DNA of 64,000 nucleotides from an uncultured bacterium (GTDB taxonomy: Bacteria; Babelota; Babeliae; Babelales; RVW-14). Every line of letters starts with the position of its first letter. Positions within the stretch are counted from its first letter, which is position 1. The stretch lies in the NCBI GenBank assembly GCA_963759805.1, contig CAVXAT010000002.1, forward strand, positions 128,001 to 192,000. The letters are read 5' to 3'. Under the pieces are notes generated by a model. The model was not told the origin of the DNA. It ran no database searches and worked only from the letters and a program-made list of their open reading frames with translations. Positions 1-64,000 of this stretch are shown here, piece after piece. The translations under genes were made by a program, and so were the position numbers.

Positions 1-582
1 TCAATAGACACTATTCATGTCATTTATGACACCTCTAAAGACGACTCAAAAAATAGCATGCTACTCAACTATCTTAAATCCAAAAAAATAAGACTTTCTT
101 ATATTTCAGACCGAGCATCATACGGAGATTTTTTCAAAATAGCAAATAAAAAATATCCAAATTGCAGGGTAATCGTAAGTAATGCCGACATATTTTTCAA
201 CGAAACCTTATCGTTACTCGAAGCATGTGATTTATCTAATAAATTTATAGCATTAACCCGTTGGAATGTACAAGCGGATGGATCGCTCACTGAATGCGCC
301 CCTAACGGGGGCTCTCAAGATGTGTGGATATTCCAAACCCCGCTACCAAAATTCGAAAATGATACAATTAAAATTGGGCTGTTGGGTTGCGAAAATGTTA
401 TCGCTTATCAAGCACAAAAAAGCGGACTTACGTTATTTAATCCATCATTCTCTATTCAATGTTGCCATCTTCATTTGTCAAAAATCAGAAATTATCCAGG
501 CAATCGGCCCTACAAAAACATGAAGAAGATCGGCGTACCCAAATGTACAATATCTAAACTCTTAGCACCCGACATTTTTTAG
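1..582 (+). CDS. 5'-truncated putative glycosyltransferase-like protein (NADIFF / ALTRW / SQDxWIF / NPxxSIQCCHLH family)
   Basis: The frame is open from base 1 (SIDTIHVIYD...) and aligns with the paralogue at 752..1513, so the start lies outside the window. A GT-A-like fold is inferred only. Confidence 0.6.
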   Translation, partial: SIDTIHVIYDTSKDDSKNSMLLNYLKSKKIRLSYISDRASYGDFFKIANKKYPNCRVIVSNADIFFNETLSLLEACDLSNKFIALTRWNVQADGSLTECAPNGGSQDVWIFQTPLPKFENDTIKIGLLGCENVIAYQAQKSGLTLFNPSFSIQCCHLHLSKIRNYPGNRPYKNMKKIGVPKCTISKLLAPDIF

Positions 583-751
583 TCCTCAGTTAAGGCAAAA
601 ACTTGTTTTTCACTAAGATGCGGGAATTGCTTTTAATCCTGAGCTTACTCTTTTGATTATTACAAATATCTGTACATCCAAATTAATTTTCGTGTAAGTT
701 GTTATGTAGGGAAAGGGCAATCATTCTTTTATCTTTTATTAAGGGGGGGAT

Positions 752-1513
752 ATGAAGTTAGGATATCTGCTTGTAATTTTATTATTAACTTTTACAACTA
801 AAACATTGTATTGTACAAATAATCACTATCTAAAAACACATCCACAAATCTCACACATGTTTACGCTTTTAACATTTCTCTACAATGAAAAAAATGTATG
901 TCGTTGTGCCGAATACATGGCAACTTTAGAAAAAAACCTGCAGCATCATTTGATTAAGAGAATTCATATTTTATATGACGTATCAAATGATGACAAAAAT
1001 CCAGAAAATAATTTTTTGTTTAATTATTTAAAAAAACAACCTATTACAATTACTTTGACCGCTCATCGACCAACGTATGGAGATTTTTTTGCACTTGCAA
1101 ACAAGCAGTATCCGAAAGAACAAATTATCGTGAGCAATGCAGATATATTTTTTAATGAAACGCTAGATTTGCTTAAGTCATACGATTTTACTGGCAAGTT
1201 TATTGCGCTTACTCGATGGAATGTGCAGCGTGACAATCAACTTGTCATGCGCAAGGACCTCATATCTCAAGATACGTGGATATTTGTAACACCGCTGCGA
1301 AAATTTGAAAATGACGACATAATGCTTGGTTTGAATGGCTGCGACCCAGAAATTGTTTACTATGCACAAAAAAGTGGTTTATGCGTAACAAACCCGTGTC
1401 TCAGTATTCAATGTTGTCATCTTCATTCATCAGGGGTAAGAAATTACATATTAAAAGATCGTCCCTATAAAAAGGAGCCACCAGTGCTGATTCCACATAC
1501 CAAATTGTATTGA
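752..1513 (+). CDS. secreted putative glycosyltransferase-like protein, paralogue of the upstream gene
   Basis: Strong RBS (aaggggggg), hydrophobic N-terminus, shared motifs IIVSNADIFFNETL, FIALTRWNVQ, SQDTWIF, SIQCCHLH. Confidence 0.6.
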   Translation: MKLGYLLVILLLTFTTKTLYCTNNHYLKTHPQISHMFTLLTFLYNEKNVCRCAEYMATLEKNLQHHLIKRIHILYDVSNDDKNPENNFLFNYLKKQPITITLTAHRPTYGDFFALANKQYPKEQIIVSNADIFFNETLDLLKSYDFTGKFIALTRWNVQRDNQLVMRKDLISQDTWIFVTPLRKFENDDIMLGLNGCDPEIVYYAQKSGLCVTNPCLSIQCCHLHSSGVRNYILKDRPYKKEPPVLIPHTKLY

Positions 1514-1542
1514 TGCGATTTCTAGAAAAGGGGCAGAAAATT

Positions 1543-2508
1543 ATGAAAACAAATCATTCTATACACCTGGTTATATTTTTAGTTTCTAATTTTACAACCA
1601 TGATCTTGTGTAGTGCAACCTTTATACAAGTAAAGTCGATACCATCGTCAAATAAAACACAAAATATTGATTCTGAAAAGTATATCCTCAGGGCTCGTGA
1701 GAACTGTGGATTTTTCTCAGAATTTTTGGGGGCAATTCAAAACATTTCATGGTGCGACCAAGAAGGAAAAAAAGCTGTCATATACTGGGATAATAAGAGT
1801 TTATATTACGAACCCAACGGTTTTAATAACTCACATAATGCTTGGGAATATTACTTTGAACCGATTTCTGATGCCAAATATGAACCGGGCAATAAAATAA
1901 ATCGAGTGTATGAAACACCAAGTGGATTTGGAATCCCTTATAAGGATTACAGCCATATGGAAGAGCTACGATCGAAAATGCATGCGGTTATTAAAAAGCA
2001 TATAAAAATCAAACCCTATGTTTTAGATGTAGTAAACAATTTTTATAATAAAAATATGAAAAATTGCATTGTGATTGGCATCCATTTAAGAGGAACAGAT
2101 AAGAAATTTGAGGCAAAACCAATAAATCCATTGGCTGTTATAAACAAGGCAAAAGAATATGCTCAATCGGCAAAAAAAATAGCTACCCAAAAGCAAATTA
2201 AGTTCCTTGTTGCTTCTGATGAACAACGCCTAATCAATTTTGCCAAAAAGAATTTGAATGGAAATGTGATAGTTTATGCCCAAGCAATGCGAAGCGCTGA
2301 TGGAAAACCTGTTCATTATACCCATGCAAATAATAAAGTAGAAAAGGGATATTTTGCCAATCTGGGACGTGATGTTCTGGTTGAAGCCCTTCTGCTTGCA
2401 CAATGTGATTTTTTTGTTCACACTCGATCAAATGTATCAACGGCTGTAATTTTATTTAATCCAAATTTGATTCATTTTCAATATGACGGATATGCTAATC
2501 TTGATTAA
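1543..2508 (+). CDS. NodZ/GT23-like fucosyltransferase-family protein with signal peptide
   Basis: Motifs IGIHLRGTDK, FLVASDE, DVLVEALLLAQCDFFVHTRSNVS, typical of GDP-fucose-dependent GT-B enzymes. Start ATG 1543 follows an aagggg RBS. Confidence 0.7.
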   Translation: MKTNHSIHLVIFLVSNFTTMILCSATFIQVKSIPSSNKTQNIDSEKYILRARENCGFFSEFLGAIQNISWCDQEGKKAVIYWDNKSLYYEPNGFNNSHNAWEYYFEPISDAKYEPGNKINRVYETPSGFGIPYKDYSHMEELRSKMHAVIKKHIKIKPYVLDVVNNFYNKNMKNCIVIGIHLRGTDKKFEAKPINPLAVINKAKEYAQSAKKIATQKQIKFLVASDEQRLINFAKKNLNGNVIVYAQAMRSADGKPVHYTHANNKVEKGYFANLGRDVLVEALLLAQCDFFVHTRSNVSTAVILFNPNLIHFQYDGYANLD

Positions 2509-3623
2509 ACATTAAACCTAACATTGATGCAATCGCCGTCCTGCACCACGTAATCCTTGCCTTCGACTCGAAGTTTACCAATTGCTTTGAGCTTAGCCTC
2601 AGTACCAACTTGAAAAAGATCTTCGCAGTTATAAACCTCAACACAGATAAAACCACGTTCCAGATCAGAGTGAATTTCACCTGCTGCTTTTGGTGCAAGT
2701 GTACCTTTGCGAATACTCCAAGCATGAGCTTCTTTGGGACAAACAGTAAAATATGAGATTAAACCAAGATTTGAATAAGCTTTTGAAATAATATTATCAA
2801 GACCTTTTTCTGTTATCCCTAATGACTCGATCATTTCTGCCGCATCAGCATCACCAAGCTGTGCCAATTCTGCCTCAATTTTTGCACAAATTGGGATAAC
2901 TCTTTCGACGCCAAATTTTTCAACCAAGCTTTGATAAAAGGTGTTTGTTTGATAGTTTTGGCCGACATAATCATCTTCAGATAAATTCGCAATTATTATA
3001 AAATTTTTGGCTGACAAAAATGGAATCATGTTAATTCCGGCTGCCTTGCCTTGCAGATAAATTTCGCGAACCCTGTTATAATTCCCGGCATTTAATGCGT
3101 CTTTAATTTGAGCAATAACGTCTTGCTCCATCTCCAACAATTTTTTTTCTTGTGCCAGCATATTCTTTTTTAGATTTGATAAAATTTTTTGTTCGCGTTT
3201 TTCAGCAGACTCAAGATCTTTTAGCATTAATTCTGCAACTATAATTTCAAAGTCATCAATTGGATTGATTGCGTTGCTAACATGGATCACATTCTGGTCT
3301 TCAAAACAACGTAAAACATGCAAAATCAGATCAACTTCCATGATATGTGACAAAAATTGATTTCCAAGCCCTTCCCCCTTTGAAGCCCCCTTTACAAGAC
3401 CGGCTATATCAACAAATTTGACTGAGGCCGGAACAAATTTTTTGGAATCAAAAAATTTAGCAAGACGATCTAGACGAATGTCTGGAACATTTGTTATGGC
3501 TACGTTTGGGTCAACGGTACAAAATGGATAATTTTCAGCCGGAATGCCGGCATCTGTCAACGCATTAAAAAGTGTTGATTTTCCAACATTTGGAAGTCCT
3601 ACCAGCCCAGCTTGAATTGCCAT
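2505..3623 (-). CDS. ychF: redox-regulated ATPase YchF (Obg family)
   Basis: GLVGLPNVGKSTLFNALT, NYPFCT, DIAGLVKGASKGEGLGNQFL, EGKDYVVQDGD..FNV. Confidence 0.97.
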   Translation of the reverse strand: MAIQAGLVGLPNVGKSTLFNALTDAGIPAENYPFCTVDPNVAITNVPDIRLDRLAKFFDSKKFVPASVKFVDIAGLVKGASKGEGLGNQFLSHIMEVDLILHVLRCFEDQNVIHVSNAINPIDDFEIIVAELMLKDLESAEKREQKILSNLKKNMLAQEKKLLEMEQDVIAQIKDALNAGNYNRVREIYLQGKAAGINMIPFLSAKNFIIIANLSEDDYVGQNYQTNTFYQSLVEKFGVERVIPICAKIEAELAQLGDADAAEMIESLGITEKGLDNIISKAYSNLGLISYFTVCPKEAHAWSIRKGTLAPKAAGEIHSDLERGFICVEVYNCEDLFQVGTEAKLKAIGKLRVEGKDYVVQDGDCINVRFNV

Positions 3624-3835
3624 AACAACCTTTCGTAAATAAGATGATATTCATGTGCAAAAAAAGAAATCTCGCTTCTATTTTACACGTTTTTGAAGCC
3701 AAGCCAAGAAAATATGCCCATCAGAAAGAGAATGTCGGCTGCGAATGCCAAATAATTGACATTCGTTTTTTGGGGATGCTATACAAGCCAAGTAAGTAGT
3801 AATTTGTATAATCCGTTACAGGATTGGGAGATCTT

Positions 3836-4696
3836 ATGAATATGCGTTTTTTAACACAAATTTTGTCATTGTCTTTGGTCATATATACCAGCCAGCTAAT
3901 TGCGGTTGGGACATCTGCCATTGCTTATAAGCAACCAGAAATTCCCAAAGATCATGTTCAAATCAAATGTACTATAAAACGAATTGATCGAAGCTCACAC
4001 CATCGAACCCACCCACATATCCCAACGAAAGGTGAGATTCTAGGCTACAGCACAAACTGGAGTGGATATGTGGCAGAAACTAACCTGACCAAGCCAGCCC
4101 CCAATTCGGTTACTGCTGTATCTGCATATTGGATCGTCCCCGCTATAAAACCTGCTAACACCAACACTTACTGTGCTGTTTGGGTTGGAATAGATGGGTA
4201 TAGCAATTCAACGGTCGAACAGATAGGGACTGAACATGATTGGTCGAATGGGGGAATACAGCATTATGCCTGGTTTGAAATGTATCCAGGTGATAGCTAT
4301 TCGATCAATGGATTTCCTCTTAAAAGCGGTGACGTGATTACCGCTTCGGTAACATATTCATCGAAAAATGTTTTTACAATGATTTTATCCAACCAAACAC
4401 AGAAAGTTACCACGACAATCCCAACTAAATATACAAAATCAGCATCTGCCAAAAGACAATCAGCCGAATGGATAGTAGAGGCGCCATATATGAATACTGT
4501 TTTGCCTTTGGCAAATTTTGGAACAGCTTATATGGCAAACTGCAAAGCAACTATCAAAGGGGTCACCGGTTTGATTAATAACAAAGCATGGGCCAGCAGT
4601 GCAATAGAGATGATAACTAATTCCGGTACCCCAAAGGACTCCCCATCAATTATCGGTAGTAGCGGCTCTTTTTCTGCTACCTGGATGCATCAGTAG
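3836..4696 (+). CDS. secreted glutamic peptidase, family G1 (peptidase A4/eqolisin)
   Basis: STNWSGY, WVGIDG, EQIGT (catalytic Q), YAWFEMYP, SAEWIVEAP (catalytic E); signal peptide plus pro-region. Confidence 0.88.
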   Translation: MNMRFLTQILSLSLVIYTSQLIAVGTSAIAYKQPEIPKDHVQIKCTIKRIDRSSHHRTHPHIPTKGEILGYSTNWSGYVAETNLTKPAPNSVTAVSAYWIVPAIKPANTNTYCAVWVGIDGYSNSTVEQIGTEHDWSNGGIQHYAWFEMYPGDSYSINGFPLKSGDVITASVTYSSKNVFTMILSNQTQKVTTTIPTKYTKSASAKRQSAEWIVEAPYMNTVLPLANFGTAYMANCKATIKGVTGLINNKAWASSAIEMITNSGTPKDSPSIIGSSGSFSATWMHQ

Positions 4697-4804
4697 GGTC
4701 CCATAAAACGGGTTTGAGCATTACTGAATTTTGGATATACTTAGAAAATACAGTATTACAGCAATTAAAACGCCATTTAAACTAAGTAGAATTCTAAATT
4801 AATT

Positions 4805-6379
4805 ATGGTTACGTTTTTTAACAAAATTTATGGATGCCAAGCAAATTTTGCAGACTCACAAGGCCTTGCCAAATTTTTAATAGAACTGGGGTGCATACCT
4901 GTTGATTCCGAACGGAATGCCGATCTGATAATTATTAATACCTGCGCAATCCGCGAAAAGGCAGAACAGAAGCTTTATTCATACATTGGCAGACTGGCAG
5001 AATTAAAAAAAGATAAACCCCATCTGAAAATTGGTGTTATCGGTTGCGTAGCCAGCTACAAGAAAAAAGAGTTTTATGAATACTTTGAATGCATCAGTTT
5101 CGTCCATGGTGCACGCGAGGAAATCGCTGCACTGCAGGGATATTTGGCTGAATTAATCTCAAATATTCAAACAGCAAAGAATTTATTTATACAAAATCCG
5201 GATTCAAAAATAAAATATTTAAAACAGGATCGTAGGCTAAAAAAGATATTTGACAAAAGGGCCATTGGCTCAACCCGAATTAACACAGATCCAAGCAGTA
5301 TCAGCAGACTTAATTTAAACGAGCATATCAAAGATGAATCAAACAAAGACAGGCGACTTCTTCTGAAACCCGGCGCGTCACCAAGTGATGGTTCGACAAG
5401 CTCCCAGGCTTCGCCCTTCGTGGCTACGCCGGGCACGGCACCACGAGCGCGCCTGCATTCAGAACAAATATCTGATGTTCGAGCCATGATTAACATCATG
5501 ACCGGATGCAACAAATACTGCTCCTACTGCATCGTGCCATTCACCCGCGGACGCGAAATAAGCTATCCGATGGCCGACATTTTAAATGCCGTAAAAAAGG
5601 ATCTTGATCGTGGGGCAAAAGAGATCACATTAATTGGCCAAAATGTCAATTCTTACATTGATCCACAAACCGGCACTCGCTTCCCTGATCTTTTACAAAA
5701 AGTTGCATCAATTGAGGGGGATTTTTGGGTACGATTTGTAAGCCCACATCCACAAGATATGACAAAAGATCTGTTTCAAGTTATGGCAGACAACAGACCA
5801 AAACTTACTGCTTTTTTGCACTTTCCGCTGCAGTCCGGATCAGACACAATTCTAAAAGCCATGAACCGAAACTACACAGTGGCAGAATTTTTAGAAAAAA
5901 TAGGCTGGATTAAAGAGTTAATGCCGGATGCAGGGATAACTACAGATATAATCGTCGGATTTCCGGGAGAAACCGAGCAGGATTACTTGGCAACTCGGAA
6001 AGTAATGGAAATGGTAAAATTTGACCAAATTTACTCATTTATTTACTCCAAACGCAAATTTACCAAAGCTTATAACATGCCAGATGATTGTACCCAGGAG
6101 GAAAAGGCTCGACGTTTAAGCGAACTGCAAAGGCGCCAGCGAGAAATCTCTTTGGAACAAAACAGGGAAAAGATTGGCAAAACTTTGAAAGTTCTTATTG
6201 AAAAAGAGCTAGAGCCTGGTAAACTTTTAGCAAGAACAGAAGCAAACGCTCGGGTACTTATAACAGGTAAAAATGCGAGTTTAGTTGGCAGCTTTGTGAA
6301 CGTGAAAATTGAAAGTACTACGGTTGTTAACTTGTCAGGGGTTTGTCATCCTGAACTCGTTTCAGGATCCATGGATTAG
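4805..6379 (+). CDS. miaB: tRNA methylthiotransferase MiaB, with an in-frame palindromic insertion in the inter-domain linker
   Basis: YGCQAN, NTCAIREKAEQK, GCNKYCSYCIVPFTRGRE, DIIVGFPGETE, C-terminal TRAM domain. Confidence 0.93.
   Translation: MVTFFNKIYGCQANFADSQGLAKFLIELGCIPVDSERNADLIIINTCAIREKAEQKLYSYIGRLAELKKDKPHLKIGVIGCVASYKKKEFYEYFECISFVHGAREEIAALQGYLAELISNIQTAKNLFIQNPDSKIKYLKQDRRLKKIFDKRAIGSTRINTDPSSISRLNLNEHIKDESNKDRRLLLKPGASPSDGSTSSQASPFVATPGTAPRARLHSEQISDVRAMINIMTGCNKYCSYCIVPFTRGREISYPMADILNAVKKDLDRGAKEITLIGQNVNSYIDPQTGTRFPDLLQKVASIEGDFWVRFVSPHPQDMTKDLFQVMADNRPKLTAFLHFPLQSGSDTILKAMNRNYTVAEFLEKIGWIKELMPDAGITTDIIVGFPGETEQDYLATRKVMEMVKFDQIYSFIYSKRKFTKAYNMPDDCTQEEKARRLSELQRRQREISLEQNREKIGKTLKVLIEKELEPGKLLARTEANARVLITGKNASLVGSFVNVKIESTTVVNLSGVCHPELVSGSMD
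5372..5453 (-). repeat. composite palindromic element in miaB: A element carrying a nested 36-bp B element (5404..5439)
   Basis: GC-rich island bounded by ggcgcg/cgcgcc. Minus strand reads cgctcgtggt-[gccgtgcccggcgtagccacgaagggcgaagcctgg]-gagcttgtcgaaccat, matching the uvrC copy. Confidence 0.9.
6344..6370 (+). repeat. C-family REP-like palindrome (TGTCATCCTGAA-loop-TTCAGGATC) encoding the MiaB C-terminus
   Basis: tgtcatcctgaactcgtttcaggatcc; near-identical inverted copy at 25056..25081. Confidence 0.85.
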
Positions 6380-6410
6380 TAACCTCCCTAAACAGTTCTT
6401 TGAATTATAC

Positions 6411-6484
6411 GGCGGCATAGCCAAGTGGTAAGGCAGCGGTCTGCAAAACCGCGACCCCCGGTTCAATTCCGGGTGCCGCCTCCA
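6411..6484 (+). tRNA. tRNA-Cys(GCA)
   Basis: ggcggca/tgccgcc acceptor stem, anticodon loop ctGCAaa, gttcaattc T-loop, encoded CCA. Confidence 0.96.
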
Positions 6485-6512
6485 ATCTTCTCAGCTCAAG
6501 TCTTATCGATTG

Positions 6513-6541
6513 TTGACATGTAAGACTGTTCATATTACTCT
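6513..6541 (+). promoter_or_regulatory. putative sigma70 promoter for tRNA-Leu
   Basis: TTGACA-17 bp-TACTCT, ending 13 bp before the tRNA 5' end. Confidence 0.45.
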
Positions 6542-6554
6542 GCTTATCGTATGT

Positions 6555-6641
6555 GCCGGGGTGGCGAAATTGGTAGACGCAAGGGACTTAAAATCCCTCG
6601 GGTGTAATCCACCCATACCGGTTCGAGTCCGGTCCTCGGCA
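6555..6641 (+). tRNA. tRNA-Leu(TAA), CCA not encoded
   Basis: gccgggg/cctcggc acceptor stem, anticodon loop ctTAAaa, long variable arm, gttcgagtc. Confidence 0.95.
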
Positions 6642-6724
6642 CTCTCCTACGCTTTCGCCCTGTGGGCTCATAGCTACGAAGAGCAGGCCATCCTAAATTT
6701 ACGCGCTACACAGATGGCACGGCC
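6642..6724 (-). repeat. B-family palindrome abutting the tRNA-Leu 3' end (6642..6688), plus a degenerate second copy
   Basis: Minus strand gcctg-ctcttc-GTAG-ct...ag-CGTA-ggagag; second partial copy gccgtgcc...gtagc at about 6700..6724. Confidence 0.75.
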
Positions 6725-6731
6725 ACCCAAA

Positions 6732-7769
6732 TTAGATCTCCAACTCTTTACGTAAATTTGCAAATTCAGTCTTAAATGACTTTTCAAGCTTTTGTTTCTG
6801 CTCCGCAGGTAAAAAACTTGCGTGCACTCCATTCAAGCTAATTTTCTCAAGATCGTTTAGATTAAATCCAAAATGATCGGCCAGTATTTTGTACTCATTA
6901 TTTAAATCTGTGTTAAATAGCGCAGGATCATCAGAGTTTATAGTCAATAAAAGTCCGGAATCCCATAATTTACGAAACGGGTGAGATTTAAAATCAGGAA
7001 ATACACCCATGCAAATATTGCTGGTCAAGCAGATTTCTAGCGGAATCTGTTTGTGTTTTAAAAAATCGATTAATTCGGAATCTTGAACGCAGGTAACTCC
7101 ATGCCCTATTCGATCAGCATGAAGAAGATTTATAACACTCCAGATACTTTTTGGCCCGGCCATTTCTCCTGCATGAGCTGCTATTTTAATTTTATTTTGA
7201 TGCGCAGTTTCGAATGTTCCACTAAAGTCCTCTGTGTTAAAAAGACTTTCACTTCCGGTCAAACCCAAGCCAACAACACCCTGATCTTTGGAATTTAAAG
7301 CGGCATCAAGAACAAATTTTTGCGATTCCGGTTCATCGCGCAAAATATCAAATATCCAATTCCAAGCAACTCCAAAGTCAATCGCTGCTCTCTTTCGTCC
7401 ACGATTTAACGCTTGCATAATTTCCTGCCAGGGCAAGCCGGTTGACCGGCAGTTGGTAAAAATTGAAAAAGTTACCTCTGCATAACGAATATTTTGTCTT
7501 GCACATTCACACCCAAATTGATATGAAATCAATTCGTAGTCATCGACAGTTTTAAGGCAACTGGTAACAAGCTCATAAATTTTTATAAATTGCTGAAAAT
7601 TTTTGAATTTAAACAGCTCCTTCAACTTTGTTGCAGCTTTTATTGGCAGGTCAATGTTATTACGTGCTGCAAGTTCAAATAACGTATCCGGGCTAATTGC
7701 TCCCTCTAAATGCACGTGCAATTCAACCTTTGGCATACGCATAACAAATTCATTTATAATATTTGACAT
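6732..7769 (-). CDS. add: adenosine/adenine deaminase
   Basis: PKVELHVHLEG, AHAGE, RIGHG, EICLTSN, INSDDP. Confidence 0.93.
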   Translation of the reverse strand: MSNIINEFVMRMPKVELHVHLEGAISPDTLFELAARNNIDLPIKAATKLKELFKFKNFQQFIKIYELVTSCLKTVDDYELISYQFGCECARQNIRYAEVTFSIFTNCRSTGLPWQEIMQALNRGRKRAAIDFGVAWNWIFDILRDEPESQKFVLDAALNSKDQGVVGLGLTGSESLFNTEDFSGTFETAHQNKIKIAAHAGEMAGPKSIWSVINLLHADRIGHGVTCVQDSELIDFLKHKQIPLEICLTSNICMGVFPDFKSHPFRKLWDSGLLLTINSDDPALFNTDLNNEYKILADHFGFNLNDLEKISLNGVHASFLPAEQKQKLEKSFKTEFANLRKELEI

Positions 7770-7863
7770 AAAATTCCTAAAAAAAAGCCAAACAGTTCTA
7801 TCTTGAACGTAACTATAACAAAATGACCCCTAAAAACTGAAGCTTCTTCAAAAAAAATTTATA

Positions 7864-7896
7864 CCATTTTTTGCTTTATTAAAAAGCAAAAAATGG
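7864..7896. promoter_or_regulatory. 14-bp inverted repeat between the divergent add and hup genes
   Basis: ccattttttgcttt-N5-aaagcaaaaaatgg; function unknown. Confidence 0.35.
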
Positions 7897-8048
7897 CGCT
7901 CCCCCCCGTCGAACTTAAACATTATAACAAAGACACTTGACAAATCTGATGTGATCAGCAATTATGTGATATAATATATTTTAAGTATGGTGAAATCGTA
8001 AGTGTAACACTATTGATATCCTAACTTTATGTTGGATAGGAGATTTCT

Positions 8049-8321
8049 ATGAATAAGGCAGAATTAATTGAGCATATGGCGAAGAGTACAAAACTCTCCA
8101 AAGCTGCATGCAAAGGTGCTATCGAGTCAATCATCGAAGCGGTAGAATCAACATTGAAAAAAGGTAAAGATGTTGTTTTGACAGGCTTCGGAACATTTAC
8201 CGTTATCAGAAGAAAAACAAGAATTGGCATAAATCCTGCAACAGGAAATAAGATGACAATCCCTGCTAAAAAAGTTCCTAAATTTAAGCCCGGCAAACAA
8301 CTTAAGGATGCAGTTCTCTAA
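8049..8321 (+). CDS. hup: DNA-binding protein HU
   Basis: MNKAELIE, GFGTF, R.GINPATG, VPKFKPGKQLKDAV. Confidence 0.96.
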   Translation: MNKAELIEHMAKSTKLSKAACKGAIESIIEAVESTLKKGKDVVLTGFGTFTVIRRKTRIGINPATGNKMTIPAKKVPKFKPGKQLKDAVL

Positions 8322-8348
8322 ACAAGAGCTAACTGATTTCAATTAGTA

Positions 8349-8385
8349 AAAACAAGGCGCAGATATCTGCGCCTTGTTTTATTTT
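8349..8385 (+). terminator. intrinsic terminator after hup
   Basis: Perfect 32-bp palindrome aaaacaaggcgcagat|atctgcgccttgtttt followed by a T-rich tail. Confidence 0.8.
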
Positions 8386-8516
8386 CACAACTTCCTATAT
8401 TTTAACAACATTTCAAACGACTTTATAAAATTCTTTGCAAAAAAAATCATCCTCACGTTAAACTTTTATGAATGTTAAATACATTTTCAATTTTTAACTG
8501 TGAGAGGATCGGAATT

Positions 8517-8939
8517 ATGGAAAGTAACACACTGAGTACTACACTGACAAGCACACTGGATAAAGTAAAGACAGCCTGGAATGACTTTGATTTAAATAAA
8601 TGGTCAAACGAAGTTGGTGGAAGCTCCCCGGTAGCAGAAGCAATTCAGGCAGGTATATATTTCTGCATCAGTTTTGGAATTGGATATATTTTAAAAAAAC
8701 ACTTCAAAACTATAGTATTGAGCCTGCTTTTAAGCGCACTAATCGTCAAAGGAATGGAGTACGGCAAACTGCTTACAATAGATTGGAACGCTATAAAAAA
8801 CATGTTTGGGGCATCATCAGCTGATAGTAAAGATTTTATGACCCCAATGGTAAATCATGGAATTGAGTGGATTAAAAAGAACGTAATTGTATCCATAGCA
8901 TCACTCATCGGATTTCTACTTGGCAGCAGATTAGGATAA
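8517..8939 (+). CDS. FUN14-family small membrane protein
   Basis: G..F.I.FGIGYILKKHFK...EYGKLLTIDW...GFLLG pattern; ATG 8517 follows gagagga. Confidence 0.65.
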   Translation: MESNTLSTTLTSTLDKVKTAWNDFDLNKWSNEVGGSSPVAEAIQAGIYFCISFGIGYILKKHFKTIVLSLLLSALIVKGMEYGKLLTIDWNAIKNMFGASSADSKDFMTPMVNHGIEWIKKNVIVSIASLIGFLLGSRLG

Positions 8940-8943
8940 AGAT

Positions 8944-10206
8944 ATGGATGACGGCACACTAAACACCTCATCCACATACTCACTATTCAACACTGAAGAA
9001 AAAATAACCCAAAATATGAGTTCTGATCCTATAATCGATTATGTGGATCAGATCATTTACAACGCAATCTCCATGCACGCATCTGATATCCATATGCAGC
9101 CTGAGGAGATGGGTGCTCGTACACGATACCGAATTGACGGCACACTCTACGACCAAGACGCAATAAATCCGGACATGCTAAAACTCGTGATTTCTCGAAT
9201 AAAAATCATTGCGGGATTGGATATAGCAGTTCAACGGCTTCCTCAAGATGGTAAAATCAAATTAAATATTAAAACACGTCCAACTGAAGCTAGTATACAA
9301 AATCAAAACCAATTTCAAGATCAAGATCAAGTTATAGATCTTCGAATTTCAACTTTTCCGTCAACATATGGCGAAAAAATGGTTGTCAGAATTCTTGATC
9401 GATCACACAATCTTTTAAATCTTGAATCTCTTGGCATGAATTCCAAAATGCTCACACATATCCAGAGTTTAATTAAAAAACCTCATGGATTTTTCTTGGT
9501 AACAGGTCCAACAGGATCCGGCAAAACAACAACTTTATATGCCATTCTTTCGGAATTGAATAAACCGGGAATAAACATTGTTACAATGGAAGATCCGGTT
9601 GAGTATGCCGTTCCGGGTATTACACAAAGCCAAGTAAATGACAAAGCAGGCTTTAGTTTCCAAAATGGATTGCGCTGCATGCTACGCCAGGACCCTGATA
9701 TTATAATGATTGGTGAAATACGGGATAAAATCACAGCGCAAATTGCAATTGAAGCCTCACTTACCGGACATCTTGTTTTTAGCACGTTGCACACAAACGA
9801 TGCCGCAGGGGCAGTCACTCGGCTTCTTGATATGGGAGTTGAACCATTTCTCATCAATGCTACGTTGACCGGAGTTTTGGCTCAAAGACTTGCTCGTAAG
9901 CTTTGCAATAAATGTAAAAGCGAGACAGAATCTAAAAATCCTGACATAAAAAATCTAAAAACTAATTTTGCAGCACCCGGCTGTGCTGACTGCTTTAATC
10001 TTGGGCACAAGGGACGCCTAGGCGTTTTTGAATTATTGGTTTTGGATGATCAGATAAGAGATCTGGTTTTGCAAAAAGCTGCAACAACAAACGTTGTGCA
10101 ACAGGCGCTAAAAACCGGAATGCAGACATTGATGAATGATGGGCTGGAAAAGGTTAATAGCGGACAAATTTCGCTCGAAGAGTTGTATGCAACTGTAACA
10201 GTTTAA
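8944..10206 (+). CDS. GspE/PilB-family secretion or pilus assembly ATPase (no long N-terminal domain)
   Basis: ASDIH, RLPQDG, GPTGSGKTTTLY, EDPVEY, LRQDPDIIMIGEIRD, STLHTNDA, CxxC..CxxC zinc motif. Confidence 0.93.
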   Translation: MDDGTLNTSSTYSLFNTEEKITQNMSSDPIIDYVDQIIYNAISMHASDIHMQPEEMGARTRYRIDGTLYDQDAINPDMLKLVISRIKIIAGLDIAVQRLPQDGKIKLNIKTRPTEASIQNQNQFQDQDQVIDLRISTFPSTYGEKMVVRILDRSHNLLNLESLGMNSKMLTHIQSLIKKPHGFFLVTGPTGSGKTTTLYAILSELNKPGINIVTMEDPVEYAVPGITQSQVNDKAGFSFQNGLRCMLRQDPDIIMIGEIRDKITAQIAIEASLTGHLVFSTLHTNDAAGAVTRLLDMGVEPFLINATLTGVLAQRLARKLCNKCKSETESKNPDIKNLKTNFAAPGCADCFNLGHKGRLGVFELLVLDDQIRDLVLQKAATTNVVQQALKTGMQTLMNDGLEKVNSGQISLEELYATVTV

Positions 10207-10222
10207 CGTCGAAACCAAAATT

Positions 10223-10251
10223 AAAAGGCCCGGGTTTCCGGGCCTTTTTTT
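10223..10251. terminator. bidirectional intrinsic terminator
   Basis: aaaaggcccgg-gttt-ccgggcctttttt between convergent genes. Confidence 0.85.
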
Positions 10252-10262
10252 ATAAGCTTTGT

Positions 10263-11480
10263 TTAATAAACTCTTTTAGTCCATTCTATAGGATCAACTG
10301 AAATATTTCTTACTCGTAACTCCCAATGTAGGTGGTATCCATTGGCATATCCGGTCATTCCAAGATTACCGATTGGATTCCCCTTTTTAACTATATCGCC
10401 AACATTAATATCTGCAAAATTTTCTAAGTGAAAGTAAAGTGTGAAAACTCCGCAACCATGATCCAAAACAACAGTGTTGCCCGATATTAAAAAGCGATCT
10501 TTTATAATAACTCTTCCAATTTGACTTGCCCAAACTACCGCCTTTGGATTATCTATCAAATCAACCCCACGATGCATATATCTCCCCAACTCAGGAGTCA
10601 TTCTTATCTCTCCAAAAGGCGTTGAAATTCGTTTGACATTTACAGGGAATTCAAATGGCCCATGCCACATTTTTTCTTTGGGTGACTGCTCAAGCCAACG
10701 CACAATTGCTTCGTCCAAAACCTTGGCACTTGCGCTAATCTCTTTTTCTTCCTCAAGTTTTTCCTTTTTCACAGTAAATCCGCGCTGATGAGGAAATTGG
10801 AATTCAATAATCCGGACTTGCGAATTTAGTTTCAAGTTATTATTTACTAGATCTTCCAAACACGCAGTGAGTTGATACTCTGCAGCAGCAGTCTCAGTTT
10901 CAATTGGAATAAAACATTCATAAGTTGTTGAGCCTTTGGAATCAGGAAAACATTCATATTTTGCAGATAAAAACTCAACTTCAGCTTTTGCCAGTTTTTT
11001 GTTTGATCGAATCTTAATATGCAACGTTTTGCCCTGATCAACCTTATAACCGGACTCTATAAATGCCGCCATAAGAGGGCTGTTGTCAACGCAAAACTCT
11101 GTCGACTGTACAGCTTTATTTTTATTAAAACTTGAATCTATAGCATAGACATCAAGCTTATGTTTTCCATCCGAATACGTTCTAATGTCTGTTGAGATTG
11201 GTATTTCAAATTTCTTCGCTCCAACCTTTTTTACCCCATTGAATTCAACCTCTTTCCCATCAATCAAAACACCAATTGGGGAAATTTTATAACCGGTATC
11301 TGCACAAACCGAGAACTTAAGCTCTTTTGCAAATGCTAAGTCAGTCTCAATTCCGCTAAGAGAAAACTTGGGCGCAGTGCTGTATGAAAAATATGTGTAT
11401 ATTGAACTTGCAATCCAACCTATTACACAGAAAATAACAATACCGCTGACAACCAATGGAAAACGTAATTTGTTAAACAT
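10263..11480 (-). CDS. M23-family metallopeptidase with N-terminal anchor and Ig-like region
   Basis: HRGVD, GNTVVLDHG, YFHL, GMTGYANGYHLHWE. Confidence 0.9.
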   Translation of the reverse strand: MFNKLRFPLVVSGIVIFCVIGWIASSIYTYFSYSTAPKFSLSGIETDLAFAKELKFSVCADTGYKISPIGVLIDGKEVEFNGVKKVGAKKFEIPISTDIRTYSDGKHKLDVYAIDSSFNKNKAVQSTEFCVDNSPLMAAFIESGYKVDQGKTLHIKIRSNKKLAKAEVEFLSAKYECFPDSKGSTTYECFIPIETETAAAEYQLTACLEDLVNNNLKLNSQVRIIEFQFPHQRGFTVKKEKLEEEKEISASAKVLDEAIVRWLEQSPKEKMWHGPFEFPVNVKRISTPFGEIRMTPELGRYMHRGVDLIDNPKAVVWASQIGRVIIKDRFLISGNTVVLDHGCGVFTLYFHLENFADINVGDIVKKGNPIGNLGMTGYANGYHLHWELRVRNISVDPIEWTKRVY

Positions 11481-11743
11481 ATCCTACTTTCAGACATAAA
11501 ATTAGATAAAAAATTAGACAATAACAAACCTAGGTCTATAAAATACATCATTTTTAAAGCTCTTCAAATAAAATTTGATAATTAATTTAAAATCAACAGT
11601 TTTTATCACTTTTAGCGAATTTGGATCTAAATATTGGGTTAAAAAGCGAAAAAACAACACCCATTTGAATAATAGAAAATATTCCCATACAATGTAAGTA
11701 TAGTTTATGTAACAATAACATTTTGTATTTTATAGGAATTAAC

Positions 11744-12724
11744 ATGAATTTAAGAAAAATATTTTTAATCACAGCTCTCTTCACCTCTCCATTTTATTTA
11801 ATTTATGGAATGGATGACAAAATGGATGACGGAAGGGATGATGAATTCCGTTGTTTTTTAGGAGTTCCACAACCATTATTAGAATATGAGGCTATGGAAC
11901 AATCATCTGATGCAACCCATGAAGATTTGCAGATGCAGACATCTGATGCACAATCTTTGGTGGAAAAAATTAAACACGAAATCACAACTCTAAATCTTAC
12001 AGCAATTGGGTCACTGTTGGCATCTGAGCCTGCGGCAAGATTGACCAGCGAACAAAGACGAGAGCTCTATCAAGAAGCACTCGGCCGTGAGGAAGAAATT
12101 TCAAAATTACTTGAAGACGGAATTTGCATATCAGGTGCAGCTGGCAATATAGAAAGAATCATTAGCTATCTTTATGCATTTCAGTTTATTGAAAAATTTG
12201 AATTCCCTAGAACGTTATTTACCAATCCACCTTATCATCGCAAAATTCATCCTGAAATTGGGCCCAATGTGCCATTAAATTCAGTTCTAGATGCATTAAT
12301 AAAAAACGAGAAGGAAGGTATATTAGTTTGTTGTTTTCATATTTCAGATTCTGAGATAGCAAAATCTTTGATGTTTAGAAATAGGGTTGGTGTCAAAGTT
12401 GAAATTGTAACCAATCAACAACAGGCCGAGAACATGTCAGCAATTAAACTTTTAATTAGAAGTGGCATCGAGGTGTCATGTCCAGCTGGACACCGATTCG
12501 AAACCGACCATCATAAATTCATTATATTTAAACGTAATATATTAAATAAATGTCTTGTTTGGCATGGTTCATATAATCCAACAAATTTCTCTAATACAAG
12601 CGCATGGGAAGACGTAACAATAGATGACAATCCAGAAGTACACCAACGCTATTCAGCCAGATTTCTGGAAATTAAGGCCGCCAGTACACGTATGACAATA
12701 GATATGCTGCCCAAAACACACTAG
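11744..12724 (+). CDS. secreted single-HKD phospholipase D / Nuc-like protein
   Basis: HHKFIIFK...WHGSYNPT...WED in the C-terminal domain; signal-peptide-like N-terminus from ATG 11744. Confidence 0.75.
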   Translation: MNLRKIFLITALFTSPFYLIYGMDDKMDDGRDDEFRCFLGVPQPLLEYEAMEQSSDATHEDLQMQTSDAQSLVEKIKHEITTLNLTAIGSLLASEPAARLTSEQRRELYQEALGREEEISKLLEDGICISGAAGNIERIISYLYAFQFIEKFEFPRTLFTNPPYHRKIHPEIGPNVPLNSVLDALIKNEKEGILVCCFHISDSEIAKSLMFRNRVGVKVEIVTNQQQAENMSAIKLLIRSGIEVSCPAGHRFETDHHKFIIFKRNILNKCLVWHGSYNPTNFSNTSAWEDVTIDDNPEVHQRYSARFLEIKAASTRMTIDMLPKTH

Positions 12725-12789
12725 ATCTAATTCATGTATATTTTAAATAAAAAAATAAACTTGTATAACTGTATCGGAAATTTGAACTC

Positions 12790-14589
12790 ATGAAAGAGAT
12801 TGATAGTAAAAATCTAGAAACACAGATCAAAAATCTTCCCAGAAACTCTGGCGTTTATCTTTTTAAAGATTCTCAGGATCTTGTTTTGTATATTGGCAAA
12901 GCCAAAAACTTAAAAAGTCGCGTATCAAGTTATTTAAAAAGCGATGACATAAAATCCTACTCACTACGGCAAGAGAGTGAGCATCTAGATTTTATAGTAA
13001 CAAAAAATGAACTTGAAGCCATGCTTCTTGAAGCAAAATTAATTCAAACGCATCAACCGAAATTCAATGTACTTTTGAAAACTGGGCAGCCTTTTTTATG
13101 GATTCTAATAAGCCAAAATCTATCATCTGTCACATTACCTGAACTTAAGCTTGTACGTAATCAAAAACAGAAAGGCACATATTTCGGCCCATTTTTAGAA
13201 AAAAACTCGGCACGAAAGGTTTATGATTTCCTAATCAAGACATTCAGATTAAAACTGTGCAAAAAAAAGATTCCTAGCGGCTGCCTTGCGTACCACATGG
13301 GAATCTGTGCAGGAAAATGTAGACCTGATTTTGATAAAAACAGTTATCTGGAAAGAATCGAGCTTGCAAAGTTTGCACTAAAGAACAATCATGCCGAATT
13401 TTTAAAACATTTAAAAAGTTTAATCAAAGAACATAACAAAAAGATGGAATTTGAAAAGGCTCGTCAACTTCACAGTTATATGGCTGCATTTGAGAGAGTT
13501 TTTGATATTCTTGAAACTAAGCCAATAACAAAATTCAAACTCGATGAAAAAGATATCTGGTTTTTAACAGAAGACAAGTCTGCACTATTTTTATTTAAAG
13601 AGAAAAACAGTGTTCTTATAAAAAAAGAGGCTTTTTACTTTCCCAAAGAGTATCAATTGCCAGCCCAGTTTCTGGCTCCATTAGAACAAACCCTTCGACA
13701 GGCTCAGGGTGAGCGCAGAGAGCACCTTGAAGAACCCGCTCGTGGCGCCTGCCCGCCGAAGCTAAACCTAAGCGAAGGCTGGGAGCTTGTCGAACCATTT
13801 CAATGGGTTCTTAAGGCTCAGAAGAGGGCTCAGAAAAACTCTAATATCAAAGAATCTAGTTATCTAGATTTTTTTGAAAGTTACTATCGAACTTATCCCG
13901 CCCCATCAATCATTTTAGTTAATTTTGAAATTGATAATGCAACCCAAAAACTTTATCAAAAATTCATAAAATCTTGGCATAAGAAAAGTTATGACGTCTC
14001 AATAATAATGAAGCCCGAATCCGGCCACTTTGCCAATCTGATCAAGTTAGCAAAAATTCATGTAGATGCAGAAATATCAAAACAGGCCACAATTCCAAAA
14101 GCACTGAAAAGTCTACTAAAACTCCCAATTGAGCCCCACACTATTGATTGTTTTGATATTTCACATAAACAGGGCATGTACATGGTTGGATCATGTGTAC
14201 GTTTTGCCGATAACATCCCGGACAAAAAAAATTTTAGGCATTTTTATATAAAAAGCATAGAACAACAAAATGACTATGCCGCGTTGCATGAAATTGTTCA
14301 ACGCAGGTACAGAAATACAAACGAACTTCCCGATTTAATCTTAATTGATGGAGGCAAGGGGCAACTCAACGCCGTCCAGAAACTATTTCCACAGGCAGAA
14401 TTTGCAAGCTTGGCAAAAAAAGAAGAAACTGTTTTTTCTAAACGAATTCCTGAGGGTAAAAAACTGAATTTAAAAAGTTTTGTGGGACAAACATTAACCG
14501 CTCTTAGAGATTATGCACACCACTTTGCGATAAGTTTTCATCGCAAAGTGGAACACAAAAATTCATTTGATATTAACTCAATCGATTGA
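12790..14589 (+). CDS. uvrC: excinuclease ABC subunit C, with an in-frame palindromic insertion and no C-terminal HhH
   Basis: GIY-YIG (GVYLF..YIGKAKNLKSRVSSY), UVR helix (MEFEKA), RNase H-like IDCFDISH, PDLILIDGGKGQL, RDYAHHFAISFHR. Confidence 0.93.
   Translation: MKEIDSKNLETQIKNLPRNSGVYLFKDSQDLVLYIGKAKNLKSRVSSYLKSDDIKSYSLRQESEHLDFIVTKNELEAMLLEAKLIQTHQPKFNVLLKTGQPFLWILISQNLSSVTLPELKLVRNQKQKGTYFGPFLEKNSARKVYDFLIKTFRLKLCKKKIPSGCLAYHMGICAGKCRPDFDKNSYLERIELAKFALKNNHAEFLKHLKSLIKEHNKKMEFEKARQLHSYMAAFERVFDILETKPITKFKLDEKDIWFLTEDKSALFLFKEKNSVLIKKEAFYFPKEYQLPAQFLAPLEQTLRQAQGERREHLEEPARGACPPKLNLSEGWELVEPFQWVLKAQKRAQKNSNIKESSYLDFFESYYRTYPAPSIILVNFEIDNATQKLYQKFIKSWHKKSYDVSIIMKPESGHFANLIKLAKIHVDAEISKQATIPKALKSLLKLPIEPHTIDCFDISHKQGMYMVGSCVRFADNIPDKKNFRHFYIKSIEQQNDYAALHEIVQRRYRNTNELPDLILIDGGKGQLNAVQKLFPQAEFASLAKKEETVFSKRIPEGKKLNLKSFVGQTLTALRDYAHHFAISFHRKVEHKNSFDINSID
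13691..13798 (+). repeat. inverted A-element doublet in uvrC with a nested 36-bp B element (13747..13782)
   Basis: cccttcgacaggctcagggtgagcg-spacer-cccgctcgtggc-[gcctgcccgccgaagctaaacctaagcgaaggctgg]-gagcttgtcgaaccat; 108 bp, 36 codons. Confidence 0.9.
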
Positions 14590-14928
14590 ATCTAGTTTTG
14601 TAAGCAAGTCGACAGCCCCTGACATATTTTCTTTCAATTTTTCTTTGCAAATTTCAATATTATTCATGCAGATTGAATGTTCAGGATTGTGCGCAAGCGC
14701 CAAAGTATAAGATTTGATGGCATTTTGAAAATCACCTCTTCGTTGTGAAAGTTTTCCCAAATCATAATAAAGCTTACCCATATCTTCATTAAAATCATTA
14801 ACAGAGTAACCACCATAGTCCTGATCGCTACTACTTTTAAAGAAAGGCAAAAAAAACCATACGCACATAAATAAAATAGCAACCCAAACAACCGGCACTT
14901 GCATTCGTAAAACCATCATCATCTCCAC
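14578..14928 (-). CDS. small membrane-anchored TPR protein
   Basis: TM helix then YYDLG...GDFQNAIKSYTLALAHNP. Confidence 0.7.
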   Translation of the reverse strand: MEMMMVLRMQVPVVWVAILFMCVWFFLPFFKSSSDQDYGGYSVNDFNEDMGKLYYDLGKLSQRRGDFQNAIKSYTLALAHNPEHSICMNNIEICKEKLKENMSGAVDLLTKLDSID

Positions 14929-14966
14929 CCAAATATCAAAATAGCCCTTATTATTTTGTTAAAATA

Positions 14967-15923
14967 TTATTTTTTGTTAAAAAGTTCTTTAATCGTTGTA
15001 AGCGAACCCATCAAAGCTGTAGCCTCATAAGGCATCATTATAATTTTATCGTCTTTGCCTTTTGTAATCTCAGGCAATGTTTTAATGTAATTAATTGCAA
15101 CCATGTATGGCAAAGGATCAGCGTTGGGGATAGCTTTTCTGACAACTTCAATTGAATCAGCTTCTGCTTGAGACAAAATCAATCTGGCCTCAGCCTCTCC
15201 CTTTGCACGAGTAACTTTAGACTGATAGTCACCCTCAGCACAAAGAATTGCCGATGACTTTTGTCCTTCTGCTTCCAAAATCAAGGCACGACGATCACGC
15301 TCTGCTCTCATCTGTTTTTCCATTGCCTGCCGAATGTCAACAGGAGGCATAATCTCTTGTAACTCAACTCTATTAACTTTGACGCCCCATTTTTCGGTTG
15401 CATCATCAAGCACGTGCCTCAATCTCTCATTAATTCTATCACGCGACGTTAATGTTTCATCCAAATCCATCGAACCGATTATGTTTCGCATGGTAGTTTG
15501 TGTCAGTTTTTCAATCGCAAGGGGAAGGTCTGCAACTTCATAAATGGCAGCCTTAGGATCAGTAATTTGATAGTAAAGTAAAACGCTTATTTCGATCGAA
15601 ACATTATCTTTAGTTATAACACTCTGCCTTGGAAAGTCATAAACGGTTTCTCGTAAATCAATTCTATCAATAAAAGAGTTATATCTGTAAGTAACTTTTC
15701 CGCGAGGATCATCTTTTAAAAGAGTCCAGTAAACACTTCTGGGTTGATCCATAAATGGCACAACAAAATGCAACCCAGAGGTAAGCATCTTGTGAAAACA
15801 CCCAAAGCGTTCAATCATAACAACTTCAGCTTGCCTGACCAGATAAGTTGATTTCAGAAGAGCTGCAAGCAAAAATATAAACAAGACAGCAAAAAATACG
15901 GAAATAATCATTGTAATCATCAT
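14967..15923 (-). CDS. SPFH/stomatin-like protein (QmcA type)
   Basis: ERFG, GLHFVVPF, QSVITKDNV, WGVKVNRVELQEI, AMEKQMRAERDRRA. Confidence 0.93.
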   Translation of the reverse strand: MMITMIISVFFAVLFIFLLAALLKSTYLVRQAEVVMIERFGCFHKMLTSGLHFVVPFMDQPRSVYWTLLKDDPRGKVTYRYNSFIDRIDLRETVYDFPRQSVITKDNVSIEISVLLYYQITDPKAAIYEVADLPLAIEKLTQTTMRNIIGSMDLDETLTSRDRINERLRHVLDDATEKWGVKVNRVELQEIMPPVDIRQAMEKQMRAERDRRALILEAEGQKSSAILCAEGDYQSKVTRAKGEAEARLILSQAEADSIEVVRKAIPNADPLPYMVAINYIKTLPEITKGKDDKIIMMPYEATALMGSLTTIKELFNKK

Positions 15924-16423
15924 AAACTCCTAACAACAAGCTTGTTACCCTGAATATCAACAATTTTAACAACAGTGCCAATTTGCAACATAGAGCCATC
16001 TCTTATAATTGCCCCCCACAACTCTCTATTAACTTTGACCGCCCCAGGTTGATTCACACTAATTGGTTCAACAACTACCGCCTCTTGCCCAATCAACGCA
16101 TCAACATTTGTTTTATTATCAAGATTTTTGGTTTTGTGTGTTGCAAAAAAAGATTTAATAGCAATGAAACAGACTGCCCCACCCAGAAGTGCAATCACAA
16201 TTTGAAAAATTATTGAGAAATCAAAAAAAGCTACGATTGCAGCACACACGGCACCACATGCAAAGGCAACGAAAAAAAATAACCCTGGAGTTGAAAGTTC
16301 AAGAAGAAGCAGTACCAGAGCAAGAATCAGCCACACATAGGGCGTATATCCAAGATATTGAACCAGTAAATTATTATTAAGTTCCCTATAATATTCTTTC
16401 ATAGTCCAAAAATATTCTTTCAT
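15920..16423 (-). CDS. NfeD/YbbJ-like membrane protein
   Basis: TM helices plus LIGQEAVV..GAVKVNRELW..V.IV.IQGNKLVV OB fold; overlaps the SPFH gene as is typical. Confidence 0.88.
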   Translation of the reverse strand: MKEYFWTMKEYYRELNNNLLVQYLGYTPYVWLILALVLLLLELSTPGLFFFVAFACGAVCAAIVAFFDFSIIFQIVIALLGGAVCFIAIKSFFATHKTKNLDNKTNVDALIGQEAVVVEPISVNQPGAVKVNRELWGAIIRDGSMLQIGTVVKIVDIQGNKLVVRSL

Positions 16424-16790
16424 AAAGCCCTCTTCTTTCGTAAAGACCTATACATCGGTTAAAATATAATTAGATTTTACCAGAACCCCATAAAATCTAA
16501 ACAAAAATCTGTCATACCTACAAAATATCTTTGCCAGCCAAGCTTTAAAGCCAACCCAACAACAAATATTTTCAAACAAGCAAAAACTGCCGATCAGCTT
16601 GCACTATTCTTTCAAGCATAAATTTTTATATGCCAAACCAGCACATTATCTTGATTATCGTCTTAAAACATGTAAAGATAAACAATCGACTAAAGTAATA
16701 AAGGTTATCAAAAAGCTACTGACTCTCGCAAATTATAATTTAGATAATAATCTAGAAAATTAACGGTTTATTGAAAATAAGGGTTTATTC

Positions 16791-17582
16791 ATGAATAAAA
16801 GTTTCGTTAAGACACGTCTTGTAAAAACAAGTTTTCTAATCCTATCTTTAGGCGCAGCAACATTTATCTGTGGCTGCAGTAAACAAAAAAGCCGAAATGA
16901 ACTAGGATATGAAGAGCTCAAACAACAGGCTTACGCAGATTTAAGTAATAAAAAAGAGGATTCTGCATCGGAGTACTTGGAAGAGATAGTGACACGTTTT
17001 GCCGACCGCCAGGATATCTCGCAACACAAATTAGCCTTAGCCGAAACCTATTTTAAACTTGGAAAGTTCCCATCAGCTTACGAACTTTACAACAATTTTG
17101 CACAATTCTATCCATCCGATGAAAATGCAGAGTATGCAAAGTACCGTGCAATTCTTTCAAAATTTTACCAAACTCTAAATCCTAACTGCGACCAGACAAC
17201 AACAATTGAGGCAACCAAGCTTTGCAAAGAGTATCTTGATACCCCTGCCTACAAAAAGCATGCCTCTGATGTACGTGATATACAACATACATGCGAATTT
17301 AAGCTAATAGACAAAGAGGTTTACGTATTTAATTTTTATTTACATCAAAAAAAGTACGTTGCTGCGCAAAATCGCATAAATTCATTAGAAAAAGAGTATT
17401 TACCTAAGAATCCAAGCCTTGAGGCCCGCATTCTTTACCTGAAGTGTCAGCTGGCAAAAAAACAAAAAAAGAACACAGAATTTAAGCAACATCTTGAACA
17501 GTTATTAATGAAGTTCCCGGATTCACAATTCACGCAACTGGCGCAGGGAATTAAGAGCAAACCTACTGATATGTTCTTTTAA
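16791..17582 (+). CDS. bamD: outer-membrane assembly lipoprotein BamD-like
   Basis: Lipobox (ICGC), TPR helices, YPSDENAEYAKY, DQTTT, FY....YVAAQNR, FPDSQF. Confidence 0.8.
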   Translation: MNKSFVKTRLVKTSFLILSLGAATFICGCSKQKSRNELGYEELKQQAYADLSNKKEDSASEYLEEIVTRFADRQDISQHKLALAETYFKLGKFPSAYELYNNFAQFYPSDENAEYAKYRAILSKFYQTLNPNCDQTTTIEATKLCKEYLDTPAYKKHASDVRDIQHTCEFKLIDKEVYVFNFYLHQKKYVAAQNRINSLEKEYLPKNPSLEARILYLKCQLAKKQKKNTEFKQHLEQLLMKFPDSQFTQLAQGIKSKPTDMFF

Positions 17583-17603
17583 GCCGCGCCATACACATAA
17601 TTC

Positions 17604-17975
17604 ATGACAATCACAAACAAAAAATTAGTTGGAATAACAGGAGAGCAAGCCGTTGAAAAATGGCTTGCTCTTAATAATTTTAAGATTCTCGCTCGCAACT
17701 ACAGTATTCGATATGGCGAAGTGGACCTGATCGCACAGCATGATGACGTCATCGCTTTTATAGAAGTAAAAACCCGAAAAACAGAATATTTTCCAACTTC
17801 ACTTGTCGTGAATAGATCCAAGCAACTCAAAATTATAAAAGCTGCCAAGCATTTTGTCTTGCAAAATCAAATTAGAGACAAAGTCTTACGATTCGATGTC
17901 GCAACCGTTCATTTAAAAGAAAATAATGAGCACGAAGTTACATATATTCCAAATGCCTTCATGAGACCGGAGTAA
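17604..17975 (+). CDS. yraN: YraN/UPF0102-family endonuclease-like protein
   Basis: G.TGE, RNY..RYGEVDLIA, FIEVKTR, RFDV, YIPNAF. Confidence 0.9.
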   Translation: MTITNKKLVGITGEQAVEKWLALNNFKILARNYSIRYGEVDLIAQHDDVIAFIEVKTRKTEYFPTSLVVNRSKQLKIIKAAKHFVLQNQIRDKVLRFDVATVHLKENNEHEVTYIPNAFMRPE

Positions 17976-18043
17976 CAGACAGCCCTTTTATTAAAAGCAG
18001 CCAAAAATAGTTCAAAAATGCCCATTTTTTACGTTTTTTTTAA

Positions 18044-18076
18044 TTTAACGGCAATTTAATGGCAGTTTAATGGCAA
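18044..18076. repeat. three tandem 11-bp repeats tttaa(c/t)ggca(a/g)
   Basis: tttaacggcaa tttaatggcag tttaatggcaa in the convergent intergenic region. Confidence 0.7.
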
Positions 18077-18172
18077 TACCAAAAAGATCACCCAATTTAA
18101 TAAGAGATCTTGATGCTCGCCAACAGTTCAGGCCAAATTTAAATAAAAAATTATTTTGAGCATTAAAATTTT

Positions 18173-18982
18173 TCAGCGACCATCAATTTCAAATTCTTTT
18201 TTCAAATAACTTTGTTCAATAGGGGTAAAGGCACACCATGCCAAAATCAATTGAACCGGATCACCATCTTTGTTCAAGTGAGGCAGATTTACAATATCAT
18301 AAAATTCATTCATTCTGTTTTGTTTTTTGAGATATTTAAGAATCAAAATTAATAGAACTTGATTAAAATCTGTAACATTACGACATATCATTAAAGGGAC
18401 AGCAGGTATTCCCGCCCAAGTGACCACATATTTGCCATCAGGACTCCATGCCCCCGATTTCCTCCGGCCGTTTGATGTTACTTCGTATAGATCAAATGAT
18501 GCCCCTTCAATAATATCTCCCTCGGGATTCAATGCTACCGAGCACATCGAATCTTTATACGATGCAAGCGTTCTGCATTCTCCTGTTTCTACATTCCATT
18601 CCCTTGCCGTTCCATCAGATAATACCCCTGCAATATATTCACCATCAGGACTCCATACTACTGAGCTCATCCGTCTTTCACTCTCAGCACCCAAGGTTTT
18701 GTGCAACACAAAAAAATCGGGTAATAAGCTCGCTGCCAAACCTTTTGGCACTTCAGGATCTTCACAATACTTTTCAAAAAAATTTAATTTTTCAAAAAAG
18801 TTTAACGTTTCGACATCCCCTGCAATCAATTTTTCTATAAAAGCGTCTGTTTTCACAATACTCGCAACACATGCAGTACAACTTTCCTGCAATTTTGGCA
18901 TAGCAACCAAAACTGTTTTTTGAGAGCAAGTGATCAAGGGTAAAATCAAAAATAATTTTGTTGTTTTAAATAAATTTTTCAT
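18173..18982 (-). CDS. secreted WD40-repeat protein, shorter paralogue
   Basis: WSPDG repeats; long near-identical DNA blocks shared with 18979..20037. Confidence 0.8.
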   Translation of the reverse strand: MKNLFKTTKLFLILPLITCSQKTVLVAMPKLQESCTACVASIVKTDAFIEKLIAGDVETLNFFEKLNFFEKYCEDPEVPKGLAASLLPDFFVLHKTLGAESERRMSSVVWSPDGEYIAGVLSDGTAREWNVETGECRTLASYKDSMCSVALNPEGDIIEGASFDLYEVTSNGRRKSGAWSPDGKYVVTWAGIPAVPLMICRNVTDFNQVLLILILKYLKKQNRMNEFYDIVNLPHLNKDGDPVQLILAWCAFTPIEQSYLKKEFEIDGR

Positions 18983-20037
18983 AAATTCTGGAGCACAACA
19001 CTTACCATCTGGGGCACATCAAAACCCTTACCATTAAATACTTCTAGTGAGTATCGAGTTATCGAGCCATCTTGAAAACACTGTTCAAGCTCAGGGTCAA
19101 TACCAAATCTTTCTTTCAGATAACGCTGTTCAATAGGAGTAAAGGCATACCATGCTAAAATCAACTGAATCTGATCGGCCTCTCTATTTAAGTGGGGCTC
19201 ATTTACAATTTTATAAAATTCATTCATTCGATTGTGTTTTTTAAGATATTGAAGAACTAAAAATAATAGAATTTGATTAAAATCTGCAACTTCACGCCAT
19301 ATCGTTAAAGGAGTACCGTCTCGCCAACTGACCAAATATTCGCCATCAGGACTCCATGCTCCCGATATCCCCTGATGTTTATTCCAGCCATTTGATCTTA
19401 CTTTGTATAGATCAAATAATGTGCTGTGAAGAGTTTTCCACTCATGACTAAATGATACCCAAATCGAATCTTTATACGATGCAAGCGTTCTGAATTCTCC
19501 TGTTTCTACATTCCATTCTCTTGCCGTTCCATCATATAATACCCCTGCAATACATTTACCATCAGGACTCCATGCTACTGACTTAACCCCACAACCATGC
19601 ACTGTAAACACTCTGCATTCTCTTGATGCTACATGCCATATGCTTACTATTCCATCAAATGAGGGAATTTTAAATGATGCACTGGCAATATATTTACCAT
19701 CAGGACTCCATGCTACTGATGACGTCCACGTTGCAACCTCTACAGCCAAGATTTTGTGTTGCACAAAGAAATCGGGTAATAAGCTCGCTGCCAAACCTTT
19801 TGGCGCTTCAGGATCTTCACAATACTTTTCAAAAAAATTTAATTTTTCAAAAAAGTTTAACGTTTCGACATCCCCTGAAATCAATTTTTCTATAAAAGCG
19901 TCTGTTTTCACAATACTCGCGATTCGCGCAGCGCAACTTTCCTGCAAAGTCAACATTCCAAATAAAATTGTTTTTTGAAAGCAAGCGATCAGGAATAAAA
20001 TTAAAAATAATTTTGTTGTTTTTACTAAATTGTTCAT
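18979..20037 (-). CDS. secreted WD40-repeat protein
   Basis: SVAWSPDGK.IA repeats; signal peptide from ATG 20037. Confidence 0.82.
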   Translation of the reverse strand: MNNLVKTTKLFLILFLIACFQKTILFGMLTLQESCAARIASIVKTDAFIEKLISGDVETLNFFEKLNFFEKYCEDPEAPKGLAASLLPDFFVQHKILAVEVATWTSSVAWSPDGKYIASASFKIPSFDGIVSIWHVASRECRVFTVHGCGVKSVAWSPDGKCIAGVLYDGTAREWNVETGEFRTLASYKDSIWVSFSHEWKTLHSTLFDLYKVRSNGWNKHQGISGAWSPDGEYLVSWRDGTPLTIWREVADFNQILLFLVLQYLKKHNRMNEFYKIVNEPHLNREADQIQLILAWYAFTPIEQRYLKERFGIDPELEQCFQDGSITRYSLEVFNGKGFDVPQMVSVVLQNL

Positions 20038-20184
20038 AAATAATCCCAAAGCTAAGTAAAAGTTAAGTAATAGAATAAACATAATACAACTAAGTTGGGA
20101 GAGTTTAGCAACAAAAACGAAAAAGTAAAATTTAGATTATGTTTTTATATTTTAAATTGATAGCTTTAAAATTACGCTCTATTT

Positions 20185-21330
20185 TTATCTTCCAAGCACC
20201 TCTTGCCATGTAGGCAAAACCATATCATCAATCATTATCTCATTGATCATGCGCAGCGGCAACTCCGACAATGATTGTGCCGGGGAGTTCTCGCCTAGGC
20301 GCGGATGTTGGACGAGGGCTAGCGTTAACATTTGACGTTTTTGAAGTTTTCTTTCTTGCGTAATTCTTTGTGCAGGCAAATTTGTCCATATTACTACTCT
20401 AACCTCAGATCCATTAAATCCATTCTGTGTAACAATCATGGCCGCTATTTGCATCCCATCTGGGCTAAATGCTATTTTGAATACGTAACCATCTCCATAT
20501 TTAAATGTATGAATGCAAGTCTTACTCTGCATATCCCACAACTCAATTTTTCCATCATTGTCTCTATTCTCACATGCGATAGCAAAAAGACTTCCATCCG
20601 AACTGAATGCTACTGCATTTGATGTTGCATAACAATGTCCCACCACGGGCCATAATTCAAACAGTGGAATACATGTGTCTTTACCCAAATCCAATAAACC
20701 AAGACCTTTTAAAAGGCGCGACTCACCTAAAAGGCACGGCCCACAATAAACCAAAATATTATCATACAAATTGAATGCTAACGCATCTACAGAACCACTG
20801 CATTTAATCGTATGTATACGTTCCATAGTCGTCAAATTCCATACACTAACTTCTCCAGAATCATCTCCGGAGGCCAAAATGTTACCGTCTGAGTTGAATG
20901 CTAACGCTTCTACACAGCCACTAACTTCAAATTTATGTATATTCTTGCCCAACTTCAGATTCCATAATGCAACTTCACGCTGACCTCCAGAGGCCAAAAT
21001 GTTACCATTGGGACTGATTGCCAATGCCCATGCTAAACAATCAATTTCAAGATCACGAGTGCAAATCCTAGACTGCATATTCCAAAATTTGAAATGATCA
21101 TACCGTTGCCCCCATTTCCATTTAAACTCATGAACCAAAAATTCTCCCCCATGACTGGTTGCCAACGCAGTCAAAGGCGCACCGCCTTTGTAGCAACCTA
21201 TATTAACTAAAGTCTCATCTATTACACTCTCATCTATGCCTGGTGCTGCAGCCGCCGCCGACAAATTAGCTGCATAAAATAAAACATGTGCAAACAGTAT
21301 TGTTTTAATGCAATTTTTGATATTCTCCAC
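20185..21330 (-). CDS. secreted WD40-repeat protein with C-terminal HPRLG motif
   Basis: ALAFNSDGNILASG...VWN repeats; signal peptide paralogous to the next gene. Confidence 0.85.
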   Translation of the reverse strand: MENIKNCIKTILFAHVLFYAANLSAAAAAPGIDESVIDETLVNIGCYKGGAPLTALATSHGGEFLVHEFKWKWGQRYDHFKFWNMQSRICTRDLEIDCLAWALAISPNGNILASGGQREVALWNLKLGKNIHKFEVSGCVEALAFNSDGNILASGDDSGEVSVWNLTTMERIHTIKCSGSVDALAFNLYDNILVYCGPCLLGESRLLKGLGLLDLGKDTCIPLFELWPVVGHCYATSNAVAFSSDGSLFAIACENRDNDGKIELWDMQSKTCIHTFKYGDGYVFKIAFSPDGMQIAAMIVTQNGFNGSEVRVVIWTNLPAQRITQERKLQKRQMLTLALVQHPRLGENSPAQSLSELPLRMINEIMIDDMVLPTWQEVLGR

Positions 21331-22150
21331 TGCCTTGCCCCTTCTTCCAAATGGTTATATTTCCATCAGAACATCCGGCCGCTACTTGCATACCATCTTG
21401 ATTTAACGCCACTGCAGTTACCCACCTAGAACCACATTTGAACACATTTATGCATGCCCTTGCCTTCAGATCCCATAACTCAACTTTTCCTAATTGATCT
21501 ACAAAAGCCAAAAAGTTACCATCTGAGGTGAACGCTGCTGCTTGATCGGAAGGGTATACTGTTTGACTCACTTCCAACACAGAATTACATGTATTTGCCT
21601 TCAAATCTAACAGCTTAACAGCTCGGGCACTCACACAAAAAGCTAAAATGTTGCCATCTGGGTTGAACGCTAATGCGCATACCCAATCTTTACACTCAAA
21701 CTTATGAATAAGTGTGTCTGTATTCAGATTCCATACCTCAACATTTCCGCCTTCCCCAATGGCCAAAGTTTTACCATCCGGACTGAAAGCTACTGAGAAT
21801 ACATAATTTTTGCAGGGAAAAGTAAATATATTTTTTTTCTCGTTTAAATCGACCAAATCAACCTTGCCATTAGATCCCACAGCCAAACCGCCACCTCCCG
21901 GACTAAATGCTAGCGCACGTGCAGAACCAACATATCCAAAATCACAAAAACGTCCATCCGACAAAAATTTCCATAATAGAGCATTCTCATCATGGGCAAA
22001 AGCCAAATCTTTCTCATTCGGACTAAAGGCTAATGCATGGACTGTCGCCTCCCCATACACCGGATCAGCGCAGGCAGCATTGAGATTAGCAGGCCCAAAC
22101 AGAACAAATAAAAACAACCCAGTTTTAATAAAGTTTTTGATACTCTTCAT
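21305..22150 (-). CDS. secreted WD40-repeat protein
   Basis: About seven ALAFSP(D)G..LA...V.(L/V)W(D/N) repeats. Confidence 0.85.
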   Translation of the reverse strand: MKSIKNFIKTGLFLFVLFGPANLNAACADPVYGEATVHALAFSPNEKDLAFAHDENALLWKFLSDGRFCDFGYVGSARALAFSPGGGGLAVGSNGKVDLVDLNEKKNIFTFPCKNYVFSVAFSPDGKTLAIGEGGNVEVWNLNTDTLIHKFECKDWVCALAFNPDGNILAFCVSARAVKLLDLKANTCNSVLEVSQTVYPSDQAAAFTSDGNFLAFVDQLGKVELWDLKARACINVFKCGSRWVTAVALNQDGMQVAAGCSDGNITIWKKGQGSGEYQKLH

Positions 22151-22268
22151 AGATACATCTCCTTATTTTTTCACTAAACATTATTTTGATATAAAGCGTA
22201 TCAAAATATATCGAATTTAATATTAAAAAAGAGAAAGTTTTTTGCAAAATTCACAGTCAGGGAGGCTG

Positions 22269-22376
22269 TTGTCATCCGCCGTCGCCAAAGCTTGGCTGTA
22301 GCGAGATTTCAGCCTGCCCGTCGAAGTATTAACTACATACCAAATTTTTTTGAACGAATAAAGCGAGGTCGGGCGT
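22269..22376 (+). repeat. degenerate B/C-family palindrome remnants, intergenic
   Basis: gcctgcccgtcgaag (22312..22326) ... gcgaggtcgggc matches B arms around an expanded AT-rich loop; ttgtcatcc at 22269. Confidence 0.55.
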
Positions 22377-22387
22377 AATATCACGCT

Positions 22388-24049
22388 TCAAATCATGATC
22401 TTGCCACTATCCGCCGATTCATAGATCAACATTCGTTCTGCTACTCTTTGGAAGAGTGGGGCTGCAACTTCAGATGCCCACAAATGAGTTTTTTGCGGGC
22501 GATTTATAAACGTAACTATAACACGCTTGTAATCACCCTTTTCTAAAATTCCGACAAAAGTATAAATGTGCTCTTTATCCGAATATCCACCAGGTATAGC
22601 ACAGCGAGCTGTCCCCGTTTTACCAAAAACAGTGCATCCACGCACCGGATGAAGGTTTCCAATTCCCAGTAAAATTTCACGCATTTGAGACAGAATTTTA
22701 TCATCATAAAGTTTAATTTTATCAGGATGACAAACTGCCCCCTTTTTTATTTTTGGATCAATAATAAGAGTTGGATTTACCAGATATCCGCCGTTTGAAA
22801 AAATACAGAATGCACGTCCAAGTTGAAGCAATGATGCCATAATCTCATAACCAAATGACATAACTTTTGCAGAATGCTTACTCCAATTGTTTGGAGGGTT
22901 AACAAAGCCATCGCGCTCACCGGGAAACTCAATGCCGGTTTTAGCCCCAAAACCAACCCGTTTTAAATGATCATAATATTTGGGACCAATTCGCCCTACA
23001 ACTTTTGCAGTTCCAACATTGCTTGAAAGTCTGATTACATCTGCAAAGCTCAAAATGCCAAGACTCTTCCAATTTTCTACCTTAAAACCATCAACGTAAG
23101 TAATCTTACCCTCGCAATCAAACTCTTCATCAAGCGTGACTACCCCTTCAGCAATGGCGGCCAGTGCCAAAAATGCTTTCATAACAGAACCCAACTCGAA
23201 ACATTCGGATACAATAAAATTTTTGGTTATATCAAGCTTTTGAATATTTTTCTGATTTGGATCAAACGATGGATAATTAGTCATGGCAATAATCTGTCCG
23301 GTATCAGGATCCAGAACCAAAACAGACCCGGATACAGCTTGATAATTCTGAACAGCACTTTCCAGCTCTTCAAATGCAAGATTTTGAATATTTTTGTCAA
23401 TTGTCAGTTTTACAGGTTTGCCAGAATATCCCTCTTGTTCAATTAATTTTTCAAAATAAAAATTTTTTGATCGTGCATCCTTTTGGATACTCATACGCAT
23501 CGGCTTACCACCAAGCCATTTTTCAAGCTCAAGCTCAATTCCGGATATCCCCCGACCATCAATATCAGTAAATCCAATTAGGTGCGCCAAAGAGGGAGAA
23601 AAATAAAAACGACGAGGTTCATCAATAAATTGAATGTCATCTGTTCCATTTTTTTTCAACTTTGTAACCTGATCATCGGTAAGAATTCGATCAAGCCAGA
23701 GAAAATGCTTATCCGGTCGTGCTTTCATCTTTTTGTAAACAGTAGGATAAAAACGTTTTAAAAACCGCTCTGTCTTTTTCTGCTCATTAAATTGGTGGGG
23801 CAAAATGAAAGCCGATGTAACCTCTCTATTAAATGCAAGCAACTCCTGCCCACTCCTATCAAAAATTTCACCTCGAGGAAGGTTAACTTTTACTGAAAAG
23901 TTGTACTGTTGAGAGGCAAGATCTCTGAAAAAATTTTTCTGATAAATTTGCAACAAAAAAAGTCTCATTAAGATAAGAATATAAAGAGCTCCAAATAAAA
24001 TCAGGACAACACCAAGCCGAATTCTGTAATCTTTTTGATTTTTTACCAT
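22388..24049 (-). CDS. ftsI: class B penicillin-binding protein (FtsI/PBP3-like)
   Basis: RGEIFDR, ELGSVMK (SxxK), SSNVG (SxN), GKTGTA; upstream FtsL-like gene. Confidence 0.88.
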   Translation of the reverse strand: MVKNQKDYRIRLGVVLILFGALYILILMRLFLLQIYQKNFFRDLASQQYNFSVKVNLPRGEIFDRSGQELLAFNREVTSAFILPHQFNEQKKTERFLKRFYPTVYKKMKARPDKHFLWLDRILTDDQVTKLKKNGTDDIQFIDEPRRFYFSPSLAHLIGFTDIDGRGISGIELELEKWLGGKPMRMSIQKDARSKNFYFEKLIEQEGYSGKPVKLTIDKNIQNLAFEELESAVQNYQAVSGSVLVLDPDTGQIIAMTNYPSFDPNQKNIQKLDITKNFIVSECFELGSVMKAFLALAAIAEGVVTLDEEFDCEGKITYVDGFKVENWKSLGILSFADVIRLSSNVGTAKVVGRIGPKYYDHLKRVGFGAKTGIEFPGERDGFVNPPNNWSKHSAKVMSFGYEIMASLLQLGRAFCIFSNGGYLVNPTLIIDPKIKKGAVCHPDKIKLYDDKILSQMREILLGIGNLHPVRGCTVFGKTGTARCAIPGGYSDKEHIYTFVGILEKGDYKRVIVTFINRPQKTHLWASEVAAPLFQRVAERMLIYESADSGKIMI

Positions 24050-24063
24050 ATCTTATCCCTGAT

Positions 24064-24336
24064 TTAAAAACCGGTAAAAGTAATGACTTGGGCAAACTTT
24101 AGTCTTTCCATTCCCCATTTCTCTTGTGCAATTTTTTTTATCTGCCCGGTGCATTTTAAGCCGCATAATTCAATACCCAAGTTGCTACAACTCTTCTTTA
24201 AATCATTTTTTTTCAGTTCTAACCGCTGTTTCTCGTAATTTAATTTTATTATCTGGTTGTGCTGATAAATTTTTATAAATATCAAACACAAAATAAATAC
24301 GCCAACAATACGTCCCAATCGCAAGTTTGTCATCAT
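24064..24336 (-). CDS. FtsL-like bitopic coiled-coil protein
   Basis: TM helix plus coiled coil plus IKKIAQEKWGM, directly upstream of ftsI. Confidence 0.65.
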   Translation of the reverse strand: MMTNLRLGRIVGVFILCLIFIKIYQHNQIIKLNYEKQRLELKKNDLKKSCSNLGIELCGLKCTGQIKKIAQEKWGMERLKFAQVITFTGF

Positions 24337-24512
24337 TTTAAAATTTCCACTAAACTTTTTAATAAAACCTGATATAATACCATACTGCTTTAATTAAATA
24401 GTATCTGTACGAAATTGATTTTTCTAGATATTATACAATCAGAGTTGTTTTTATTTATTTTATTAACATTATTAATACTATTTTATTTCTCTTTTTTGAA
24501 AGGACTTTTTTT

Positions 24513-24983
24513 ATGATGAAACATTCATCATGGTTGCTGGGTTTGTTGACATTGGTAGTTTTCACGGGTTGTGATTGGTGCAAAAAATGCAAAGAGGGCG
24601 AAGCACCTAAAACAGAACAAACCGCAACAGAAGCTGCTGCTCCAACCGTTGTAATTTCAATTGAGAACAAAGAACAGTTCGAAAATGAAGTTCTCAAGTC
24701 TGACAAGCTCGTAGTTGTTGATTTCTACGCAGATTTCTGCAGCGTATGCAAAGATATGAAACCGGTATTTGAAGAAGTTGCAAACAGCATGAAGGATAAA
24801 TGCAAATTTGTAGCAATCTGCAAAGAAAAGGCAGAAGACGTATTTGCAGCACAAAAGAGCCTTCAAGGCGTTCCAACAATTATAATCTTCAAAAAAGGCG
24901 AAGAACAGGACAGAATTGCAGGGGCAATTTCTAAGGAAGATCTTTCTAAGAAGATTGAAGAAGCACTCGAAGAGCATGAATAA
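24513..24983 (+). CDS. lipoprotein thioredoxin
   Basis: Lipobox FTGC; FENEVLKSDKLVVVDFYADFCSVC, GVPTIIIFKKG. Confidence 0.85.
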   Translation: MMKHSSWLLGLLTLVVFTGCDWCKKCKEGEAPKTEQTATEAAAPTVVISIENKEQFENEVLKSDKLVVVDFYADFCSVCKDMKPVFEEVANSMKDKCKFVAICKEKAEDVFAAQKSLQGVPTIIIFKKGEEQDRIAGAISKEDLSKKIEEALEEHE

Positions 24984-24998
24984 GCTCTAAAAGTTATT

Positions 24999-25024
24999 GA
25001 GCCCGCTGAAAAGCGGGCTCTTTT
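24999..25024 (+). terminator. intrinsic terminator
   Basis: gagcccgct-gaaa-agcgggctc followed by tttt. Confidence 0.85.
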
Positions 25025-25055
25025 GTTATTTTTAAAGGAAGTTTATTAATTGATA

Positions 25056-25081
25056 GATCCTGAATCAAGTTCAGGATGACA
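25056..25081 (-). repeat. C-family REP-like palindrome, 16 bp upstream of cysS
   Basis: Minus strand tgtcatcctgaacttgattcaggatc, 2 mismatches to 6344..6369. Confidence 0.85.
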
Positions 25082-25097
25082 AAAAGCAACACCAATC

Positions 25098-26453
25098 ATG
25101 CCAAAAATAAAATTAACTAACACCTTAACTCGAGAAGAAGAGTTTTTTACCCCACAAGAGCCCAATCATGTGAAAATATATGTCTGCGGCATAACTCCGT
25201 ATGATTATTCACATCTTGGCCATGGAAGGTGTTATGTTAATTTTGATGTTTTAGTGAGACTATTCAAATTTCTTGGGTATAAAGTAAATTATGTCCGTAA
25301 CTTCACAGATATTGATGACAAAATTTTAAAAAAAGCTGAGGAACAGGGCGACATAAATCTTTATCCCAAAATTGTTAAAAAATTTATCGAAGCATATCAC
25401 CTAGATATGAAAGCGTTGGGTAATATCAAACCTGACCACGAGCCACGCGTCACCCAGTATATTCCCCAGATAATAAAGTTTATTGAGGGTTTAATAAAAA
25501 ATGGCAAGGCATATGTCATTGATTCCGATGTTTACTTTGATATCGCTACATTCCCAGAGTATGGCAAACTCTCAGGCAGAGAGCTGGATGAGCAAAAATC
25601 CGGTGCACGAGTAGAAGTTGACCTACGTAAACATAATCCTGAAGACTTTGCTTTATGGAAAGGCAATGAAGAAGGTGCGTTCTGGAGATCTCCCTGGGGA
25701 TTTGGACGCCCGGGTTGGCATATTGAATGCTCGGTCATGGCACAAGAGTTACTCGGACAAACTATTGATATACACGGTGGAGGCATAGATTTAATTTTCC
25801 CACATCATGAAAATGAGATAGCCCAGTCCGAAGGACTGCACGGGGTAGTTTTTGCAAGATATTGGTTACACAATGCATTTGTAACAATAAATGAAGAGAA
25901 AATGTCCAAGTCGCTGGGTAACTTTGTAACTCTAAAAGACATTTTTAAACAATTCGATCCAATGGTTCTAAGATACTTTTTCTTGCAACACAACTACCGA
26001 ACGCCAATCGACTTTTCTGATGAAGAATTAAAGGCCAGCCAAGTTGCATACAAAAAATTAGTGACTTATTTTGGCAAAACTTTGGGCCAAGAAAATACGC
26101 AAGTTATAAGCCCTACCGTCATTCTAAAAAATCCATTGGCAGAAAAAATTGTTCAAGCCATATGCGACGATCTTAATACCCCCAAAGCCTTGGGGTTAAT
26201 ATTCGAAAATTTCGCCCAGATTAAAGAAGATGAGCAAACATGCCTGGCTATCAAATTGTTAATACAGCAGGTTTTAGGCTTAACGCTTGATCAGATACAC
26301 GAAGATGTTGTTACGTTAACGCCCGAAATTCAAGACTTAATTGATCAACGGGAGCAGGCACGCAAAGACAAAAATTGGGCGCTTGCTGACAAAATTCGCG
26401 ATCAATTAAAAAATCTTGGGTATGACACCAAAGACAAAAAGCTTGGCTCATAA
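25098..26453 (+). CDS. cysS: cysteine--tRNA ligase
   Basis: YVCGITPY, HLGH, DFALWK, GRPGWHIECS, FPHHENE, KMSKS. Confidence 0.97.
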   Translation: MPKIKLTNTLTREEEFFTPQEPNHVKIYVCGITPYDYSHLGHGRCYVNFDVLVRLFKFLGYKVNYVRNFTDIDDKILKKAEEQGDINLYPKIVKKFIEAYHLDMKALGNIKPDHEPRVTQYIPQIIKFIEGLIKNGKAYVIDSDVYFDIATFPEYGKLSGRELDEQKSGARVEVDLRKHNPEDFALWKGNEEGAFWRSPWGFGRPGWHIECSVMAQELLGQTIDIHGGGIDLIFPHHENEIAQSEGLHGVVFARYWLHNAFVTINEEKMSKSLGNFVTLKDIFKQFDPMVLRYFFLQHNYRTPIDFSDEELKASQVAYKKLVTYFGKTLGQENTQVISPTVILKNPLAEKIVQAICDDLNTPKALGLIFENFAQIKEDEQTCLAIKLLIQQVLGLTLDQIHEDVVTLTPEIQDLIDQREQARKDKNWALADKIRDQLKNLGYDTKDKKLGS

Positions 26454-26493
26454 AACAATTTAACCCACAAAGTTCTATTTTTTAGGAAACACC

Positions 26494-27708
26494 ATGAAAC
26501 TCACACAATATTTTTTAATCATTTTAATTTCAATCGTATCAATTTGGAATTTAAATGCAGAAATTCCATGTACACACACGACTCTAAAGGTAGACCCTCT
26601 ACATGGAATTTCAATTTCAAGAGATTGTCGTTTTGTTGTAGGAATTACGCTTGCAAATCAATATCTACATCAGGATGGATTTGCACGTTGTAGTGAATGT
26701 TTAAATTTTTGGGATCTATACTCAGGAAATAAACCAATAATAAATTTAGGAGTCACATTTGATATCCTTTTCCCTCAAATGATAACAAGCTCAAGCATAT
26801 CTGATGTATTTGATGATGGCACCATCTTAATTTCTACGCAAACCAGACGTCATACAAGTTCGATTTTAGAATTTAATTCTAATGTAAAAGTAATTAGATA
26901 CAATTTAAATACCAAAGAATTAAATTCCAATTTTTATGAGTATCAAAATGAAGATGATATTTTGGAGGTATTTATTCAAAACTATATTTTATATATAATC
27001 ACAACCAACGGATACCTGCGTCAAATTGATTTAATAACTCATAATGAAGAAGATGTAACAAATTTATTCGAAAATCTTCCAGATGCAATTATATATAAAG
27101 TTAAAGTTTGCAAAGAAGAAAATTTAATTATTATTGCAAATAAGTATAAAGATACATCTAAGCGACATACAGTAAGTTATTGGCATAATAATAACCTTAT
27201 AAATCGTACAAATATACCTTCGGAATACAAATTTGATGGAATGTTTTCCGACGGGTCTTTCCTTTTAAGACGCCAATCTGATCATGGCGCTGGAATTTAC
27301 AATATTAACTCAAAAAAATTTCCTATAATTTCATACTCCCCTAATATCGAAATTTTGGGTTGTGATGTCATAAATGACGACGTTGGATATATTGCTTATA
27401 AGGAAAGATTGGCAACTTTTTTAAAACTAATTTGCAATCAAACCAAAGAAAATGTAATTTTTGAAATGCCAATTTTTCATACATTTTTAAGTGCACGCAT
27501 CTCTGCTGACAATAAAATTTTAAAAATATTTTTACTTGAACAGGGTCATTTTAAAACAATTATGCTAGAAATTTGCTTATTCAATCCGTTTAATCATGTA
27601 ATTAATCAAACAATACGAAAAAATGACAAGTCTGTGGAAATGTTAACAGGAGATTATCAAATAACTAATGGTCCAACTGATACATTTAAAATAAACAAAG
27701 TACCATAA
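26494..27708 (+). CDS. secreted hypothetical protein, very AT-rich, possibly beta-propeller
   Basis: 404-aa ORF with RBS and signal peptide; no recognised motif. Confidence 0.6.
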   Translation: MKLTQYFLIILISIVSIWNLNAEIPCTHTTLKVDPLHGISISRDCRFVVGITLANQYLHQDGFARCSECLNFWDLYSGNKPIINLGVTFDILFPQMITSSSISDVFDDGTILISTQTRRHTSSILEFNSNVKVIRYNLNTKELNSNFYEYQNEDDILEVFIQNYILYIITTNGYLRQIDLITHNEEDVTNLFENLPDAIIYKVKVCKEENLIIIANKYKDTSKRHTVSYWHNNNLINRTNIPSEYKFDGMFSDGSFLLRRQSDHGAGIYNINSKKFPIISYSPNIEILGCDVINDDVGYIAYKERLATFLKLICNQTKENVIFEMPIFHTFLSARISADNKILKIFLLEQGHFKTIMLEICLFNPFNHVINQTIRKNDKSVEMLTGDYQITNGPTDTFKINKVP

Positions 27709-27817
27709 AGAACCAGTCAAATGCCTGTACAACAGGATTTTTAGATACAAAACTCAAAATTGTTGTGTGCAAAATGTTGTATACATACAATAATCTTTAA
27801 CAAAAAAAGGATTATTT

Positions 27818-29011
27818 ATGATGGATTACTTTCAAAAAAAGTTGAAACTTTCCAGAAATGTCATTGTAATGGGATTTGTAAGCTTCTTCAATGACACGGC
27901 TTCAGAGATGATATACCCATTAATACCAACATTTTTAACGGTATGGCTGCACGCTCCCGTTTATATAATGGGTTTCATTGTTGGATTGTCTGAGTCAATT
28001 TCAAATATATGTAAAGTTTTTTCCGGCTGGTATTCAGACAAATTAAACACACGTAAACCATTTGTTGTGTTTGGGTACTCATTATCTGCCGTCTCCAAAG
28101 CCATGATTGGGCTAGCATACAGTTGGCCAATGGCAATGGCTGCCAGAGTCGCAGACAGATTAGGGAAAGGGATAAGAGTTTCGGCACGTGATGCCTTAAT
28201 AGCTGATTACACAGAGCCAAAATACCGCGGCCGAGCTTTTGGGTTGCACAGGGGTTTTGATAGCGCAGGCGCAGCCATTGGACCACTCATAGCAATAGTA
28301 TTGCTTTCAGTTTTAAATAATAACCTGCGTGCAATATTTTTATTAAGCCTTATCCCATCAATTATTGGTGTCTTTCTTTTAATGTTTTTAACTGATGGGC
28401 GAAAGCCGGGGCAGATAGAGTCGCTTGACGCACCACACGAAAAGATTGCACTAGTAAACATATCCCCAACATTTAATAAATTTTTGTTAATATCAGTACT
28501 TTTCAATATAGGAAATAGCTCAGATCTATTTTTGATTTTAAGATCACAAAGTCTTGCGCTTTCGCTCACATTAACAATGTCGGCTTACATTCTTTATAAC
28601 CTGACCCACTCACTATTTGCACTTCCGATTGGCATTCTTTCAGACAAAATCGGTACAGAAAAAATTTTAATTTCAGGGTTTCTAACATTTGCCATATCAT
28701 TTGCACTAAGCGGATTCATCACGGATGGAGCGTGGATGTGGCTTGTATTTGTTCTTTATGGGCTTTATCTGGCGCAAACCGAGAGCATAATCAAAGCGCA
28801 CATTGCCAACATTGTTCCCCCAAAAATGTTTGGAACAGCATTTGGACTGTATCAAACGGTAGTCGGCATCTGCACGTTTTTTGCATCATTCATCGCAGGT
28901 CTTTTATGGACATACGTCAGCAGCACGGCACCATTCCTGTTTGGAAGCGTGATGGCAATTATCGCAACAATTTTGTTTGCTTGGGACAGAACAAAGAAAT
29001 TTCGATCGTAA
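27818..29011 (+). CDS. MFS transporter
   Basis: About 12 TM helices; SGWYSDKL, DRLGKGIR..ARDALIA, RGRAFGLHR..D..GA..GP, GILSDKIG. Confidence 0.92.
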   Translation: MMDYFQKKLKLSRNVIVMGFVSFFNDTASEMIYPLIPTFLTVWLHAPVYIMGFIVGLSESISNICKVFSGWYSDKLNTRKPFVVFGYSLSAVSKAMIGLAYSWPMAMAARVADRLGKGIRVSARDALIADYTEPKYRGRAFGLHRGFDSAGAAIGPLIAIVLLSVLNNNLRAIFLLSLIPSIIGVFLLMFLTDGRKPGQIESLDAPHEKIALVNISPTFNKFLLISVLFNIGNSSDLFLILRSQSLALSLTLTMSAYILYNLTHSLFALPIGILSDKIGTEKILISGFLTFAISFALSGFITDGAWMWLVFVLYGLYLAQTESIIKAHIANIVPPKMFGTAFGLYQTVVGICTFFASFIAGLLWTYVSSTAPFLFGSVMAIIATILFAWDRTKKFRS

Positions 29012-29023
29012 TTAATTCAAAAC

Positions 29024-29062
29024 AAAAAGAGAGTCAAGCACCGCTGCCCAACTCTCTTTTTT
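29024..29062. terminator. probable bidirectional terminator
   Basis: aaaaagagagt...actctcttttt between the convergent MFS and nrdD genes. Confidence 0.6.
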
Positions 29063-29087
29063 TAATTCTTTTTTATTCAAAAAAATC

Positions 29088-31004
29088 TTATAAACCTTGT
29101 TGTTCTACATCCGAATTTGTTAATTTGGACAATTCACCATTAGTTTTAAAAACTCTTTGCTTATGCTCTTTTTGACGATGCTTGGTCCAAGCTGAAACCG
29201 GTGTGAAGTACCCAATAATTCTGGTTAAATAATCAACAATCTGATCACCACAAACAGGACAATTCTTAACTTGTCCTGCTATTGTAACGTGGCTATTTTT
29301 GCAGCGACAAAAATTATAGTTAACCGCAAAGTGCTCGCATCCGCACTCGATTGCATACTTTACTAAACGTTCCATCTGTGATGTATGGGTAAGCTTTTCT
29401 CCTATATTCAAGTGTGAAATTCCGCCGCCGGTCAATGCACGTGAAAACTCTCCATCAAGTTTTACGCGCTCTGAGATATCACAATCAACCCAAAGTGGAA
29501 TAAACTGATTCGCATACAATGGATAATCCATGCCGTAAAGCAATCTGTCCTTTGCTGCAAATTTTACAGCCAAGCTTTCTGCCGGAACCTGCTCGATATT
29601 AAATGGATTCCCAGTCTCTTTGCTTGCCTTATGCGAGTAGTCCTTAATAAATTTTAAAATTTTGTGAGCTAATGCTTTGCCCTGCGCTGAAAGCATGGTA
29701 AAGCCCATCTCATTGACACACTCATAAACCCCATTTAATCCAAATGTACTAAACATACGGGCTTCATGCATAATTCCATAATTAAAGAATGGTAAAAATC
29801 CGGCTGCAATATTTGCTTTTAAGAGTTTACGATGCGCACTCAGTAACATTTTTGCGTCATCAAGATTTTTTTGCAAAAGCTTAAACAGAACCTCTTCTGA
29901 TTTTCTAGATAAACGGCCAATACGTGCAAGATTTAAGGTAACAACTCTGTGTGACCCAAGAGACACGCCTCCATTACCAAAACTGTCAACGCCTGCTAAA
30001 TCCAAGTCATTGACCAATCTACAACAGCTTGCAATTTTATTGCCCGAAGAGATATAAATATTGAAACAGCCCTTTTCAAGATTGATATTGGAAAAATATT
30101 CAAATGATTTTTGATCAACAATTTGTTGATTCTCATCAATGCGAATATTCAATGTAACAACCGGAAAGCGGTAAGGCAGCCCTGTTTTGGGATCGCCGCA
30201 TTTAAACCAATCACAAAAAATGTGCTGCACCTCTGCAATCAGATCAATATCAGGTTTGGAACCGTCCGGGTAACAGACATCGGCAAATAGATGCTCAAGA
30301 TTTGGTTTGTCAAAAATTGAAAGGTTTGTAAATGGGGACTGAAATGATGGACGTAATTTCTTATTCAAAGTGTGAACCAAAGATTGAAAATCATTTTCAA
30401 CAGCTTTTCGATCTTCCTCCTTTGATAAATCCAAATTCTCTTTTTTAACAAAATATGAGTAGTTTACAAAAAAATCTCCAATCGCTATCGCGCCACCGGC
30501 CTGCTGAGCCAACTCAATTGTCACCTCTTTGACTTGGTCAATAAACGAACGGCAATGCTTTGCAGGCAGTGAATGCAACTGCCCCCATCGACTACCTTCA
30601 AATAGAATAAATGATGTTGAGTACGCCCAACAGTAAGGAACCATGATGGAAGTACTGTCGTGAAAATAAAGATCACCATACCAGATGGAGGTCATCAGAT
30701 CTGCTGCACGACCCAAGCCAACCTCTTTGACCAAAATATTGTACAACTCATAATAACCAATAAGCTTGTACCAACTTTTTGCGATTTCGCTTAAATAGTT
30801 TCCGTACGCTTTGGATTCACTTACATTTGCATTATCATCAATTGACATCTCTGCAGTATGTTTACTCATGTACATCTGTGCCATATTTGGAATATCAAGT
30901 TGATGCGGCGCAATTCCTTCGACATCTAAAATGGCTTCGGACATCTGATTATAAACATCTATAAATTCCTTAGAAAAGGTTACTGGCAATTTTGACAGAT
31001 CCAT
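29088..31004 (-). CDS. nrdD: anaerobic (class III) ribonucleoside-triphosphate reductase, no ATP-cone
   Basis: YFHD, QSPFTNLSIFD, SCCRL, PAES, CxxxH..CPVCG, RIIGYF glycyl-radical loop; ATG 31004 follows an aggtgg RBS. Confidence 0.92.
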   Translation of the reverse strand: MDLSKLPVTFSKEFIDVYNQMSEAILDVEGIAPHQLDIPNMAQMYMSKHTAEMSIDDNANVSESKAYGNYLSEIAKSWYKLIGYYELYNILVKEVGLGRAADLMTSIWYGDLYFHDSTSIMVPYCWAYSTSFILFEGSRWGQLHSLPAKHCRSFIDQVKEVTIELAQQAGGAIAIGDFFVNYSYFVKKENLDLSKEEDRKAVENDFQSLVHTLNKKLRPSFQSPFTNLSIFDKPNLEHLFADVCYPDGSKPDIDLIAEVQHIFCDWFKCGDPKTGLPYRFPVVTLNIRIDENQQIVDQKSFEYFSNINLEKGCFNIYISSGNKIASCCRLVNDLDLAGVDSFGNGGVSLGSHRVVTLNLARIGRLSRKSEEVLFKLLQKNLDDAKMLLSAHRKLLKANIAAGFLPFFNYGIMHEARMFSTFGLNGVYECVNEMGFTMLSAQGKALAHKILKFIKDYSHKASKETGNPFNIEQVPAESLAVKFAAKDRLLYGMDYPLYANQFIPLWVDCDISERVKLDGEFSRALTGGGISHLNIGEKLTHTSQMERLVKYAIECGCEHFAVNYNFCRCKNSHVTIAGQVKNCPVCGDQIVDYLTRIIGYFTPVSAWTKHRQKEHKQRVFKTNGELSKLTNSDVEQQGL

Positions 31005-31438
31005 GATCCACCTACTTTCTTTAAATATCTTTGATTTTTTGACGCAGGAAAACCTTTTACAAAAAGATCTTGCCTGAAAGGTCCACACACAATCATATCG
31101 ATATTATCGATCAATTCCTGTGGTAGATCCTCAAATTCTCTTCCCGTGTAAAGAGCCTTGTAAAGTAAAATCTTTTTGCAAAGCTCTATTAAAAAATCCA
31201 TTTGATCCGTTGGCTCCCCTCCCAAAAAAACTACACTCTCCGCTAACAAATTACTTTTTATTTTGGACAAAACTTCATTCATTGATGTCAGAGTATCATC
31301 ATTTCGTTCCCACAAAATAGAATTTTGGCATTCTTTGCAGCGAATACTGCAACCGGAAAAATAGATAGCTACAGCAATCCTGTCCGGAACATCGATGAAG
31401 GACGTACAAGTACGAACTATGTATGCACTCCTGTCCAT
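30980..31438 (-). CDS. nrdG: class III RNR activase (radical SAM)
   Basis: GCSIRCKECQN, FLGGEP, YTG, SKNQR; overlaps nrdD. Confidence 0.9.
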   Translation of the reverse strand: MDRSAYIVRTCTSFIDVPDRIAVAIYFSGCSIRCKECQNSILWERNDDTLTSMNEVLSKIKSNLLAESVVFLGGEPTDQMDFLIELCKKILLYKALYTGREFEDLPQELIDNIDMIVCGPFRQDLFVKGFPASKNQRYLKKVGGSWICQNCQ

Positions 31439-31713
31439 AAAACCCTTTGATAATAAAAATTTCTTAAAAATTTAAATGAGCCACTACCCCAAAATTCACA
31501 CAAATTTTATTGCAATATTTTTTGAGTCACAGGTCATCTTACCAGACTCCACAGAGTAGCTCAAGCAAGATTTTTTTAAAGTTAAATTAGCTTGGTTTAT
31601 ACAGGATAAGTAGATAAATTTTATTTATGAACAGCGCGTGAATCAACGCTAAGAAAAATTAGAAAAGGAGATACAAAATGCCAGTGCCTGTTTACCCCAA
31701 AATTATCTTATTT

Positions 31714-32571
31714 TTACTTCTCCAAACCAAGCAAAAACTTACAAATTTTTTTACCTCTTGAATCATATCCAAATTTGGTAAAATTATCCAAACACTTGGG
31801 ATGTGCTATATCCGGACTTGATGTGATTGTAAAGTCAAATATTTTTAGCGGTTTGTTTAAATCAACCTTTCTAGAACCTTTTACATCAGCCGCACAAACT
31901 AAAGTTATAAGTTTAAGCAGTCTTGAATCCAGTTTCTTTTCATAATCAGCCCAAACAAGAACTTTGTAAATATTTGCAAAAAAATCATATATAGCAGGCT
32001 TGGATCTAGATAATTTATCTAAATTATTCGTTTTTTGAGGCAATTTACTCAAAAGCATGCCTAGCTGATTGTGACATCCAACAAGAATTGCGATAATTTT
32101 AATTTCATCTTCGCTCAACCCTAAATTTGCAAAAAATTCAGCAAAATCAATTGTTTTATTATGCGTTAAATAAAAAGATTTTTTACCCAGAAGATATTTT
32201 AGTCCTTCAATTTCATGCCCCGGCTTTGTATAAAAAACAAAATCTAAATCGCCGGCTTTTCCAATATCATGCAAAAGTGCTGCTAAAACAGCAAGCTCTC
32301 TATCGTGCGCACTTAATCCATTACTCCAGAATTCATGATTTTCAAACCACTGATCAACAATAAGAGCTGTCCATATCGAGTGCTGATAAAGATCGCCCGC
32401 ATGAAATCTTACATTTGTTGTCGTATATTTTTTAAAATTATCGATTAAATCCTGTAACTTATAGCTGTCGCTTGCAAAAACAGCTGGCTCAGTTTTTTGG
32501 GTATAAACAGTTATACTTACAGAATTTATTAGAAATACAGAAACTAATAATAATTTTAATAATTTTTTCAT
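31714..32571 (-). CDS. secreted HD-domain hydrolase
   Basis: H.GDLYQHS...AALLHDIGK...GHE...H...AD; signal peptide. Confidence 0.75.
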   Translation of the reverse strand: MKKLLKLLLVSVFLINSVSITVYTQKTEPAVFASDSYKLQDLIDNFKKYTTTNVRFHAGDLYQHSIWTALIVDQWFENHEFWSNGLSAHDRELAVLAALLHDIGKAGDLDFVFYTKPGHEIEGLKYLLGKKSFYLTHNKTIDFAEFFANLGLSEDEIKIIAILVGCHNQLGMLLSKLPQKTNNLDKLSRSKPAIYDFFANIYKVLVWADYEKKLDSRLLKLITLVCAADVKGSRKVDLNKPLKIFDFTITSSPDIAHPKCLDNFTKFGYDSRGKKICKFLLGLEK

Positions 32572-32581
32572 ATTAAGCCTA

Positions 32582-33835
32582 CTATTTTACCCGTCTTTGT
32601 TTAGCTGATAACTTTCTATGCTTAACTGAAGCCTTTTCATACCCCTGCTCAATTTTACCCAGCAATGTTTTTAGCTCTGTTTTATATTTCTTCAAATTTG
32701 GAGTTTCGTTACAATATTTAAAGATTTTCACACCACTTTTAGGATCAAGCATTTTTTTATTCATCAGAAGCCTAAATTGCATAGTATCCAACACATTCCC
32801 GGATAAATCACTGTCAAAAGAGTCACAATCCTTGTACGCCTCCAAATCTTTTGATGCTGGATTGTATGATATACCGCCAAATATTTTATTGAGGAGTGAT
32901 TTACCACATGGGCCATATACAAAGCCTCCAGGGGCACACCGATATGCAACCTCATCAACTAATTTTTGGGGAACAAAAATTTGAAGCAAAAGACCCGTTT
33001 TTTCCTTTTCATAATCACCAAGCAGATTATTAAGTTCCTTAATCAATTCTCGATATTGATCGAAATATTTATTCATCTTGAAAGCCTGAAACGCCTGACT
33101 CACTAAATCACACACATCCACCTCTGTTACATTGCTTGAATTAATAAAATAACAAAAGGAGCATTCCCCTCCCCAATCCAAAGCCGTATTACCAAACAAT
33201 GTTGAATTTACCGAAAGTAAATATTTTTTGACATGAGGCTGTGTGTCAAACCATACCAAATGGTTTGTTAGCTCGCCATTGTCCATATATTGCTTTATAA
33301 AGTTTTCAACCGACCCAAATTTACTAAAATCTTTATCCGGAAACCTAAGCATCACAAAATCATGTAAAATTTTTTTATAAGCAATTTTATAAAGCCCTTG
33401 ATAAATATCCTGAGGCAATGTAAATTCACGCTTTTGGCCATGATAAAAAACATAATAATCATCTTTAAATTCAATTTCCTTTTCAATGATTTCTCTGAAT
33501 AATTCCTTAAAAAAATTGGAGCCTAATTCATTTACTCTTTTGCTAAAATGCCAATTCAGATTTTCATAAAGGGTATGATTGGAAAGATATGCCAACGTCT
33601 GGGTCTGCTTTGGCTTATCAATGCTATTTTTTAAGCCCAATTTTTGATAAGCATCGTCAATTATATTCGTGACATTCAAGTCTTGGCCCGGACAATATGC
33701 AGCAAAAAGCGATGCCTGAAGAGACAATACATTCAAGTCTTGGCCCGGACAATATGCAGCAAAAAGCGATGCCTGAAGAGACAATAATATTAATGCTATA
33801 AATAAGAATCTATTTTTTAGATTTACAACCACCAT
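32582..33835 (-). CDS. secreted hypothetical protein with a 19-aa N-terminal duplication
   Basis: Long ORF with signal peptide; LSLQASLFAAYCPGQDLNV occurs twice. Confidence 0.7.
   Translation of the reverse strand: MVVVNLKNRFLFIALILLSLQASLFAAYCPGQDLNVLSLQASLFAAYCPGQDLNVTNIIDDAYQKLGLKNSIDKPKQTQTLAYLSNHTLYENLNWHFSKRVNELGSNFFKELFREIIEKEIEFKDDYYVFYHGQKREFTLPQDIYQGLYKIAYKKILHDFVMLRFPDKDFSKFGSVENFIKQYMDNGELTNHLVWFDTQPHVKKYLLSVNSTLFGNTALDWGGECSFCYFINSSNVTEVDVCDLVSQAFQAFKMNKYFDQYRELIKELNNLLGDYEKEKTGLLLQIFVPQKLVDEVAYRCAPGGFVYGPCGKSLLNKIFGGISYNPASKDLEAYKDCDSFDSDLSGNVLDTMQFRLLMNKKMLDPKSGVKIFKYCNETPNLKKYKTELKTLLGKIEQGYEKASVKHRKLSAKQRRVK
33672..33786. repeat. exact 57-bp tandem duplication
   Basis: 33672..33728 is identical to 33729..33785. 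Confidence 0.95.
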
Positions 33836-34046
33836 TTTAACCCCCATCTAAAACAATAATTTACCAACCCTACAATTTACAAACCTCCGGATACCATATA
33901 TCTAATCTATAGATTTTATAGTAGGTTTCAAACGGTAGGGGGGTAAGTGGGGGAATATGGGGCGTCAGGTCCAAGATTATTACAAATGAGAAATATTGCG
34001 TGCAAGCAATGCTTTAATCGTAAAAAACAGAATTAAAATTCATTAT

Positions 34047-34697
34047 TTAGACAAAATCAAGCAGTACGGCCCTTGAGAGCGCCGCCTCTACACCTTCAAA
34101 TTTGACGGGCAAGCAGATAAGAAAATATTCACCAGGACTTACATCGCCCAGGCGCAAACCTTCGATAATCGTAATATTAGCTTTAAAAAAAATCTTATGT
34201 GTTTCATGTTCGGGCTGGGCACGCTCAATGCCAAGATAGTCAATTCCAACCGTTTTTACTTTTTTTGACGCAAGATACTGCGCCGCCGTTTTATCAAGAT
34301 AGACAAAATTGGGCTCGAATTGGCCTTGCGCAGGAAGTTCACTATTTTTTGTTTTGAATAAAACTATGTCATTTTCCTGAATATCTAATTCTTGTAAGTC
34401 AGACGCGCTAATCTTTTCCACCCCATTTTTTTCTTTTACTTCAGTTAAATCAAAAACTTTGCAGTTACTAATCAAGTGATCAAATGGCACTTGATCAACA
34501 GTCGCGCCATCTTTGGAAAAATGCGCTGGTGCATCAATATGCGTTCCGGTATGCATATCAAGATACACATGCGTTTGCGCAACGCCATCAGTCTGAATAT
34601 CTTTTACTGCATCAAATTTTAACGCGCCCTTATTTTTATATTCGACTGTATTTTGATTTACGGGCCAGCTGATATCAATAACTTTATACTTTTTCAT
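34047..34697 (-). CDS. cyclase-family (KynB-like) metal-dependent hydrolase
   Basis: HTGTHIDAPAH, VGIDYLGIE, HETH, IIEGL, LP......AA.SRAVL. Confidence 0.9.
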   Translation of the reverse strand: MKKYKVIDISWPVNQNTVEYKNKGALKFDAVKDIQTDGVAQTHVYLDMHTGTHIDAPAHFSKDGATVDQVPFDHLISNCKVFDLTEVKEKNGVEKISASDLQELDIQENDIVLFKTKNSELPAQGQFEPNFVYLDKTAAQYLASKKVKTVGIDYLGIERAQPEHETHKIFFKANITIIEGLRLGDVSPGEYFLICLPVKFEGVEAALSRAVLLDFV

Positions 34698-34705
34698 TTC
34701 TACGC

Positions 34706-35776
34706 CTACTTTTTATTACCCGCGATATCTTTGCCAACCCTGTCCACAGCATGTCCACCAAACTGATTCCGCAGCATAGCAACAACTTTTGTCGCATAAT
34801 TTCCGCCATCTTGCCTGGAATCAGCACGAATCTGCAGTGCACGTTCAATTAGATCAACAGGAACGTTCTGCTCTTTAGCCTCGTCAAGCATCCATCGTCC
34901 TGTTTTGTTTTCGCCTATCTTCCCGGAGATTTCCGTTAAATTTTGATCATGTTCAAAAATGTTATGGGCTAGCTCTAAAATCCACGATCTTATAATCGAG
35001 CCATGATTCCATACGTCAGAAATTTTTTCAAGATCCAAGTCTTTATATTTGCCTTGTTTGAGAAGATGGAAACCTTCTGCGTAAGCCTGCAGTAATGCAT
35101 ACTCAATTCCGTTATGAATCATCTTAACATAATGACCGGCCCCGGAAGGCCCCATGTATGCATATCCCTGTGGAGCAGCAATGGCTTTAAAAATTGTCTC
35201 AAGATGCTCAAAAACTTTTTTATCTCCACCAATCATAAGAGAGAATCCAATATCTTTGCCATGTAGTCCACCGGACGTACCACAATCAACGTAATTTATT
35301 TTTTGGGATATTAAATTTTGATATCGACGAACCGTATCTTTAAAATTGCTGTTCCCGCCGTCTATAATTATATCGTCCGGCTTTAGATATGGAGTCAGTT
35401 CGTTAATAACGTTATCGACTGTATCACCCGCCGGAACCATAAGCCAAAAAATATTTACCTGCGTTACACCATTCGAAGTAAATTTTATGCCCGCATGGTT
35501 CGATACATTTTTTTTGGCCGCTCGCCCTGAGTGCCGAGCTTTGCGAGGCGTATCGAAGGGTGCGGCCTGCAAAAAACACTCACCACGAGCGGGCACGTTT
35601 GGTTCATTAACTATGCCAAGATCTTGCAGCTTTGCCACAGTTTTAACACCGACATCAGCTGCTAATCTTAAATTTTTTTCATTACTATCAAAACCCCAAA
35701 CCTCATGCCCATATTTTAAAAGTCTGTATGCAATAGCATGCCCCATCCGGCCAAGACCAATTACGCTTATTTTCAT
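34706..35776 (-). CDS. gnd: short-form decarboxylating 6-phosphogluconate dehydrogenase, with an in-frame palindromic insertion
   Basis: IGLGRMG, WLMVPAG, IDGGNS, DCGTSGG, GAGHYVKMIHNGIEY, RNQFGGH. Confidence 0.93.
   Translation of the reverse strand: MKISVIGLGRMGHAIAYRLLKYGHEVWGFDSNEKNLRLAADVGVKTVAKLQDLGIVNEPNVPARGECFLQAAPFDTPRKARHSGRAAKKNVSNHAGIKFTSNGVTQVNIFWLMVPAGDTVDNVINELTPYLKPDDIIIDGGNSNFKDTVRRYQNLISQKINYVDCGTSGGLHGKDIGFSLMIGGDKKVFEHLETIFKAIAAPQGYAYMGPSGAGHYVKMIHNGIEYALLQAYAEGFHLLKQGKYKDLDLEKISDVWNHGSIIRSWILELAHNIFEHDQNLTEISGKIGENKTGRWMLDEAKEQNVPVDLIERALQIRADSRQDGGNYATKVVAMLRNQFGGHAVDRVGKDIAGNKK
35488..35595. repeat. nested A-in-A palindromic element in gnd
   Basis: tgcccgc...gcgggca termini (108 bp). 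The outer element atggttcgataca...cactcaccacgagcg encloses an oppositely oriented inner element ggccgctcgccctgagtg...gtatcgaagggtgcggcc (35516..35567). Confidence 0.88.
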
Positions 35777-35793
35777 AGAAAACCCTATTTTAA

Positions 35794-37206
35794 TTAAACT
35801 TTGAACAAATCTTTTTGCTCTACTGGTCCATCACTAGATTTTTTATAAATATATATTTTGGCTTTATCAGTTTTGATCTGCTTTAAAATTTTCCATGACA
35901 ACTCTACCTCATCTGATCGAACAAAGGCTGACTGATCGCCTTTTATAACATCAGTCAACAAAACTTGATACGCTTCAGGCGTGTTAGGACCAAATAAACA
36001 ACTGTGGCAAAAATCCATTGAAACAGGCATAACCTCATTTGCAACCCCGGGAACTTTTACATTCAGTCCAAGATAAAAACCTTCGTCCGGATGTATTTTG
36101 ATTTTTAGAGAATTTGACTGGCTTGGACAAAAATCTAATAAACATTCAACACGCTTAAAGGTTATTTCAACAAACGACTCTTGTTTATTAAGATACTTGC
36201 CGGTTTTTAAATAAAATGGAACACCGTCCCAACGTTTGTTATTAACTTTTAGTCGCAACGCAACAAATGTATCGGTCTTTGAATTTGGCTTCACATTTTT
36301 TTCTTGTGTATAACCTTCATACTGTCCAAGAACTGCCTTTTCAACCTCAACTCTTTTTAAAACATTTGCCTTTGCATCTCGGATGAAATCCGCCGTTAAT
36401 TTTTTGGGAGCCTCCATGGCAATAAGAGCTAAAATCTGTAACATGTGGCTCTGAACCATATCTTTAAGAGCACCATAATTATCATAAAAAGCCCCTCGAG
36501 TTTCTACTCCCATCTCTTCAGATATGTTAATTGAAACAGACTCGATATGTTGATTATTCCATAATGGCTCAAAAACCCGATTCGTGAAACGAATTAGGGC
36601 AATATTTCCAACAAGTTCTTTGCCGAGATAATGGTCTATTCTATAAATCTGCCGTTCATCAAAAATTTGAGTTATATACTTGTTGATATTTTTAGCCGAA
36701 GTTAAATCAAAGCCAAACGGCTTTTCATAAACAAGTTTGGCCCACGGGGCACTGCTTGATAAAAAATCAGATGATTTAATCTTTTTCTTATCTGGAACTA
36801 TGCGGTGATTTGCAAAATTTCTTGATATAACTTCAAAATGGTTAGGCATGGTTGCGAAATAAAAAATTCGATTACCAACCAGGCTATTTTTCTTTTCAAT
36901 ATCTTTGAGTAAATTGCTAAGTTGCACATACGCCGCGCTGTCATTAAAATCCATCTGAAAGTAAGCTGTCTTTTTCTGAATATCATTTAATAAATTTGAG
37001 TCAATCGCACCAAGAAACGGCCTGCTTTGATCGAAAATTTGTGCAACGGTTGTCTTTGCATTTGAAACCAAAACAATTGCAAATTTACAAATCTTATCTT
37101 CTGCAACAAGCTTACAGATAGCCGGAATCAATTTTCGTTTAGTTAAATCTCCTGTTCCCCCAAGAATTACAAACAAACTTTCATCAAAACATGTCACTTT
37201 CTTCAT
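35794..37206 (-). CDS. zwf: glucose-6-phosphate 1-dehydrogenase
   Basis: GGTGDLTKRKL, EKPFG, RIDHYLGKE, DMVQSHMLQ, RWDGVPFYLKTGK. Confidence 0.96.
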   Translation of the reverse strand: MKKVTCFDESLFVILGGTGDLTKRKLIPAICKLVAEDKICKFAIVLVSNAKTTVAQIFDQSRPFLGAIDSNLLNDIQKKTAYFQMDFNDSAAYVQLSNLLKDIEKKNSLVGNRIFYFATMPNHFEVISRNFANHRIVPDKKKIKSSDFLSSSAPWAKLVYEKPFGFDLTSAKNINKYITQIFDERQIYRIDHYLGKELVGNIALIRFTNRVFEPLWNNQHIESVSINISEEMGVETRGAFYDNYGALKDMVQSHMLQILALIAMEAPKKLTADFIRDAKANVLKRVEVEKAVLGQYEGYTQEKNVKPNSKTDTFVALRLKVNNKRWDGVPFYLKTGKYLNKQESFVEITFKRVECLLDFCPSQSNSLKIKIHPDEGFYLGLNVKVPGVANEVMPVSMDFCHSCLFGPNTPEAYQVLLTDVIKGDQSAFVRSDEVELSWKILKQIKTDKAKIYIYKKSSDGPVEQKDLFKV

Positions 37207-39404
37207 CGTGCCTCCAAATCCGTCGTTAAAAACTCTTTTAAAAAGGTTAAACGCTGCACACCCTTGGCATTCCTAATTCCCATCGCTATCGCTTTGGCTT
37301 GTCCCATAAGGATGCACATCTTTTTTGCCCTTGTAATTGCAGTGTAAATCAAATTTCTTTGTAACAGAATAAAATGCTGCATAAATATTGGAATTATTAC
37401 TGCTGCAAATTCAGAGCCCTGACTTTTATGAATAGAGATTGCATAAGCATGAACTAATTCGTCAAGTTCTGTGAAATCATACTCTAAAACCCTATCACCA
37501 AAATTAATAAACATTTTTTGGTCGATTTTATTTATATCACTGATTTTGCCAATATCACCGTTAAAAACAAATTTTTCATAATTATTTCTGATCTGCATAA
37601 CACGATCTGCAACTTTGTACTGATTGCCAAAAACAAGCACCTGCTTATCTAAATCGTTAGAGGGATTTAAGAGTTTTTGCAGTTCTTGATTAATTCGCTG
37701 CGTTCCAACAACCCCTCTGTTCATTGGCACAAGCACAACCGAATCGTCCGGACTTATGCCCAAAGCAGGAAGACGCTTTAAGTAAATTTCTCTTAACTCT
37801 GCAAGAGCCTCCTCAGGTTCAGTCTGTTTTATATACACAAAATCACGTTTAGTTCCGGCGGTAGCAGAGCTTGGGAATTCGCCATGATTAACTTTATGCG
37901 CGTTGACAATGATCATGCTGTCTTGTGCTTGTCGAAAAATTTGAGTAAGACGAATAACCGGTATTTTTTCGGAGTTAATCAGATCGTTTAAAACGTTTCC
38001 CGCACCAACGGAGGGAAGTTGATCAATGTCCCCAATCAAAACCAAATTTGCATTTGCAGGCATTGCTTTTAAAACGGCATGCATCAAAAAAACATCTATC
38101 ATCGATGATTCATCGATAATCAGAAAATCAAGTTGTAACGCATTCTGCTCATTGCGCGAAAATCCCATTGTAGCAGGGGTAAACTCAAGCAGACGATGAA
38201 GCGTTTCAGAGTTTCGGCCCGTACTTTCAAACAGGCGCTTGGCAGCACGTCCTGTCGGAGCGGCCAGCTTGAAGCGAATATTATAGTCTTCCAGAATATT
38301 AATAAGATTTTTCACAAGAGTCGTCTTACCAGTTCCAGGGCCACCGGTGATTATGGTAATTTTATTTTGAAGACAGGTCAAAATGCCTCTTTGCTGATCC
38401 TCGTTTAATTCGATGCCTGAAGGGCTTGAAATTCGCATTTTATTATAAATTTTGTCGATATCAAAACCTCCAGTATCAAACTGGCGTGTATTTGTATACT
38501 CAAGCAGATACTTAACCCTCTTTGCGATACCTCTTTCTGAGTGATAAAATTGTGGTAAAGTTATAAAATGTTTGTCTTTAGTTGAAATCAATTTAATTTT
38601 ATCTTGAGTATATAGATCATACAAAGCTTCTTTCAATCTCTCTTGAGATGAGGATTCATCAAGCTCGAGTAACTCGATCACCTTCTTTTTAGAATCATCA
38701 AGATCAACATAAAGATGCCCAGCTCCCGCCCCTTCTGAAATTGTAAACACAAAGGCTGCTTTAATTCGCTCAATCGAATCACTTGCAAGTCCAAGCTTAA
38801 GTGCAATTTTGTCTGCAGACTTGAATCCTATACCCCAAACATCATCGATAAGTTGATACGGATTCTGTTGCATTTTTTGAATTGCATCATTACCATATGC
38901 TTTATAAATTTTGGCAGCAAATGATGCTGAAACATCTTTGGACCGTAAAAAAATCATTACCTGAGAAATTTCTTTCTGTTCTTTCCAGGCTGTAACTATC
39001 AGCTCAACTCGCTTTCCTCCGACGCCTTCAACCTCGTAGAGTTTATCAGGATCTTGATCAATTATTTCAAGTGTATGTTCACCAAATTTTTTAACCATTC
39101 TTTGGGCAAATTTGGGACCAATGCCTTTTATCATTCCTGAGGCAAGATATTTTTCGATTCCTGAGGCAGAGCTTGGTAGATTCGTTGTGCATTCTTTAAC
39201 GTCAAACTGCCTGCCGTATTTGGGATTAAATTGCCAAGAACCACTTAACGTAACCTTTGCACCCTCTTGCAAGCCCGGCAAATAACCCTTGGCAATAATA
39301 TCATTTGAACTATTCAATTTAACTGAGAATATTACAAAACCGTCTTCTCCACTTCTGAAAATGACTTTTTCTACGGATCCGACAATTTCAATAATTTCCC
39401 CCAC
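37203..39404 (-). CDS. recD2: RecD2-type ATP-dependent helicase
   Basis: YGRQF, GIGPK, GIGFKSAD, TGGPGTGKTT, APTGRAAKR, IIDESSM, GDIDQLPSVG, HKSQGSEF, YTAITRAK. Confidence 0.93.
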   Translation of the reverse strand: MGEIIEIVGSVEKVIFRSGEDGFVIFSVKLNSSNDIIAKGYLPGLQEGAKVTLSGSWQFNPKYGRQFDVKECTTNLPSSASGIEKYLASGMIKGIGPKFAQRMVKKFGEHTLEIIDQDPDKLYEVEGVGGKRVELIVTAWKEQKEISQVMIFLRSKDVSASFAAKIYKAYGNDAIQKMQQNPYQLIDDVWGIGFKSADKIALKLGLASDSIERIKAAFVFTISEGAGAGHLYVDLDDSKKKVIELLELDESSSQERLKEALYDLYTQDKIKLISTKDKHFITLPQFYHSERGIAKRVKYLLEYTNTRQFDTGGFDIDKIYNKMRISSPSGIELNEDQQRGILTCLQNKITIITGGPGTGKTTLVKNLINILEDYNIRFKLAAPTGRAAKRLFESTGRNSETLHRLLEFTPATMGFSRNEQNALQLDFLIIDESSMIDVFLMHAVLKAMPANANLVLIGDIDQLPSVGAGNVLNDLINSEKIPVIRLTQIFRQAQDSMIIVNAHKVNHGEFPSSATAGTKRDFVYIKQTEPEEALAELREIYLKRLPALGISPDDSVVLVPMNRGVVGTQRINQELQKLLNPSNDLDKQVLVFGNQYKVADRVMQIRNNYEKFVFNGDIGKISDINKIDQKMFINFGDRVLEYDFTELDELVHAYAISIHKSQGSEFAAVIIPIFMQHFILLQRNLIYTAITRAKKMCILMGQAKAIAMGIRNAKGVQRLTFLKEFLTTDLEAR

Positions 39405-39412
39405 AATAAATC

Positions 39413-40070
39413 CTATTTATTATCTACTGTTTTACTATCATTATTTGTAGTTTTATTATTTTGTTTTTTGTTGGCAGTTAATTTATCCAGAAGCTTATTA
39501 TAAGCATTGGTGGCGGGCTCACTTAAGCTTGCATTAATATCTGCAAAAAACATCAAAAATTCTGTCGCAGTTGCATTCAAATCCGGAACGGTTTTAATTG
39601 TCTTGCTAAAATATACGAGAAAAGACCCTTCAACATCAAATGATTTGTATATAAAAGAATTTTTGACTTTTTCTGTACCTAAACAATGTTCCAAAAGATT
39701 TTTAACAATATTCCGTTGTTCCTTTATGTCTTCCATAAATTTTTCAACAGGCTCAAGTACGAATGTTAACTGTTTTTTAACATACTCATGCTCCTGCGCT
39801 CCTGTTTCAAAATAAATCGGCTCACCGCGAGATGTCATTCCAATAGGATTAAGTTTTGCAATAGCATTCACAACCTTTTGGCCTCTGTCCGCAGCCATTG
39901 CCATTCGCAATGTAGTTGTTGGAAATTTAACGAAAACATTATTTAACATATTCATCCATGGGCTGTCAATTGGTTTTCCCTTATAGTCCTTGTTTTTCAA
40001 CTGCGGCTACAAACACAGAACTATTCAAGACAACCAAAGCACCCACTAATATTAGTTTATTGAATTTCAT
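39413..40070 (-). pseudogene. secreted hypothetical protein interrupted by a +1 frameshift (or sequence error)
   Basis: RBS plus ATG 40070 gives signal peptide MKFNKLILVGALVVLNSSVFVAAVE then stops. The body (39413..40000) is in the +1 frame, joined at about 39982..40008. Confidence 0.65.
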
Positions 40071-40091
40071 AAAAAACCTTTCTTTTATAAA

Positions 40092-41660
40092 TTAGAAACT
40101 AGCTGCTATTTTAAAATATACCGTCCAATCATTACCTATGCCACGACTATAAATTGCAGTATCGCCTCCTAATCCTACGCTTAAATCGCATCTTTTATAC
40201 TTCTTTACATACAGGGCTTCTGCAAAAATCTTATGTTGCTCAACACTATCAGCTTCTGTGTCTTCAATTTTTAAAGCTGACATTGAAGAATTCGTGTTAT
40301 AAATTTTTTCGATAGATTCTTTCTGTTGCGAGTAATAATCATAACCTATCGCAAATTTCATTTTTTTGATTTCCGTGCTTGCAGCAAGAACAAAATTAAA
40401 AATTCCACCGGGATACACTTCTGATTTAAAAGAGGTCGGTAAAAGATACTCTTGAATGAATGGTTTAAGAACATCCCTTATATATTTATCGTCTCCTTTT
40501 ACAGCCACCGCATGCACCTCATCCGGAGTTACAGTTTCTTTATACATAAACAAACGATATTCATCGGCAGGAAGCAGTTTAACATAAGCCGCACGCATCC
40601 AAAGCTGGAGTAATCTATGGAATAGATCAGCCTTGGACTCCATGTAACACCCAAATCCAAAATGCCCCCCATTCCCAAGCCGTGGGTCAATAAGATAGTC
40701 CCTAATACCTTTTAAAACATTCACAATACCATCTTGTAAAGCTTCATTACTGCTTATATCATCAATAATACCACTTGGATCAGCGTCTATTTTTGTACTA
40801 CGTGAAAGCAGGCTCGTAGGAATTATACATTCAAACCCAAAGTCATTTTGAAAATCTGTCATATTCAATGTGTTAATACCAAGCTTAAGCCTAGTATCAC
40901 CCATTCCAAATCTTATACGATAAAGCTCACTTTCATCAAATTTCCCACCCTCATCATATTTTGAGAATAACTCTTTCAGCTCACGTTGACGTTTTTTGCT
41001 TATGTAAAAATTGCGCTCGGCCACCTGCAGCGACGTATGTATTTGAACTGAAAATGGTCCTTTTATGAACCCTCCCTGCAAAAGCACTCCAACCTTACGT
41101 TCTTGAAGTACAAACTCCTCCAAAAGTGGCACCACACTAGACAAGTCCTTTGCCTTTTGTTCGCCAACAAGCTGTCCAACATATAAATTAATTACCTGTT
41201 TTAACGCCTCTAAGCCCTCCCCTTTAATTTTTGCCACAAGACTTCCTGTAGGCGTATGCATGCGATTTGTCATATTAAAGAAAAGATTTCCTGCAAATCC
41301 TCCATATTCAATTGCAGCAATTTTATAAGGAATGTGATAAAGAATATCACGGCCCTGTGGATAAACGGTATTTGCCCATAGAGGTTGTTTAATACCTTCA
41401 GATAAAGCAATGGCCGCTTCTTGCAAGTTAAGCGCCTCCATTCTTGTATCTACAGAATCTTTCTCACTATCCTCAATCTTATCAATATCAGATAAATCAA
41501 TATCCCCAATTCCAATGCGATCCATAACAGATGTACCGGCATCTAAACTACCACTCTGACCTACTTGATCATCGGCAACCAACTGAGGCATTAAAAATAA
41601 AGACAATATTAGATAAACATACTTGTTCAAACACCTAAACTTCATAAATTTAGTTCCCAT
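40092..41660 (-). CDS. exported hypothetical protein, possibly an outer-membrane beta-barrel
   Basis: Signal peptide, amphipathic strands, C-terminal Phe (VYFKIAASF). Confidence 0.6.
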   Translation of the reverse strand: MGTKFMKFRCLNKYVYLILSLFLMPQLVADDQVGQSGSLDAGTSVMDRIGIGDIDLSDIDKIEDSEKDSVDTRMEALNLQEAAIALSEGIKQPLWANTVYPQGRDILYHIPYKIAAIEYGGFAGNLFFNMTNRMHTPTGSLVAKIKGEGLEALKQVINLYVGQLVGEQKAKDLSSVVPLLEEFVLQERKVGVLLQGGFIKGPFSVQIHTSLQVAERNFYISKKRQRELKELFSKYDEGGKFDESELYRIRFGMGDTRLKLGINTLNMTDFQNDFGFECIIPTSLLSRSTKIDADPSGIIDDISSNEALQDGIVNVLKGIRDYLIDPRLGNGGHFGFGCYMESKADLFHRLLQLWMRAAYVKLLPADEYRLFMYKETVTPDEVHAVAVKGDDKYIRDVLKPFIQEYLLPTSFKSEVYPGGIFNFVLAASTEIKKMKFAIGYDYYSQQKESIEKIYNTNSSMSALKIEDTEADSVEQHKIFAEALYVKKYKRCDLSVGLGGDTAIYSRGIGNDWTVYFKIAASF

Positions 41661-42090
41661 TCCATTAAACTTATAAACTTAAATTTTATTCTACTTAAGA
41701 CGCGCTGTCATTCAGACTAAATATTAATTCTTTGCTATGTCAATTTACCAGCAGATTAAGTCAGTTTTATCAAAACTTTATCTAAACATCCATTAACGTT
41801 GATTTTGAAATTTGAAGTCGAGATAATCCACCCCGACCAAAAACATACACCAAACTTAGCAGATTTTATAAAAAATAAAACATTATAATACGAATAATAG
41901 ACAAAGTGAAAAATAATACCTCTTGAAAAGAAGCATTTATCCTAAATATAAATTTTTATACGCTCCAGCCTATTGCAGGCGCCACAAATTAAAAAAATTT
42001 ACAAAAACCTATTAACTAATGACCAAAAAAAATATAATGTAATTTGTGTGATATTGAAAAATACAAAACTTAATATGAAAGAGGTGCGTT

Positions 42091-42342
42091 ATGGCAGATG
42101 TTGAAATGGCAAAAATAGCCGCTTACGTTGCAGCAGGATTTTGTATGGGCATAGGAGCTCTCGGACCTGCTCTAGGCCAGGGCTTGGTTGGATCAAAAGC
42201 TTGCGAAAGTATTGGAAAACAACCGGAATCGGCAAATCTTGTAACAAAAACCATGGTACTTGCACTTGCCTTCATTGAATCAACATCAATCTACTGTTTA
42301 GTCATTGCATTGATGCTAATATTTTTTGTAGGCAGCAAGTAA
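42091..42342 (+). CDS. atpE: F0 ATP synthase subunit c
   Basis: GIGALGPALGQG, KQPE, IESTSIY; RBS gaggtg. Confidence 0.96.
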   Translation: MADVEMAKIAAYVAAGFCMGIGALGPALGQGLVGSKACESIGKQPESANLVTKTMVLALAFIESTSIYCLVIALMLIFFVGSK

Positions 42343-42365
42343 ATATAATCGAATAAAGGATATGA

Positions 42366-42722
42366 ATGCAAATTAATTGCACCGTCTTTATTCAGATAAT
42401 CAACTTCTGGGTAACATACTTTTTTTTGCGCAAAATCCTTTTAGAGCCGGCAATGGCAATGATCCATAAAAAGAGGGCCGCAATGGACTCTTTAGCTAAT
42501 CATCTAAAAGAAAAAGAGCTCGTTATAACTGGGCTTATCAACAAAAAAAGTAAAGAGCTCGTCGATTTTCGCGAACAGGTACAGTTTAAATATAAAAAGC
42601 CACAATTAAAGCCCTTAGAAATTAAAACGGATCTAATTTATGAGTCAAATCCCAAACAGATAGAAGAATTGATAAATTCAAGCAAGAATTTGATAATCGA
42701 GAAGGTTTCAAATGCACTTTGA
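42366..42722 (+). CDS. F0 subunit b'-like
   Basis: IN.TVFIQIINF......L.KILLEP; position after atpE. Confidence 0.7.
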   Translation: MQINCTVFIQIINFWVTYFFLRKILLEPAMAMIHKKRAAMDSLANHLKEKELVITGLINKKSKELVDFREQVQFKYKKPQLKPLEIKTDLIYESNPKQIEELINSSKNLIIEKVSNAL

Positions 42723-43203
42723 ATTTCAGTTTTGGGACATGCTATTTCGCTTAACAATATTTGGTTTGCTGTCGTATAAATTTTTTTCGTTTGCTAAGCA
42801 GTATTTAATTCCATACCTACGTGGGCAGATAAAGGAAGAACAGAATGCTCGACTGAATTTGATAGAAAAAGAGAACATTTTAATATCAAGTCAGCACAAG
42901 ATAGAAACTCAAATCCGACATCAACAAACCCTTTTCAATTTGCTTGAAAAAAATGTTCAATCTTGGCAAATGCTTCTTTTGACACAGAAAAACAACAAAG
43001 AAGAGGAATTTAACAAAATTAAAATATCGGCAGATCAAAAAAGAGCAGTCCAACAAAAAAATTATTTTATTGTATGCGAAAGTAAAGAGATACTTCCCTA
43101 TGCCGTCAACAGCGCAGAAGCTGAACTGATTAATAAATACTCCGGACAGCCGGGTAAATTTTCATTTGATAATTTAATTGAAAAAATAGCGGAAAAAAAT
43201 TAA
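42712..43203 (+). CDS. atpF: F0 subunit b-like
   Basis: N-terminal TM helix plus long helix; position between atpE and atpH. Confidence 0.6.
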   Translation: MHFEFQFWDMLFRLTIFGLLSYKFFSFAKQYLIPYLRGQIKEEQNARLNLIEKENILISSQHKIETQIRHQQTLFNLLEKNVQSWQMLLLTQKNNKEEEFNKIKISADQKRAVQQKNYFIVCESKEILPYAVNSAEAELINKYSGQPGKFSFDNLIEKIAEKN

Positions 43204-43217
43204 AAAGATATCTAATT

Positions 43218-43773
43218 ATGCTTACCCAAATTGATTCAGTTGCCAAAAAATACGCCATTGCCTATCTAAACCTATATATCAGTGAACTCACAACCAAAAT
43301 GGTTGACGACTTGGGCCAGATTAAAAAAATTTTTATATAAAAATAAAAAATTATATGCTTATTTAAGCATTCCAAAACTATCTTTGAAGACGAAATTAAC
43401 TTTTATTGACCGACTTTGTAACGCATTTAATCTGGCTCAAGGCGAAATTAGACTTATACGATTGTTAGTAGAACAAGGGCGCATAGAGATTCTGGATGCA
43501 ACGCTCAAAAGGATTATCGAAGAATACCATATAAAAACCGGCGTGGTGCTATTAAATGTTTATACTTCACACGAAACTAATGATGCCCAGAAAATTATAA
43601 TCAAAAATTTTATACATAATTTAATCAAACAAAAAACTGAAATTAAATTTTTTATTGATAAAAGTTTAATTAATGGAATTAGAATAAAAAGTTCCACATT
43701 TTTGTGGGAACACTCCGTAAGAAAACACATTAAAAAATTTAAAAACAATTTATTTCAACAGGCCATATTATGA
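43218..43773 (+). CDS. atpH: F1 subunit delta, split by a +1 frameshift near 43313..43329
   Basis: ATG 43218 gives MLTQIDSVAKKYAIAYL (delta N-terminal motif) and stops at 43340. The remainder (LSIPKLS..K, LVEQGRI, IDKSLINGIRIK) is in the +1 frame. Confidence 0.8.
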
Positions 43774-45290
43774 AAGAAAAAGATACTGATCTTATATCAT
43801 TGTTAGAAAAAGCACTTAGCCAACAGCCTCAAGAATATCCGGATGAAATTGGAACTGTTATTAAGGTTGGCGATGGCATTTGTAAAGTATTCGGATTAAA
43901 TAACGCAACTTTAGGCGAGGTAATAGAGTTTGAAAATGGGGGAAGAGGCATAATTCTTGATATGGATGAGGATTTTGTTTCTGTGGTTCTTTTTGAAGGC
44001 ACCAAGCTTGTTCTTGAGCAAGATGTTGCCAAAAGAACAGGACAAGTTTTAAGTATACCAGTAGGTAGTGGTCTTATGGGCCGAATTATAAGCCCAACCG
44101 GTATGCCACTTGATCTACTCGGAGATATTAAAGCAGAAAAATGGATGCCACTGGAACAACCATGTGCTCCTATAATTGATCGCTCACCGGTTAATGAACC
44201 TCTCGGTACTGGCATAACAGTTATTGACAGCATGTTCCCAATCGGTAAGGGACAACGTGAGCTATTTATTGGAGATCGAGGAACAGGTAAGACCTCACTT
44301 GTCGTAGATACAATTCTCAACCAAAGAGGCAAAAATGTCATCTGCATTTATGTTTCAATAGGGCACAAACAATCTGATACCGCTCGTCTAATTTATTTAC
44401 TTGAAAAGCATGGATCTCTTGAATATACAGTTATAGTTGAGGCAGACGCAAAAGAGAGTGCTTTAAATCTATATCTTGCTCCTTATGCAGGATGCTCAAT
44501 AGGTGAATATTTTATGAGGCAGGGAAAAGACGCCTTAATCATATATGACGATTTAAGTAAGCATGCGATTGCTTATCGTGAGCTTTCTCTGTTACTCAAA
44601 AGACCTCCGGGAAGAGAAGCATACCCGGGAGACATATTTTACATTCATTCCAGGTTATTGGAGCGCGCAGGTAAAATGTCAGCTCAGTTAGGCAGTGGAT
44701 CATTAACGGCCATTCCAATCATTCAAACGCAGGAAGATGACATCTCAGGATATATTCCAACCAATTTAATTTCTATCACAGACGGACAAATTATTTTAGA
44801 TACATCATTATTCAACAGTGGAATAAAGCCAGCCGTAAATGTCGGGCTTTCAGTTTCGCGTATTGGTTCTATTGCACAGACAAAGGCAATGCGTTCAGTT
44901 TCCGGTTCTTTAAAACTTGAATTGGCTCAATACTATGAACTTTTGGCATTTGTTCAATTCGGTTCAGAGCTAGATAAAGCAAGTCAAAAAGCGATAGATC
45001 GTGGCCAAAGAGCAATTGAAATTTTAAAGCAACCAGAGCATGAAACATACTCATTCGTTGATCAGGTTCTGTTTTTATTTTTATTAAGGGAAAATTATCT
45101 AACTAAGATAGATCTACATGATGTAAAAAAATTCGTTCTTCAATTTGCATCATACATACAGGGTGCACACGGTGAAACATACAATAGCATCTTAAATACA
45201 AAGGACCTAACACCAAACGACCTGACTAAACTTAAAAAAGCAGCGGATGAGTTTGGAATCATTTTCTCCAGCAAAACAAGCATTTTTTGA
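43770..45290 (+). CDS. atpA: F1 ATP synthase subunit alpha
   Basis: VGDGI, GKGQRELFIGDRGTGKT, RPPGREAYPGDIFYIHSRLLER, YIPTNLISITDGQI. Confidence 0.97.
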   Translation: MKEKDTDLISLLEKALSQQPQEYPDEIGTVIKVGDGICKVFGLNNATLGEVIEFENGGRGIILDMDEDFVSVVLFEGTKLVLEQDVAKRTGQVLSIPVGSGLMGRIISPTGMPLDLLGDIKAEKWMPLEQPCAPIIDRSPVNEPLGTGITVIDSMFPIGKGQRELFIGDRGTGKTSLVVDTILNQRGKNVICIYVSIGHKQSDTARLIYLLEKHGSLEYTVIVEADAKESALNLYLAPYAGCSIGEYFMRQGKDALIIYDDLSKHAIAYRELSLLLKRPPGREAYPGDIFYIHSRLLERAGKMSAQLGSGSLTAIPIIQTQEDDISGYIPTNLISITDGQIILDTSLFNSGIKPAVNVGLSVSRIGSIAQTKAMRSVSGSLKLELAQYYELLAFVQFGSELDKASQKAIDRGQRAIEILKQPEHETYSFVDQVLFLFLLRENYLTKIDLHDVKKFVLQFASYIQGAHGETYNSILNTKDLTPNDLTKLKKAADEFGIIFSSKTSIF

Positions 45291-45303
45291 GATATAAGAC
45301 AGA

Positions 45304-45765
45304 ATGCAATACAACAAGTTTTACAGTCAAATTTTAATAATAAGTTTTTTACTTTTTACCGGCTGCGGGCGCAAACAGAAGAATATATTCTCCTTTGAGC
45401 CCGAACCAAAGATTAAGGTCAAAAAGCTGGATCTGCCTGCAGTTAGGGGATTAAATATAACTCCAAAAGACGGGTTCCCCGAATTAACTTGGTTTGATTT
45501 GTTTAATCAAAAAAACAGTACTCAAATCAATTCGCTACAAAAAAACTTTGTTGGATATGATGTTTTTAAATTAACGAAACAAAATTTTATACCCAAACAT
45601 CCTCTCAATAAAAATCCTTTAACAGAGACACAATTTTTGGATAAGAGTAAAAAGCCAGCAAGAAAAAACCCTTCAAAATCATTTTACCTGGTTCAACCCG
45701 TTTTCAAATTTGATAATCAAATTATAAAAGGGCCATCCAGTCAAATTGTTGGCATCGAAAATTAA
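45304..45765 (+). CDS. hypothetical lipoprotein
   Basis: Lipobox LFTGC; beta-rich, FN3-like pattern (LTW..GYDVFK..F.D...Y.V). Confidence 0.65.
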   Translation: MQYNKFYSQILIISFLLFTGCGRKQKNIFSFEPEPKIKVKKLDLPAVRGLNITPKDGFPELTWFDLFNQKNSTQINSLQKNFVGYDVFKLTKQNFIPKHPLNKNPLTETQFLDKSKKPARKNPSKSFYLVQPVFKFDNQIIKGPSSQIVGIEN

Positions 45766-45823
45766 GAATCAAAAATATCCAGACTTGATAAACCATGGGA
45801 TTTTCTGGCGATGGCGAATAAAA

Positions 45824-45856
45824 ATCCCTCCAACTTAGGACAAGCTGGAGGGTTGG
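45824..45856. terminator. stem-loop between convergent genes
   Basis: aatccctcca(a)ctt...agctggagggtt. Confidence 0.4.
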
Positions 45857-46030
45857 GGGGGCGAACAATACTTTTTAGTATTGTTCATTTAGGGACTCTT
45901 TAATGTTTTTTCTATGGAATCTGTCTCAAAAAATTTCTATCACACCATATGCACCGAAATGGTAACAAGGTCTAAGATCTATGTCAAGAAAAAAACTTTC
46001 TCTTTATAAATTTTACTCAAAAAACATTCC

Positions 46031-47173
46031 CTACCAAACAACATTCTTTCCCAACGCAATATCACGCATCTTTTGGATCTTGCTATCAGGCCCAAAATAT
46101 GAACCCAAGAAAATACGTTTGCCGTTTTTAGCAATCGTTTTCCCACTTTCAATTTCAGAAAGATCAACACCAATTAACTCTCTTATCGCAATTTCTCTTA
46201 CGCCTAAATCACTAATCGTAAAGCCAAGCGTATTTACATTTTTATCATCAAGATCTTTAACAGAAGAAAAACCCAATCCTGTAGATTCAACAACCTTTCC
46301 ATCGCCTACATACATAACAACATGTGACACTTTCAGCCCTTGCTCATCGTTTGCAAAAAAGATCAGATCGGCTAGTTTTAAGTCTTGTCCATTTCTTAGC
46401 TCGTTTGCAGCTCTGCGCTGAGGGCCTGCATCGCGCGGAATTTCAAGCCCCCACGCCAAATAACATTCATTTGTAAGGCCTGAACAATCTATGCCTGTAA
46501 TTTGATCAAATTTAGAGTTTAAAGGACTTCTTCCGCCCCAAACATATGAAGTGCCACTTTCAACGAATAATCGTGCATTCCTTACAATTTGATCACGTAA
46601 CAAACTTTCTGATTCTCTTACAACTTCTGTCATTTCATAAATCGCATTGTTAGTTTGCAAATAGCCTGCAGCTTTTTGATCAATTATAACAGCCCACCAC
46701 TCTCCATTAATTCTTCTAGCCTCAAGCCTAGTTCCCATTGCCAAGTCTCTTAAAACAGGACTTTTAACATCCATATCTGAAAAAAGTGGCATCCACAAAT
46801 TTTGTAAAATAATGTTATATTTGGGAAATTCAGGAACAGGCATAAGATTAGATCTTAACACAAAACCGGGATATGGAACCCATTGATTATTTCGCCACGC
46901 TTTTTGACCTAAAACAGAAACTTTCATCCAATCTGGATTCCCTTCCACTGGCTCTGCCAAAATGCATTCTCCATAAAGCAGTTGCGAATCTTGTGCTCCT
47001 ATGTCTTTTGACATTGCAGGCGCCTTTAAATGCTCCGGCACAAATTCCGGCTTACATCTTAAATCAGCTACGCAACTGCCTACGATCATTTTTTCATTTG
47101 GTTCACAAACTAAATTTGACTGTGGCACAAATTGGATCAAAGCACATACACAAATAAAAATAGTCTTTTTCAT
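46031..47173 (-). CDS. NlpC/P60 gamma-D-glutamyl peptidase with SH3-like domains (YkfC-like)
   Basis: SQLLYGE, YVWGGRS, GIDCSGL, IPRDA..Q, DLIFF, HVVMYVG; start ATG 47173. Confidence 0.88.
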   Translation of the reverse strand: MKKTIFICVCALIQFVPQSNLVCEPNEKMIVGSCVADLRCKPEFVPEHLKAPAMSKDIGAQDSQLLYGECILAEPVEGNPDWMKVSVLGQKAWRNNQWVPYPGFVLRSNLMPVPEFPKYNIILQNLWMPLFSDMDVKSPVLRDLAMGTRLEARRINGEWWAVIIDQKAAGYLQTNNAIYEMTEVVRESESLLRDQIVRNARLFVESGTSYVWGGRSPLNSKFDQITGIDCSGLTNECYLAWGLEIPRDAGPQRRAANELRNGQDLKLADLIFFANDEQGLKVSHVVMYVGDGKVVESTGLGFSSVKDLDDKNVNTLGFTISDLGVREIAIRELIGVDLSEIESGKTIAKNGKRIFLGSYFGPDSKIQKMRDIALGKNVVW

Positions 47174-47216
47174 AAAAATTTCCTTAAATACAAAAACTCC
47201 ACACACAACAATTGTT

Positions 47217-48515
47217 TTATAACCCAAAATATTGGGAAATACCTTTAAAATAAGCAGATGCGACTTCATAAATACGTGAAGAAATTATAACTCCATTAAA
47301 ATTAAAATCTTTTAGCGCTAGTCGTTTTGCTTCGTCTGGATTATTTTGGATTAAAGTCTCTCCATAGCATAATGGACTATGTACCAGACGTGTTAACGCA
47401 AGATTGCGGCAGTAAATTCCATCCTGCGCAAATTTTACAGCATCTGACAGATAAAAATCACTATTCATCAACGGAACCTTCAATCCAGTTTCCAAGTTCT
47501 TTACGATAGCCTGAGAAAGTCGCAACGATTCTTCAACATCATTTGACACAATAAGCCTTACAAATTCATAGCGCGCCGCCTGCCCCGAAAGCTCTCCTTT
47601 TAAAAAACTTCCTGGTATAAAAGCAAGGTTGTAATCCATCATGGAAATATCCTCGCTTCCGCCATTGGCATTGAAATGAATTATTATGGTGAGATGAGGA
47701 TTAAACTCATTTATTTTTTCTGAACGAGCTTTTAAATCAAGTGAATTATAACAAACCCTAAACAGTGTTTTCTTTATAAGTTGAACTTTATCCTCCAAGC
47801 TTGCCTGTGCCATTAATTTTAAGCGTCGTGCTAAATTTTCACTAGCAGCAACTGATGCCTGGGCATTTGCTAAATGTAAAAAAACTTTTTTTCGATTTTC
47901 TTCTGTAAGCCATTGGGTATCATCGGTAACGCCAAAAACATCCGCACACCACTCTTCAAATGACTGCTTAAAAACAGATTTCCCAGCCTCATCTCTTGTC
48001 AAAAAAACATCCGCACCTACTTGAGTCAAAAAATGTTTCAATACCATTGCTGTAACTGTTGCCAATGCCCCTTCATCAAATTGAATTCGTGTTTGTTGCT
48101 CGTCAGGAAGTTTCATATCGATAAAACGTTCTTCAATTTGAGCCATCCGTCCCCCCAGATGCCCTGGATCGATGGCAACCCTTAACCCATGAAACGGTTT
48201 ATCTGAGTATGAATTGGGCTTGAAGACATTTGTACTTGGTTTGGGGGATATTCCAAAATGCAAAACATATTCTGGTTTATTTATCTTTTTATTTTCTGCT
48301 GACGAAAAACTAAAAAGGGCGTCATCCGTAATTGCATAAAAATCTTCATTCGCAGAATCATGTAAAATGTAATGTTTTATTTTGTGTTCAGCCTCCTGCC
48401 TAGTTACAGCATGCTGAAAAACATCAAAGTCACGAAAAGTCATTGGATATATTAAATTTGGTTGAATTAAACCACAAATAATTGCAAAAAAACAAATACC
48501 TATAACCTTTTTCAT
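47217..48515 (-). CDS. N-acetylmuramoyl-L-alanine amidase (Amidase_3)
   Basis: VAIDPGHLGG, E, GADVFLTR, DLKAR, IIHFNA, YGE. Confidence 0.85.
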   Translation of the reverse strand: MKKVIGICFFAIICGLIQPNLIYPMTFRDFDVFQHAVTRQEAEHKIKHYILHDSANEDFYAITDDALFSFSSAENKKINKPEYVLHFGISPKPSTNVFKPNSYSDKPFHGLRVAIDPGHLGGRMAQIEERFIDMKLPDEQQTRIQFDEGALATVTAMVLKHFLTQVGADVFLTRDEAGKSVFKQSFEEWCADVFGVTDDTQWLTEENRKKVFLHLANAQASVAASENLARRLKLMAQASLEDKVQLIKKTLFRVCYNSLDLKARSEKINEFNPHLTIIIHFNANGGSEDISMMDYNLAFIPGSFLKGELSGQAARYEFVRLIVSNDVEESLRLSQAIVKNLETGLKVPLMNSDFYLSDAVKFAQDGIYCRNLALTRLVHSPLCYGETLIQNNPDEAKRLALKDFNFNGVIISSRIYEVASAYFKGISQYFGL

Positions 48516-48696
48516 GTTAAATCCCTATGTTTAAACCAGATTTCAACCTAAAAATACTAAAATAAATTATATACTCTTTACAAATAAAATGTCGAGTTAT
48601 AAGCTTTATTTTAAGGGGCGTCTTAAATTTTAACCAATTTTTAACTTAACAGGTTGATAACTTAACAAGTTAAAAACTTTAAAAGGGGTATACCTC

Positions 48697-50355
48697 ATGC
48701 AAGAGACTTTTTTTCTAAAAAAATTAAGTGAAAACTGGAAATCCGGGCTCGCTGTTTCACTGGTTTCTATTCCACTTGCAGTATCACTGGCCGTCGCATC
48801 ACATGCTACGCCGGTAATGGGCGTAATCACGGCAATTTGGGCCGGATTCATCGCCGCAATCTTTGGTGGTAGCAACTACAATATCATTGGCCCCACCGGA
48901 GCTCTATCCGGAATTCTTGCAACATACGCAATTGCCAATGGAACAGGAGTTTTGCCAACACTTGCAATCATGTCCGGCATAATAATTTTTGTTGCGTACA
49001 TTTTTAAGCTAGAAAAATACCTTGTGTTCGTGCCGGCAAGCACAATTCATGGATTTGTTCTTGGTGTCGCATTAATTATTATATTTAATCAGATAAACTT
49101 CGCTTTCGGCCTTACAAATTTACCGACACATGAAAGCTTTGTTCAAAATGTTATCGAATCAATGAAGCATATTCCAAATGGATCAGCAAGCGCATTTTTA
49201 TTATTTTTAATTTTTTCTGCTGTTCTTTTTCTTTTACTTAAAATACTCCCAACCATACCGGGAGCCATCATAGTTTCACCGTTTGGAATACTGATTGGAT
49301 ACTTATCAACACAGAAAATAATCCCAATCGAATTACAAACATTACAAACTCGTTTTGCAGATTTACAACCAAAATTATTCATACTGCCTGGCTTTATATT
49401 TTCACCAAAATTTATCATTCCTGCTCTAACCGTTGCACTAATTTCAATTCTTGAAACAATGATCTCTGCAAGAATCGCAGATGGAATGACGAAAACAAAG
49501 CACAATAAAAACAGGGAGATGCTCGGGCTTGGCCTTGCCAACATTGCCTGTGGCCTTGCAGGTGGCATTCCGGCCACAGCCGCGCTGGCGCGCACAACTT
49601 TAAATATAAAAAGCGGCTGCACAAGTAAAATTTCATCTGCTATAAACAGTGCTTTTATAGTGGTAATATCATTCATCTTCCTTGGATATTTCAAATTTAT
49701 GCCTCTGTCTGTTGTGGCAGCAATTTTGACCGTAACTGGGATAAAAATGATTGAGACGGAACACTTCATCAAAATGTTTAAAATAGACAAAACTAATTTT
49801 ACACTGGCATTTGTTGTCGCAGGGGTAACAGTTTTAGAGGACCCAATAATTGGAATTTTACTTGGGGCATGCGTGGCGATGCTTATTTTTATGCAGAAGC
49901 TTTCAAAGGGACAGTATGAATTGACGGAAAGCACACATATAACCGAGCCAATAAGCGTAGCAGAACCACTGCGTACAATAGCCCCAACACAACAACCAAC
50001 AACTCCCCCCGCTCCATCCAAAAATGAAACCCTGGTGTACTCAATCAATGGAGAACTTGCTTATATCAATTCGCAAGCGCATGTAGCGCGTTTTGAAAAA
50101 CAGAAAACTACCCATAAAAACATATTGCTCGACTTAAAATCTTTGCATTTTATTGATCAAGACGGCATTGACGCGCTTGATGAAATTGTAGAGTTTTTGC
50201 ACGAACAAAAGAAATTTGTTGGAATTATAGGGGCAAATGCTTTTATTTCAAAAATGCTTGAACAATCAAAAGCATTCAAAATATTAGAGCAGAACGGATT
50301 TGTTTTTGAAAATTTACAGAAGGCACTGCAAGTAATTAAAATGCGAAGCTTTTGA
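48697..50355 (+). CDS. SulP/SLC26 anion transporter with STAS domain
   Basis: SGLAVSLVSIPLAVSLA, FGGS...IIGPTGA, ELGLGLAN-like motif, PATAALART, STAS FIDQDG. Confidence 0.93.
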   Translation: MQETFFLKKLSENWKSGLAVSLVSIPLAVSLAVASHATPVMGVITAIWAGFIAAIFGGSNYNIIGPTGALSGILATYAIANGTGVLPTLAIMSGIIIFVAYIFKLEKYLVFVPASTIHGFVLGVALIIIFNQINFAFGLTNLPTHESFVQNVIESMKHIPNGSASAFLLFLIFSAVLFLLLKILPTIPGAIIVSPFGILIGYLSTQKIIPIELQTLQTRFADLQPKLFILPGFIFSPKFIIPALTVALISILETMISARIADGMTKTKHNKNREMLGLGLANIACGLAGGIPATAALARTTLNIKSGCTSKISSAINSAFIVVISFIFLGYFKFMPLSVVAAILTVTGIKMIETEHFIKMFKIDKTNFTLAFVVAGVTVLEDPIIGILLGACVAMLIFMQKLSKGQYELTESTHITEPISVAEPLRTIAPTQQPTTPPAPSKNETLVYSINGELAYINSQAHVARFEKQKTTHKNILLDLKSLHFIDQDGIDALDEIVEFLHEQKKFVGIIGANAFISKMLEQSKAFKILEQNGFVFENLQKALQVIKMRSF

Positions 50356-50379
50356 TTACTTGCAACCTGGCTATGAATG

Positions 50380-51693
50380 TCATGGCAAATCGTTCCAACT
50401 TTTTTTAATTTTTAAAAATACATCATGAAAACAAAAACACTCGGGGCGATCAAGTAATTTTTTACCAATATTTGGTTTGATAAAATCTAAATTTGCAAAT
50501 GCATATGCTGAAGGGAAAATAATATTTTTAAAAATACCGTCATTAAATGAATTACAAATTGCGCGCGTAAATCCAATTGGGCCGGTTATATGTATCGTTT
50601 TAAATCCACGAATAGACCGACGAAGCCCCGCATCTGTAGTATTTTCAGGCCGCTCAACCATCTGATATATTATATCATCAGTAATATCCTCAAATTGCTT
50701 AATAAAATGTATCATGTTGATCAATATAGGATGATTTTGAATCGCTCCAAAATGTCCACTCGCTGCCCAAAAAATTAGTTGCGATGCATCTTGCGTAGCA
50801 TAAAAATCATATAAAAAATGCAACTTTTCAAAGGATTCAAAACACAAAATATCTGTATCAACATATAAACCACCGAATTTATTTACTATTTCGAACCTGG
50901 CTATATCTGAGGCTTTTGCGTAATTTTTTTCCTCAAACAATGCTGTATCAAAGGTCCGCTGATTAAATAGACCGTCAGCAAAATATTTTGACAATAATTT
51001 TTCTGTCCACAAAACATATCTCCACCCCGGATGGCATTTTCTCCAAATTCGCGACCATTGCCTAAAAATTTGGGGGTAAATGTTTTGCCCAACCCATATT
51101 TGATGAATAATTTTTGGAATTTTATGCTTATTTTTATTGAAAGGCATGGCTGCTGATAAATTATTCTTTGCATAGTAACAGTTTATTTTCTTAATGATGT
51201 CTTGTTGCATTGCTGATGAAATGTAAATTTCAGATATCCTATCACAATATGGAACGGGACCCCAGCTATTCACATAATTACTGTTGACAACCATATTTTT
51301 TTCAAAATCAAAATCTATATGAATAGGAAAATCGTCAATATCATTTCTATACTTTTCAATATTTAAAACATAAATATCATCAATTTTTTTGTTTAAAAAG
51401 AAGGTTCGATTTTCTGGTTCAAAAGGACATATTTTATTAATAGTTCCATTTTGGGTCTTTGTTTTTATAACCTTTTCCTCGTTAGGGTGAATTGTAACAA
51501 CATTTTTAACATAATAATGCTCATCACATGTCTCGCATTTTTCAGAGCATAAGATTTTGATTTTTTGATCCGAATCTATTTGATTTTTCAGTAAAAAACT
51601 ATTTTGGCACAATTTTTGTATATTTATTGGCCTCAATGCTGAACTTGAAAAAAGGCAAAGACAGAATAATAATAACAACATGTTTTTATCCAT
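50380..51693 (-). CDS. secreted GT32-type (DxD) glycosyltransferase
   Basis: KIPKIIHQIW, SDIARFEIV...GGLYVDTD; signal peptide from ATG 51693. Confidence 0.82.
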   Translation of the reverse strand: MDKNMLLLLFCLCLFSSSALRPINIQKLCQNSFLLKNQIDSDQKIKILCSEKCETCDEHYYVKNVVTIHPNEEKVIKTKTQNGTINKICPFEPENRTFFLNKKIDDIYVLNIEKYRNDIDDFPIHIDFDFEKNMVVNSNYVNSWGPVPYCDRISEIYISSAMQQDIIKKINCYYAKNNLSAAMPFNKNKHKIPKIIHQIWVGQNIYPQIFRQWSRIWRKCHPGWRYVLWTEKLLSKYFADGLFNQRTFDTALFEEKNYAKASDIARFEIVNKFGGLYVDTDILCFESFEKLHFLYDFYATQDASQLIFWAASGHFGAIQNHPILINMIHFIKQFEDITDDIIYQMVERPENTTDAGLRRSIRGFKTIHITGPIGFTRAICNSFNDGIFKNIIFPSAYAFANLDFIKPNIGKKLLDRPECFCFHDVFLKIKKSWNDLP

Positions 51694-52990
51694 TGCACTT
51701 TTTTTTATCTTCTTTATCTTGCGTAGTAACATTTGATTGACTAACTCCTACACTGTAGCTATAAATTCCACGAGCACAAAATGATTCAGGTTGGCTTGCT
51801 AAATGAGTATAAGCAGCCTGCACCGGTTCTTCGATATGATTAAATTCCATTTCAACATCGTTCCCATCAAAAAATGTTGCCGGAAATATTATATCAACAT
51901 TAGATTTTTGATCGATACTGTTATACACACATAAGGTAAACATCTGATGACCAAGATTTTTTGAGGTCCAGTCATAAAATCCACCTGGCGGTGTTTCACA
52001 ATTTTTTATGTAATCCATACATGCTTTTAGAATTGGATGACCAGATCGACTACCAAAGACTCCATTGTTAATACATCCCCATGTATCAAAATGGCCAAGG
52101 CCACAGTAAAAATCATATGCCTGATGAAGTGGTGCAAAACTTTCAAAGCATCGTATGTCTGGGTCTACGTACAAACCCCCATATTTATTTAAAATTTCAT
52201 AGCGAGCAATTTTGGACATCGTGGCATAATCGTACATATCTTCGGCTTGCGTATATACTGCCTTGTTAAACAATCCATCAGGAAATTCCCGTTTTATGCG
52301 ATCTTCATTCCATAGCATTAATGTCCAATCCGAATGTTTTGTTTTCCACTCATCTTGCCATTGTTTAAATAATTTGGGTTGCTCAAACCCACCAAACCAA
52401 CAAATATGGATATAATGAGGAATTTTGGGAGTTTTTGATACTCCATTGGAAGCGTTTTGTTTGGCTTTTAGATTATTTTTTTGATAAATATTTTTTACTT
52501 TGCCAAAAAAATCCTTAAAAGAAACATTGACCGGCAAACATTTTACGTAATTTCGATGACCATTTTTAAGCATCTCATAGTCGTCATTATCTTTAAGTGT
52601 ACTATCAAAATCAACATAGTAAGGAAAATCTGTTCGTTGTTTGGTGCCTATTTCAAATATTTTGCATGGGGGATTTACTTTAGAAGTTAAGTACAAATAT
52701 GCCCCTTGATCGGAAACACTCATAGTTTTGATATAATTTGGCGCATCAGTAATCAATAGTTTTTCGCCAGCTTTGACAACAAACGTTTTTTCATAATCAT
52801 CTCGAAGGCAAGGGCAATCGGGGCATTTTTTATAAAATGTAACATTAAGTGTTTTATCATTTGATGTCACATTAGTTACACGGGCTGATGGTAAAATCAA
52901 TTTAGAAATATTAATTGCTGATAACTGAGATATTGTTATCAGAATCAACGTAGCAATATTTGATCGCACAAAATTAAAAACATCACTCAT
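51686..52990 (-). CDS. secreted GT32-type (DxD) glycosyltransferase
   Basis: KIPHYIHICWFG, ARYEILNKYGGLYVDPD, HPILK; start ATG 52990. Confidence 0.82.
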   Translation of the reverse strand: MSDVFNFVRSNIATLILITISQLSAINISKLILPSARVTNVTSNDKTLNVTFYKKCPDCPCLRDDYEKTFVVKAGEKLLITDAPNYIKTMSVSDQGAYLYLTSKVNPPCKIFEIGTKQRTDFPYYVDFDSTLKDNDDYEMLKNGHRNYVKCLPVNVSFKDFFGKVKNIYQKNNLKAKQNASNGVSKTPKIPHYIHICWFGGFEQPKLFKQWQDEWKTKHSDWTLMLWNEDRIKREFPDGLFNKAVYTQAEDMYDYATMSKIARYEILNKYGGLYVDPDIRCFESFAPLHQAYDFYCGLGHFDTWGCINNGVFGSRSGHPILKACMDYIKNCETPPGGFYDWTSKNLGHQMFTLCVYNSIDQKSNVDIIFPATFFDGNDVEMEFNHIEEPVQAAYTHLASQPESFCARGIYSYSVGVSQSNVTTQDKEDKKKCNG

Positions 52991-53205
52991 GCTAAACCCT
53001 TTAATCTTTAAAAAATATGTAATTGATATGGAAATGTAGCACAAAAATCGAATTATGGCCAAACAAGTCAAATAAAATAAACAATTATTAACACTTGTTG
53101 CGCTTTAACTTGAATTATCTAGATTTTCATGCAATTATTCTCTATTAATTAGAAAAAAACTTTTGTAATGAAATTTTAGAATGTAAGCGGCAGGAGTAAA
53201 TAGTC

Positions 53206-54153
53206 ATGGAAAAAACACTACTGGTGTTTTTGCTCATTTTCGAACAAACATTGGTAGCACAACAAGCAGCAAATCAACCTACGGTAATCCAGCAAGGCAA
53301 TAGCCCCTCACAAGAAGATCACTTACTCACGAACGCAACAAGCAATAAGTCTGATATCGCAATGAACAAAGGGTTAAAGTTTAGAACTTTGATAGACTTG
53401 AACTTGGTCAAAAATTGGGAACAAGATGGTTACCCTGAAGATTCATATTCAGACTTAGATAATACAAATACAAATAAAGAAAACTTAATTATCAAAAATT
53501 TAATAAGCGATGGGAACATAATTTTTGATGTTGGGGCAAATGTTGGAGATTGGACCAATCAGGTGTTATTAAACCACAAAGATACTTGTATTTTTTCATT
53601 TGAACCACTTCATTTTTTAGCTGAATCAATGAAAGAACGCTTTAAGGATAAAAAAGTAAAAATATATGAATCTGCAGTCTTTTCCGAAGAAAAAACAATT
53701 ATCTTTAATTATTATGAAAAATGGCCACAAAGCAGTTCAATTTATCCGCAAAATTGGCTTACGACTTGGCTTCAGGAACCCAAAAAGATATCGGTCAAGA
53801 CTGTATGTCTCGATAAATTTTGCACAGACAATAAAATCAATCATATTGATTTTTTAAAAATAGATGTTGAGGGGAGCGAGCTGGATGTTTTAAAAGGAAG
53901 CTCTGATTTGTTAAAAAAACATGCAGTTGATTTTATCCAATTTACATACAACAGGGCGTATTTTGGCGCCCAAATACGCCTCAAGCAGATGTATGATCTG
54001 TTGGCTAGTTTTAAATATTATATTTTCAAAGAGTACGCAGATGGACTGGTTTACATTCCCCAATGGGATGATTCTTTAGAAAATTATAGACGCTCAAATT
54101 ACATTGCAATTGCAAATTTCGATCCAAGTAGTACAAGGCAAAGAGACCTATGA
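53206..54153 (+). CDS. FkbM-family methyltransferase with signal peptide
   Basis: IFDVGANVG, FEP, LD.F......IDFLKIDVEGSELDVLKG. Confidence 0.88.
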   Translation: MEKTLLVFLLIFEQTLVAQQAANQPTVIQQGNSPSQEDHLLTNATSNKSDIAMNKGLKFRTLIDLNLVKNWEQDGYPEDSYSDLDNTNTNKENLIIKNLISDGNIIFDVGANVGDWTNQVLLNHKDTCIFSFEPLHFLAESMKERFKDKKVKIYESAVFSEEKTIIFNYYEKWPQSSSIYPQNWLTTWLQEPKKISVKTVCLDKFCTDNKINHIDFLKIDVEGSELDVLKGSSDLLKKHAVDFIQFTYNRAYFGAQIRLKQMYDLLASFKYYIFKEYADGLVYIPQWDDSLENYRRSNYIAIANFDPSSTRQRDL

Positions 54154-54290
54154 GGCGTGCGGCAGCAAACTTGTTCACCGAGACCATGATAAAGAAGATA
54201 TTGTCCGCATACGTCTTAAAAGTTTTGATTGGTTATCGTTATGCATAAACAAGCATACAACACAATAAAAAGAGTGTGCTATTCACAAAC

Positions 54291-54800
54291 TCATTCTATC
54301 TGATATAGATTATTAATCTGAGTGATTTGATTTTGAAGATCAACGATTTGGTTATTCAGTAGCGTGACTTGTAGTTGAGCGCCTGTGAGCCCTCGCAAAT
54401 ATTGAAGCTCTAGTTGAATCTGATTGATTTGCCCTTTAAGTTGCGCAATTATAGTTGCTTTGGCTGCACGCCTATCTATCGTATACGTTCTTCCCTTTTC
54501 AACACTACTTTTCCACAGGTATACAGGGGCAACTCCGAGTACCGCTAATGTTACCTGAATGTAGGTACAACCTTTTAGCGGGACGGATATAGTTTGTTTA
54601 TTAAGGGGGCATTCGGAAACCGAAACGTACTCTTGGGTCTTACATGTTGAATCTTTATAAAGCTCAATCTGATTTATCATAAATCCTTTTGGAATTATGA
54701 GTGCTGCAGATGGCTGATTAACAGCACATTTGATTTCTCTTGCTGTTCCCATAAGAGCACTCAGCAATACAACGGTTAAAGTAACTTTACAAGTCATCAT
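54291..54800 (-). CDS. secreted hypothetical protein with C-terminal coiled coil
   Basis: RBS aaggg, signal peptide, Q/N/L heptads. Confidence 0.65.
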   Translation of the reverse strand: MMTCKVTLTVVLLSALMGTAREIKCAVNQPSAALIIPKGFMINQIELYKDSTCKTQEYVSVSECPLNKQTISVPLKGCTYIQVTLAVLGVAPVYLWKSSVEKGRTYTIDRRAAKATIIAQLKGQINQIQLELQYLRGLTGAQLQVTLLNNQIVDLQNQITQINNLYQIE

Positions 54801-55102
54801 ACGTTCCCTTTTTTTAAAATGAAAATAATCATATTTATTTTCTAATATAAATATGACTGATAAATGACAGTTAGCACAAGAGTTTAAAGAAAAAACAATA
54901 CGTTATAGAGTATTTAAGCTGGGACCAAATTTTATTACACAGATATTTTGGCTTTAAAATCGTAATTTTTCCTGTTTAATACGCAAGCCCTAGTTTAACC
55001 ACCATTAAACCGGTTAATATAATAATTAAGTATTATGAATAAATTTTTGTTTTTTACAATTTTTTTAACCATCACGAAGGAGCACAGATAAAGGAGGAGA
55101 TC

Positions 55103-56695
55103 ATGACGATACATAAATGTTTGATTGTTGTAATTGTGCTAAGTATCATCGACATCCTCAATACCCCAATTGCCTCTTCAATGCAACAGAAGCAATCGAC
55201 TCAGCAACCAGTGCAACAAGACCCATTGCACCAAATGGTTAATGCCGCGGTAGCAGAAGCGTTGAGCGGCCAAGCAAATATATTAAAAGAATTTAATAAG
55301 AAAATACATGAATGTATCGATCCTCTAAATGAATCTATACATTTAGCACGTTATGCTAATGGAAGTGCCCTGGATGCTCTGGAGAAAATAAAAGAAGTAT
55401 CTGCGCATCTAAGCGAAACAAGAGCAGGTGTAGAGCAAGTCAAAAATTTACCGGCAGACTTGAAAAGGCAGGCTCAAGCTATTAGTGCAAATCTAGAACG
55501 TGATTCTGAACGGATAAGCACTGCACTTTTGAATGTTTTAAAAGTAGGCAGAGGCAACCCAGAAGAAAAAACTAAAACAAAACTAGCAGAAATAGCTGAA
55601 AAAAAACGACTCGGAATTTATGAGCAAGAAGCATCAATTATGGCTGAGGGAAATGTTAAAGTTGAAAAAGCAAGAGGAGAATGGGTCCGTGAGATGATAG
55701 GAGATCCAAAACTCATGATAAAAATTGCAGTTACAATAGTAGTAATTGCTTTGTGTATCTACATACTCAAGTATGGCTTACCAGTACTTGTAAATTATTT
55801 GACAAGACCACGTGTTATAAGTGAAACGTCAAGACCTGGATTGTTTGAATGGTTTAAACCAAAACAAACCGTTAATATTGATGACTTAATTTTTGCACCT
55901 TCTCTGCAAAATCAACTTTTTGATCTCTTATTGCGTGTACAAACTGCAAAAAAGTATGATGAATTACTCCCCAATGTTCTTTTTTACGGAGCTCCAGGAA
56001 CTGGCAAGACAGCTTTTGTTAAAGCATTGGCTTATGAATCAGGACTTGATTATGCATTAACATCCGGTTCAGAATTTGCAAAAATTACGGACCTTAACCA
56101 GGCTAACAACGAATTACGAAAACTCTTAAAGTGGGCAAAAAGAAGCAAAAATGGATTGATTGTTTTTATTGACGAGGCTGAATCTCTGTTTGCAAATAGA
56201 AAGCTGCAAACCACATCCAAGTCAACGCAAGATTTCATTAATACATTCTTGTCACTTGTTTCAGATCAATCACAAAAAAAAGTTATGTTTATTTTCGCAA
56301 CTAATCACCCATTTAAACTTGATGATGCAATTACCAATCGCGTTGGAACAAACATTGAGTTTACTTTGCCAGAAGCACCCGAACGAGAAAAAATTCTTTC
56401 TACATACCTTGTAAAATCTGCGCAAGAAAACGAAGCTGCAATTGTTGATTTGCATCCGGACGTTATAAAATTGCTTCCAGCTTATGCAGATGAGCTCAAA
56501 GGCTTTTCGCCACGAGCTATTAAATTTGTTGCCGAAGAGATGATTATTAATGCACGACGACAAGAATCTATGCAATTGACTAATGACATTGCACAAGCAG
56601 TAATGGACCAGGCAAAACATAGCTTGCGACAAGCAGTTCTGTGGGAAACGGAACGAAAAGAATGGAGTGGAGATGCAAATGTTATTCATTCATAA
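55103..56695 (+). CDS. ATAD3-like AAA+ ATPase (signal peptide, coiled coil, TM helix, AAA)
   Basis: RBS aaggagga; RPRVISETSR, NVLFYGAPGTGKT, SGLDYALTSG, WAKRSKNGLIVFIDEAE, ATNHP..LD.AI.NR. Confidence 0.82.
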   Translation: MTIHKCLIVVIVLSIIDILNTPIASSMQQKQSTQQPVQQDPLHQMVNAAVAEALSGQANILKEFNKKIHECIDPLNESIHLARYANGSALDALEKIKEVSAHLSETRAGVEQVKNLPADLKRQAQAISANLERDSERISTALLNVLKVGRGNPEEKTKTKLAEIAEKKRLGIYEQEASIMAEGNVKVEKARGEWVREMIGDPKLMIKIAVTIVVIALCIYILKYGLPVLVNYLTRPRVISETSRPGLFEWFKPKQTVNIDDLIFAPSLQNQLFDLLLRVQTAKKYDELLPNVLFYGAPGTGKTAFVKALAYESGLDYALTSGSEFAKITDLNQANNELRKLLKWAKRSKNGLIVFIDEAESLFANRKLQTTSKSTQDFINTFLSLVSDQSQKKVMFIFATNHPFKLDDAITNRVGTNIEFTLPEAPEREKILSTYLVKSAQENEAAIVDLHPDVIKLLPAYADELKGFSPRAIKFVAEEMIINARRQESMQLTNDIAQAVMDQAKHSLRQAVLWETERKEWSGDANVIHS

Positions 56696-57536
56696 TGACA
56701 ATCTGCTACAAAGTCTGCTTTTCACAAATTTGAGATATCTGTTTTTTTGCATTGCATGTTTTATTGCTTTGAGTAGTTATAGGTCTTTATGGGCACAAAG
56801 TTCTAGTGAGAATCATGAATTTAACACTCTTGTGGAAAATATTTATGATCTCCTGCTACAAGGACATTCGGCCGACGATATTATAGAAATGCTCGATGAT
56901 GAACAAGAAAATCCCTACAATGTTCAAAAACTCGTAACATACATTCATGATCAATTGAATGGGAACAAATCAAAGGGAGCTATTACAAAGGTTATTTCGA
57001 GTAATAAAGAATCCGAAAAATATTATTCGCGAAAAAATTTTTTAACAAATGTAAAAATTTGTTATTTTGTTTTGAAAATTGTTGCAGTTATTGTCGCTAT
57101 TATAGTTGTTTGCAATTTATTATCGTCATGGTTTCCCGGAATGTTTGGATTCCTGCCAGGATTACCAAAACCTAAAAATCAGAGCAATGCTGATGTTGAT
57201 AAAAAATCTGATACTAGTGAATCTGGTACTAGTGAATCGAAACATAACGAAGAGACTCCATTGGCTTGCAGCGAGTCAGAATCTCATGAAAAAAGCTCTC
57301 AACCAAGCCTGGAAGTCCTTGGTCCCTGTGTTGAAATGGATTCTTTTGATAGCAAAAAATACGCAGATATTATTGCCCAGCTTGAGTATGCAAAACGTGA
57401 AAATTATATACCCGCGAATGGGGTCTTTGATGTTATTGGAGCAGATAAAGAGCAAGTCGATACTCATTCATTATTTTACAAAATGCGATTAACGGAACAG
57501 ATAGCGTTTGTAAAACGTAATGGCTATATAAAATAA
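56667..57536 (+). CDS. hypothetical membrane protein
   Basis: Two hydrophobic segments and an S/E-rich tail; overlaps the AAA gene end. Confidence 0.6.
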   Translation: MEMQMLFIHNDNLLQSLLFTNLRYLFFCIACFIALSSYRSLWAQSSSENHEFNTLVENIYDLLLQGHSADDIIEMLDDEQENPYNVQKLVTYIHDQLNGNKSKGAITKVISSNKESEKYYSRKNFLTNVKICYFVLKIVAVIVAIIVVCNLLSSWFPGMFGFLPGLPKPKNQSNADVDKKSDTSESGTSESKHNEETPLACSESESHEKSSQPSLEVLGPCVEMDSFDSKKYADIIAQLEYAKRENYIPANGVFDVIGADKEQVDTHSLFYKMRLTEQIAFVKRNGYIK

Positions 57537-57643
57537 GCCTGCAGTTGGCTTTACGATAGGGGGTGCCTAGAGAATTTCTCTTATATGCAAAGCATTCAAT
57601 AACAAATATATTTTTAAATTTTAAAACGATTAGGATAGGAATT

Positions 57644-58384
57644 ATGAAGAAATTTATGTTGCAATCAATATTATTTGCCGGAATGATTGTTTTCAACTTG
57701 GTAAACGCAGATAACGACCACATTGAATTTATTGAATTTGCCAGGAACGAAGTATCTATTCCAGAAAGATTAGGAAATCTTCAGCTTTATAAGGACAATT
57801 ATGGATTTCATGTTTTTAAAGACGGTGAAACTTATGACATCCCCAATTATTTTTGTGATCCATTGTTACTAAGAATGTCCAATGAACAACTAGTGAATTT
57901 CTTAGGAAGAAACAAACCCAAGATTATTACTCTAACGCCGGAAGAAGTTAGCCAAATAAATCCAAATAACATGGTTGAAATAACTGACGCCGAAAAGGAC
58001 AATCTTCTAAGCCTATTATTTGGTAGTGGATACATTGCAATTAATCAGATGGATGATGGCGAATATATCCTTCGCGCTAAAATAAGACTTCTGGGGGGAG
58101 GTTTTTTTGGATCTATGGCTAAAATTTTCACTGTGGGACTTGCCGTAGATCTTGTCGGCTGTATGATACTAAGCCCTGTAGGATACTACTTTGTATTGGC
58201 ACCCATAGAATGTATTGCTGTAACAATTTATCAAATAGCAACTGAAGACGATCCTAAATCCACTGCCGCAAAACAACCAGAACCTAATCCAGCACCCAAT
58301 CCAGCACCACAGCCTACAGATCAATATGAATTTGTGTATGAACCTGAACCTATACCCTACATTACTTCTGTTCTTGGTGAGTAG
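57644..58384 (+). CDS. secreted hypothetical protein with RLLGGG motif, TM region and Pro-rich tail
   Basis: ATG 57644 follows agga; signal peptide; PEPNPAPNPAPQP. Confidence 0.65.
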   Translation: MKKFMLQSILFAGMIVFNLVNADNDHIEFIEFARNEVSIPERLGNLQLYKDNYGFHVFKDGETYDIPNYFCDPLLLRMSNEQLVNFLGRNKPKIITLTPEEVSQINPNNMVEITDAEKDNLLSLLFGSGYIAINQMDDGEYILRAKIRLLGGGFFGSMAKIFTVGLAVDLVGCMILSPVGYYFVLAPIECIAVTIYQIATEDDPKSTAAKQPEPNPAPNPAPQPTDQYEFVYEPEPIPYITSVLGE

Positions 58385-58483
58385 TTTTCTTTTTTGGGAA
58401 TTTTTTCTACCATGGAAAACTAATCAAGAAATAGCTTGTAAATTAGACAAATCCAACCACTACGTTTTGGGGATAATCTGAAC

Positions 58484-59458
58484 TTACATTCGAAGTGAAG
58501 CAATCAATGCAACAGGAATAGACATTTTCGACCCTTCAGGAAAAAGTTTTTTACGAGCATCACAATATTTTTTTATAAGTAATGCCCAACACCCCCATCT
58601 TCCCAATATCGATAAGCCATGAGCGATTTTAAGAGGGGCGCCTGAGACATCCATAAATTCTTTCCAGATTTTCATGCCATCTCCAGAACGGTATGGTGTA
58701 CATCCATAAAAAAATTGATCTATAAGGGATAAGCTTATGACAAGTGTTGCATTAAGCAAGAATCGTTTTTGTTTGAGTGACAAAGCTTTTGTATTTAAAA
58801 TATAAGTAAACGGGCTAGCCCCGTTGATGAAACTCTTTAATGTTATTTCGAATAATCCTTTATTATCGCAATAAGAACAGTATCCTGTTATTGTCGAGAG
58901 TAAAGTGTACATGAAGGCTGCAGTAGATAGGCCTCCTGCGACATATGCAATACTTAACTCTGTGGCAGATGCAATACTTAACTCGATATTTTCGTAAGCA
59001 TCATGATTTTGTTTTATAGATCTTTTTCGCCCAACCCTTGTTATTCCTCTTTTCCATGGGAAAATGTTATAAAAATGCATGTTGTCTAATGAAAAGAGTC
59101 GGCGTTGAGGCATTGTTTCTGGCGTTGTTGTGCCTATGTAAATTTGAATTGGATTAGGGACATCCAATAAAGCCTTTGCTGCAACTGCATGTCCCGATTC
59201 ATGAGTAATGGTTGCTATGGAAGAAATTAAAAACTCCAGGAGCCATATCTGTGCGACATCAATAAGAAATTCTTTGCTTAGCTCTTTAAATTCATTTTTA
59301 TAATTTGACGTCTGAGTTTGTACTAGATCAGTATCTGCACATAAAGTTTCGTCAACAAATTCTGCGTCTTTAATTGAACTTGTAACATCATCAGGTGCTT
59401 GCGCACCGATTGATGCAAATGTTATCAATAATAAACAATATTTTAACCTTTTTAGCAT
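58484..59458 (-). CDS. M50/site-2-protease-like membrane zinc metalloprotease
   Basis: TITHESGH (HExxH) in a TM helix, AYVAGG, PYRSGDG. Confidence 0.7.
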   Translation of the reverse strand: MLKRLKYCLLLITFASIGAQAPDDVTSSIKDAEFVDETLCADTDLVQTQTSNYKNEFKELSKEFLIDVAQIWLLEFLISSIATITHESGHAVAAKALLDVPNPIQIYIGTTTPETMPQRRLFSLDNMHFYNIFPWKRGITRVGRKRSIKQNHDAYENIELSIASATELSIAYVAGGLSTAAFMYTLLSTITGYCSYCDNKGLFEITLKSFINGASPFTYILNTKALSLKQKRFLLNATLVISLSLIDQFFYGCTPYRSGDGMKIWKEFMDVSGAPLKIAHGLSILGRWGCWALLIKKYCDARKKLFPEGSKMSIPVALIASLRM

Positions 59459-59544
59459 GCGGTAAATTCCTTAAAAAGCTACGCTTTATTGAAATTTTCG
59501 GAAAAATTGGGAAAGCGGGGGACATTTGATGCAATACCTATTCA

Positions 59545-60228
59545 TTATTGATATGCCGGCTGTGCATATTGATATGCCGACTGTCCATTCCACCAACTAC
59601 TAACTCGATTCCAGGCATAATCGAAACCTCGCTTAATCTTATTTCTTGCGCTCTCTATATTTTCACCCATCGACTGAAAAGCATACTGGAATCGCGCTTT
59701 GAGCTCTTCCCTTTCTCTGTAGCTCTGATATTCCTTATAAATATAAGTGCTACAAGCTCCAACTATAAACAAAACAGCTAAAATAAGCATAAACTTTTCG
59801 CTTGATGATAATGATAAAGTTTTATTCGAACCTTCAATATCATTGGAAAAATTCAAATACCTAATTTCATTTGATAAACCTGCAAATTTGGCTGCAACTA
59901 AAAAATTTTTTACCTCTTCAACGGGAATCTTGTTTAAAATAGAGTATGCAATCAACACTCTTATTAGCTCTTCATCTAAAACACCAGCACATTTAGCCTC
60001 AGCTACAAACTTATGAATGTTTTTTAACAACTCCCTATCATCGCACATGCTAGCCATTTCAATATCCATACCCGCAACTTTAGGTTTTTTTCTGGCCCCA
60101 GTAACGGTAGTTGATTTTGTGGGATTCGATTGTTGTTCATAAGTGGGCTCCTGGCAATTGCAATTGCAACAACAAAGCACTATCAGAATTAACAAAAAAA
60201 CCATGCGCTCTACATTTTTATTGTTCAT
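59545..60228 (-). CDS. hypothetical membrane protein
   Basis: Signal peptide plus one TM helix; ATG 60228 follows agcagg. Confidence 0.6.
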   Translation of the reverse strand: MNNKNVERMVFLLILIVLCCCNCNCQEPTYEQQSNPTKSTTVTGARKKPKVAGMDIEMASMCDDRELLKNIHKFVAEAKCAGVLDEELIRVLIAYSILNKIPVEEVKNFLVAAKFAGLSNEIRYLNFSNDIEGSNKTLSLSSSEKFMLILAVLFIVGACSTYIYKEYQSYREREELKARFQYAFQSMGENIESARNKIKRGFDYAWNRVSSWWNGQSAYQYAQPAYQ

Positions 60229-60262
60229 AAAATTCCTGCTAAATGTAAATGACATAAATAAA

Positions 60263-61495
60263 CTAATTATCATCAGTTACGCTTTCAGCCAATTGCTGTA
60301 ACTCCTGTGCTTTTTTTATAAGCACAGCTTTGCGTTGCTGTTCCAAATCTTTTGTTTCAAAATATTTCTCAAGCAACAGATCAAAATCCATATCAACTGA
60401 AAGCATTGCGCGCTTCTCTCGTACTGCCGGCTGAAAAACTGGAACTACGGCTGCCAAAAAATGGGCCTTACTACACGCCCGCGTTATTGCAAACATATCT
60501 ATTTTTTGGTTACTTCCAACCGGAAGACTGTACAAAATTTTCACAATGGCATTGGTTACGTCGTTTTTTTCAATTTCATCAATAATCTGCTGCGTGAAAT
60601 CTTTGCCATCTACCACATCAAATTCAATCTGAACCATGGGGCGAACTTGCAATTCGACGAATTCGTACTTACAAACTTTGTTATCAATAGTAACACGACA
60701 GAAGCCTTTAGGTTCCCTACGTTCACCAAAGTCAATTCGCTCAATTGAACCGGAATAAACAACAGGAATCCCACCTTTATTCAAATTTTGATGTCGATGC
60801 AAATGCCCAAGTGCTACATAATCAAAAGGTTGGATTGCAAGTTGTGACGGAAGAAAAATTGGATCATTGCCAAAAATTGCGCATTTTTCCGATCCTGAAA
60901 ATACTCCACTACTTACCGTTAAGTGAGCAGCCAGAACGCTTGGAATTTCGGGATCTAATGTTCGTGCCATTTGTTGAATTATCTGTCCAACTTTTTCAGA
61001 CAGATATTTTGTAATCTCATAGTTATCCTTAAACCGGTGCTGTTCGGCCCCAATTAAATTACTACGAGTTGGCCAGGGAATTCCAACAATCTGGACAAGA
61101 CCACTTTTTGTTTCAAGCTTTAATATCTCGGGCTTGCTCAAAACATGAAAACCATCAAACGGAAGGTATGAAAACACGTCAAGCGAATGAGCTTTGCCAA
61201 AACTGAGTGGATGATCATGATTTCCCACAATGATAACGATGGGGATTTTTTCGACATGTAAACGCATAAGCTGTTTGGCAAAAAGTTTTTGTTGAGTGGG
61301 AGTTGGATTTGCCGTTTTATATGCATCGCCACAAAACAGTAAAAAATCAATCTGTTCTGTTATTGCACGATCTATACACAACTCAAGACTACTATTAAAA
61401 TCCGACAGACGGGAGTGAATTCCCGTCTGTGGATCAATTTTACCGTAGTTTTCAATGCCAAAATGCGTATCAGCCGTATGAAAAAATTTAATCAT
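60263..61495 (-). CDS. sbcD: SbcD/Mre11 nuclease
   Basis: HTADTHFG, GDAY, GNHD, AAH, DYVALGHLH, YSGSIERIDFGE. Confidence 0.92.
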   Translation of the reverse strand: MIKFFHTADTHFGIENYGKIDPQTGIHSRLSDFNSSLELCIDRAITEQIDFLLFCGDAYKTANPTPTQQKLFAKQLMRLHVEKIPIVIIVGNHDHPLSFGKAHSLDVFSYLPFDGFHVLSKPEILKLETKSGLVQIVGIPWPTRSNLIGAEQHRFKDNYEITKYLSEKVGQIIQQMARTLDPEIPSVLAAHLTVSSGVFSGSEKCAIFGNDPIFLPSQLAIQPFDYVALGHLHRHQNLNKGGIPVVYSGSIERIDFGERREPKGFCRVTIDNKVCKYEFVELQVRPMVQIEFDVVDGKDFTQQIIDEIEKNDVTNAIVKILYSLPVGSNQKIDMFAITRACSKAHFLAAVVPVFQPAVREKRAMLSVDMDFDLLLEKYFETKDLEQQRKAVLIKKAQELQQLAESVTDDN

Positions 61496-61510
61496 AGATT
61501 GCGCGTTTGT

Positions 61511-63028
61511 TTATAAATTGCTCTGCTTGTCTGTATCCGTTTTTACAGCACCTCTGAAATTGAAACCTACTTTATTTTCTCTATCAGATTGAGCATCATC
61601 ATCACAGGAGTTATTTTTACTGTTTTTTATAGAGCTATCTTTGGAGTTATCTTTTTTTTTCCCAAGTAATTTCTGCGCATATTCAAGTTTATTTTCTTGC
61701 CTAGATCGTCCAATTCCCAATCCACCGGCCGGAACATCCTGTGTTATCGTTGAGCCACCCGCAGTGTAAGCTCCCTTACCAATATTTAATGGCGCAATCA
61801 ATGTATTATTACTGCCTACAAAAGCCCCGTCCTCAATCTCCGTTTTAAATTTATTTACACCATCATAATTACACGTAATCGTACCGGCCCCAATGTTTAC
61901 AGATTTGCCAATTTCAGCATCACCGATATATGTTAAATGCTTAGATTTGGAATTTTCCCCAATTTGAGTATTTTTAATTTCAACAAAATTTCCAATCTCA
62001 ACATTGTTTCCAAGTTTGACATTGTGCCTGAGCCTGGCAAACGGACCAACATGAACATTTGTTCCAATAACGCTGTCTTGAATAACCGAATGTGAATGTA
62101 TCGTGGTTCCTTCACCAATATTGGAATTTTCAACAATTGAAAAAGCTCCAAGAAAGCACTCTTCCCCAATAACTGTGTTCCCAAGCAAATGCACGCCTGT
62201 ACCAATAAATGATCCCGGACCAATCTTAACATTTATATCAATGTGAATACTTTGGGCAAGCTCAAAACGAACCCCTTGAGCCATCCAATGTTTTATGAAT
62301 TCCGACCGTTTTATCTGTTCCACATTCCAAAGTTCTTGTAAAGTATTTACACCTCGAACATCATCGTATGGAACCGGAATCTCTTTAACTATGACATCCT
62401 GCTCTGAGGCCATTTTTATAAGATCTGGTAAATAATACTCACCGGATGGGCTTTTTGAGATCTGGCTTATATTTTCTTCGAGCCATTTACGATTAATAAC
62501 ATAAACTCCTGCGTTTATTTTATTAATCTGCAGTTGTTCAAAGTTACAATCTTTTTCCTCAACAACTGTAAATTTTCCGCCTAATTCAACAACCCTACCA
62601 TAGCTAGTTGGATCAAGAACAAGCGCAGAAAGAAACGTTAATGCAGCTCGACTTCGTTCATGCTTTTCAAGAGCCTCACATATCAACTCTTTTGTAATCA
62701 GTGGCATATCACCATTCATTATCAGCACATCGTCAAAACCCTGCCATGAATCAAATGCGCAATGAACTGCATGCCCTGTTCCAAGTTGCTCTTTTTGGGT
62801 TACAAAGGATAGATCTTCAACATTACCAGATTCGACTAATGGCTTAATCAAGTCTGCTTGATGTCCAAGTATTAGGGTTGTTGATATTCCAAGTTCCTGC
62901 AACGTTCTTATAGGATACATTATCATTGGACGCCCACAGATACTGAATAGTAATTTACTTTTTCTGGTTTTAAATCTAGTAGATTTTCCAGCCGCCAGAA
63001 GTATGGCTTTAACCTTTGCATAATTCAT
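61511..63028 (-). CDS. glmU: bifunctional UDP-GlcNAc pyrophosphorylase/acetyltransferase
   Basis: LAAGKSTR, EQLGTGHAV, GEYYLPD, GPFARLR, GNFVEIKN, HLTYIGDA, GAGTITCNYDG. Confidence 0.97.
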   Translation of the reverse strand: MNYAKVKAILLAAGKSTRFKTRKSKLLFSICGRPMIMYPIRTLQELGISTTLILGHQADLIKPLVESGNVEDLSFVTQKEQLGTGHAVHCAFDSWQGFDDVLIMNGDMPLITKELICEALEKHERSRAALTFLSALVLDPTSYGRVVELGGKFTVVEEKDCNFEQLQINKINAGVYVINRKWLEENISQISKSPSGEYYLPDLIKMASEQDVIVKEIPVPYDDVRGVNTLQELWNVEQIKRSEFIKHWMAQGVRFELAQSIHIDINVKIGPGSFIGTGVHLLGNTVIGEECFLGAFSIVENSNIGEGTTIHSHSVIQDSVIGTNVHVGPFARLRHNVKLGNNVEIGNFVEIKNTQIGENSKSKHLTYIGDAEIGKSVNIGAGTITCNYDGVNKFKTEIEDGAFVGSNNTLIAPLNIGKGAYTAGGSTITQDVPAGGLGIGRSRQENKLEYAQKLLGKKKDNSKDSSIKNSKNNSCDDDAQSDRENKVGFNFRGAVKTDTDKQSNL

Positions 63029-63240
63029 ATCCGGCTCCTTTCGGGATCAACCGCTAATATTTAACCCGTTTTTTAAATTTCTAATTTTTTTCATTTTTCA
63101 ATCATTACAAATGCATTTTTTATCGTACTATGATATAATACAGCGTAAAGCATAAAATAAGCAAATAATTATGTAAAATCAAGTTTGTTCTTTCAAATCC
63201 TATATTTTTTTATATTTTTATATTTTTTTACTCTTTAATT

Positions 63241-63332
63241 GGAGAGATGGCTGAGTGGTTGAAAGCGACCGCCTCGAAAGCGGTTATTCCGGGAAACTGG
63301 AATCGTGGGTTCGAATCCCACTCTCTCCACCA
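63241..63332 (+). tRNA. tRNA-Ser(CGA)
   Basis: ggagaga/tctctcc acceptor stem, anticodon loop ctCGAaa, long variable arm, gttcgaatc, CCA. Confidence 0.96.
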
Positions 63333-63387
63333 GTCTTCGCTGCTTCGCAGCTTCGTCTGGCAGGAAAGCAGCTTCGTCTGGCAAGCC
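63330..63387 (-). repeat. B-family palindrome overlapping the tRNA-Ser CCA (63330..63364), plus a duplicated half copy
   Basis: Minus strand cctg-ccagac-GAAG-ctgcgaagcag-CGAA-gactgg; gcagcttcgtctggca is repeated 21 bp later. Confidence 0.8.
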
Positions 63388-63406
63388 ATCCAATTTAGGC
63401 TAGTTA

Positions 63407-63923
63407 CTAGCTTGCCAAAGCAACATGCTCATGTTGTAATTCAAGTACTTTGATTTTTATCTCTTCAAAAAATTGATCTATATCTCTAAGTTTTTCTATC
63501 TTAAGTAAATATGGATCGCTCCCTGCAAGCAGTCCATCAAAAAGCAGTATTAAGAAAATAAAGTAAGCAATTCCGGCGGCAGAACCAATGCCAACACTAA
63601 TAGCCCATCATTATGACCTAAACTATAATTGTCCCCACGGCTACACCAAAAACCCCTGACTCTAAACAAAATATCGATTTTTCAAAGAACCATCTTATAA
63701 TTTTTCTAAGAATACCCGCGCCACGGTCGTGATCAAGCTTATTCGCAATCAAGCCATAATCCTTTTCAAAAAGTTTCAAAATCAAAGCTGTATGTTCTTT
63801 AATCAGATCATCATCCGAAGAAATGGCTTGATGAATATATTTTTCAAAATTTTCTAAATTTTGAAGATTCTCATCTTTTTGAAACAAGCAGATAATCAAA
63901 TAATAGTCGCATAGTTGTGTGAG
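63407..63923 (-). pseudogene. probable degraded membrane-protein gene next to tRNA-Ser
   Basis: ORF 63618..63899 is bounded upstream by an in-frame stop. A protein-like continuation (AISVGIGSAAGIAYFIFLILLFDG...ALAS*) follows in another frame after about 63603. Confidence 0.35.
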
Positions 63924-64000
63924 TTAACACCGCCGCGAACAACCCTACTGGAATTTTGTTATTGGGCGATTTATCAAATTTTTCAGCCGCATCAGCGAAG

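Follow-up and report, generated by a model that had tools for sequence, protein, structure and literature searches.

In-frame layered palindromic repeats in miaB, uvrC and gnd of a Babeliales bacterium: candidate links to IS5-family ends and small GIY-YIG nucleases

Introduction

In-frame palindromes within genes are already known, as Rickettsia palindromic elements (RPEs) and intragenic REPs, and so is the pairing of a nuclease with its own hairpins in the Ssn/SRM system. RPEs are palindromic repeats of 100–150 bp with terminal inverted repeats, inserted in frame in many unrelated housekeeping proteins (Ogata et al. 2000, 2002, as summarised in PMC2229807 and PMC10969869). The CGTC-tagged REPs are sometimes intragenic and have no dedicated transposase known (Di Nocera et al. 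2013; PMC3733652). In the Ssn system, inverted NTS/SRM hairpins, which occur dispersed as well, enclose a GIY-YIG gene whose product of some 95 aa has a single domain (Chenal et al. 2025; PMC11893778).

The inserts described here resemble each of these systems in part. Like RPEs, they are palindromes fused in frame to housekeeping proteins of a host-dependent bacterium, and probably near-neutral. Like CGTC-tagged REPs, they comprise short tagged palindromes and head-to-head dimers, and have copies that lie in frame within genes for repair and tRNA modification (PMC3733652); one of their hairpin families (B) and its nuclease clade recall the Ssn system. With REP/REPIN-RAYT (TnpA-REP) systems they share an enzyme gene placed between its hairpins and gene-less hairpin pairs, and with IS5-family elements and the IS-derived MITEs (RUP/IS630, Correia, ERIC, QMITE) a short, non-autonomous form whose ends are those of an IS and are accompanied by duplications of TA or 3 bp.

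Results

Three host genes with frame-preserving inserts

The window is the whole 64,000-nucleotide stretch analysed. It belongs to a metagenome bin, here G000 (assembly 88.7% complete), for which G001, G002 and G003 are same-genus relatives. Three GC-rich islands lie at 5372..5453, 13691..13798 and 35488..35595, as an earlier sequence-only reading had placed them, with GC fractions of 0.70, 0.62 and 0.58 against 0.40, 0.34 and 0.40 in the remainder of miaB, uvrC and gnd. That reading was also right about the hosts, which are open reading frames for MiaB, UvrC and a Gnd-type 6-phosphogluconate dehydrogenase, and about the in-frame inserts and their peptides in all three; its island positions stand, but the true inserts are longer (gnd about 35464–35616, uvrC about 13662–13831, miaB 5355 to about 5464). 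The antisense frame of miaB gives RARGAVPGVATKGEAWELVEP, as proposed, but this peptide matches the uvrC sense peptide at the ends alone (ARG...WELVEP).

4805..6379, plus strand: miaB ORF, host, 524 aa; TIGR01574 (MiaB) above cut-off
12790..14589, plus strand: uvrC ORF, host, 599 aa; identified by ORF and family match
34706..35776, minus strand: gnd ORF, host, 356 aa; TIGR00872 (Gnd) above cut-off

The host genes are under purifying selection (dN/dS 0.06–0.11) and, judged from sequence, appear still functional. At least 21 genes of G000 carry inserts absent from a same-genus relative, and 20 or more inserts of 9–83 residues each are tolerated. Folded as whole strands, the three islands gain only modestly over shuffles (z between -0.15 and -2.04), and an Rfam scan of the window and five loci returned only three tRNAs, with no structured-RNA match for the elements.

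Nested architecture of the inserts

The inserts are layered rather than single palindromes: an outer shell encloses hairpin A, and a 36-nt hairpin C lies within A.

5355..5464, no strand: miaB insertion, a truncated M1 shell that keeps its left end and contains one hairpin A with C nested in it; approximate at the right boundary
5355..5369, plus strand: M1 left end, GACTTCTTCTGAAAC, a match to the inverted repeat of 906–914 bp IS5-family elements that are complete in relatives
5388..5449, minus strand: hairpin A of miaB, TGG/CCA stem, split by hairpin C
5403..5438, plus strand: hairpin C of miaB, 36 nt, in A at GCT^C
6344..6371, plus strand: hairpin B (CGTC/NTS-like), giving a new MiaB C-terminus CHPELVSGSMD*; absent in relatives
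13662..13831, no strand: uvrC insertion, two hairpins A in a shell of M1 type whose ends are eroded
13689..13715, minus strand: hairpin A of uvrC, CCC/GGG stem
13737..13798, plus strand: hairpin A of uvrC, TGG/CCA stem, split by hairpin C
13748..13783, minus strand: hairpin C of uvrC, 36 nt, GCT^C site
35464..35616, no strand: gnd insertion, shell M2, one end deleted; net +150 nt or +50 codons against 5/5 relatives
35494..35591, minus strand: outer hairpin A of gnd
35519..35562, plus strand: inner hairpin A of gnd, within the loop of the outer one

The miaB insertion adds 37 codons relative to G001, occupies the linker joining the UPF0004 and radical SAM domains, and has apparently lost its right half by deletion. 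That of uvrC retains a right end remnant at 13818–13829, its left end being approximate. The gnd insertion sits in a surface loop of the Rossmann fold, where it is predicted to be disordered between intact Rossmann elements (structure model from a 6-row alignment, mean pLDDT 55.5, of which only the N-terminal domain is trusted). The suggestion that such inserts are remodelling proteins therefore goes too far, as they lie in linkers or loops; the peptides they add probably form disordered loops of nearly neutral effect.

Hairpin families and their distribution

Together with its complementary stem, the core shared by the islands has 91 copies in the genome and none in any of five shuffles. The co-variation of the stem noticed earlier also holds when no pairing is imposed: the two sides of the variable triplet pair without mismatch in 38 of 39 short-loop G000 copies (partner-shuffle mean 18.8, maximum 30) and in 96 of 107 copies from 80 GTDB loci picked by protein alone (mean 18.4, maximum 31). 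A pseudoknot for hairpin A was rejected, the extra pairing being lost in variant copies. Hairpin C sits at GCT^C as a clean insert of 36 nt and shows no duplication, with 20 A sites filled and 43 empty, and the G002 uvrC orthologue, which lacks it, has a clean empty site with no duplication visible; hairpin C also occupies the GCT^C site of a tRNA-like 5' copy.

Hairpin A lies within long ORFs at only 23 of 71 A-containing loci, although 88% of the genome is occupied by called genes (from a purpose-made ORF scorer), which speaks for selection on where copies persist. A dispersed palindromic repeat is found in frame in unrelated conserved genes and is absent from their orthologues. G001 is entirely without hairpin A, and 14 of 18 syntenic element sites of G002 and G003 are empty in G000, while two of the four shared sites have different interiors; the empty sites of relatives are too diverged for exact junctions. 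The multi-family, non-autonomous and in-frame character proposed for the repeats is supported, and so are many further copies and empty alleles in relatives.

Shells and their relation to IS5-family elements

What could have carried these hairpins into genes? The M1 end pattern is present in 44 of 251 genomes of the phylum, with reversed-pattern controls near zero, and M1 ends bound complete elements of 914 bp and 906 bp with TA on either side. These encode HTH_Tnp_4 and DDE_Tnp_4 domains and match NF033581 (IS5), below cut-off as split halves; their plasmid matches are annotated IS5. The match to IS5 ends is clear for the miaB shell and eroded for that of uvrC, so that the M1 assignment of the latter is a partial match; a third separate shell type was considered for uvrC, but no end pair was found and an eroded M1 fits the insert. 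TA flanks intact M1 shells as well as the complete IS; it is lost in the window copies, and the empty alleles of relatives are too diverged in this respect. In other families the interiors of short M1 shells are unrelated to one another, and several of them contain hairpins or fragments of broken GIY-YIG genes.

Intact M2 copies are bounded by TACCATTC...GAATGGTA with a 3-bp TAA/TTA target-site duplication. Three of them, all intergenic, have perfect 8-bp ends and a duplication that varies from copy to copy, giving M2 both the terminal inverted repeats and the target-site duplication of a MITE. Among the 151 and 251 genomes searched, G000 alone has the M2 end patterns, and no parent IS of the gnd shell was found; the single metagenome match to M2 ends was set aside as a chance intergenic match. 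The resident multi-copy ISs of G000, whose transposases we take to be of the IS982, IS3, IS701-like, IS110 and IS200 families, were rejected as parents of M1 or M2, as their ends differ. A third shell type is represented by four gene-less 253-bp copies with an inward pair of hairpins A and by one 555-bp copy with a B-type nuclease, and in G002 it holds an A-type cassette: gene-less hairpin pairs occupy the same type of shell that elsewhere holds a nuclease cassette.

A mobilome of bare hairpins, as first pictured, captures the hairpins but misses this outer IS-type shell with its target-site duplications, which suggests that the unit entering genes was probably a hairpin-carrying MITE. Some hairpins nevertheless stand alone, so that shells are not the sole route. 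The proposal that the system is active finds no support: erosion or deletion has affected the ends of the three coding copies, an IS5 transposase matching the miaB-type M1 ends was not found in G000, G001, G002 or G003 with the one query used (G000 being 88.7% complete), and the uvrC insert is held in common with a relative at dS ~0.8.

Conservation of shared copies

The uvrC insertion is common to G000 and G002, absent in G001 and G007, and replaced in G003 by a shorter, unrelated loop. Its occurrence in an independent genome refutes, for uvrC, an assembly or binning artefact; that artefact, or ordinary variable protein loops, might otherwise be invoked for a metagenome bin in which no sequencing run contained the whole gnd allele (none covered half of the gnd stretch, and in four the coverage falls mainly on the element and a single conserved motif). 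As the same peptide recurs in other proteins from other sources and 91 cores stand against none in shuffles, we regard this explanation as scarcely credible.

Between G000 and G002, 3 of the 49 third positions in the shared uvrC insert differ, compared with 105 of the 313 elsewhere in the gene, and the segment with the insert is among the two lowest of 325. Similarly, the cores of six M2 copies deviate from the majority by 2% and their ends by 14–20%. The uvrC insert is conserved beyond the prediction of neutral decay, and the model favoured below by itself accounts neither for this nor for the M2 cores. Such excess conservation might reflect selection for a DNA- or RNA-level job, whether curbing uptake of foreign single-stranded DNA like SsnA/NTS or acting on mRNA, with genic copies such as that in uvrC domesticated; the genome has DprA and a Competence-domain gene, and SsnA modulates transformation (PMC11893778). 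We nonetheless find this reading improbable, given that sites are mostly lineage-specific, with the empty and exchanged syntenic sites noted above, that G001 does without any hairpin A, and that near-identical M2 copies are present in unrelated metagenomes, which means that recent spread or gene conversion also explains the conservation.

Small GIY-YIG genes bracketed by hairpins

The repeats were predicted to depend on an enzyme encoded elsewhere, and candidates are indeed present in other parts of the genome. Two small UPF0213-type GIY-YIG genes of G000 (A-type) are bracketed by inward-facing hairpins A, repeating the Ssn/SRM layout of a single-domain GIY-YIG gene between inverted cognate hairpins; the alternative suggestion of a RAYT/HUH partner fails, as none of five Y1 (PF01797) matches in G000 is flanked by hairpin A. 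An A-type gene of this genome lies at C1:266297-266590, and Y7, Y17 and E65 are conserved residues and candidate active-site positions of its protein. In the 80 GTDB loci, hairpin A lies within 300 bp of 68 A-type genes, in many phyla, where 0.1 would be expected. Across 95 Babeliales loci, hairpin A adjoins 18 of 24 A-type, 1 of 30 B-type and 0 of 41 C-type genes, the corresponding numbers being 0, 26 and 4 for hairpin B and 7, 3 and 30 for hairpin C. The three nuclease types form three clades among 89 proteins (SH-aLRT 82, 95 and 97, in a quick tree with 6 short rows left out). The 15 genomes with an A-type gene, out of 41, all have at least 5 A copies, against 11 of the 26 without it, which nonetheless carry 5–70, and the gene occurs in 0 of 12 genomes without any A copy, related genomes not being independent in these counts.

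The A-type protein matches UPF0213 structures (PDB 1zg2, 1ywl), and its clade stands apart from the type flanked by NTS-like hairpins, which together argue against its belonging to the Ssn clade cd10448. The published SRM pattern has no match in the window elements; of the A-type loci it fits none of the 24 in Babeliales and a single one of the 80 from GTDB. It also misses the hairpin B copies of G000. Literature searches returned no description of hairpin A or its UPF0213 partner and no UPF0213/YhbQ paper with hairpins; since 2024, Ssn combined with hairpin and mobile gave the Ssn paper only, and among the matches listed the words of hairpin A gave only unrelated papers and none had a Dependentiae term.

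Could the hairpin–nuclease–hairpin cassette itself be autonomous, its enzyme moving hairpins and gene-less pairs directly in a REPIN/RAYT-like manner, with IS ends as secondary targets or hitch-hikers? Three cassettes, each at a different locus and together spanning two species, are homologous up to the outer hairpin edge and no further, G002 and G003 have no cassette at the C9 site, and such movement would agree with lone A copies and with the clean gain or loss of hairpin C in uvrC, at its many filled and empty A sites and at the tRNA-like copy. Against this, the gnd and miaB inserts reach IS-type ends, intact shells carry duplications and no precise empty cassette site was obtained; SsnA, moreover, is reported in the available text only as a cutter of single-stranded DNA, with no strand transfer shown (PMC11893778). 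We consider an autonomous cassette rather unlikely.

Discussion

The reading we favour, and hold to be fairly probable, takes the three inserts for in-frame copies, now decayed, of composite repeats: the shells of these repeats were likely moved in trans by a DDE transposase, and their inner hairpins are likely recognition sites of small stand-alone GIY-YIG nucleases. Under this reading, hairpin–nuclease–hairpin cassettes or lone hairpins would have become enclosed by IS ends, and loss of the nuclease gene would have left passenger MITEs of 110–250 bp, which may then have inserted widely. Selection would have retained only frame-preserving copies in tolerant loops, where insert ends subsequently decayed and parts were deleted. 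More tentatively, the nucleases might nick single-stranded hairpins and so promote insertion of hairpin into hairpin, or exchange of interiors by recombination.

Several features separate these elements from their closest counterparts. They differ from RPEs in phylum, in sequence families and in the explicit nesting of independent layers, with a shell end matched to a complete IS5 element and a hairpin to a nuclease clade; none of the RPE NCBIfam models matched MiaB, UvrC or Gnd at E 0.01. RPE ends may nevertheless resemble those of the IS5 family. Hairpin A differs from CGTC-tagged REPs in its CG(C/T)TC tag, bulged stem, very variable loop and lack of a CCA tail, and its peptides were not found in four supplements of PMC3733652. 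Its partner is UPF0213-like and of a separate clade, unlike that of the Ssn/SRM system, where NTS are rarely genic (2%; PMC11893778) in contrast to the genic fraction of hairpin A. The interiors differ from those of IS-derived MITEs in being passenger hairpins or broken nuclease cassettes, not IS remnants, and vary between copies with the same ends, and the bracketed gene in G000 is a GIY-YIG gene, in contrast to REP/RAYT systems, with no Y1 transposase flanked by A.

A broader generalization, doubtful as yet, would have at least three small GIY-YIG clades (Ssn, UPF0213-like and a tRNA-linked third), each with its own hairpin family, mobilize CGTC-type REPs and RPE-like coding repeats, through a single-strand route, distinct from that of HUH enzymes, which places hairpins inside each other and inside IS shells, with hairpins under DNA-level selection even in essential genes.

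The movement of RPE-like and CGTC-type repeats has been a standing question since 2000–2013, and G000 offers plausible vehicles, the IS5-type ends, and a candidate hairpin-specific enzyme together, with filled and empty alleles. The inserts chart the permissive loops of core enzymes, and both the annotation and the phylogenomics of Babeliales will be distorted by them. Should the UPF0213-like protein prove to cut single-stranded DNA of hairpin A, then Ssn would be joined by another large family of site-specific single-strand nucleases, with members in many phyla, and some of the proteins in an uncharacterised family would acquire a function.

Inserts in housekeeping genes and their empty alleles

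The genome under study (G000; 1.50 Mb in 21 contigs, numbered C1 onwards, ~37% GC, 88.7% complete), of which the window spans C2:128001–192000, carries three islands whose GC excess, open frames, added peptides and opposite orientations all agree with the sequence-only reading, and whose host genes encode MiaB, UvrC and Gnd. In MiaB the insert falls outside the Pfam domains, in the stretch separating them; that of Gnd (residues 57–105) is predicted to be disordered, between confident Rossmann elements of a model built on a shallow alignment. Host-gene dN/dS is 0.06–0.11. The islands have no match in Rfam, and the whole-island folding energy shows only a modest gain over shuffles. The miaB gene contains two separate elements: besides the main insert, a family B hairpin at the 3' end (window 6344–6379) provides the last codons and stop region. 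A further hairpin B copy is found at window 25054–25081.

Comparison of the three proteins with orthologues, as proposed earlier, reveals alleles without the insert in relatives. Gnd has 50 additional codons with respect to five of five relatives, and MiaB has 37 with respect to the congeneric G001, with a smaller excess over the congeneric G002. The UvrC site is empty in G001 and in the relative G007, and holds a shorter, unrelated loop in the congeneric G003; the outer UvrC element is common to G002, from which the inner 36 nt are absent. Across 492 orthologue pairs, covering 1.03 Mb of the ~1.1 Mb of G001, we observe 32 insertions of at least 24 aa in G000. Hairpins account for 19 of these (18 identified by script, acs by eye); together with two shorter ones, inserts relative to G001 are present in 21 genes, uvrC being additional. 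Pfam named 15 of the 16 inserted orthologues scanned—GHMP kinases, an epimerase, iPGM, DsbD, NurA, MnmA, a TruA-type synthase, TamB, DprA, a Mur ligase, transketolase, RlmN and ProRS—and the inserted genes also include those which we take to be acs, alaS and mutL. In the reverse view, 26 element sites of G002 and G003 were examined; 8 have no syntenic pair, and 14 of the 18 syntenic ones are empty in G000. The insertion phenomenon is well supported as real and genome-wide.

Elsewhere in the window, a perfect 57-nt tandem duplication (33672–33785) lies within a 421-aa ORF, and four successive ORFs (18173–22150) with repeat units ~120 nt apart may be beta-propeller-like, judging by resemblance.

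Layered structure of the inserts

The inserts in all three genes are layered, with outer shells around hairpins. The shell in miaB is of type M1: its 15 bases at 5355–5369 correspond to the termini of complete elements, 914 and 906 bp long, of other Babeliales, which are TA-flanked, encode HTH_Tnp_4 and DDE_Tnp_4 domains and have plasmid matches annotated as IS5. The uvrC insert ends are eroded M1 ends, recognised by a partial match. What short M1-ended shells enclose is unrelated from one family to another, and in many cases consists of hairpins or remnants of GIY-YIG genes. One query with the IS5 transposase gave no match in G000–G003. In other Babeliales, M1-type shells surround fragments of disrupted B-type GIY-YIG genes together with the associated hairpins (L409:1501–1933, L407, L411).

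The gnd shell is M2, three copies of which are intact and intergenic; these have inverted ends of 8 bp and are flanked by a duplicated TAA or TTA. The gnd copy is 97–100% identical to four other G000 copies over 111–116 bp, and near-identical copies occur in metagenome contigs in other contexts and in other proteins. A search with end patterns in 151 and 251 genomes found no parent insertion sequence of M2. At C1:1246–4062 an IS3-like and an IS110-like insertion sequence, both full-length, split an M2 copy; the C16 end repeats the C1 start at ~98% identity.

Hairpin A occurs singly, paired or self-nested, and hairpin C, mostly 36 nt, sits within it at GCT^C (20 filled versus 43 empty sites). 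A third shell is nested in the hairpin B loop: four gene-less 253-bp copies each hold two A hairpins facing inward, and a single copy of 555 bp holds a B-type GIY-YIG gene.

Copies of the third shell in G000
C1:41146, third-shell copy
C1:159367, third-shell copy
C4:96480, third-shell copy
C8:91585, third-shell copy
C1:132765, third-shell copy

G002 has an A-type cassette inside this shell. Its occurrence gene-less, with a B-type gene or with an A-type cassette therefore links the gene-less elements to cassettes.

All three copies of one insertion sequence, presumably IS110-like, lie at an identical position in C hairpins (C1:253407, C2:47, C1:3017). REP-targeting IS110 elements insert similarly, at one position in hairpins. 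A tandem array at C19:8446–9146 comprises seven 69-nt units, each a tRNA-like 5' end split by hairpin C at GCT^C, followed by one uninterrupted copy. The GC-rich intergenic segment at window 22254–22336 resembles a degenerate C-type hairpin and has no close copy in G000.

Hairpin families and small GIY-YIG genes

The genome-wide search for further family A copies yielded 91 cores in G000, against 0 in five shuffles. The variable triplet co-varies, with an exact complement in 38 of 39 short-loop G000 copies and in 96 of 107 copies from other phyla. The catalogue comprises 151 loci: 71 with A, 44 B-only and 36 C-only. The proposed count of coding against intergenic positions places 23 of the A loci inside long ORFs, 35 between genes and the other 13 at ends or within short ORFs; the figures inside long ORFs are 3/44 for B-only and 5/36 for C-only loci, in a genome of which called genes make up 88%.

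The guess that small GIY-YIG genes are flanked by these repeats was borne out. There are five in G000, uvrC not counted: two lie between inward-facing A hairpins and one between B hairpins. The other two, of which one is short and one truncated where its contig stops, are downstream of tRNA genes and C hairpins. Among 95 loci from 41 genomes (~17 weaker matches were left out), the proteins form three clades with matching hairpins, the patterns of which were defined after inspection of the same flanks.

Genes adjoined by each hairpin
Hairpin A: 18/24 A-type, 1/30 B-type, 0/41 C-type
Hairpin B: 0/24 A-type, 26/30 B-type, 4/41 C-type
Hairpin C: 7/24 A-type, 3/30 B-type, 30/41 C-type

An independent test used the best 80 GTDB loci, chosen on protein alone, from Alpha- and Gammaproteobacteria, Nitrospirota, Chloroflexota, Patescibacteria and others. 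Hairpin A lies within 300 bp at 68 of them (0.1 expected), upstream and facing the gene at 58 and on both sides at 23; the published SRM pattern occurs at one. The A-type protein matches UPF0213 structures (E 1e-22). At least five A copies are present in 15/15 genomes with an A-type gene, versus 11/26 without.

Three cassettes at three loci are homologous up to, and no further than, the outer edges of their hairpins. G002 and G003 lack the region of the C9 cassette. The main rival to the model discussed below holds that the nuclease cassette itself is the mobile unit, which we consider unlikely.

Of the 41 C-type genes (L057, L058, L075 and others), 29 directly follow a tRNA-like 3' end, usually with C hairpins between, and a third nuclease–hairpin pairing, tied to tRNA genes, is suggested by this arrangement. 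TRNA-adjacent C hairpins without a GIY-YIG gene occur at window 6646–6686 and ~63330–63390.

Mechanism and relation to known systems

Simple neutral decay does not explain several results. In the uvrC insert common to G000 and G002, 3 of 49 third positions differ, versus 105 of 313 in the remainder of uvrC; among 325 windows in 63 genes, none has three or fewer differences, and the uvrC window is among two with five. The M2 copies deviate from their majority sequence by 2% in the core and by 14–20% at the ends. At two shared sites, mnmA and C5:2585, interiors differ between the two species; in mnmA, G002 (L372) and G000 (C2:87385–88665) have different composite elements in one loop. Gene conversion, repeated hot-spot insertion, inter-lineage transfer or DNA-level selection could each account for these observations.

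What could be the mechanism? The model that we regard as probable, and the likeliest, is one of passenger MITEs in insertion-sequence ends, moved in trans, with nuclease-recognised hairpins and tolerated in-frame survivors. Hairpins or hairpin–nuclease cassettes would be enclosed by insertion-sequence ends, the nuclease gene would then be lost, and the resulting passengers would be mobilised in trans by DDE transposases; the survivors would be in-frame copies in tolerant loops, which then decayed. By analogy with SsnA, the nucleases would recognise their own hairpins as ssDNA, and may promote the nesting of hairpins as well as the exchange of interiors. The data show the layered build, the identity of ends, the duplications, the alleles without inserts and the hairpin–nuclease pairing; the enzymology of the whole model we infer.

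Rickettsia palindromic elements (RPEs; as summarised in PMC2229807 and PMC10969869) and intragenic REPs, including those in uvr genes (PMC3733652), are in-frame palindromes, and Ssn/SRM is a nuclease–hairpin pairing (PMC11893778). The main text of the latter makes no mention of UPF0213, cd10456 or cd10449; its supplementary lists may include proteins of this kind. The inserts behave like RPE and Ssn combined, although membership of either family is not established. In literature mostly outside subscription journals, we found no description of hairpin A, its UPF0213 partner or such repeats in Dependentiae. The analysis does not support present activity of the inserts, and any effect of theirs on the proteins is putative. 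The in-frame palindrome phenomenon is already known and the lineage is new to it; an IS5-type vehicle is identified for one shell, and the pairing of hairpin A with a UPF0213-like nuclease is new.

Follow-up and report, generated by a model that had tools for sequence, protein, structure and literature searches.

Peel-and-paste elements of the IS200/IS605 type insert without target duplication, carry hairpin ends that fold as single-stranded DNA and use one active strand. Islands with tyrosine integrases insert at the 3′ ends of tRNA genes and restore the end. In the Ssn/NTS/SRM system (SsnA, cd10448), a single-domain GIY-YIG gene is tied to its own oriented hairpin repeat, which has a short unpaired tag and is dispersed in many copies; according to the main text of PMC11893778, SsnA binds and cuts this hairpin as single-stranded DNA but not as RNA, and it acts on just one of the two strands. 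The GTAG REP, REPIN and BIME repeats associated with RAYT are described in the text of PMC3733652 as tagged stem-loops of 20–50 bp with covarying stems, which occur as singles, inverted pairs and clusters, some of them within genes. SegB of T-even phages, a free-standing GIY-YIG homing enzyme located near tRNAs, cuts tRNA-containing DNA on both strands and is linked to the segmental duplication of tRNA loci, with no hairpin partner described in the available text of PMC13096335. Minimal stand-alone prokaryotic GIY-YIG proteins fall in the Slx1 cluster, where their function is given as untested in the available part of PMC1564403.

The locus considered here lies in a window of 64,000 nucleotides, the whole stretch of DNA that was analysed (G000:C2:128001-192000), in a bacterial genome (G000) of 1.50 Mb in 21 contigs. 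It carries a short hairpin element, hereafter B, at the ends of tRNA genes. The features are given in Table 1.

Table 1. Coordinates of tRNA genes and associated B elements in the window.
Feature	Position	Strand	Basis
tRNA-Cys(gca), empty site, CCA encoded; filled in relatives L018 and L029	6411..6484	+	
tRNA-Leu(taa) gene to discriminator base, no encoded CCA	6555..6641	+	ARAGORN, Rfam
B element, tRNA-proximal copy (46 bases)	6642..6687	-	sequence; boundaries from empty and filled orthologues
Displaced CCA, where the second copy also begins	6688..6690	+	orthologue comparison
Decayed second B copy, CCATC ... TACG cg CTAC ... GATGG CACGG	6688..6722	-	read by eye
Third arm stub or old trailer, CCACCC	6723..6728	+	read by eye
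tRNA-Ser(cga) to discriminator	63241..63329	+	ARAGORN, Rfam
B element, arm CCAGTC supplying the tRNA CCA	63330..63364	-	sequence; minus-strand DNA fold z -2.65
3′ half of B repeated in tandem, followed by CCATCC	63365..63391	+	sequence

At the Leu site, B begins directly after the discriminator base A6641, that is, at discriminator +1. On the sense strand, the arm CTCTCC (6642–6647) is followed by TACG (6648–6651), an inner stem-loop (6652–6673), CTAC (6674–6677), the second arm GAAGAG (6678–6683) and CAGG (6684–6687), after which CCATCC begins. The predicted fold of the minus strand consists of a tag CCTG, a 6-bp arm, a GTA/GTA internal loop and the inner stem, where five of the six arm positions pair and the C.A mismatch of the sense strand becomes a G.T wobble. 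The start of B, its reverse-complement architecture with pairing arms and the presence of a decayed second copy, recognised by eye, thus agree with the preliminary description of this DNA. The same description had placed B in place of the CCA, which holds in part: B occupies the +1 position, but the CCA was displaced 46 bp downstream and not lost. The CCA is encoded in 28 of 30 Leu(taa) orthologues, and the remaining two (G000 and G001) read CTC. In the related genome G003, a different B is found in the identical site, followed by the same CAGG-CCATCCTAA as in G000.

The register and orientation are the same at tRNA-Ser(cga), as had been reported, although the arm there starts with the tRNA's own CCA. 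A structure-aware census of G000 gave 84 copies of B, compared with none in each of three Markov controls. By strict calling, B was located exactly at +1 behind 14 of the 42 tRNA genes, where 0.001 would be expected by chance, so that tRNA ends hold just 14 of the 84 copies in this count; relaxed calling raised the number of genes with B in register to 18. Four more copies lie on the same strand near tRNA genes at +15, +24, +34 and +96, and at Ala-cgc and Gln-ctg B starts 3–4 bases too soon (by eye), as would follow if a repeated CCA or CCAG were lost by slippage. Other copies are found in the loops of two unrelated hairpin repeats and within B itself. Three Leu genes of G000 have a common rare arm, CTCTCC/GAAGAG.

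The range of this register was determined with a search pattern in which the T-arm is joined to B and arm positions 2–5 are left free. Across the phylum, 282 in-register matches were obtained in 98 of 201 genomes, and the reversed control gave none. When the pattern was shifted by 1–20 bases (20 offsets), 14 matches in 12 genomes were obtained; inspected by eye, ten of these re-read in-register elements and four were truly offset, at -3, +2, +9 and +12. The suggestion that tRNA 3′ ends are a preferred target of B is therefore upheld by the exact register at a fixed spacing from the discriminator, and it was even understated, since the tRNA end is also the home site of the cognate nuclease cassette described below.

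The element extends well beyond this phylum. At least 120 loci were found in 2 of the 64 parts of GTDB, from which approximately 4,700 stretches are estimated across GTDB, and the record titles include Alphaproteobacteria, Acidobacteriota, Verrucomicrobia, Planctomycetota, Nitrospirae, several CPR groups and Dependentiae. Among the 122 GTDB matches listed, 106 are at a tRNA end identified by ARAGORN and two (L093 and L103) are at the ends of tmRNA; CCA-starting arms dominate, and the arms covary, with position 4 paired in 111 matches and all four Watson-Crick types in use. Three evident chance matches (L060, L100 and L129) were removed to leave 119 listed loci, in which the base after CARG, left unspecified in the pattern, is C in 117, CCA follows in 90, and position 4 of the following sequence repeats arm 1 in 70, compared with 31 expected. 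In viral contigs the combination of tRNA and B is rare, with six matches, four of which appear tRNA-like by eye. The Rfam 15 covariance models gave nothing specific to B or to the cassette leader, either in the window at the gathering threshold or in 15 loci at E≤1, and for the name "COG2827 RNA motif" there was no Rfam match and no paper in the literature search. A search of sequencing runs listed no RNA run and gave small shares only.

The mobility of B can be seen from the comparison of 42 orthologous tRNAs in G000, G002 and G003, where automatic calling, which misses some decayed copies, found 19 tRNAs without B in any of the genomes, 15 with it in one or two and eight with it in all three. 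None of the eight has an identical arm in all three genomes. For G001 the comparison took in 8 of 31 tRNAs. At Phe(gaa), G000 and G002 are empty, and in G003 B lies between the discriminator and the unchanged original trailer, which is intact behind CAGG. At Lys(ctt), G002 is empty, and G000 and G003 each have two stacked copies ahead of the original trailer. These pairs fix the boundaries of B, from the start of arm 1 to CARG. Because clean empty sites are found together with sites filled by different arms in sister genomes, B is a mobile DNA element, and its hairpins come and go at tRNA ends across many bacterial phyla.

The arm does not as a rule copy its target. By eye, arm 1 agrees with the empty trailer of Phe, Asp, Tyr and Val(tac) but not with that of Val(cac), Glu(ctc) or Ala(tgc), and it is also unlike the target at the T-arm and D-stem sites described below. 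The idea that arm 1 is generally copied from the target was therefore rejected.

The encoded CCA is missing from 14 of 42 tRNA genes in G000, whereas G002 lacks it at 2 of 43 and G003 at 3 of 43. CTC is read in its place in eight of the 14; B is present at four of these, and the four B-free ones would be scars of lost copies. The insertion point of the CTC-arm copies is before the CCA. A nucleotidyltransferase resembling the CCA-adding enzyme is present in G000, though it falls under every curated cut-off, and no RNase Z was found above the cut-off in this genome, which is 89% complete, despite the 14 genes with no encoded CCA.

B is also found inside tRNA genes. A D-stem pattern (TAGCT|CAG) gave 13 matches in 11 of the 201 genomes, every one of which interrupts the 5′ sequence of a tRNA, and in 12 of them an intact copy of the same tRNA lies 23–384 nt downstream. 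The Met cases of G000 and G003 are probably a single event. Eight of the B cases have a spacing of 20–50 nt; B-free duplications with this spacing gave seven matches, at most one of which touches a tRNA. A T-arm pattern on the opposite strand (GG|TTCGA) gave nine matches, of which two are artefacts of ordinary 3′ copies. Two G000 loci, one with threefold amplification, account for four, and the last three come from other genomes, where an intact tRNA copy is close by in two cases. Removal of B from the D-stem and T-arm sites gives back the exact tRNA sequence, except at L373, where six extra bases remain, and there is no target-site duplication, as is the case for elements of the IS200/IS605 type. 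From these internal insertions, the 3′ register looks like the result of target preference plus survival.

Two of the internal sites have features of their own. At L379 (G160:C1:209253-209291), B lies in a tRNA-Ala gene that looks complete, and within 400 nt there is no intact copy. At L363 (G000:C14:13100-13650), three 149-bp tandem units each comprise the 3′ part of tRNA-Arg(tct) with one B in the T-arm and another at the CCA.

The empty and filled sites bear on the possibility that B is spread mainly by homology-driven conversion or DNA uptake, where the tRNA gene serves as a homology arm and a nuclease merely stimulates recombination, as in the homing of SegB described in the available text of PMC13096335. 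The rare arm common to the three Leu genes, the tendency of arms within a genome toward uniformity and the excess with which position 4 after CARG repeats arm 1 are all in keeping with such a process, and SegB itself offers the precedent of a GIY-YIG enzyme acting at tRNAs. However, precise insertions are found in the D-stem, in the T-arm, in the GNA loops of other repeats and in B itself, with no homology to the arms and no co-converted flank, and the flanks at Phe(gaa) are unchanged on both sides. Conversion as the main route is therefore rather unlikely, although the common CTCTCC arm suggests that conversion among tRNA genes also contributes to the spread of B.

The second component of the system is a nuclease gene. 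G000 has six PF01541 matches, of which two follow tRNA-Ser(tga) with B and tRNA-Asp with B on the same strand, one being frameshifted and the other ending at a contig end. Three more are bracketed by two different repeat families (by eye), and the remaining one is a 606-aa frame in the window. Related 80-aa ORFs were detected by a crude motif search behind 14 of the 122 GTDB matches listed, where 40 of 120 loci had approximately 300 nt or less downstream, which limits the search for the nuclease ORF. The B-linked ORFs are single-domain proteins of 80 aa with PF01541 only, or nearly so, comparable to the stand-alone Ssn proteins of about 90 aa. NCBIfam has no family for the B-linked nuclease fragments. 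The PDB sequence matches are UPF0213 proteins and Slx1, and the structure model, with a pLDDT of 92, has HIGLE and Slx1 as its best fold matches.

Further GIY-YIG genes and repeats were observed in G000. A copy of B on the minus strand (13748-13782) is nested in an A-type repeat inside the long GIY-YIG-bearing gene of the window (599-aa ORF 12790-14589). A second repeat family, TGTCATCCTGAA...TTCAGGATC, lies at 6342-6389 and 25036-25083 of the window, overlapping the 3′ end of miaB, and also brackets its own stand-alone GIY-YIG gene (G000:C1:132943) in an Ssn-like arrangement. A third type of stand-alone GIY-YIG gene (G000:C1:266306 and C9:54564) is bracketed by inverted copies of another family, so that the genome contains three repeat families, each paired with its own small nuclease. 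An IS200-type element lies directly behind the tRNA-Tyr B array (G000:C4:113300-113950) and has an identical twin on C11. The window also contains large imperfect direct repeats between adjacent ORFs at 18183-19973 and 20751-21830 (families D1–D8), which are probably paralogous repeat proteins, and an exact 57-bp tandem duplication (33672-33785) within ORF 32582-33847.

A profile (A1), built from genes selected behind tRNA and B and hence biased toward that context, found the nuclease family in 123 of the 201 phylum genomes. A tRNA lies within 600 nt upstream in 20 of the best 30 phylum nuclease genes, an adjacency of the SegB type, and in 36 of 64 usable metagenome loci (80 found with a single-protein query). 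A common leader is present in 74 of the 96 nuclease genes having at least 300 nt upstream. In this leader, tRNA and B come first, followed by an AT-rich spacer, the ten-mer GCGWA-GNNTG, another B of opposite orientation and finally the ATG. In 67 of the 74 leaders the distal ten-mer and arm 1 are reverse complements of each other, where shuffling gave a mean of 19 and a maximum of 33. A tRNA end, in most cases that of Glu(ttc) or Asp, marks the start of 43 of these leaders, and in 30 of the other 31 a G precedes the CCA. B-like sequence in the 120 nt past the stop was seen by eye in about 2–3 of 30 loci, so that the flank is one-sided. The second B of the Asp cassette in G000 has the arm CTCTTC/GAAGAG and is a plausible source of the CTC arms at the Leu genes.

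Cassettes away from tRNAs (L253, L259, L262, L273, L282, L287, L296, L321, L322 and others) have a recurring upstream stub, GTTC/GTTAAGG-N16-18-GGGACG, which resembles the end of tRNA-Glu with an attachment site. The cassette may have been moved away by islands integrating at the tRNA; one of 20 ORFs upstream of the displaced cassettes is an integrase, and the cassette itself carries the nuclease alone.

The nuclease is carried by 84 of the 98 genomes with tRNA-linked B, compared with 39 of the 103 without it (odds ratio 9.8, with kin genomes treated as independent, as in all these ratios). Since each cassette carries one B, this co-occurrence is partly circular. In genomes with at least three copies, the odds ratios are 3.7 for the nuclease and 2.1 for Y1 transposases, both nominally significant, and 7 of 40 such genomes have no nuclease match.

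The same counts bear on the alternative that B is moved in trans by an HUH (Y1) transposase, either an IS200 TnpA or a RAYT, with the GIY-YIG protein as a passenger or as a cutter of incoming DNA like SsnA of Neisseria. Insertion without duplication, a hairpin of single-stranded DNA and a 4-nt tag would suit peel-and-paste transposition, an analogy also drawn in the discussion of PMC11893778, and in addition to the weak enrichment in genomes with at least three copies, G000 has five Y1 matches, one of them just behind the tRNA-Tyr B array. However, 62 of the 98 B-positive genomes have no Y1 match at E≤1e-10, and overall Y1 genes do not track B (odds ratio 1.3, p 0.37). All five G000 proteins fall under the RAYT cut-off (NF047646), four of them passing that for IS200, and the copy next to tRNA-Tyr has its identical twin elsewhere with no B alongside. 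Movement by a Y1 enzyme is thus very unlikely, and RAYT or IS200 as the main mover was rejected.

The strand on which B folds was examined from its loops. Among 53 terminal loops of 3–4 nt, 35 are of the G..A type when read on the strand opposite the tRNA, whereas the sense strand gives no such loop, and all 22 of the two-base loops begin with T on the antisense strand. The 3x3 internal loop reads GWA/GWA on the antisense strand, which would permit sheared G.A pairs. The G.T wobbles number 11 antisense and 6 sense in the outer arms, and 3 and 5, respectively, in the inner stems. The sense fold of 6642–6724 is no better than shuffles (z 0.45); in the nearest-neighbour DNA fold, the Leu copy likewise fails to stand out from shuffles, with z -0.19 and -0.35 for the two strands, and the Ser(cga) copy favours the minus strand (z -2.65 vs -1.45). 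In DNA, GNA triloops alone form a very stable mini-hairpin, the RNA counterpart of which melts far lower, as reported in the available text of PMC13037366. The loop polarity of 35 to 0 argues for a fold of the template strand rather than a pre-tRNA trailer, and B therefore likely folds as single-stranded DNA on the template strand of the tRNA gene and not in RNA. That B is instead kept as an RNA trailer which pairs with the CCA end and steers pre-tRNA 3′ processing or termination, or the expression of a downstream gene, which widens the second reading of the preliminary description (a tRNA trailer or processing structure), is highly improbable: arm 1 starts at +1 and usually contains CCA, B also stands behind tmRNA, the distal ten-mer of the leader could pair with arm 1 in a transcript, and RNase Z was not detected above the cut-off, but B is absent from 24 of the 42 tRNAs in G000, is patchy in presence with rapid turnover between sister genomes, has antisense-polarised loops, an unremarkable sense fold and no U-tract, and also interrupts tRNA genes, lies in dead tRNA fragments and turns up within protein genes.

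Set against the known systems, the best reading is that the B cassette is akin to Ssn/NTS and REP/RAYT and probably a member of neither. B shares with Ssn the single-domain GIY-YIG gene tied to its own oriented, tagged and widely dispersed hairpin. Unlike Ssn, in which the repeats have an HGTCWY-type motif and lie on both sides of the gene (main text of PMC11893778), B is tagged with CYTG, contains an internal loop of the type GWA/GWA, lacks an HGTCWY start by eye, and lies in a leader upstream of the gene. B is anchored at tRNA and tmRNA ends, whereas the word "tRNA" has 0 occurrences in the main text of that paper. The modelled B nuclease has Slx1 and HIGLE as its best fold matches. The published degenerate SRM motif gave no match to B, nor to the NTS-like repeats flanking L003, intended as the positive control. 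The tagged stem-loops of 20–50 bp with covarying stems, their occurrence as singles, inverted pairs and clusters and their presence within some genes link B to the REP repeats of PMC3733652. However, the GTAG or GAAG of B is internal, with its last G paired, and closes the inner stem, the terminal tag being CCTG or CTTG; there is no RAYT in G000, and tRNA sites are unreported for REP in the text of PMC3733652. Overlap of B with one of the 24 GTAG families of that paper is possible.

By analogy, B resembles IS200/IS605 elements in the lack of target duplication, the predicted hairpin of single-stranded DNA and the one active strand, but an HUH transposase is lacking in cis, and B does not follow the distribution of Y1 genes. 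Like tRNA-targeted integrative elements, B inserts at the tRNA 3′ end and restores the end; it differs in that there is no integrase and no duplicated att core, the unit is 30–50 bp and its own arm restores just 3–4 bases. The proximity of a GIY-YIG gene to tRNA genes is shared with SegB (available text of PMC13096335), whereas the B nuclease is a bare 80-aa domain with a hairpin partner, and tRNA-linked B is rare in viral contigs (6 stretches). In the literature searched, mostly open-access main text, no description of this hairpin at tRNA ends was found.

Taken together, B is probably the non-autonomous hairpin of a tRNA-anchored, Slx1-like GIY-YIG nuclease cassette, inserted without target duplication between the discriminator and the CCA. 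In the mechanism that we infer, B would fold on the template strand as single-stranded DNA, with GNA mini-hairpin loops and the G.A-rich 3x3 internal loop, and the 80-residue nuclease would recognise folded single-stranded DNA, with nicks predicted at the foot of B and at junctions in the tRNA gene. The folded tRNA gene would offer at least three cut sites, namely TAGCT|CAG in the D-stem, GG|TTCGA in the T-arm and discriminator|CCA, and host repair is predicted to paste in the copy and complete the insertion. Insertions in the D-stem and T-arm would break the gene and survive mostly alongside a rescuing duplication. Insertion before the CCA would be tolerated since most arms start with CCA or, for a CTC arm as at Leu, since a CCA-adding enzyme completes the tRNA, and copies would stack because every insertion makes a new |CCA target. 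Against the nuclease-cassette reading, GIY-YIG nucleases are not known to join strands, whereas HUH enzymes are the ones that typically insert precisely and without duplication. The partly circular co-occurrence, the frameshifted or contig-end state of the two tRNA-linked genes in G000, the unremarkable DNA fold of the Leu copy and the small share of G000 copies at tRNA ends weigh on the same side.

A stronger and more tentative proposal, which we regard as possible but doubtful, is that B represents mobile DNA free of transposase and integrase, where the Slx1-like nuclease would read the single-stranded tRNA cloverleaf as a branched substrate and insert the hairpin of 30–50 nt at three fixed positions, building polarised arrays at the CCA end, duplicating tRNA fragments and eroding the encoded CCA. 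The inserted hairpin might then be a closed dumbbell with the CYTG tag as its junction loop.

If the nuclease-cassette reading is correct, the stand-alone GIY-YIG proteins of bacteria, a widespread and uncharacterised clade, would gain a function and a substrate that can be tested, and a compact structure-specific nuclease for single-stranded DNA with a defined hairpin would be a potential tool. The reading would explain, for one family, how REP-like repeats spread without a RAYT, a question left open in the text of PMC3733652. The picture obtained from Ssn and REP would be extended to tRNA and tmRNA genes as the homing sites of a system found in many phyla, and B would be a possible cause of the duplication of tRNA fragments and the loss of the encoded CCA.
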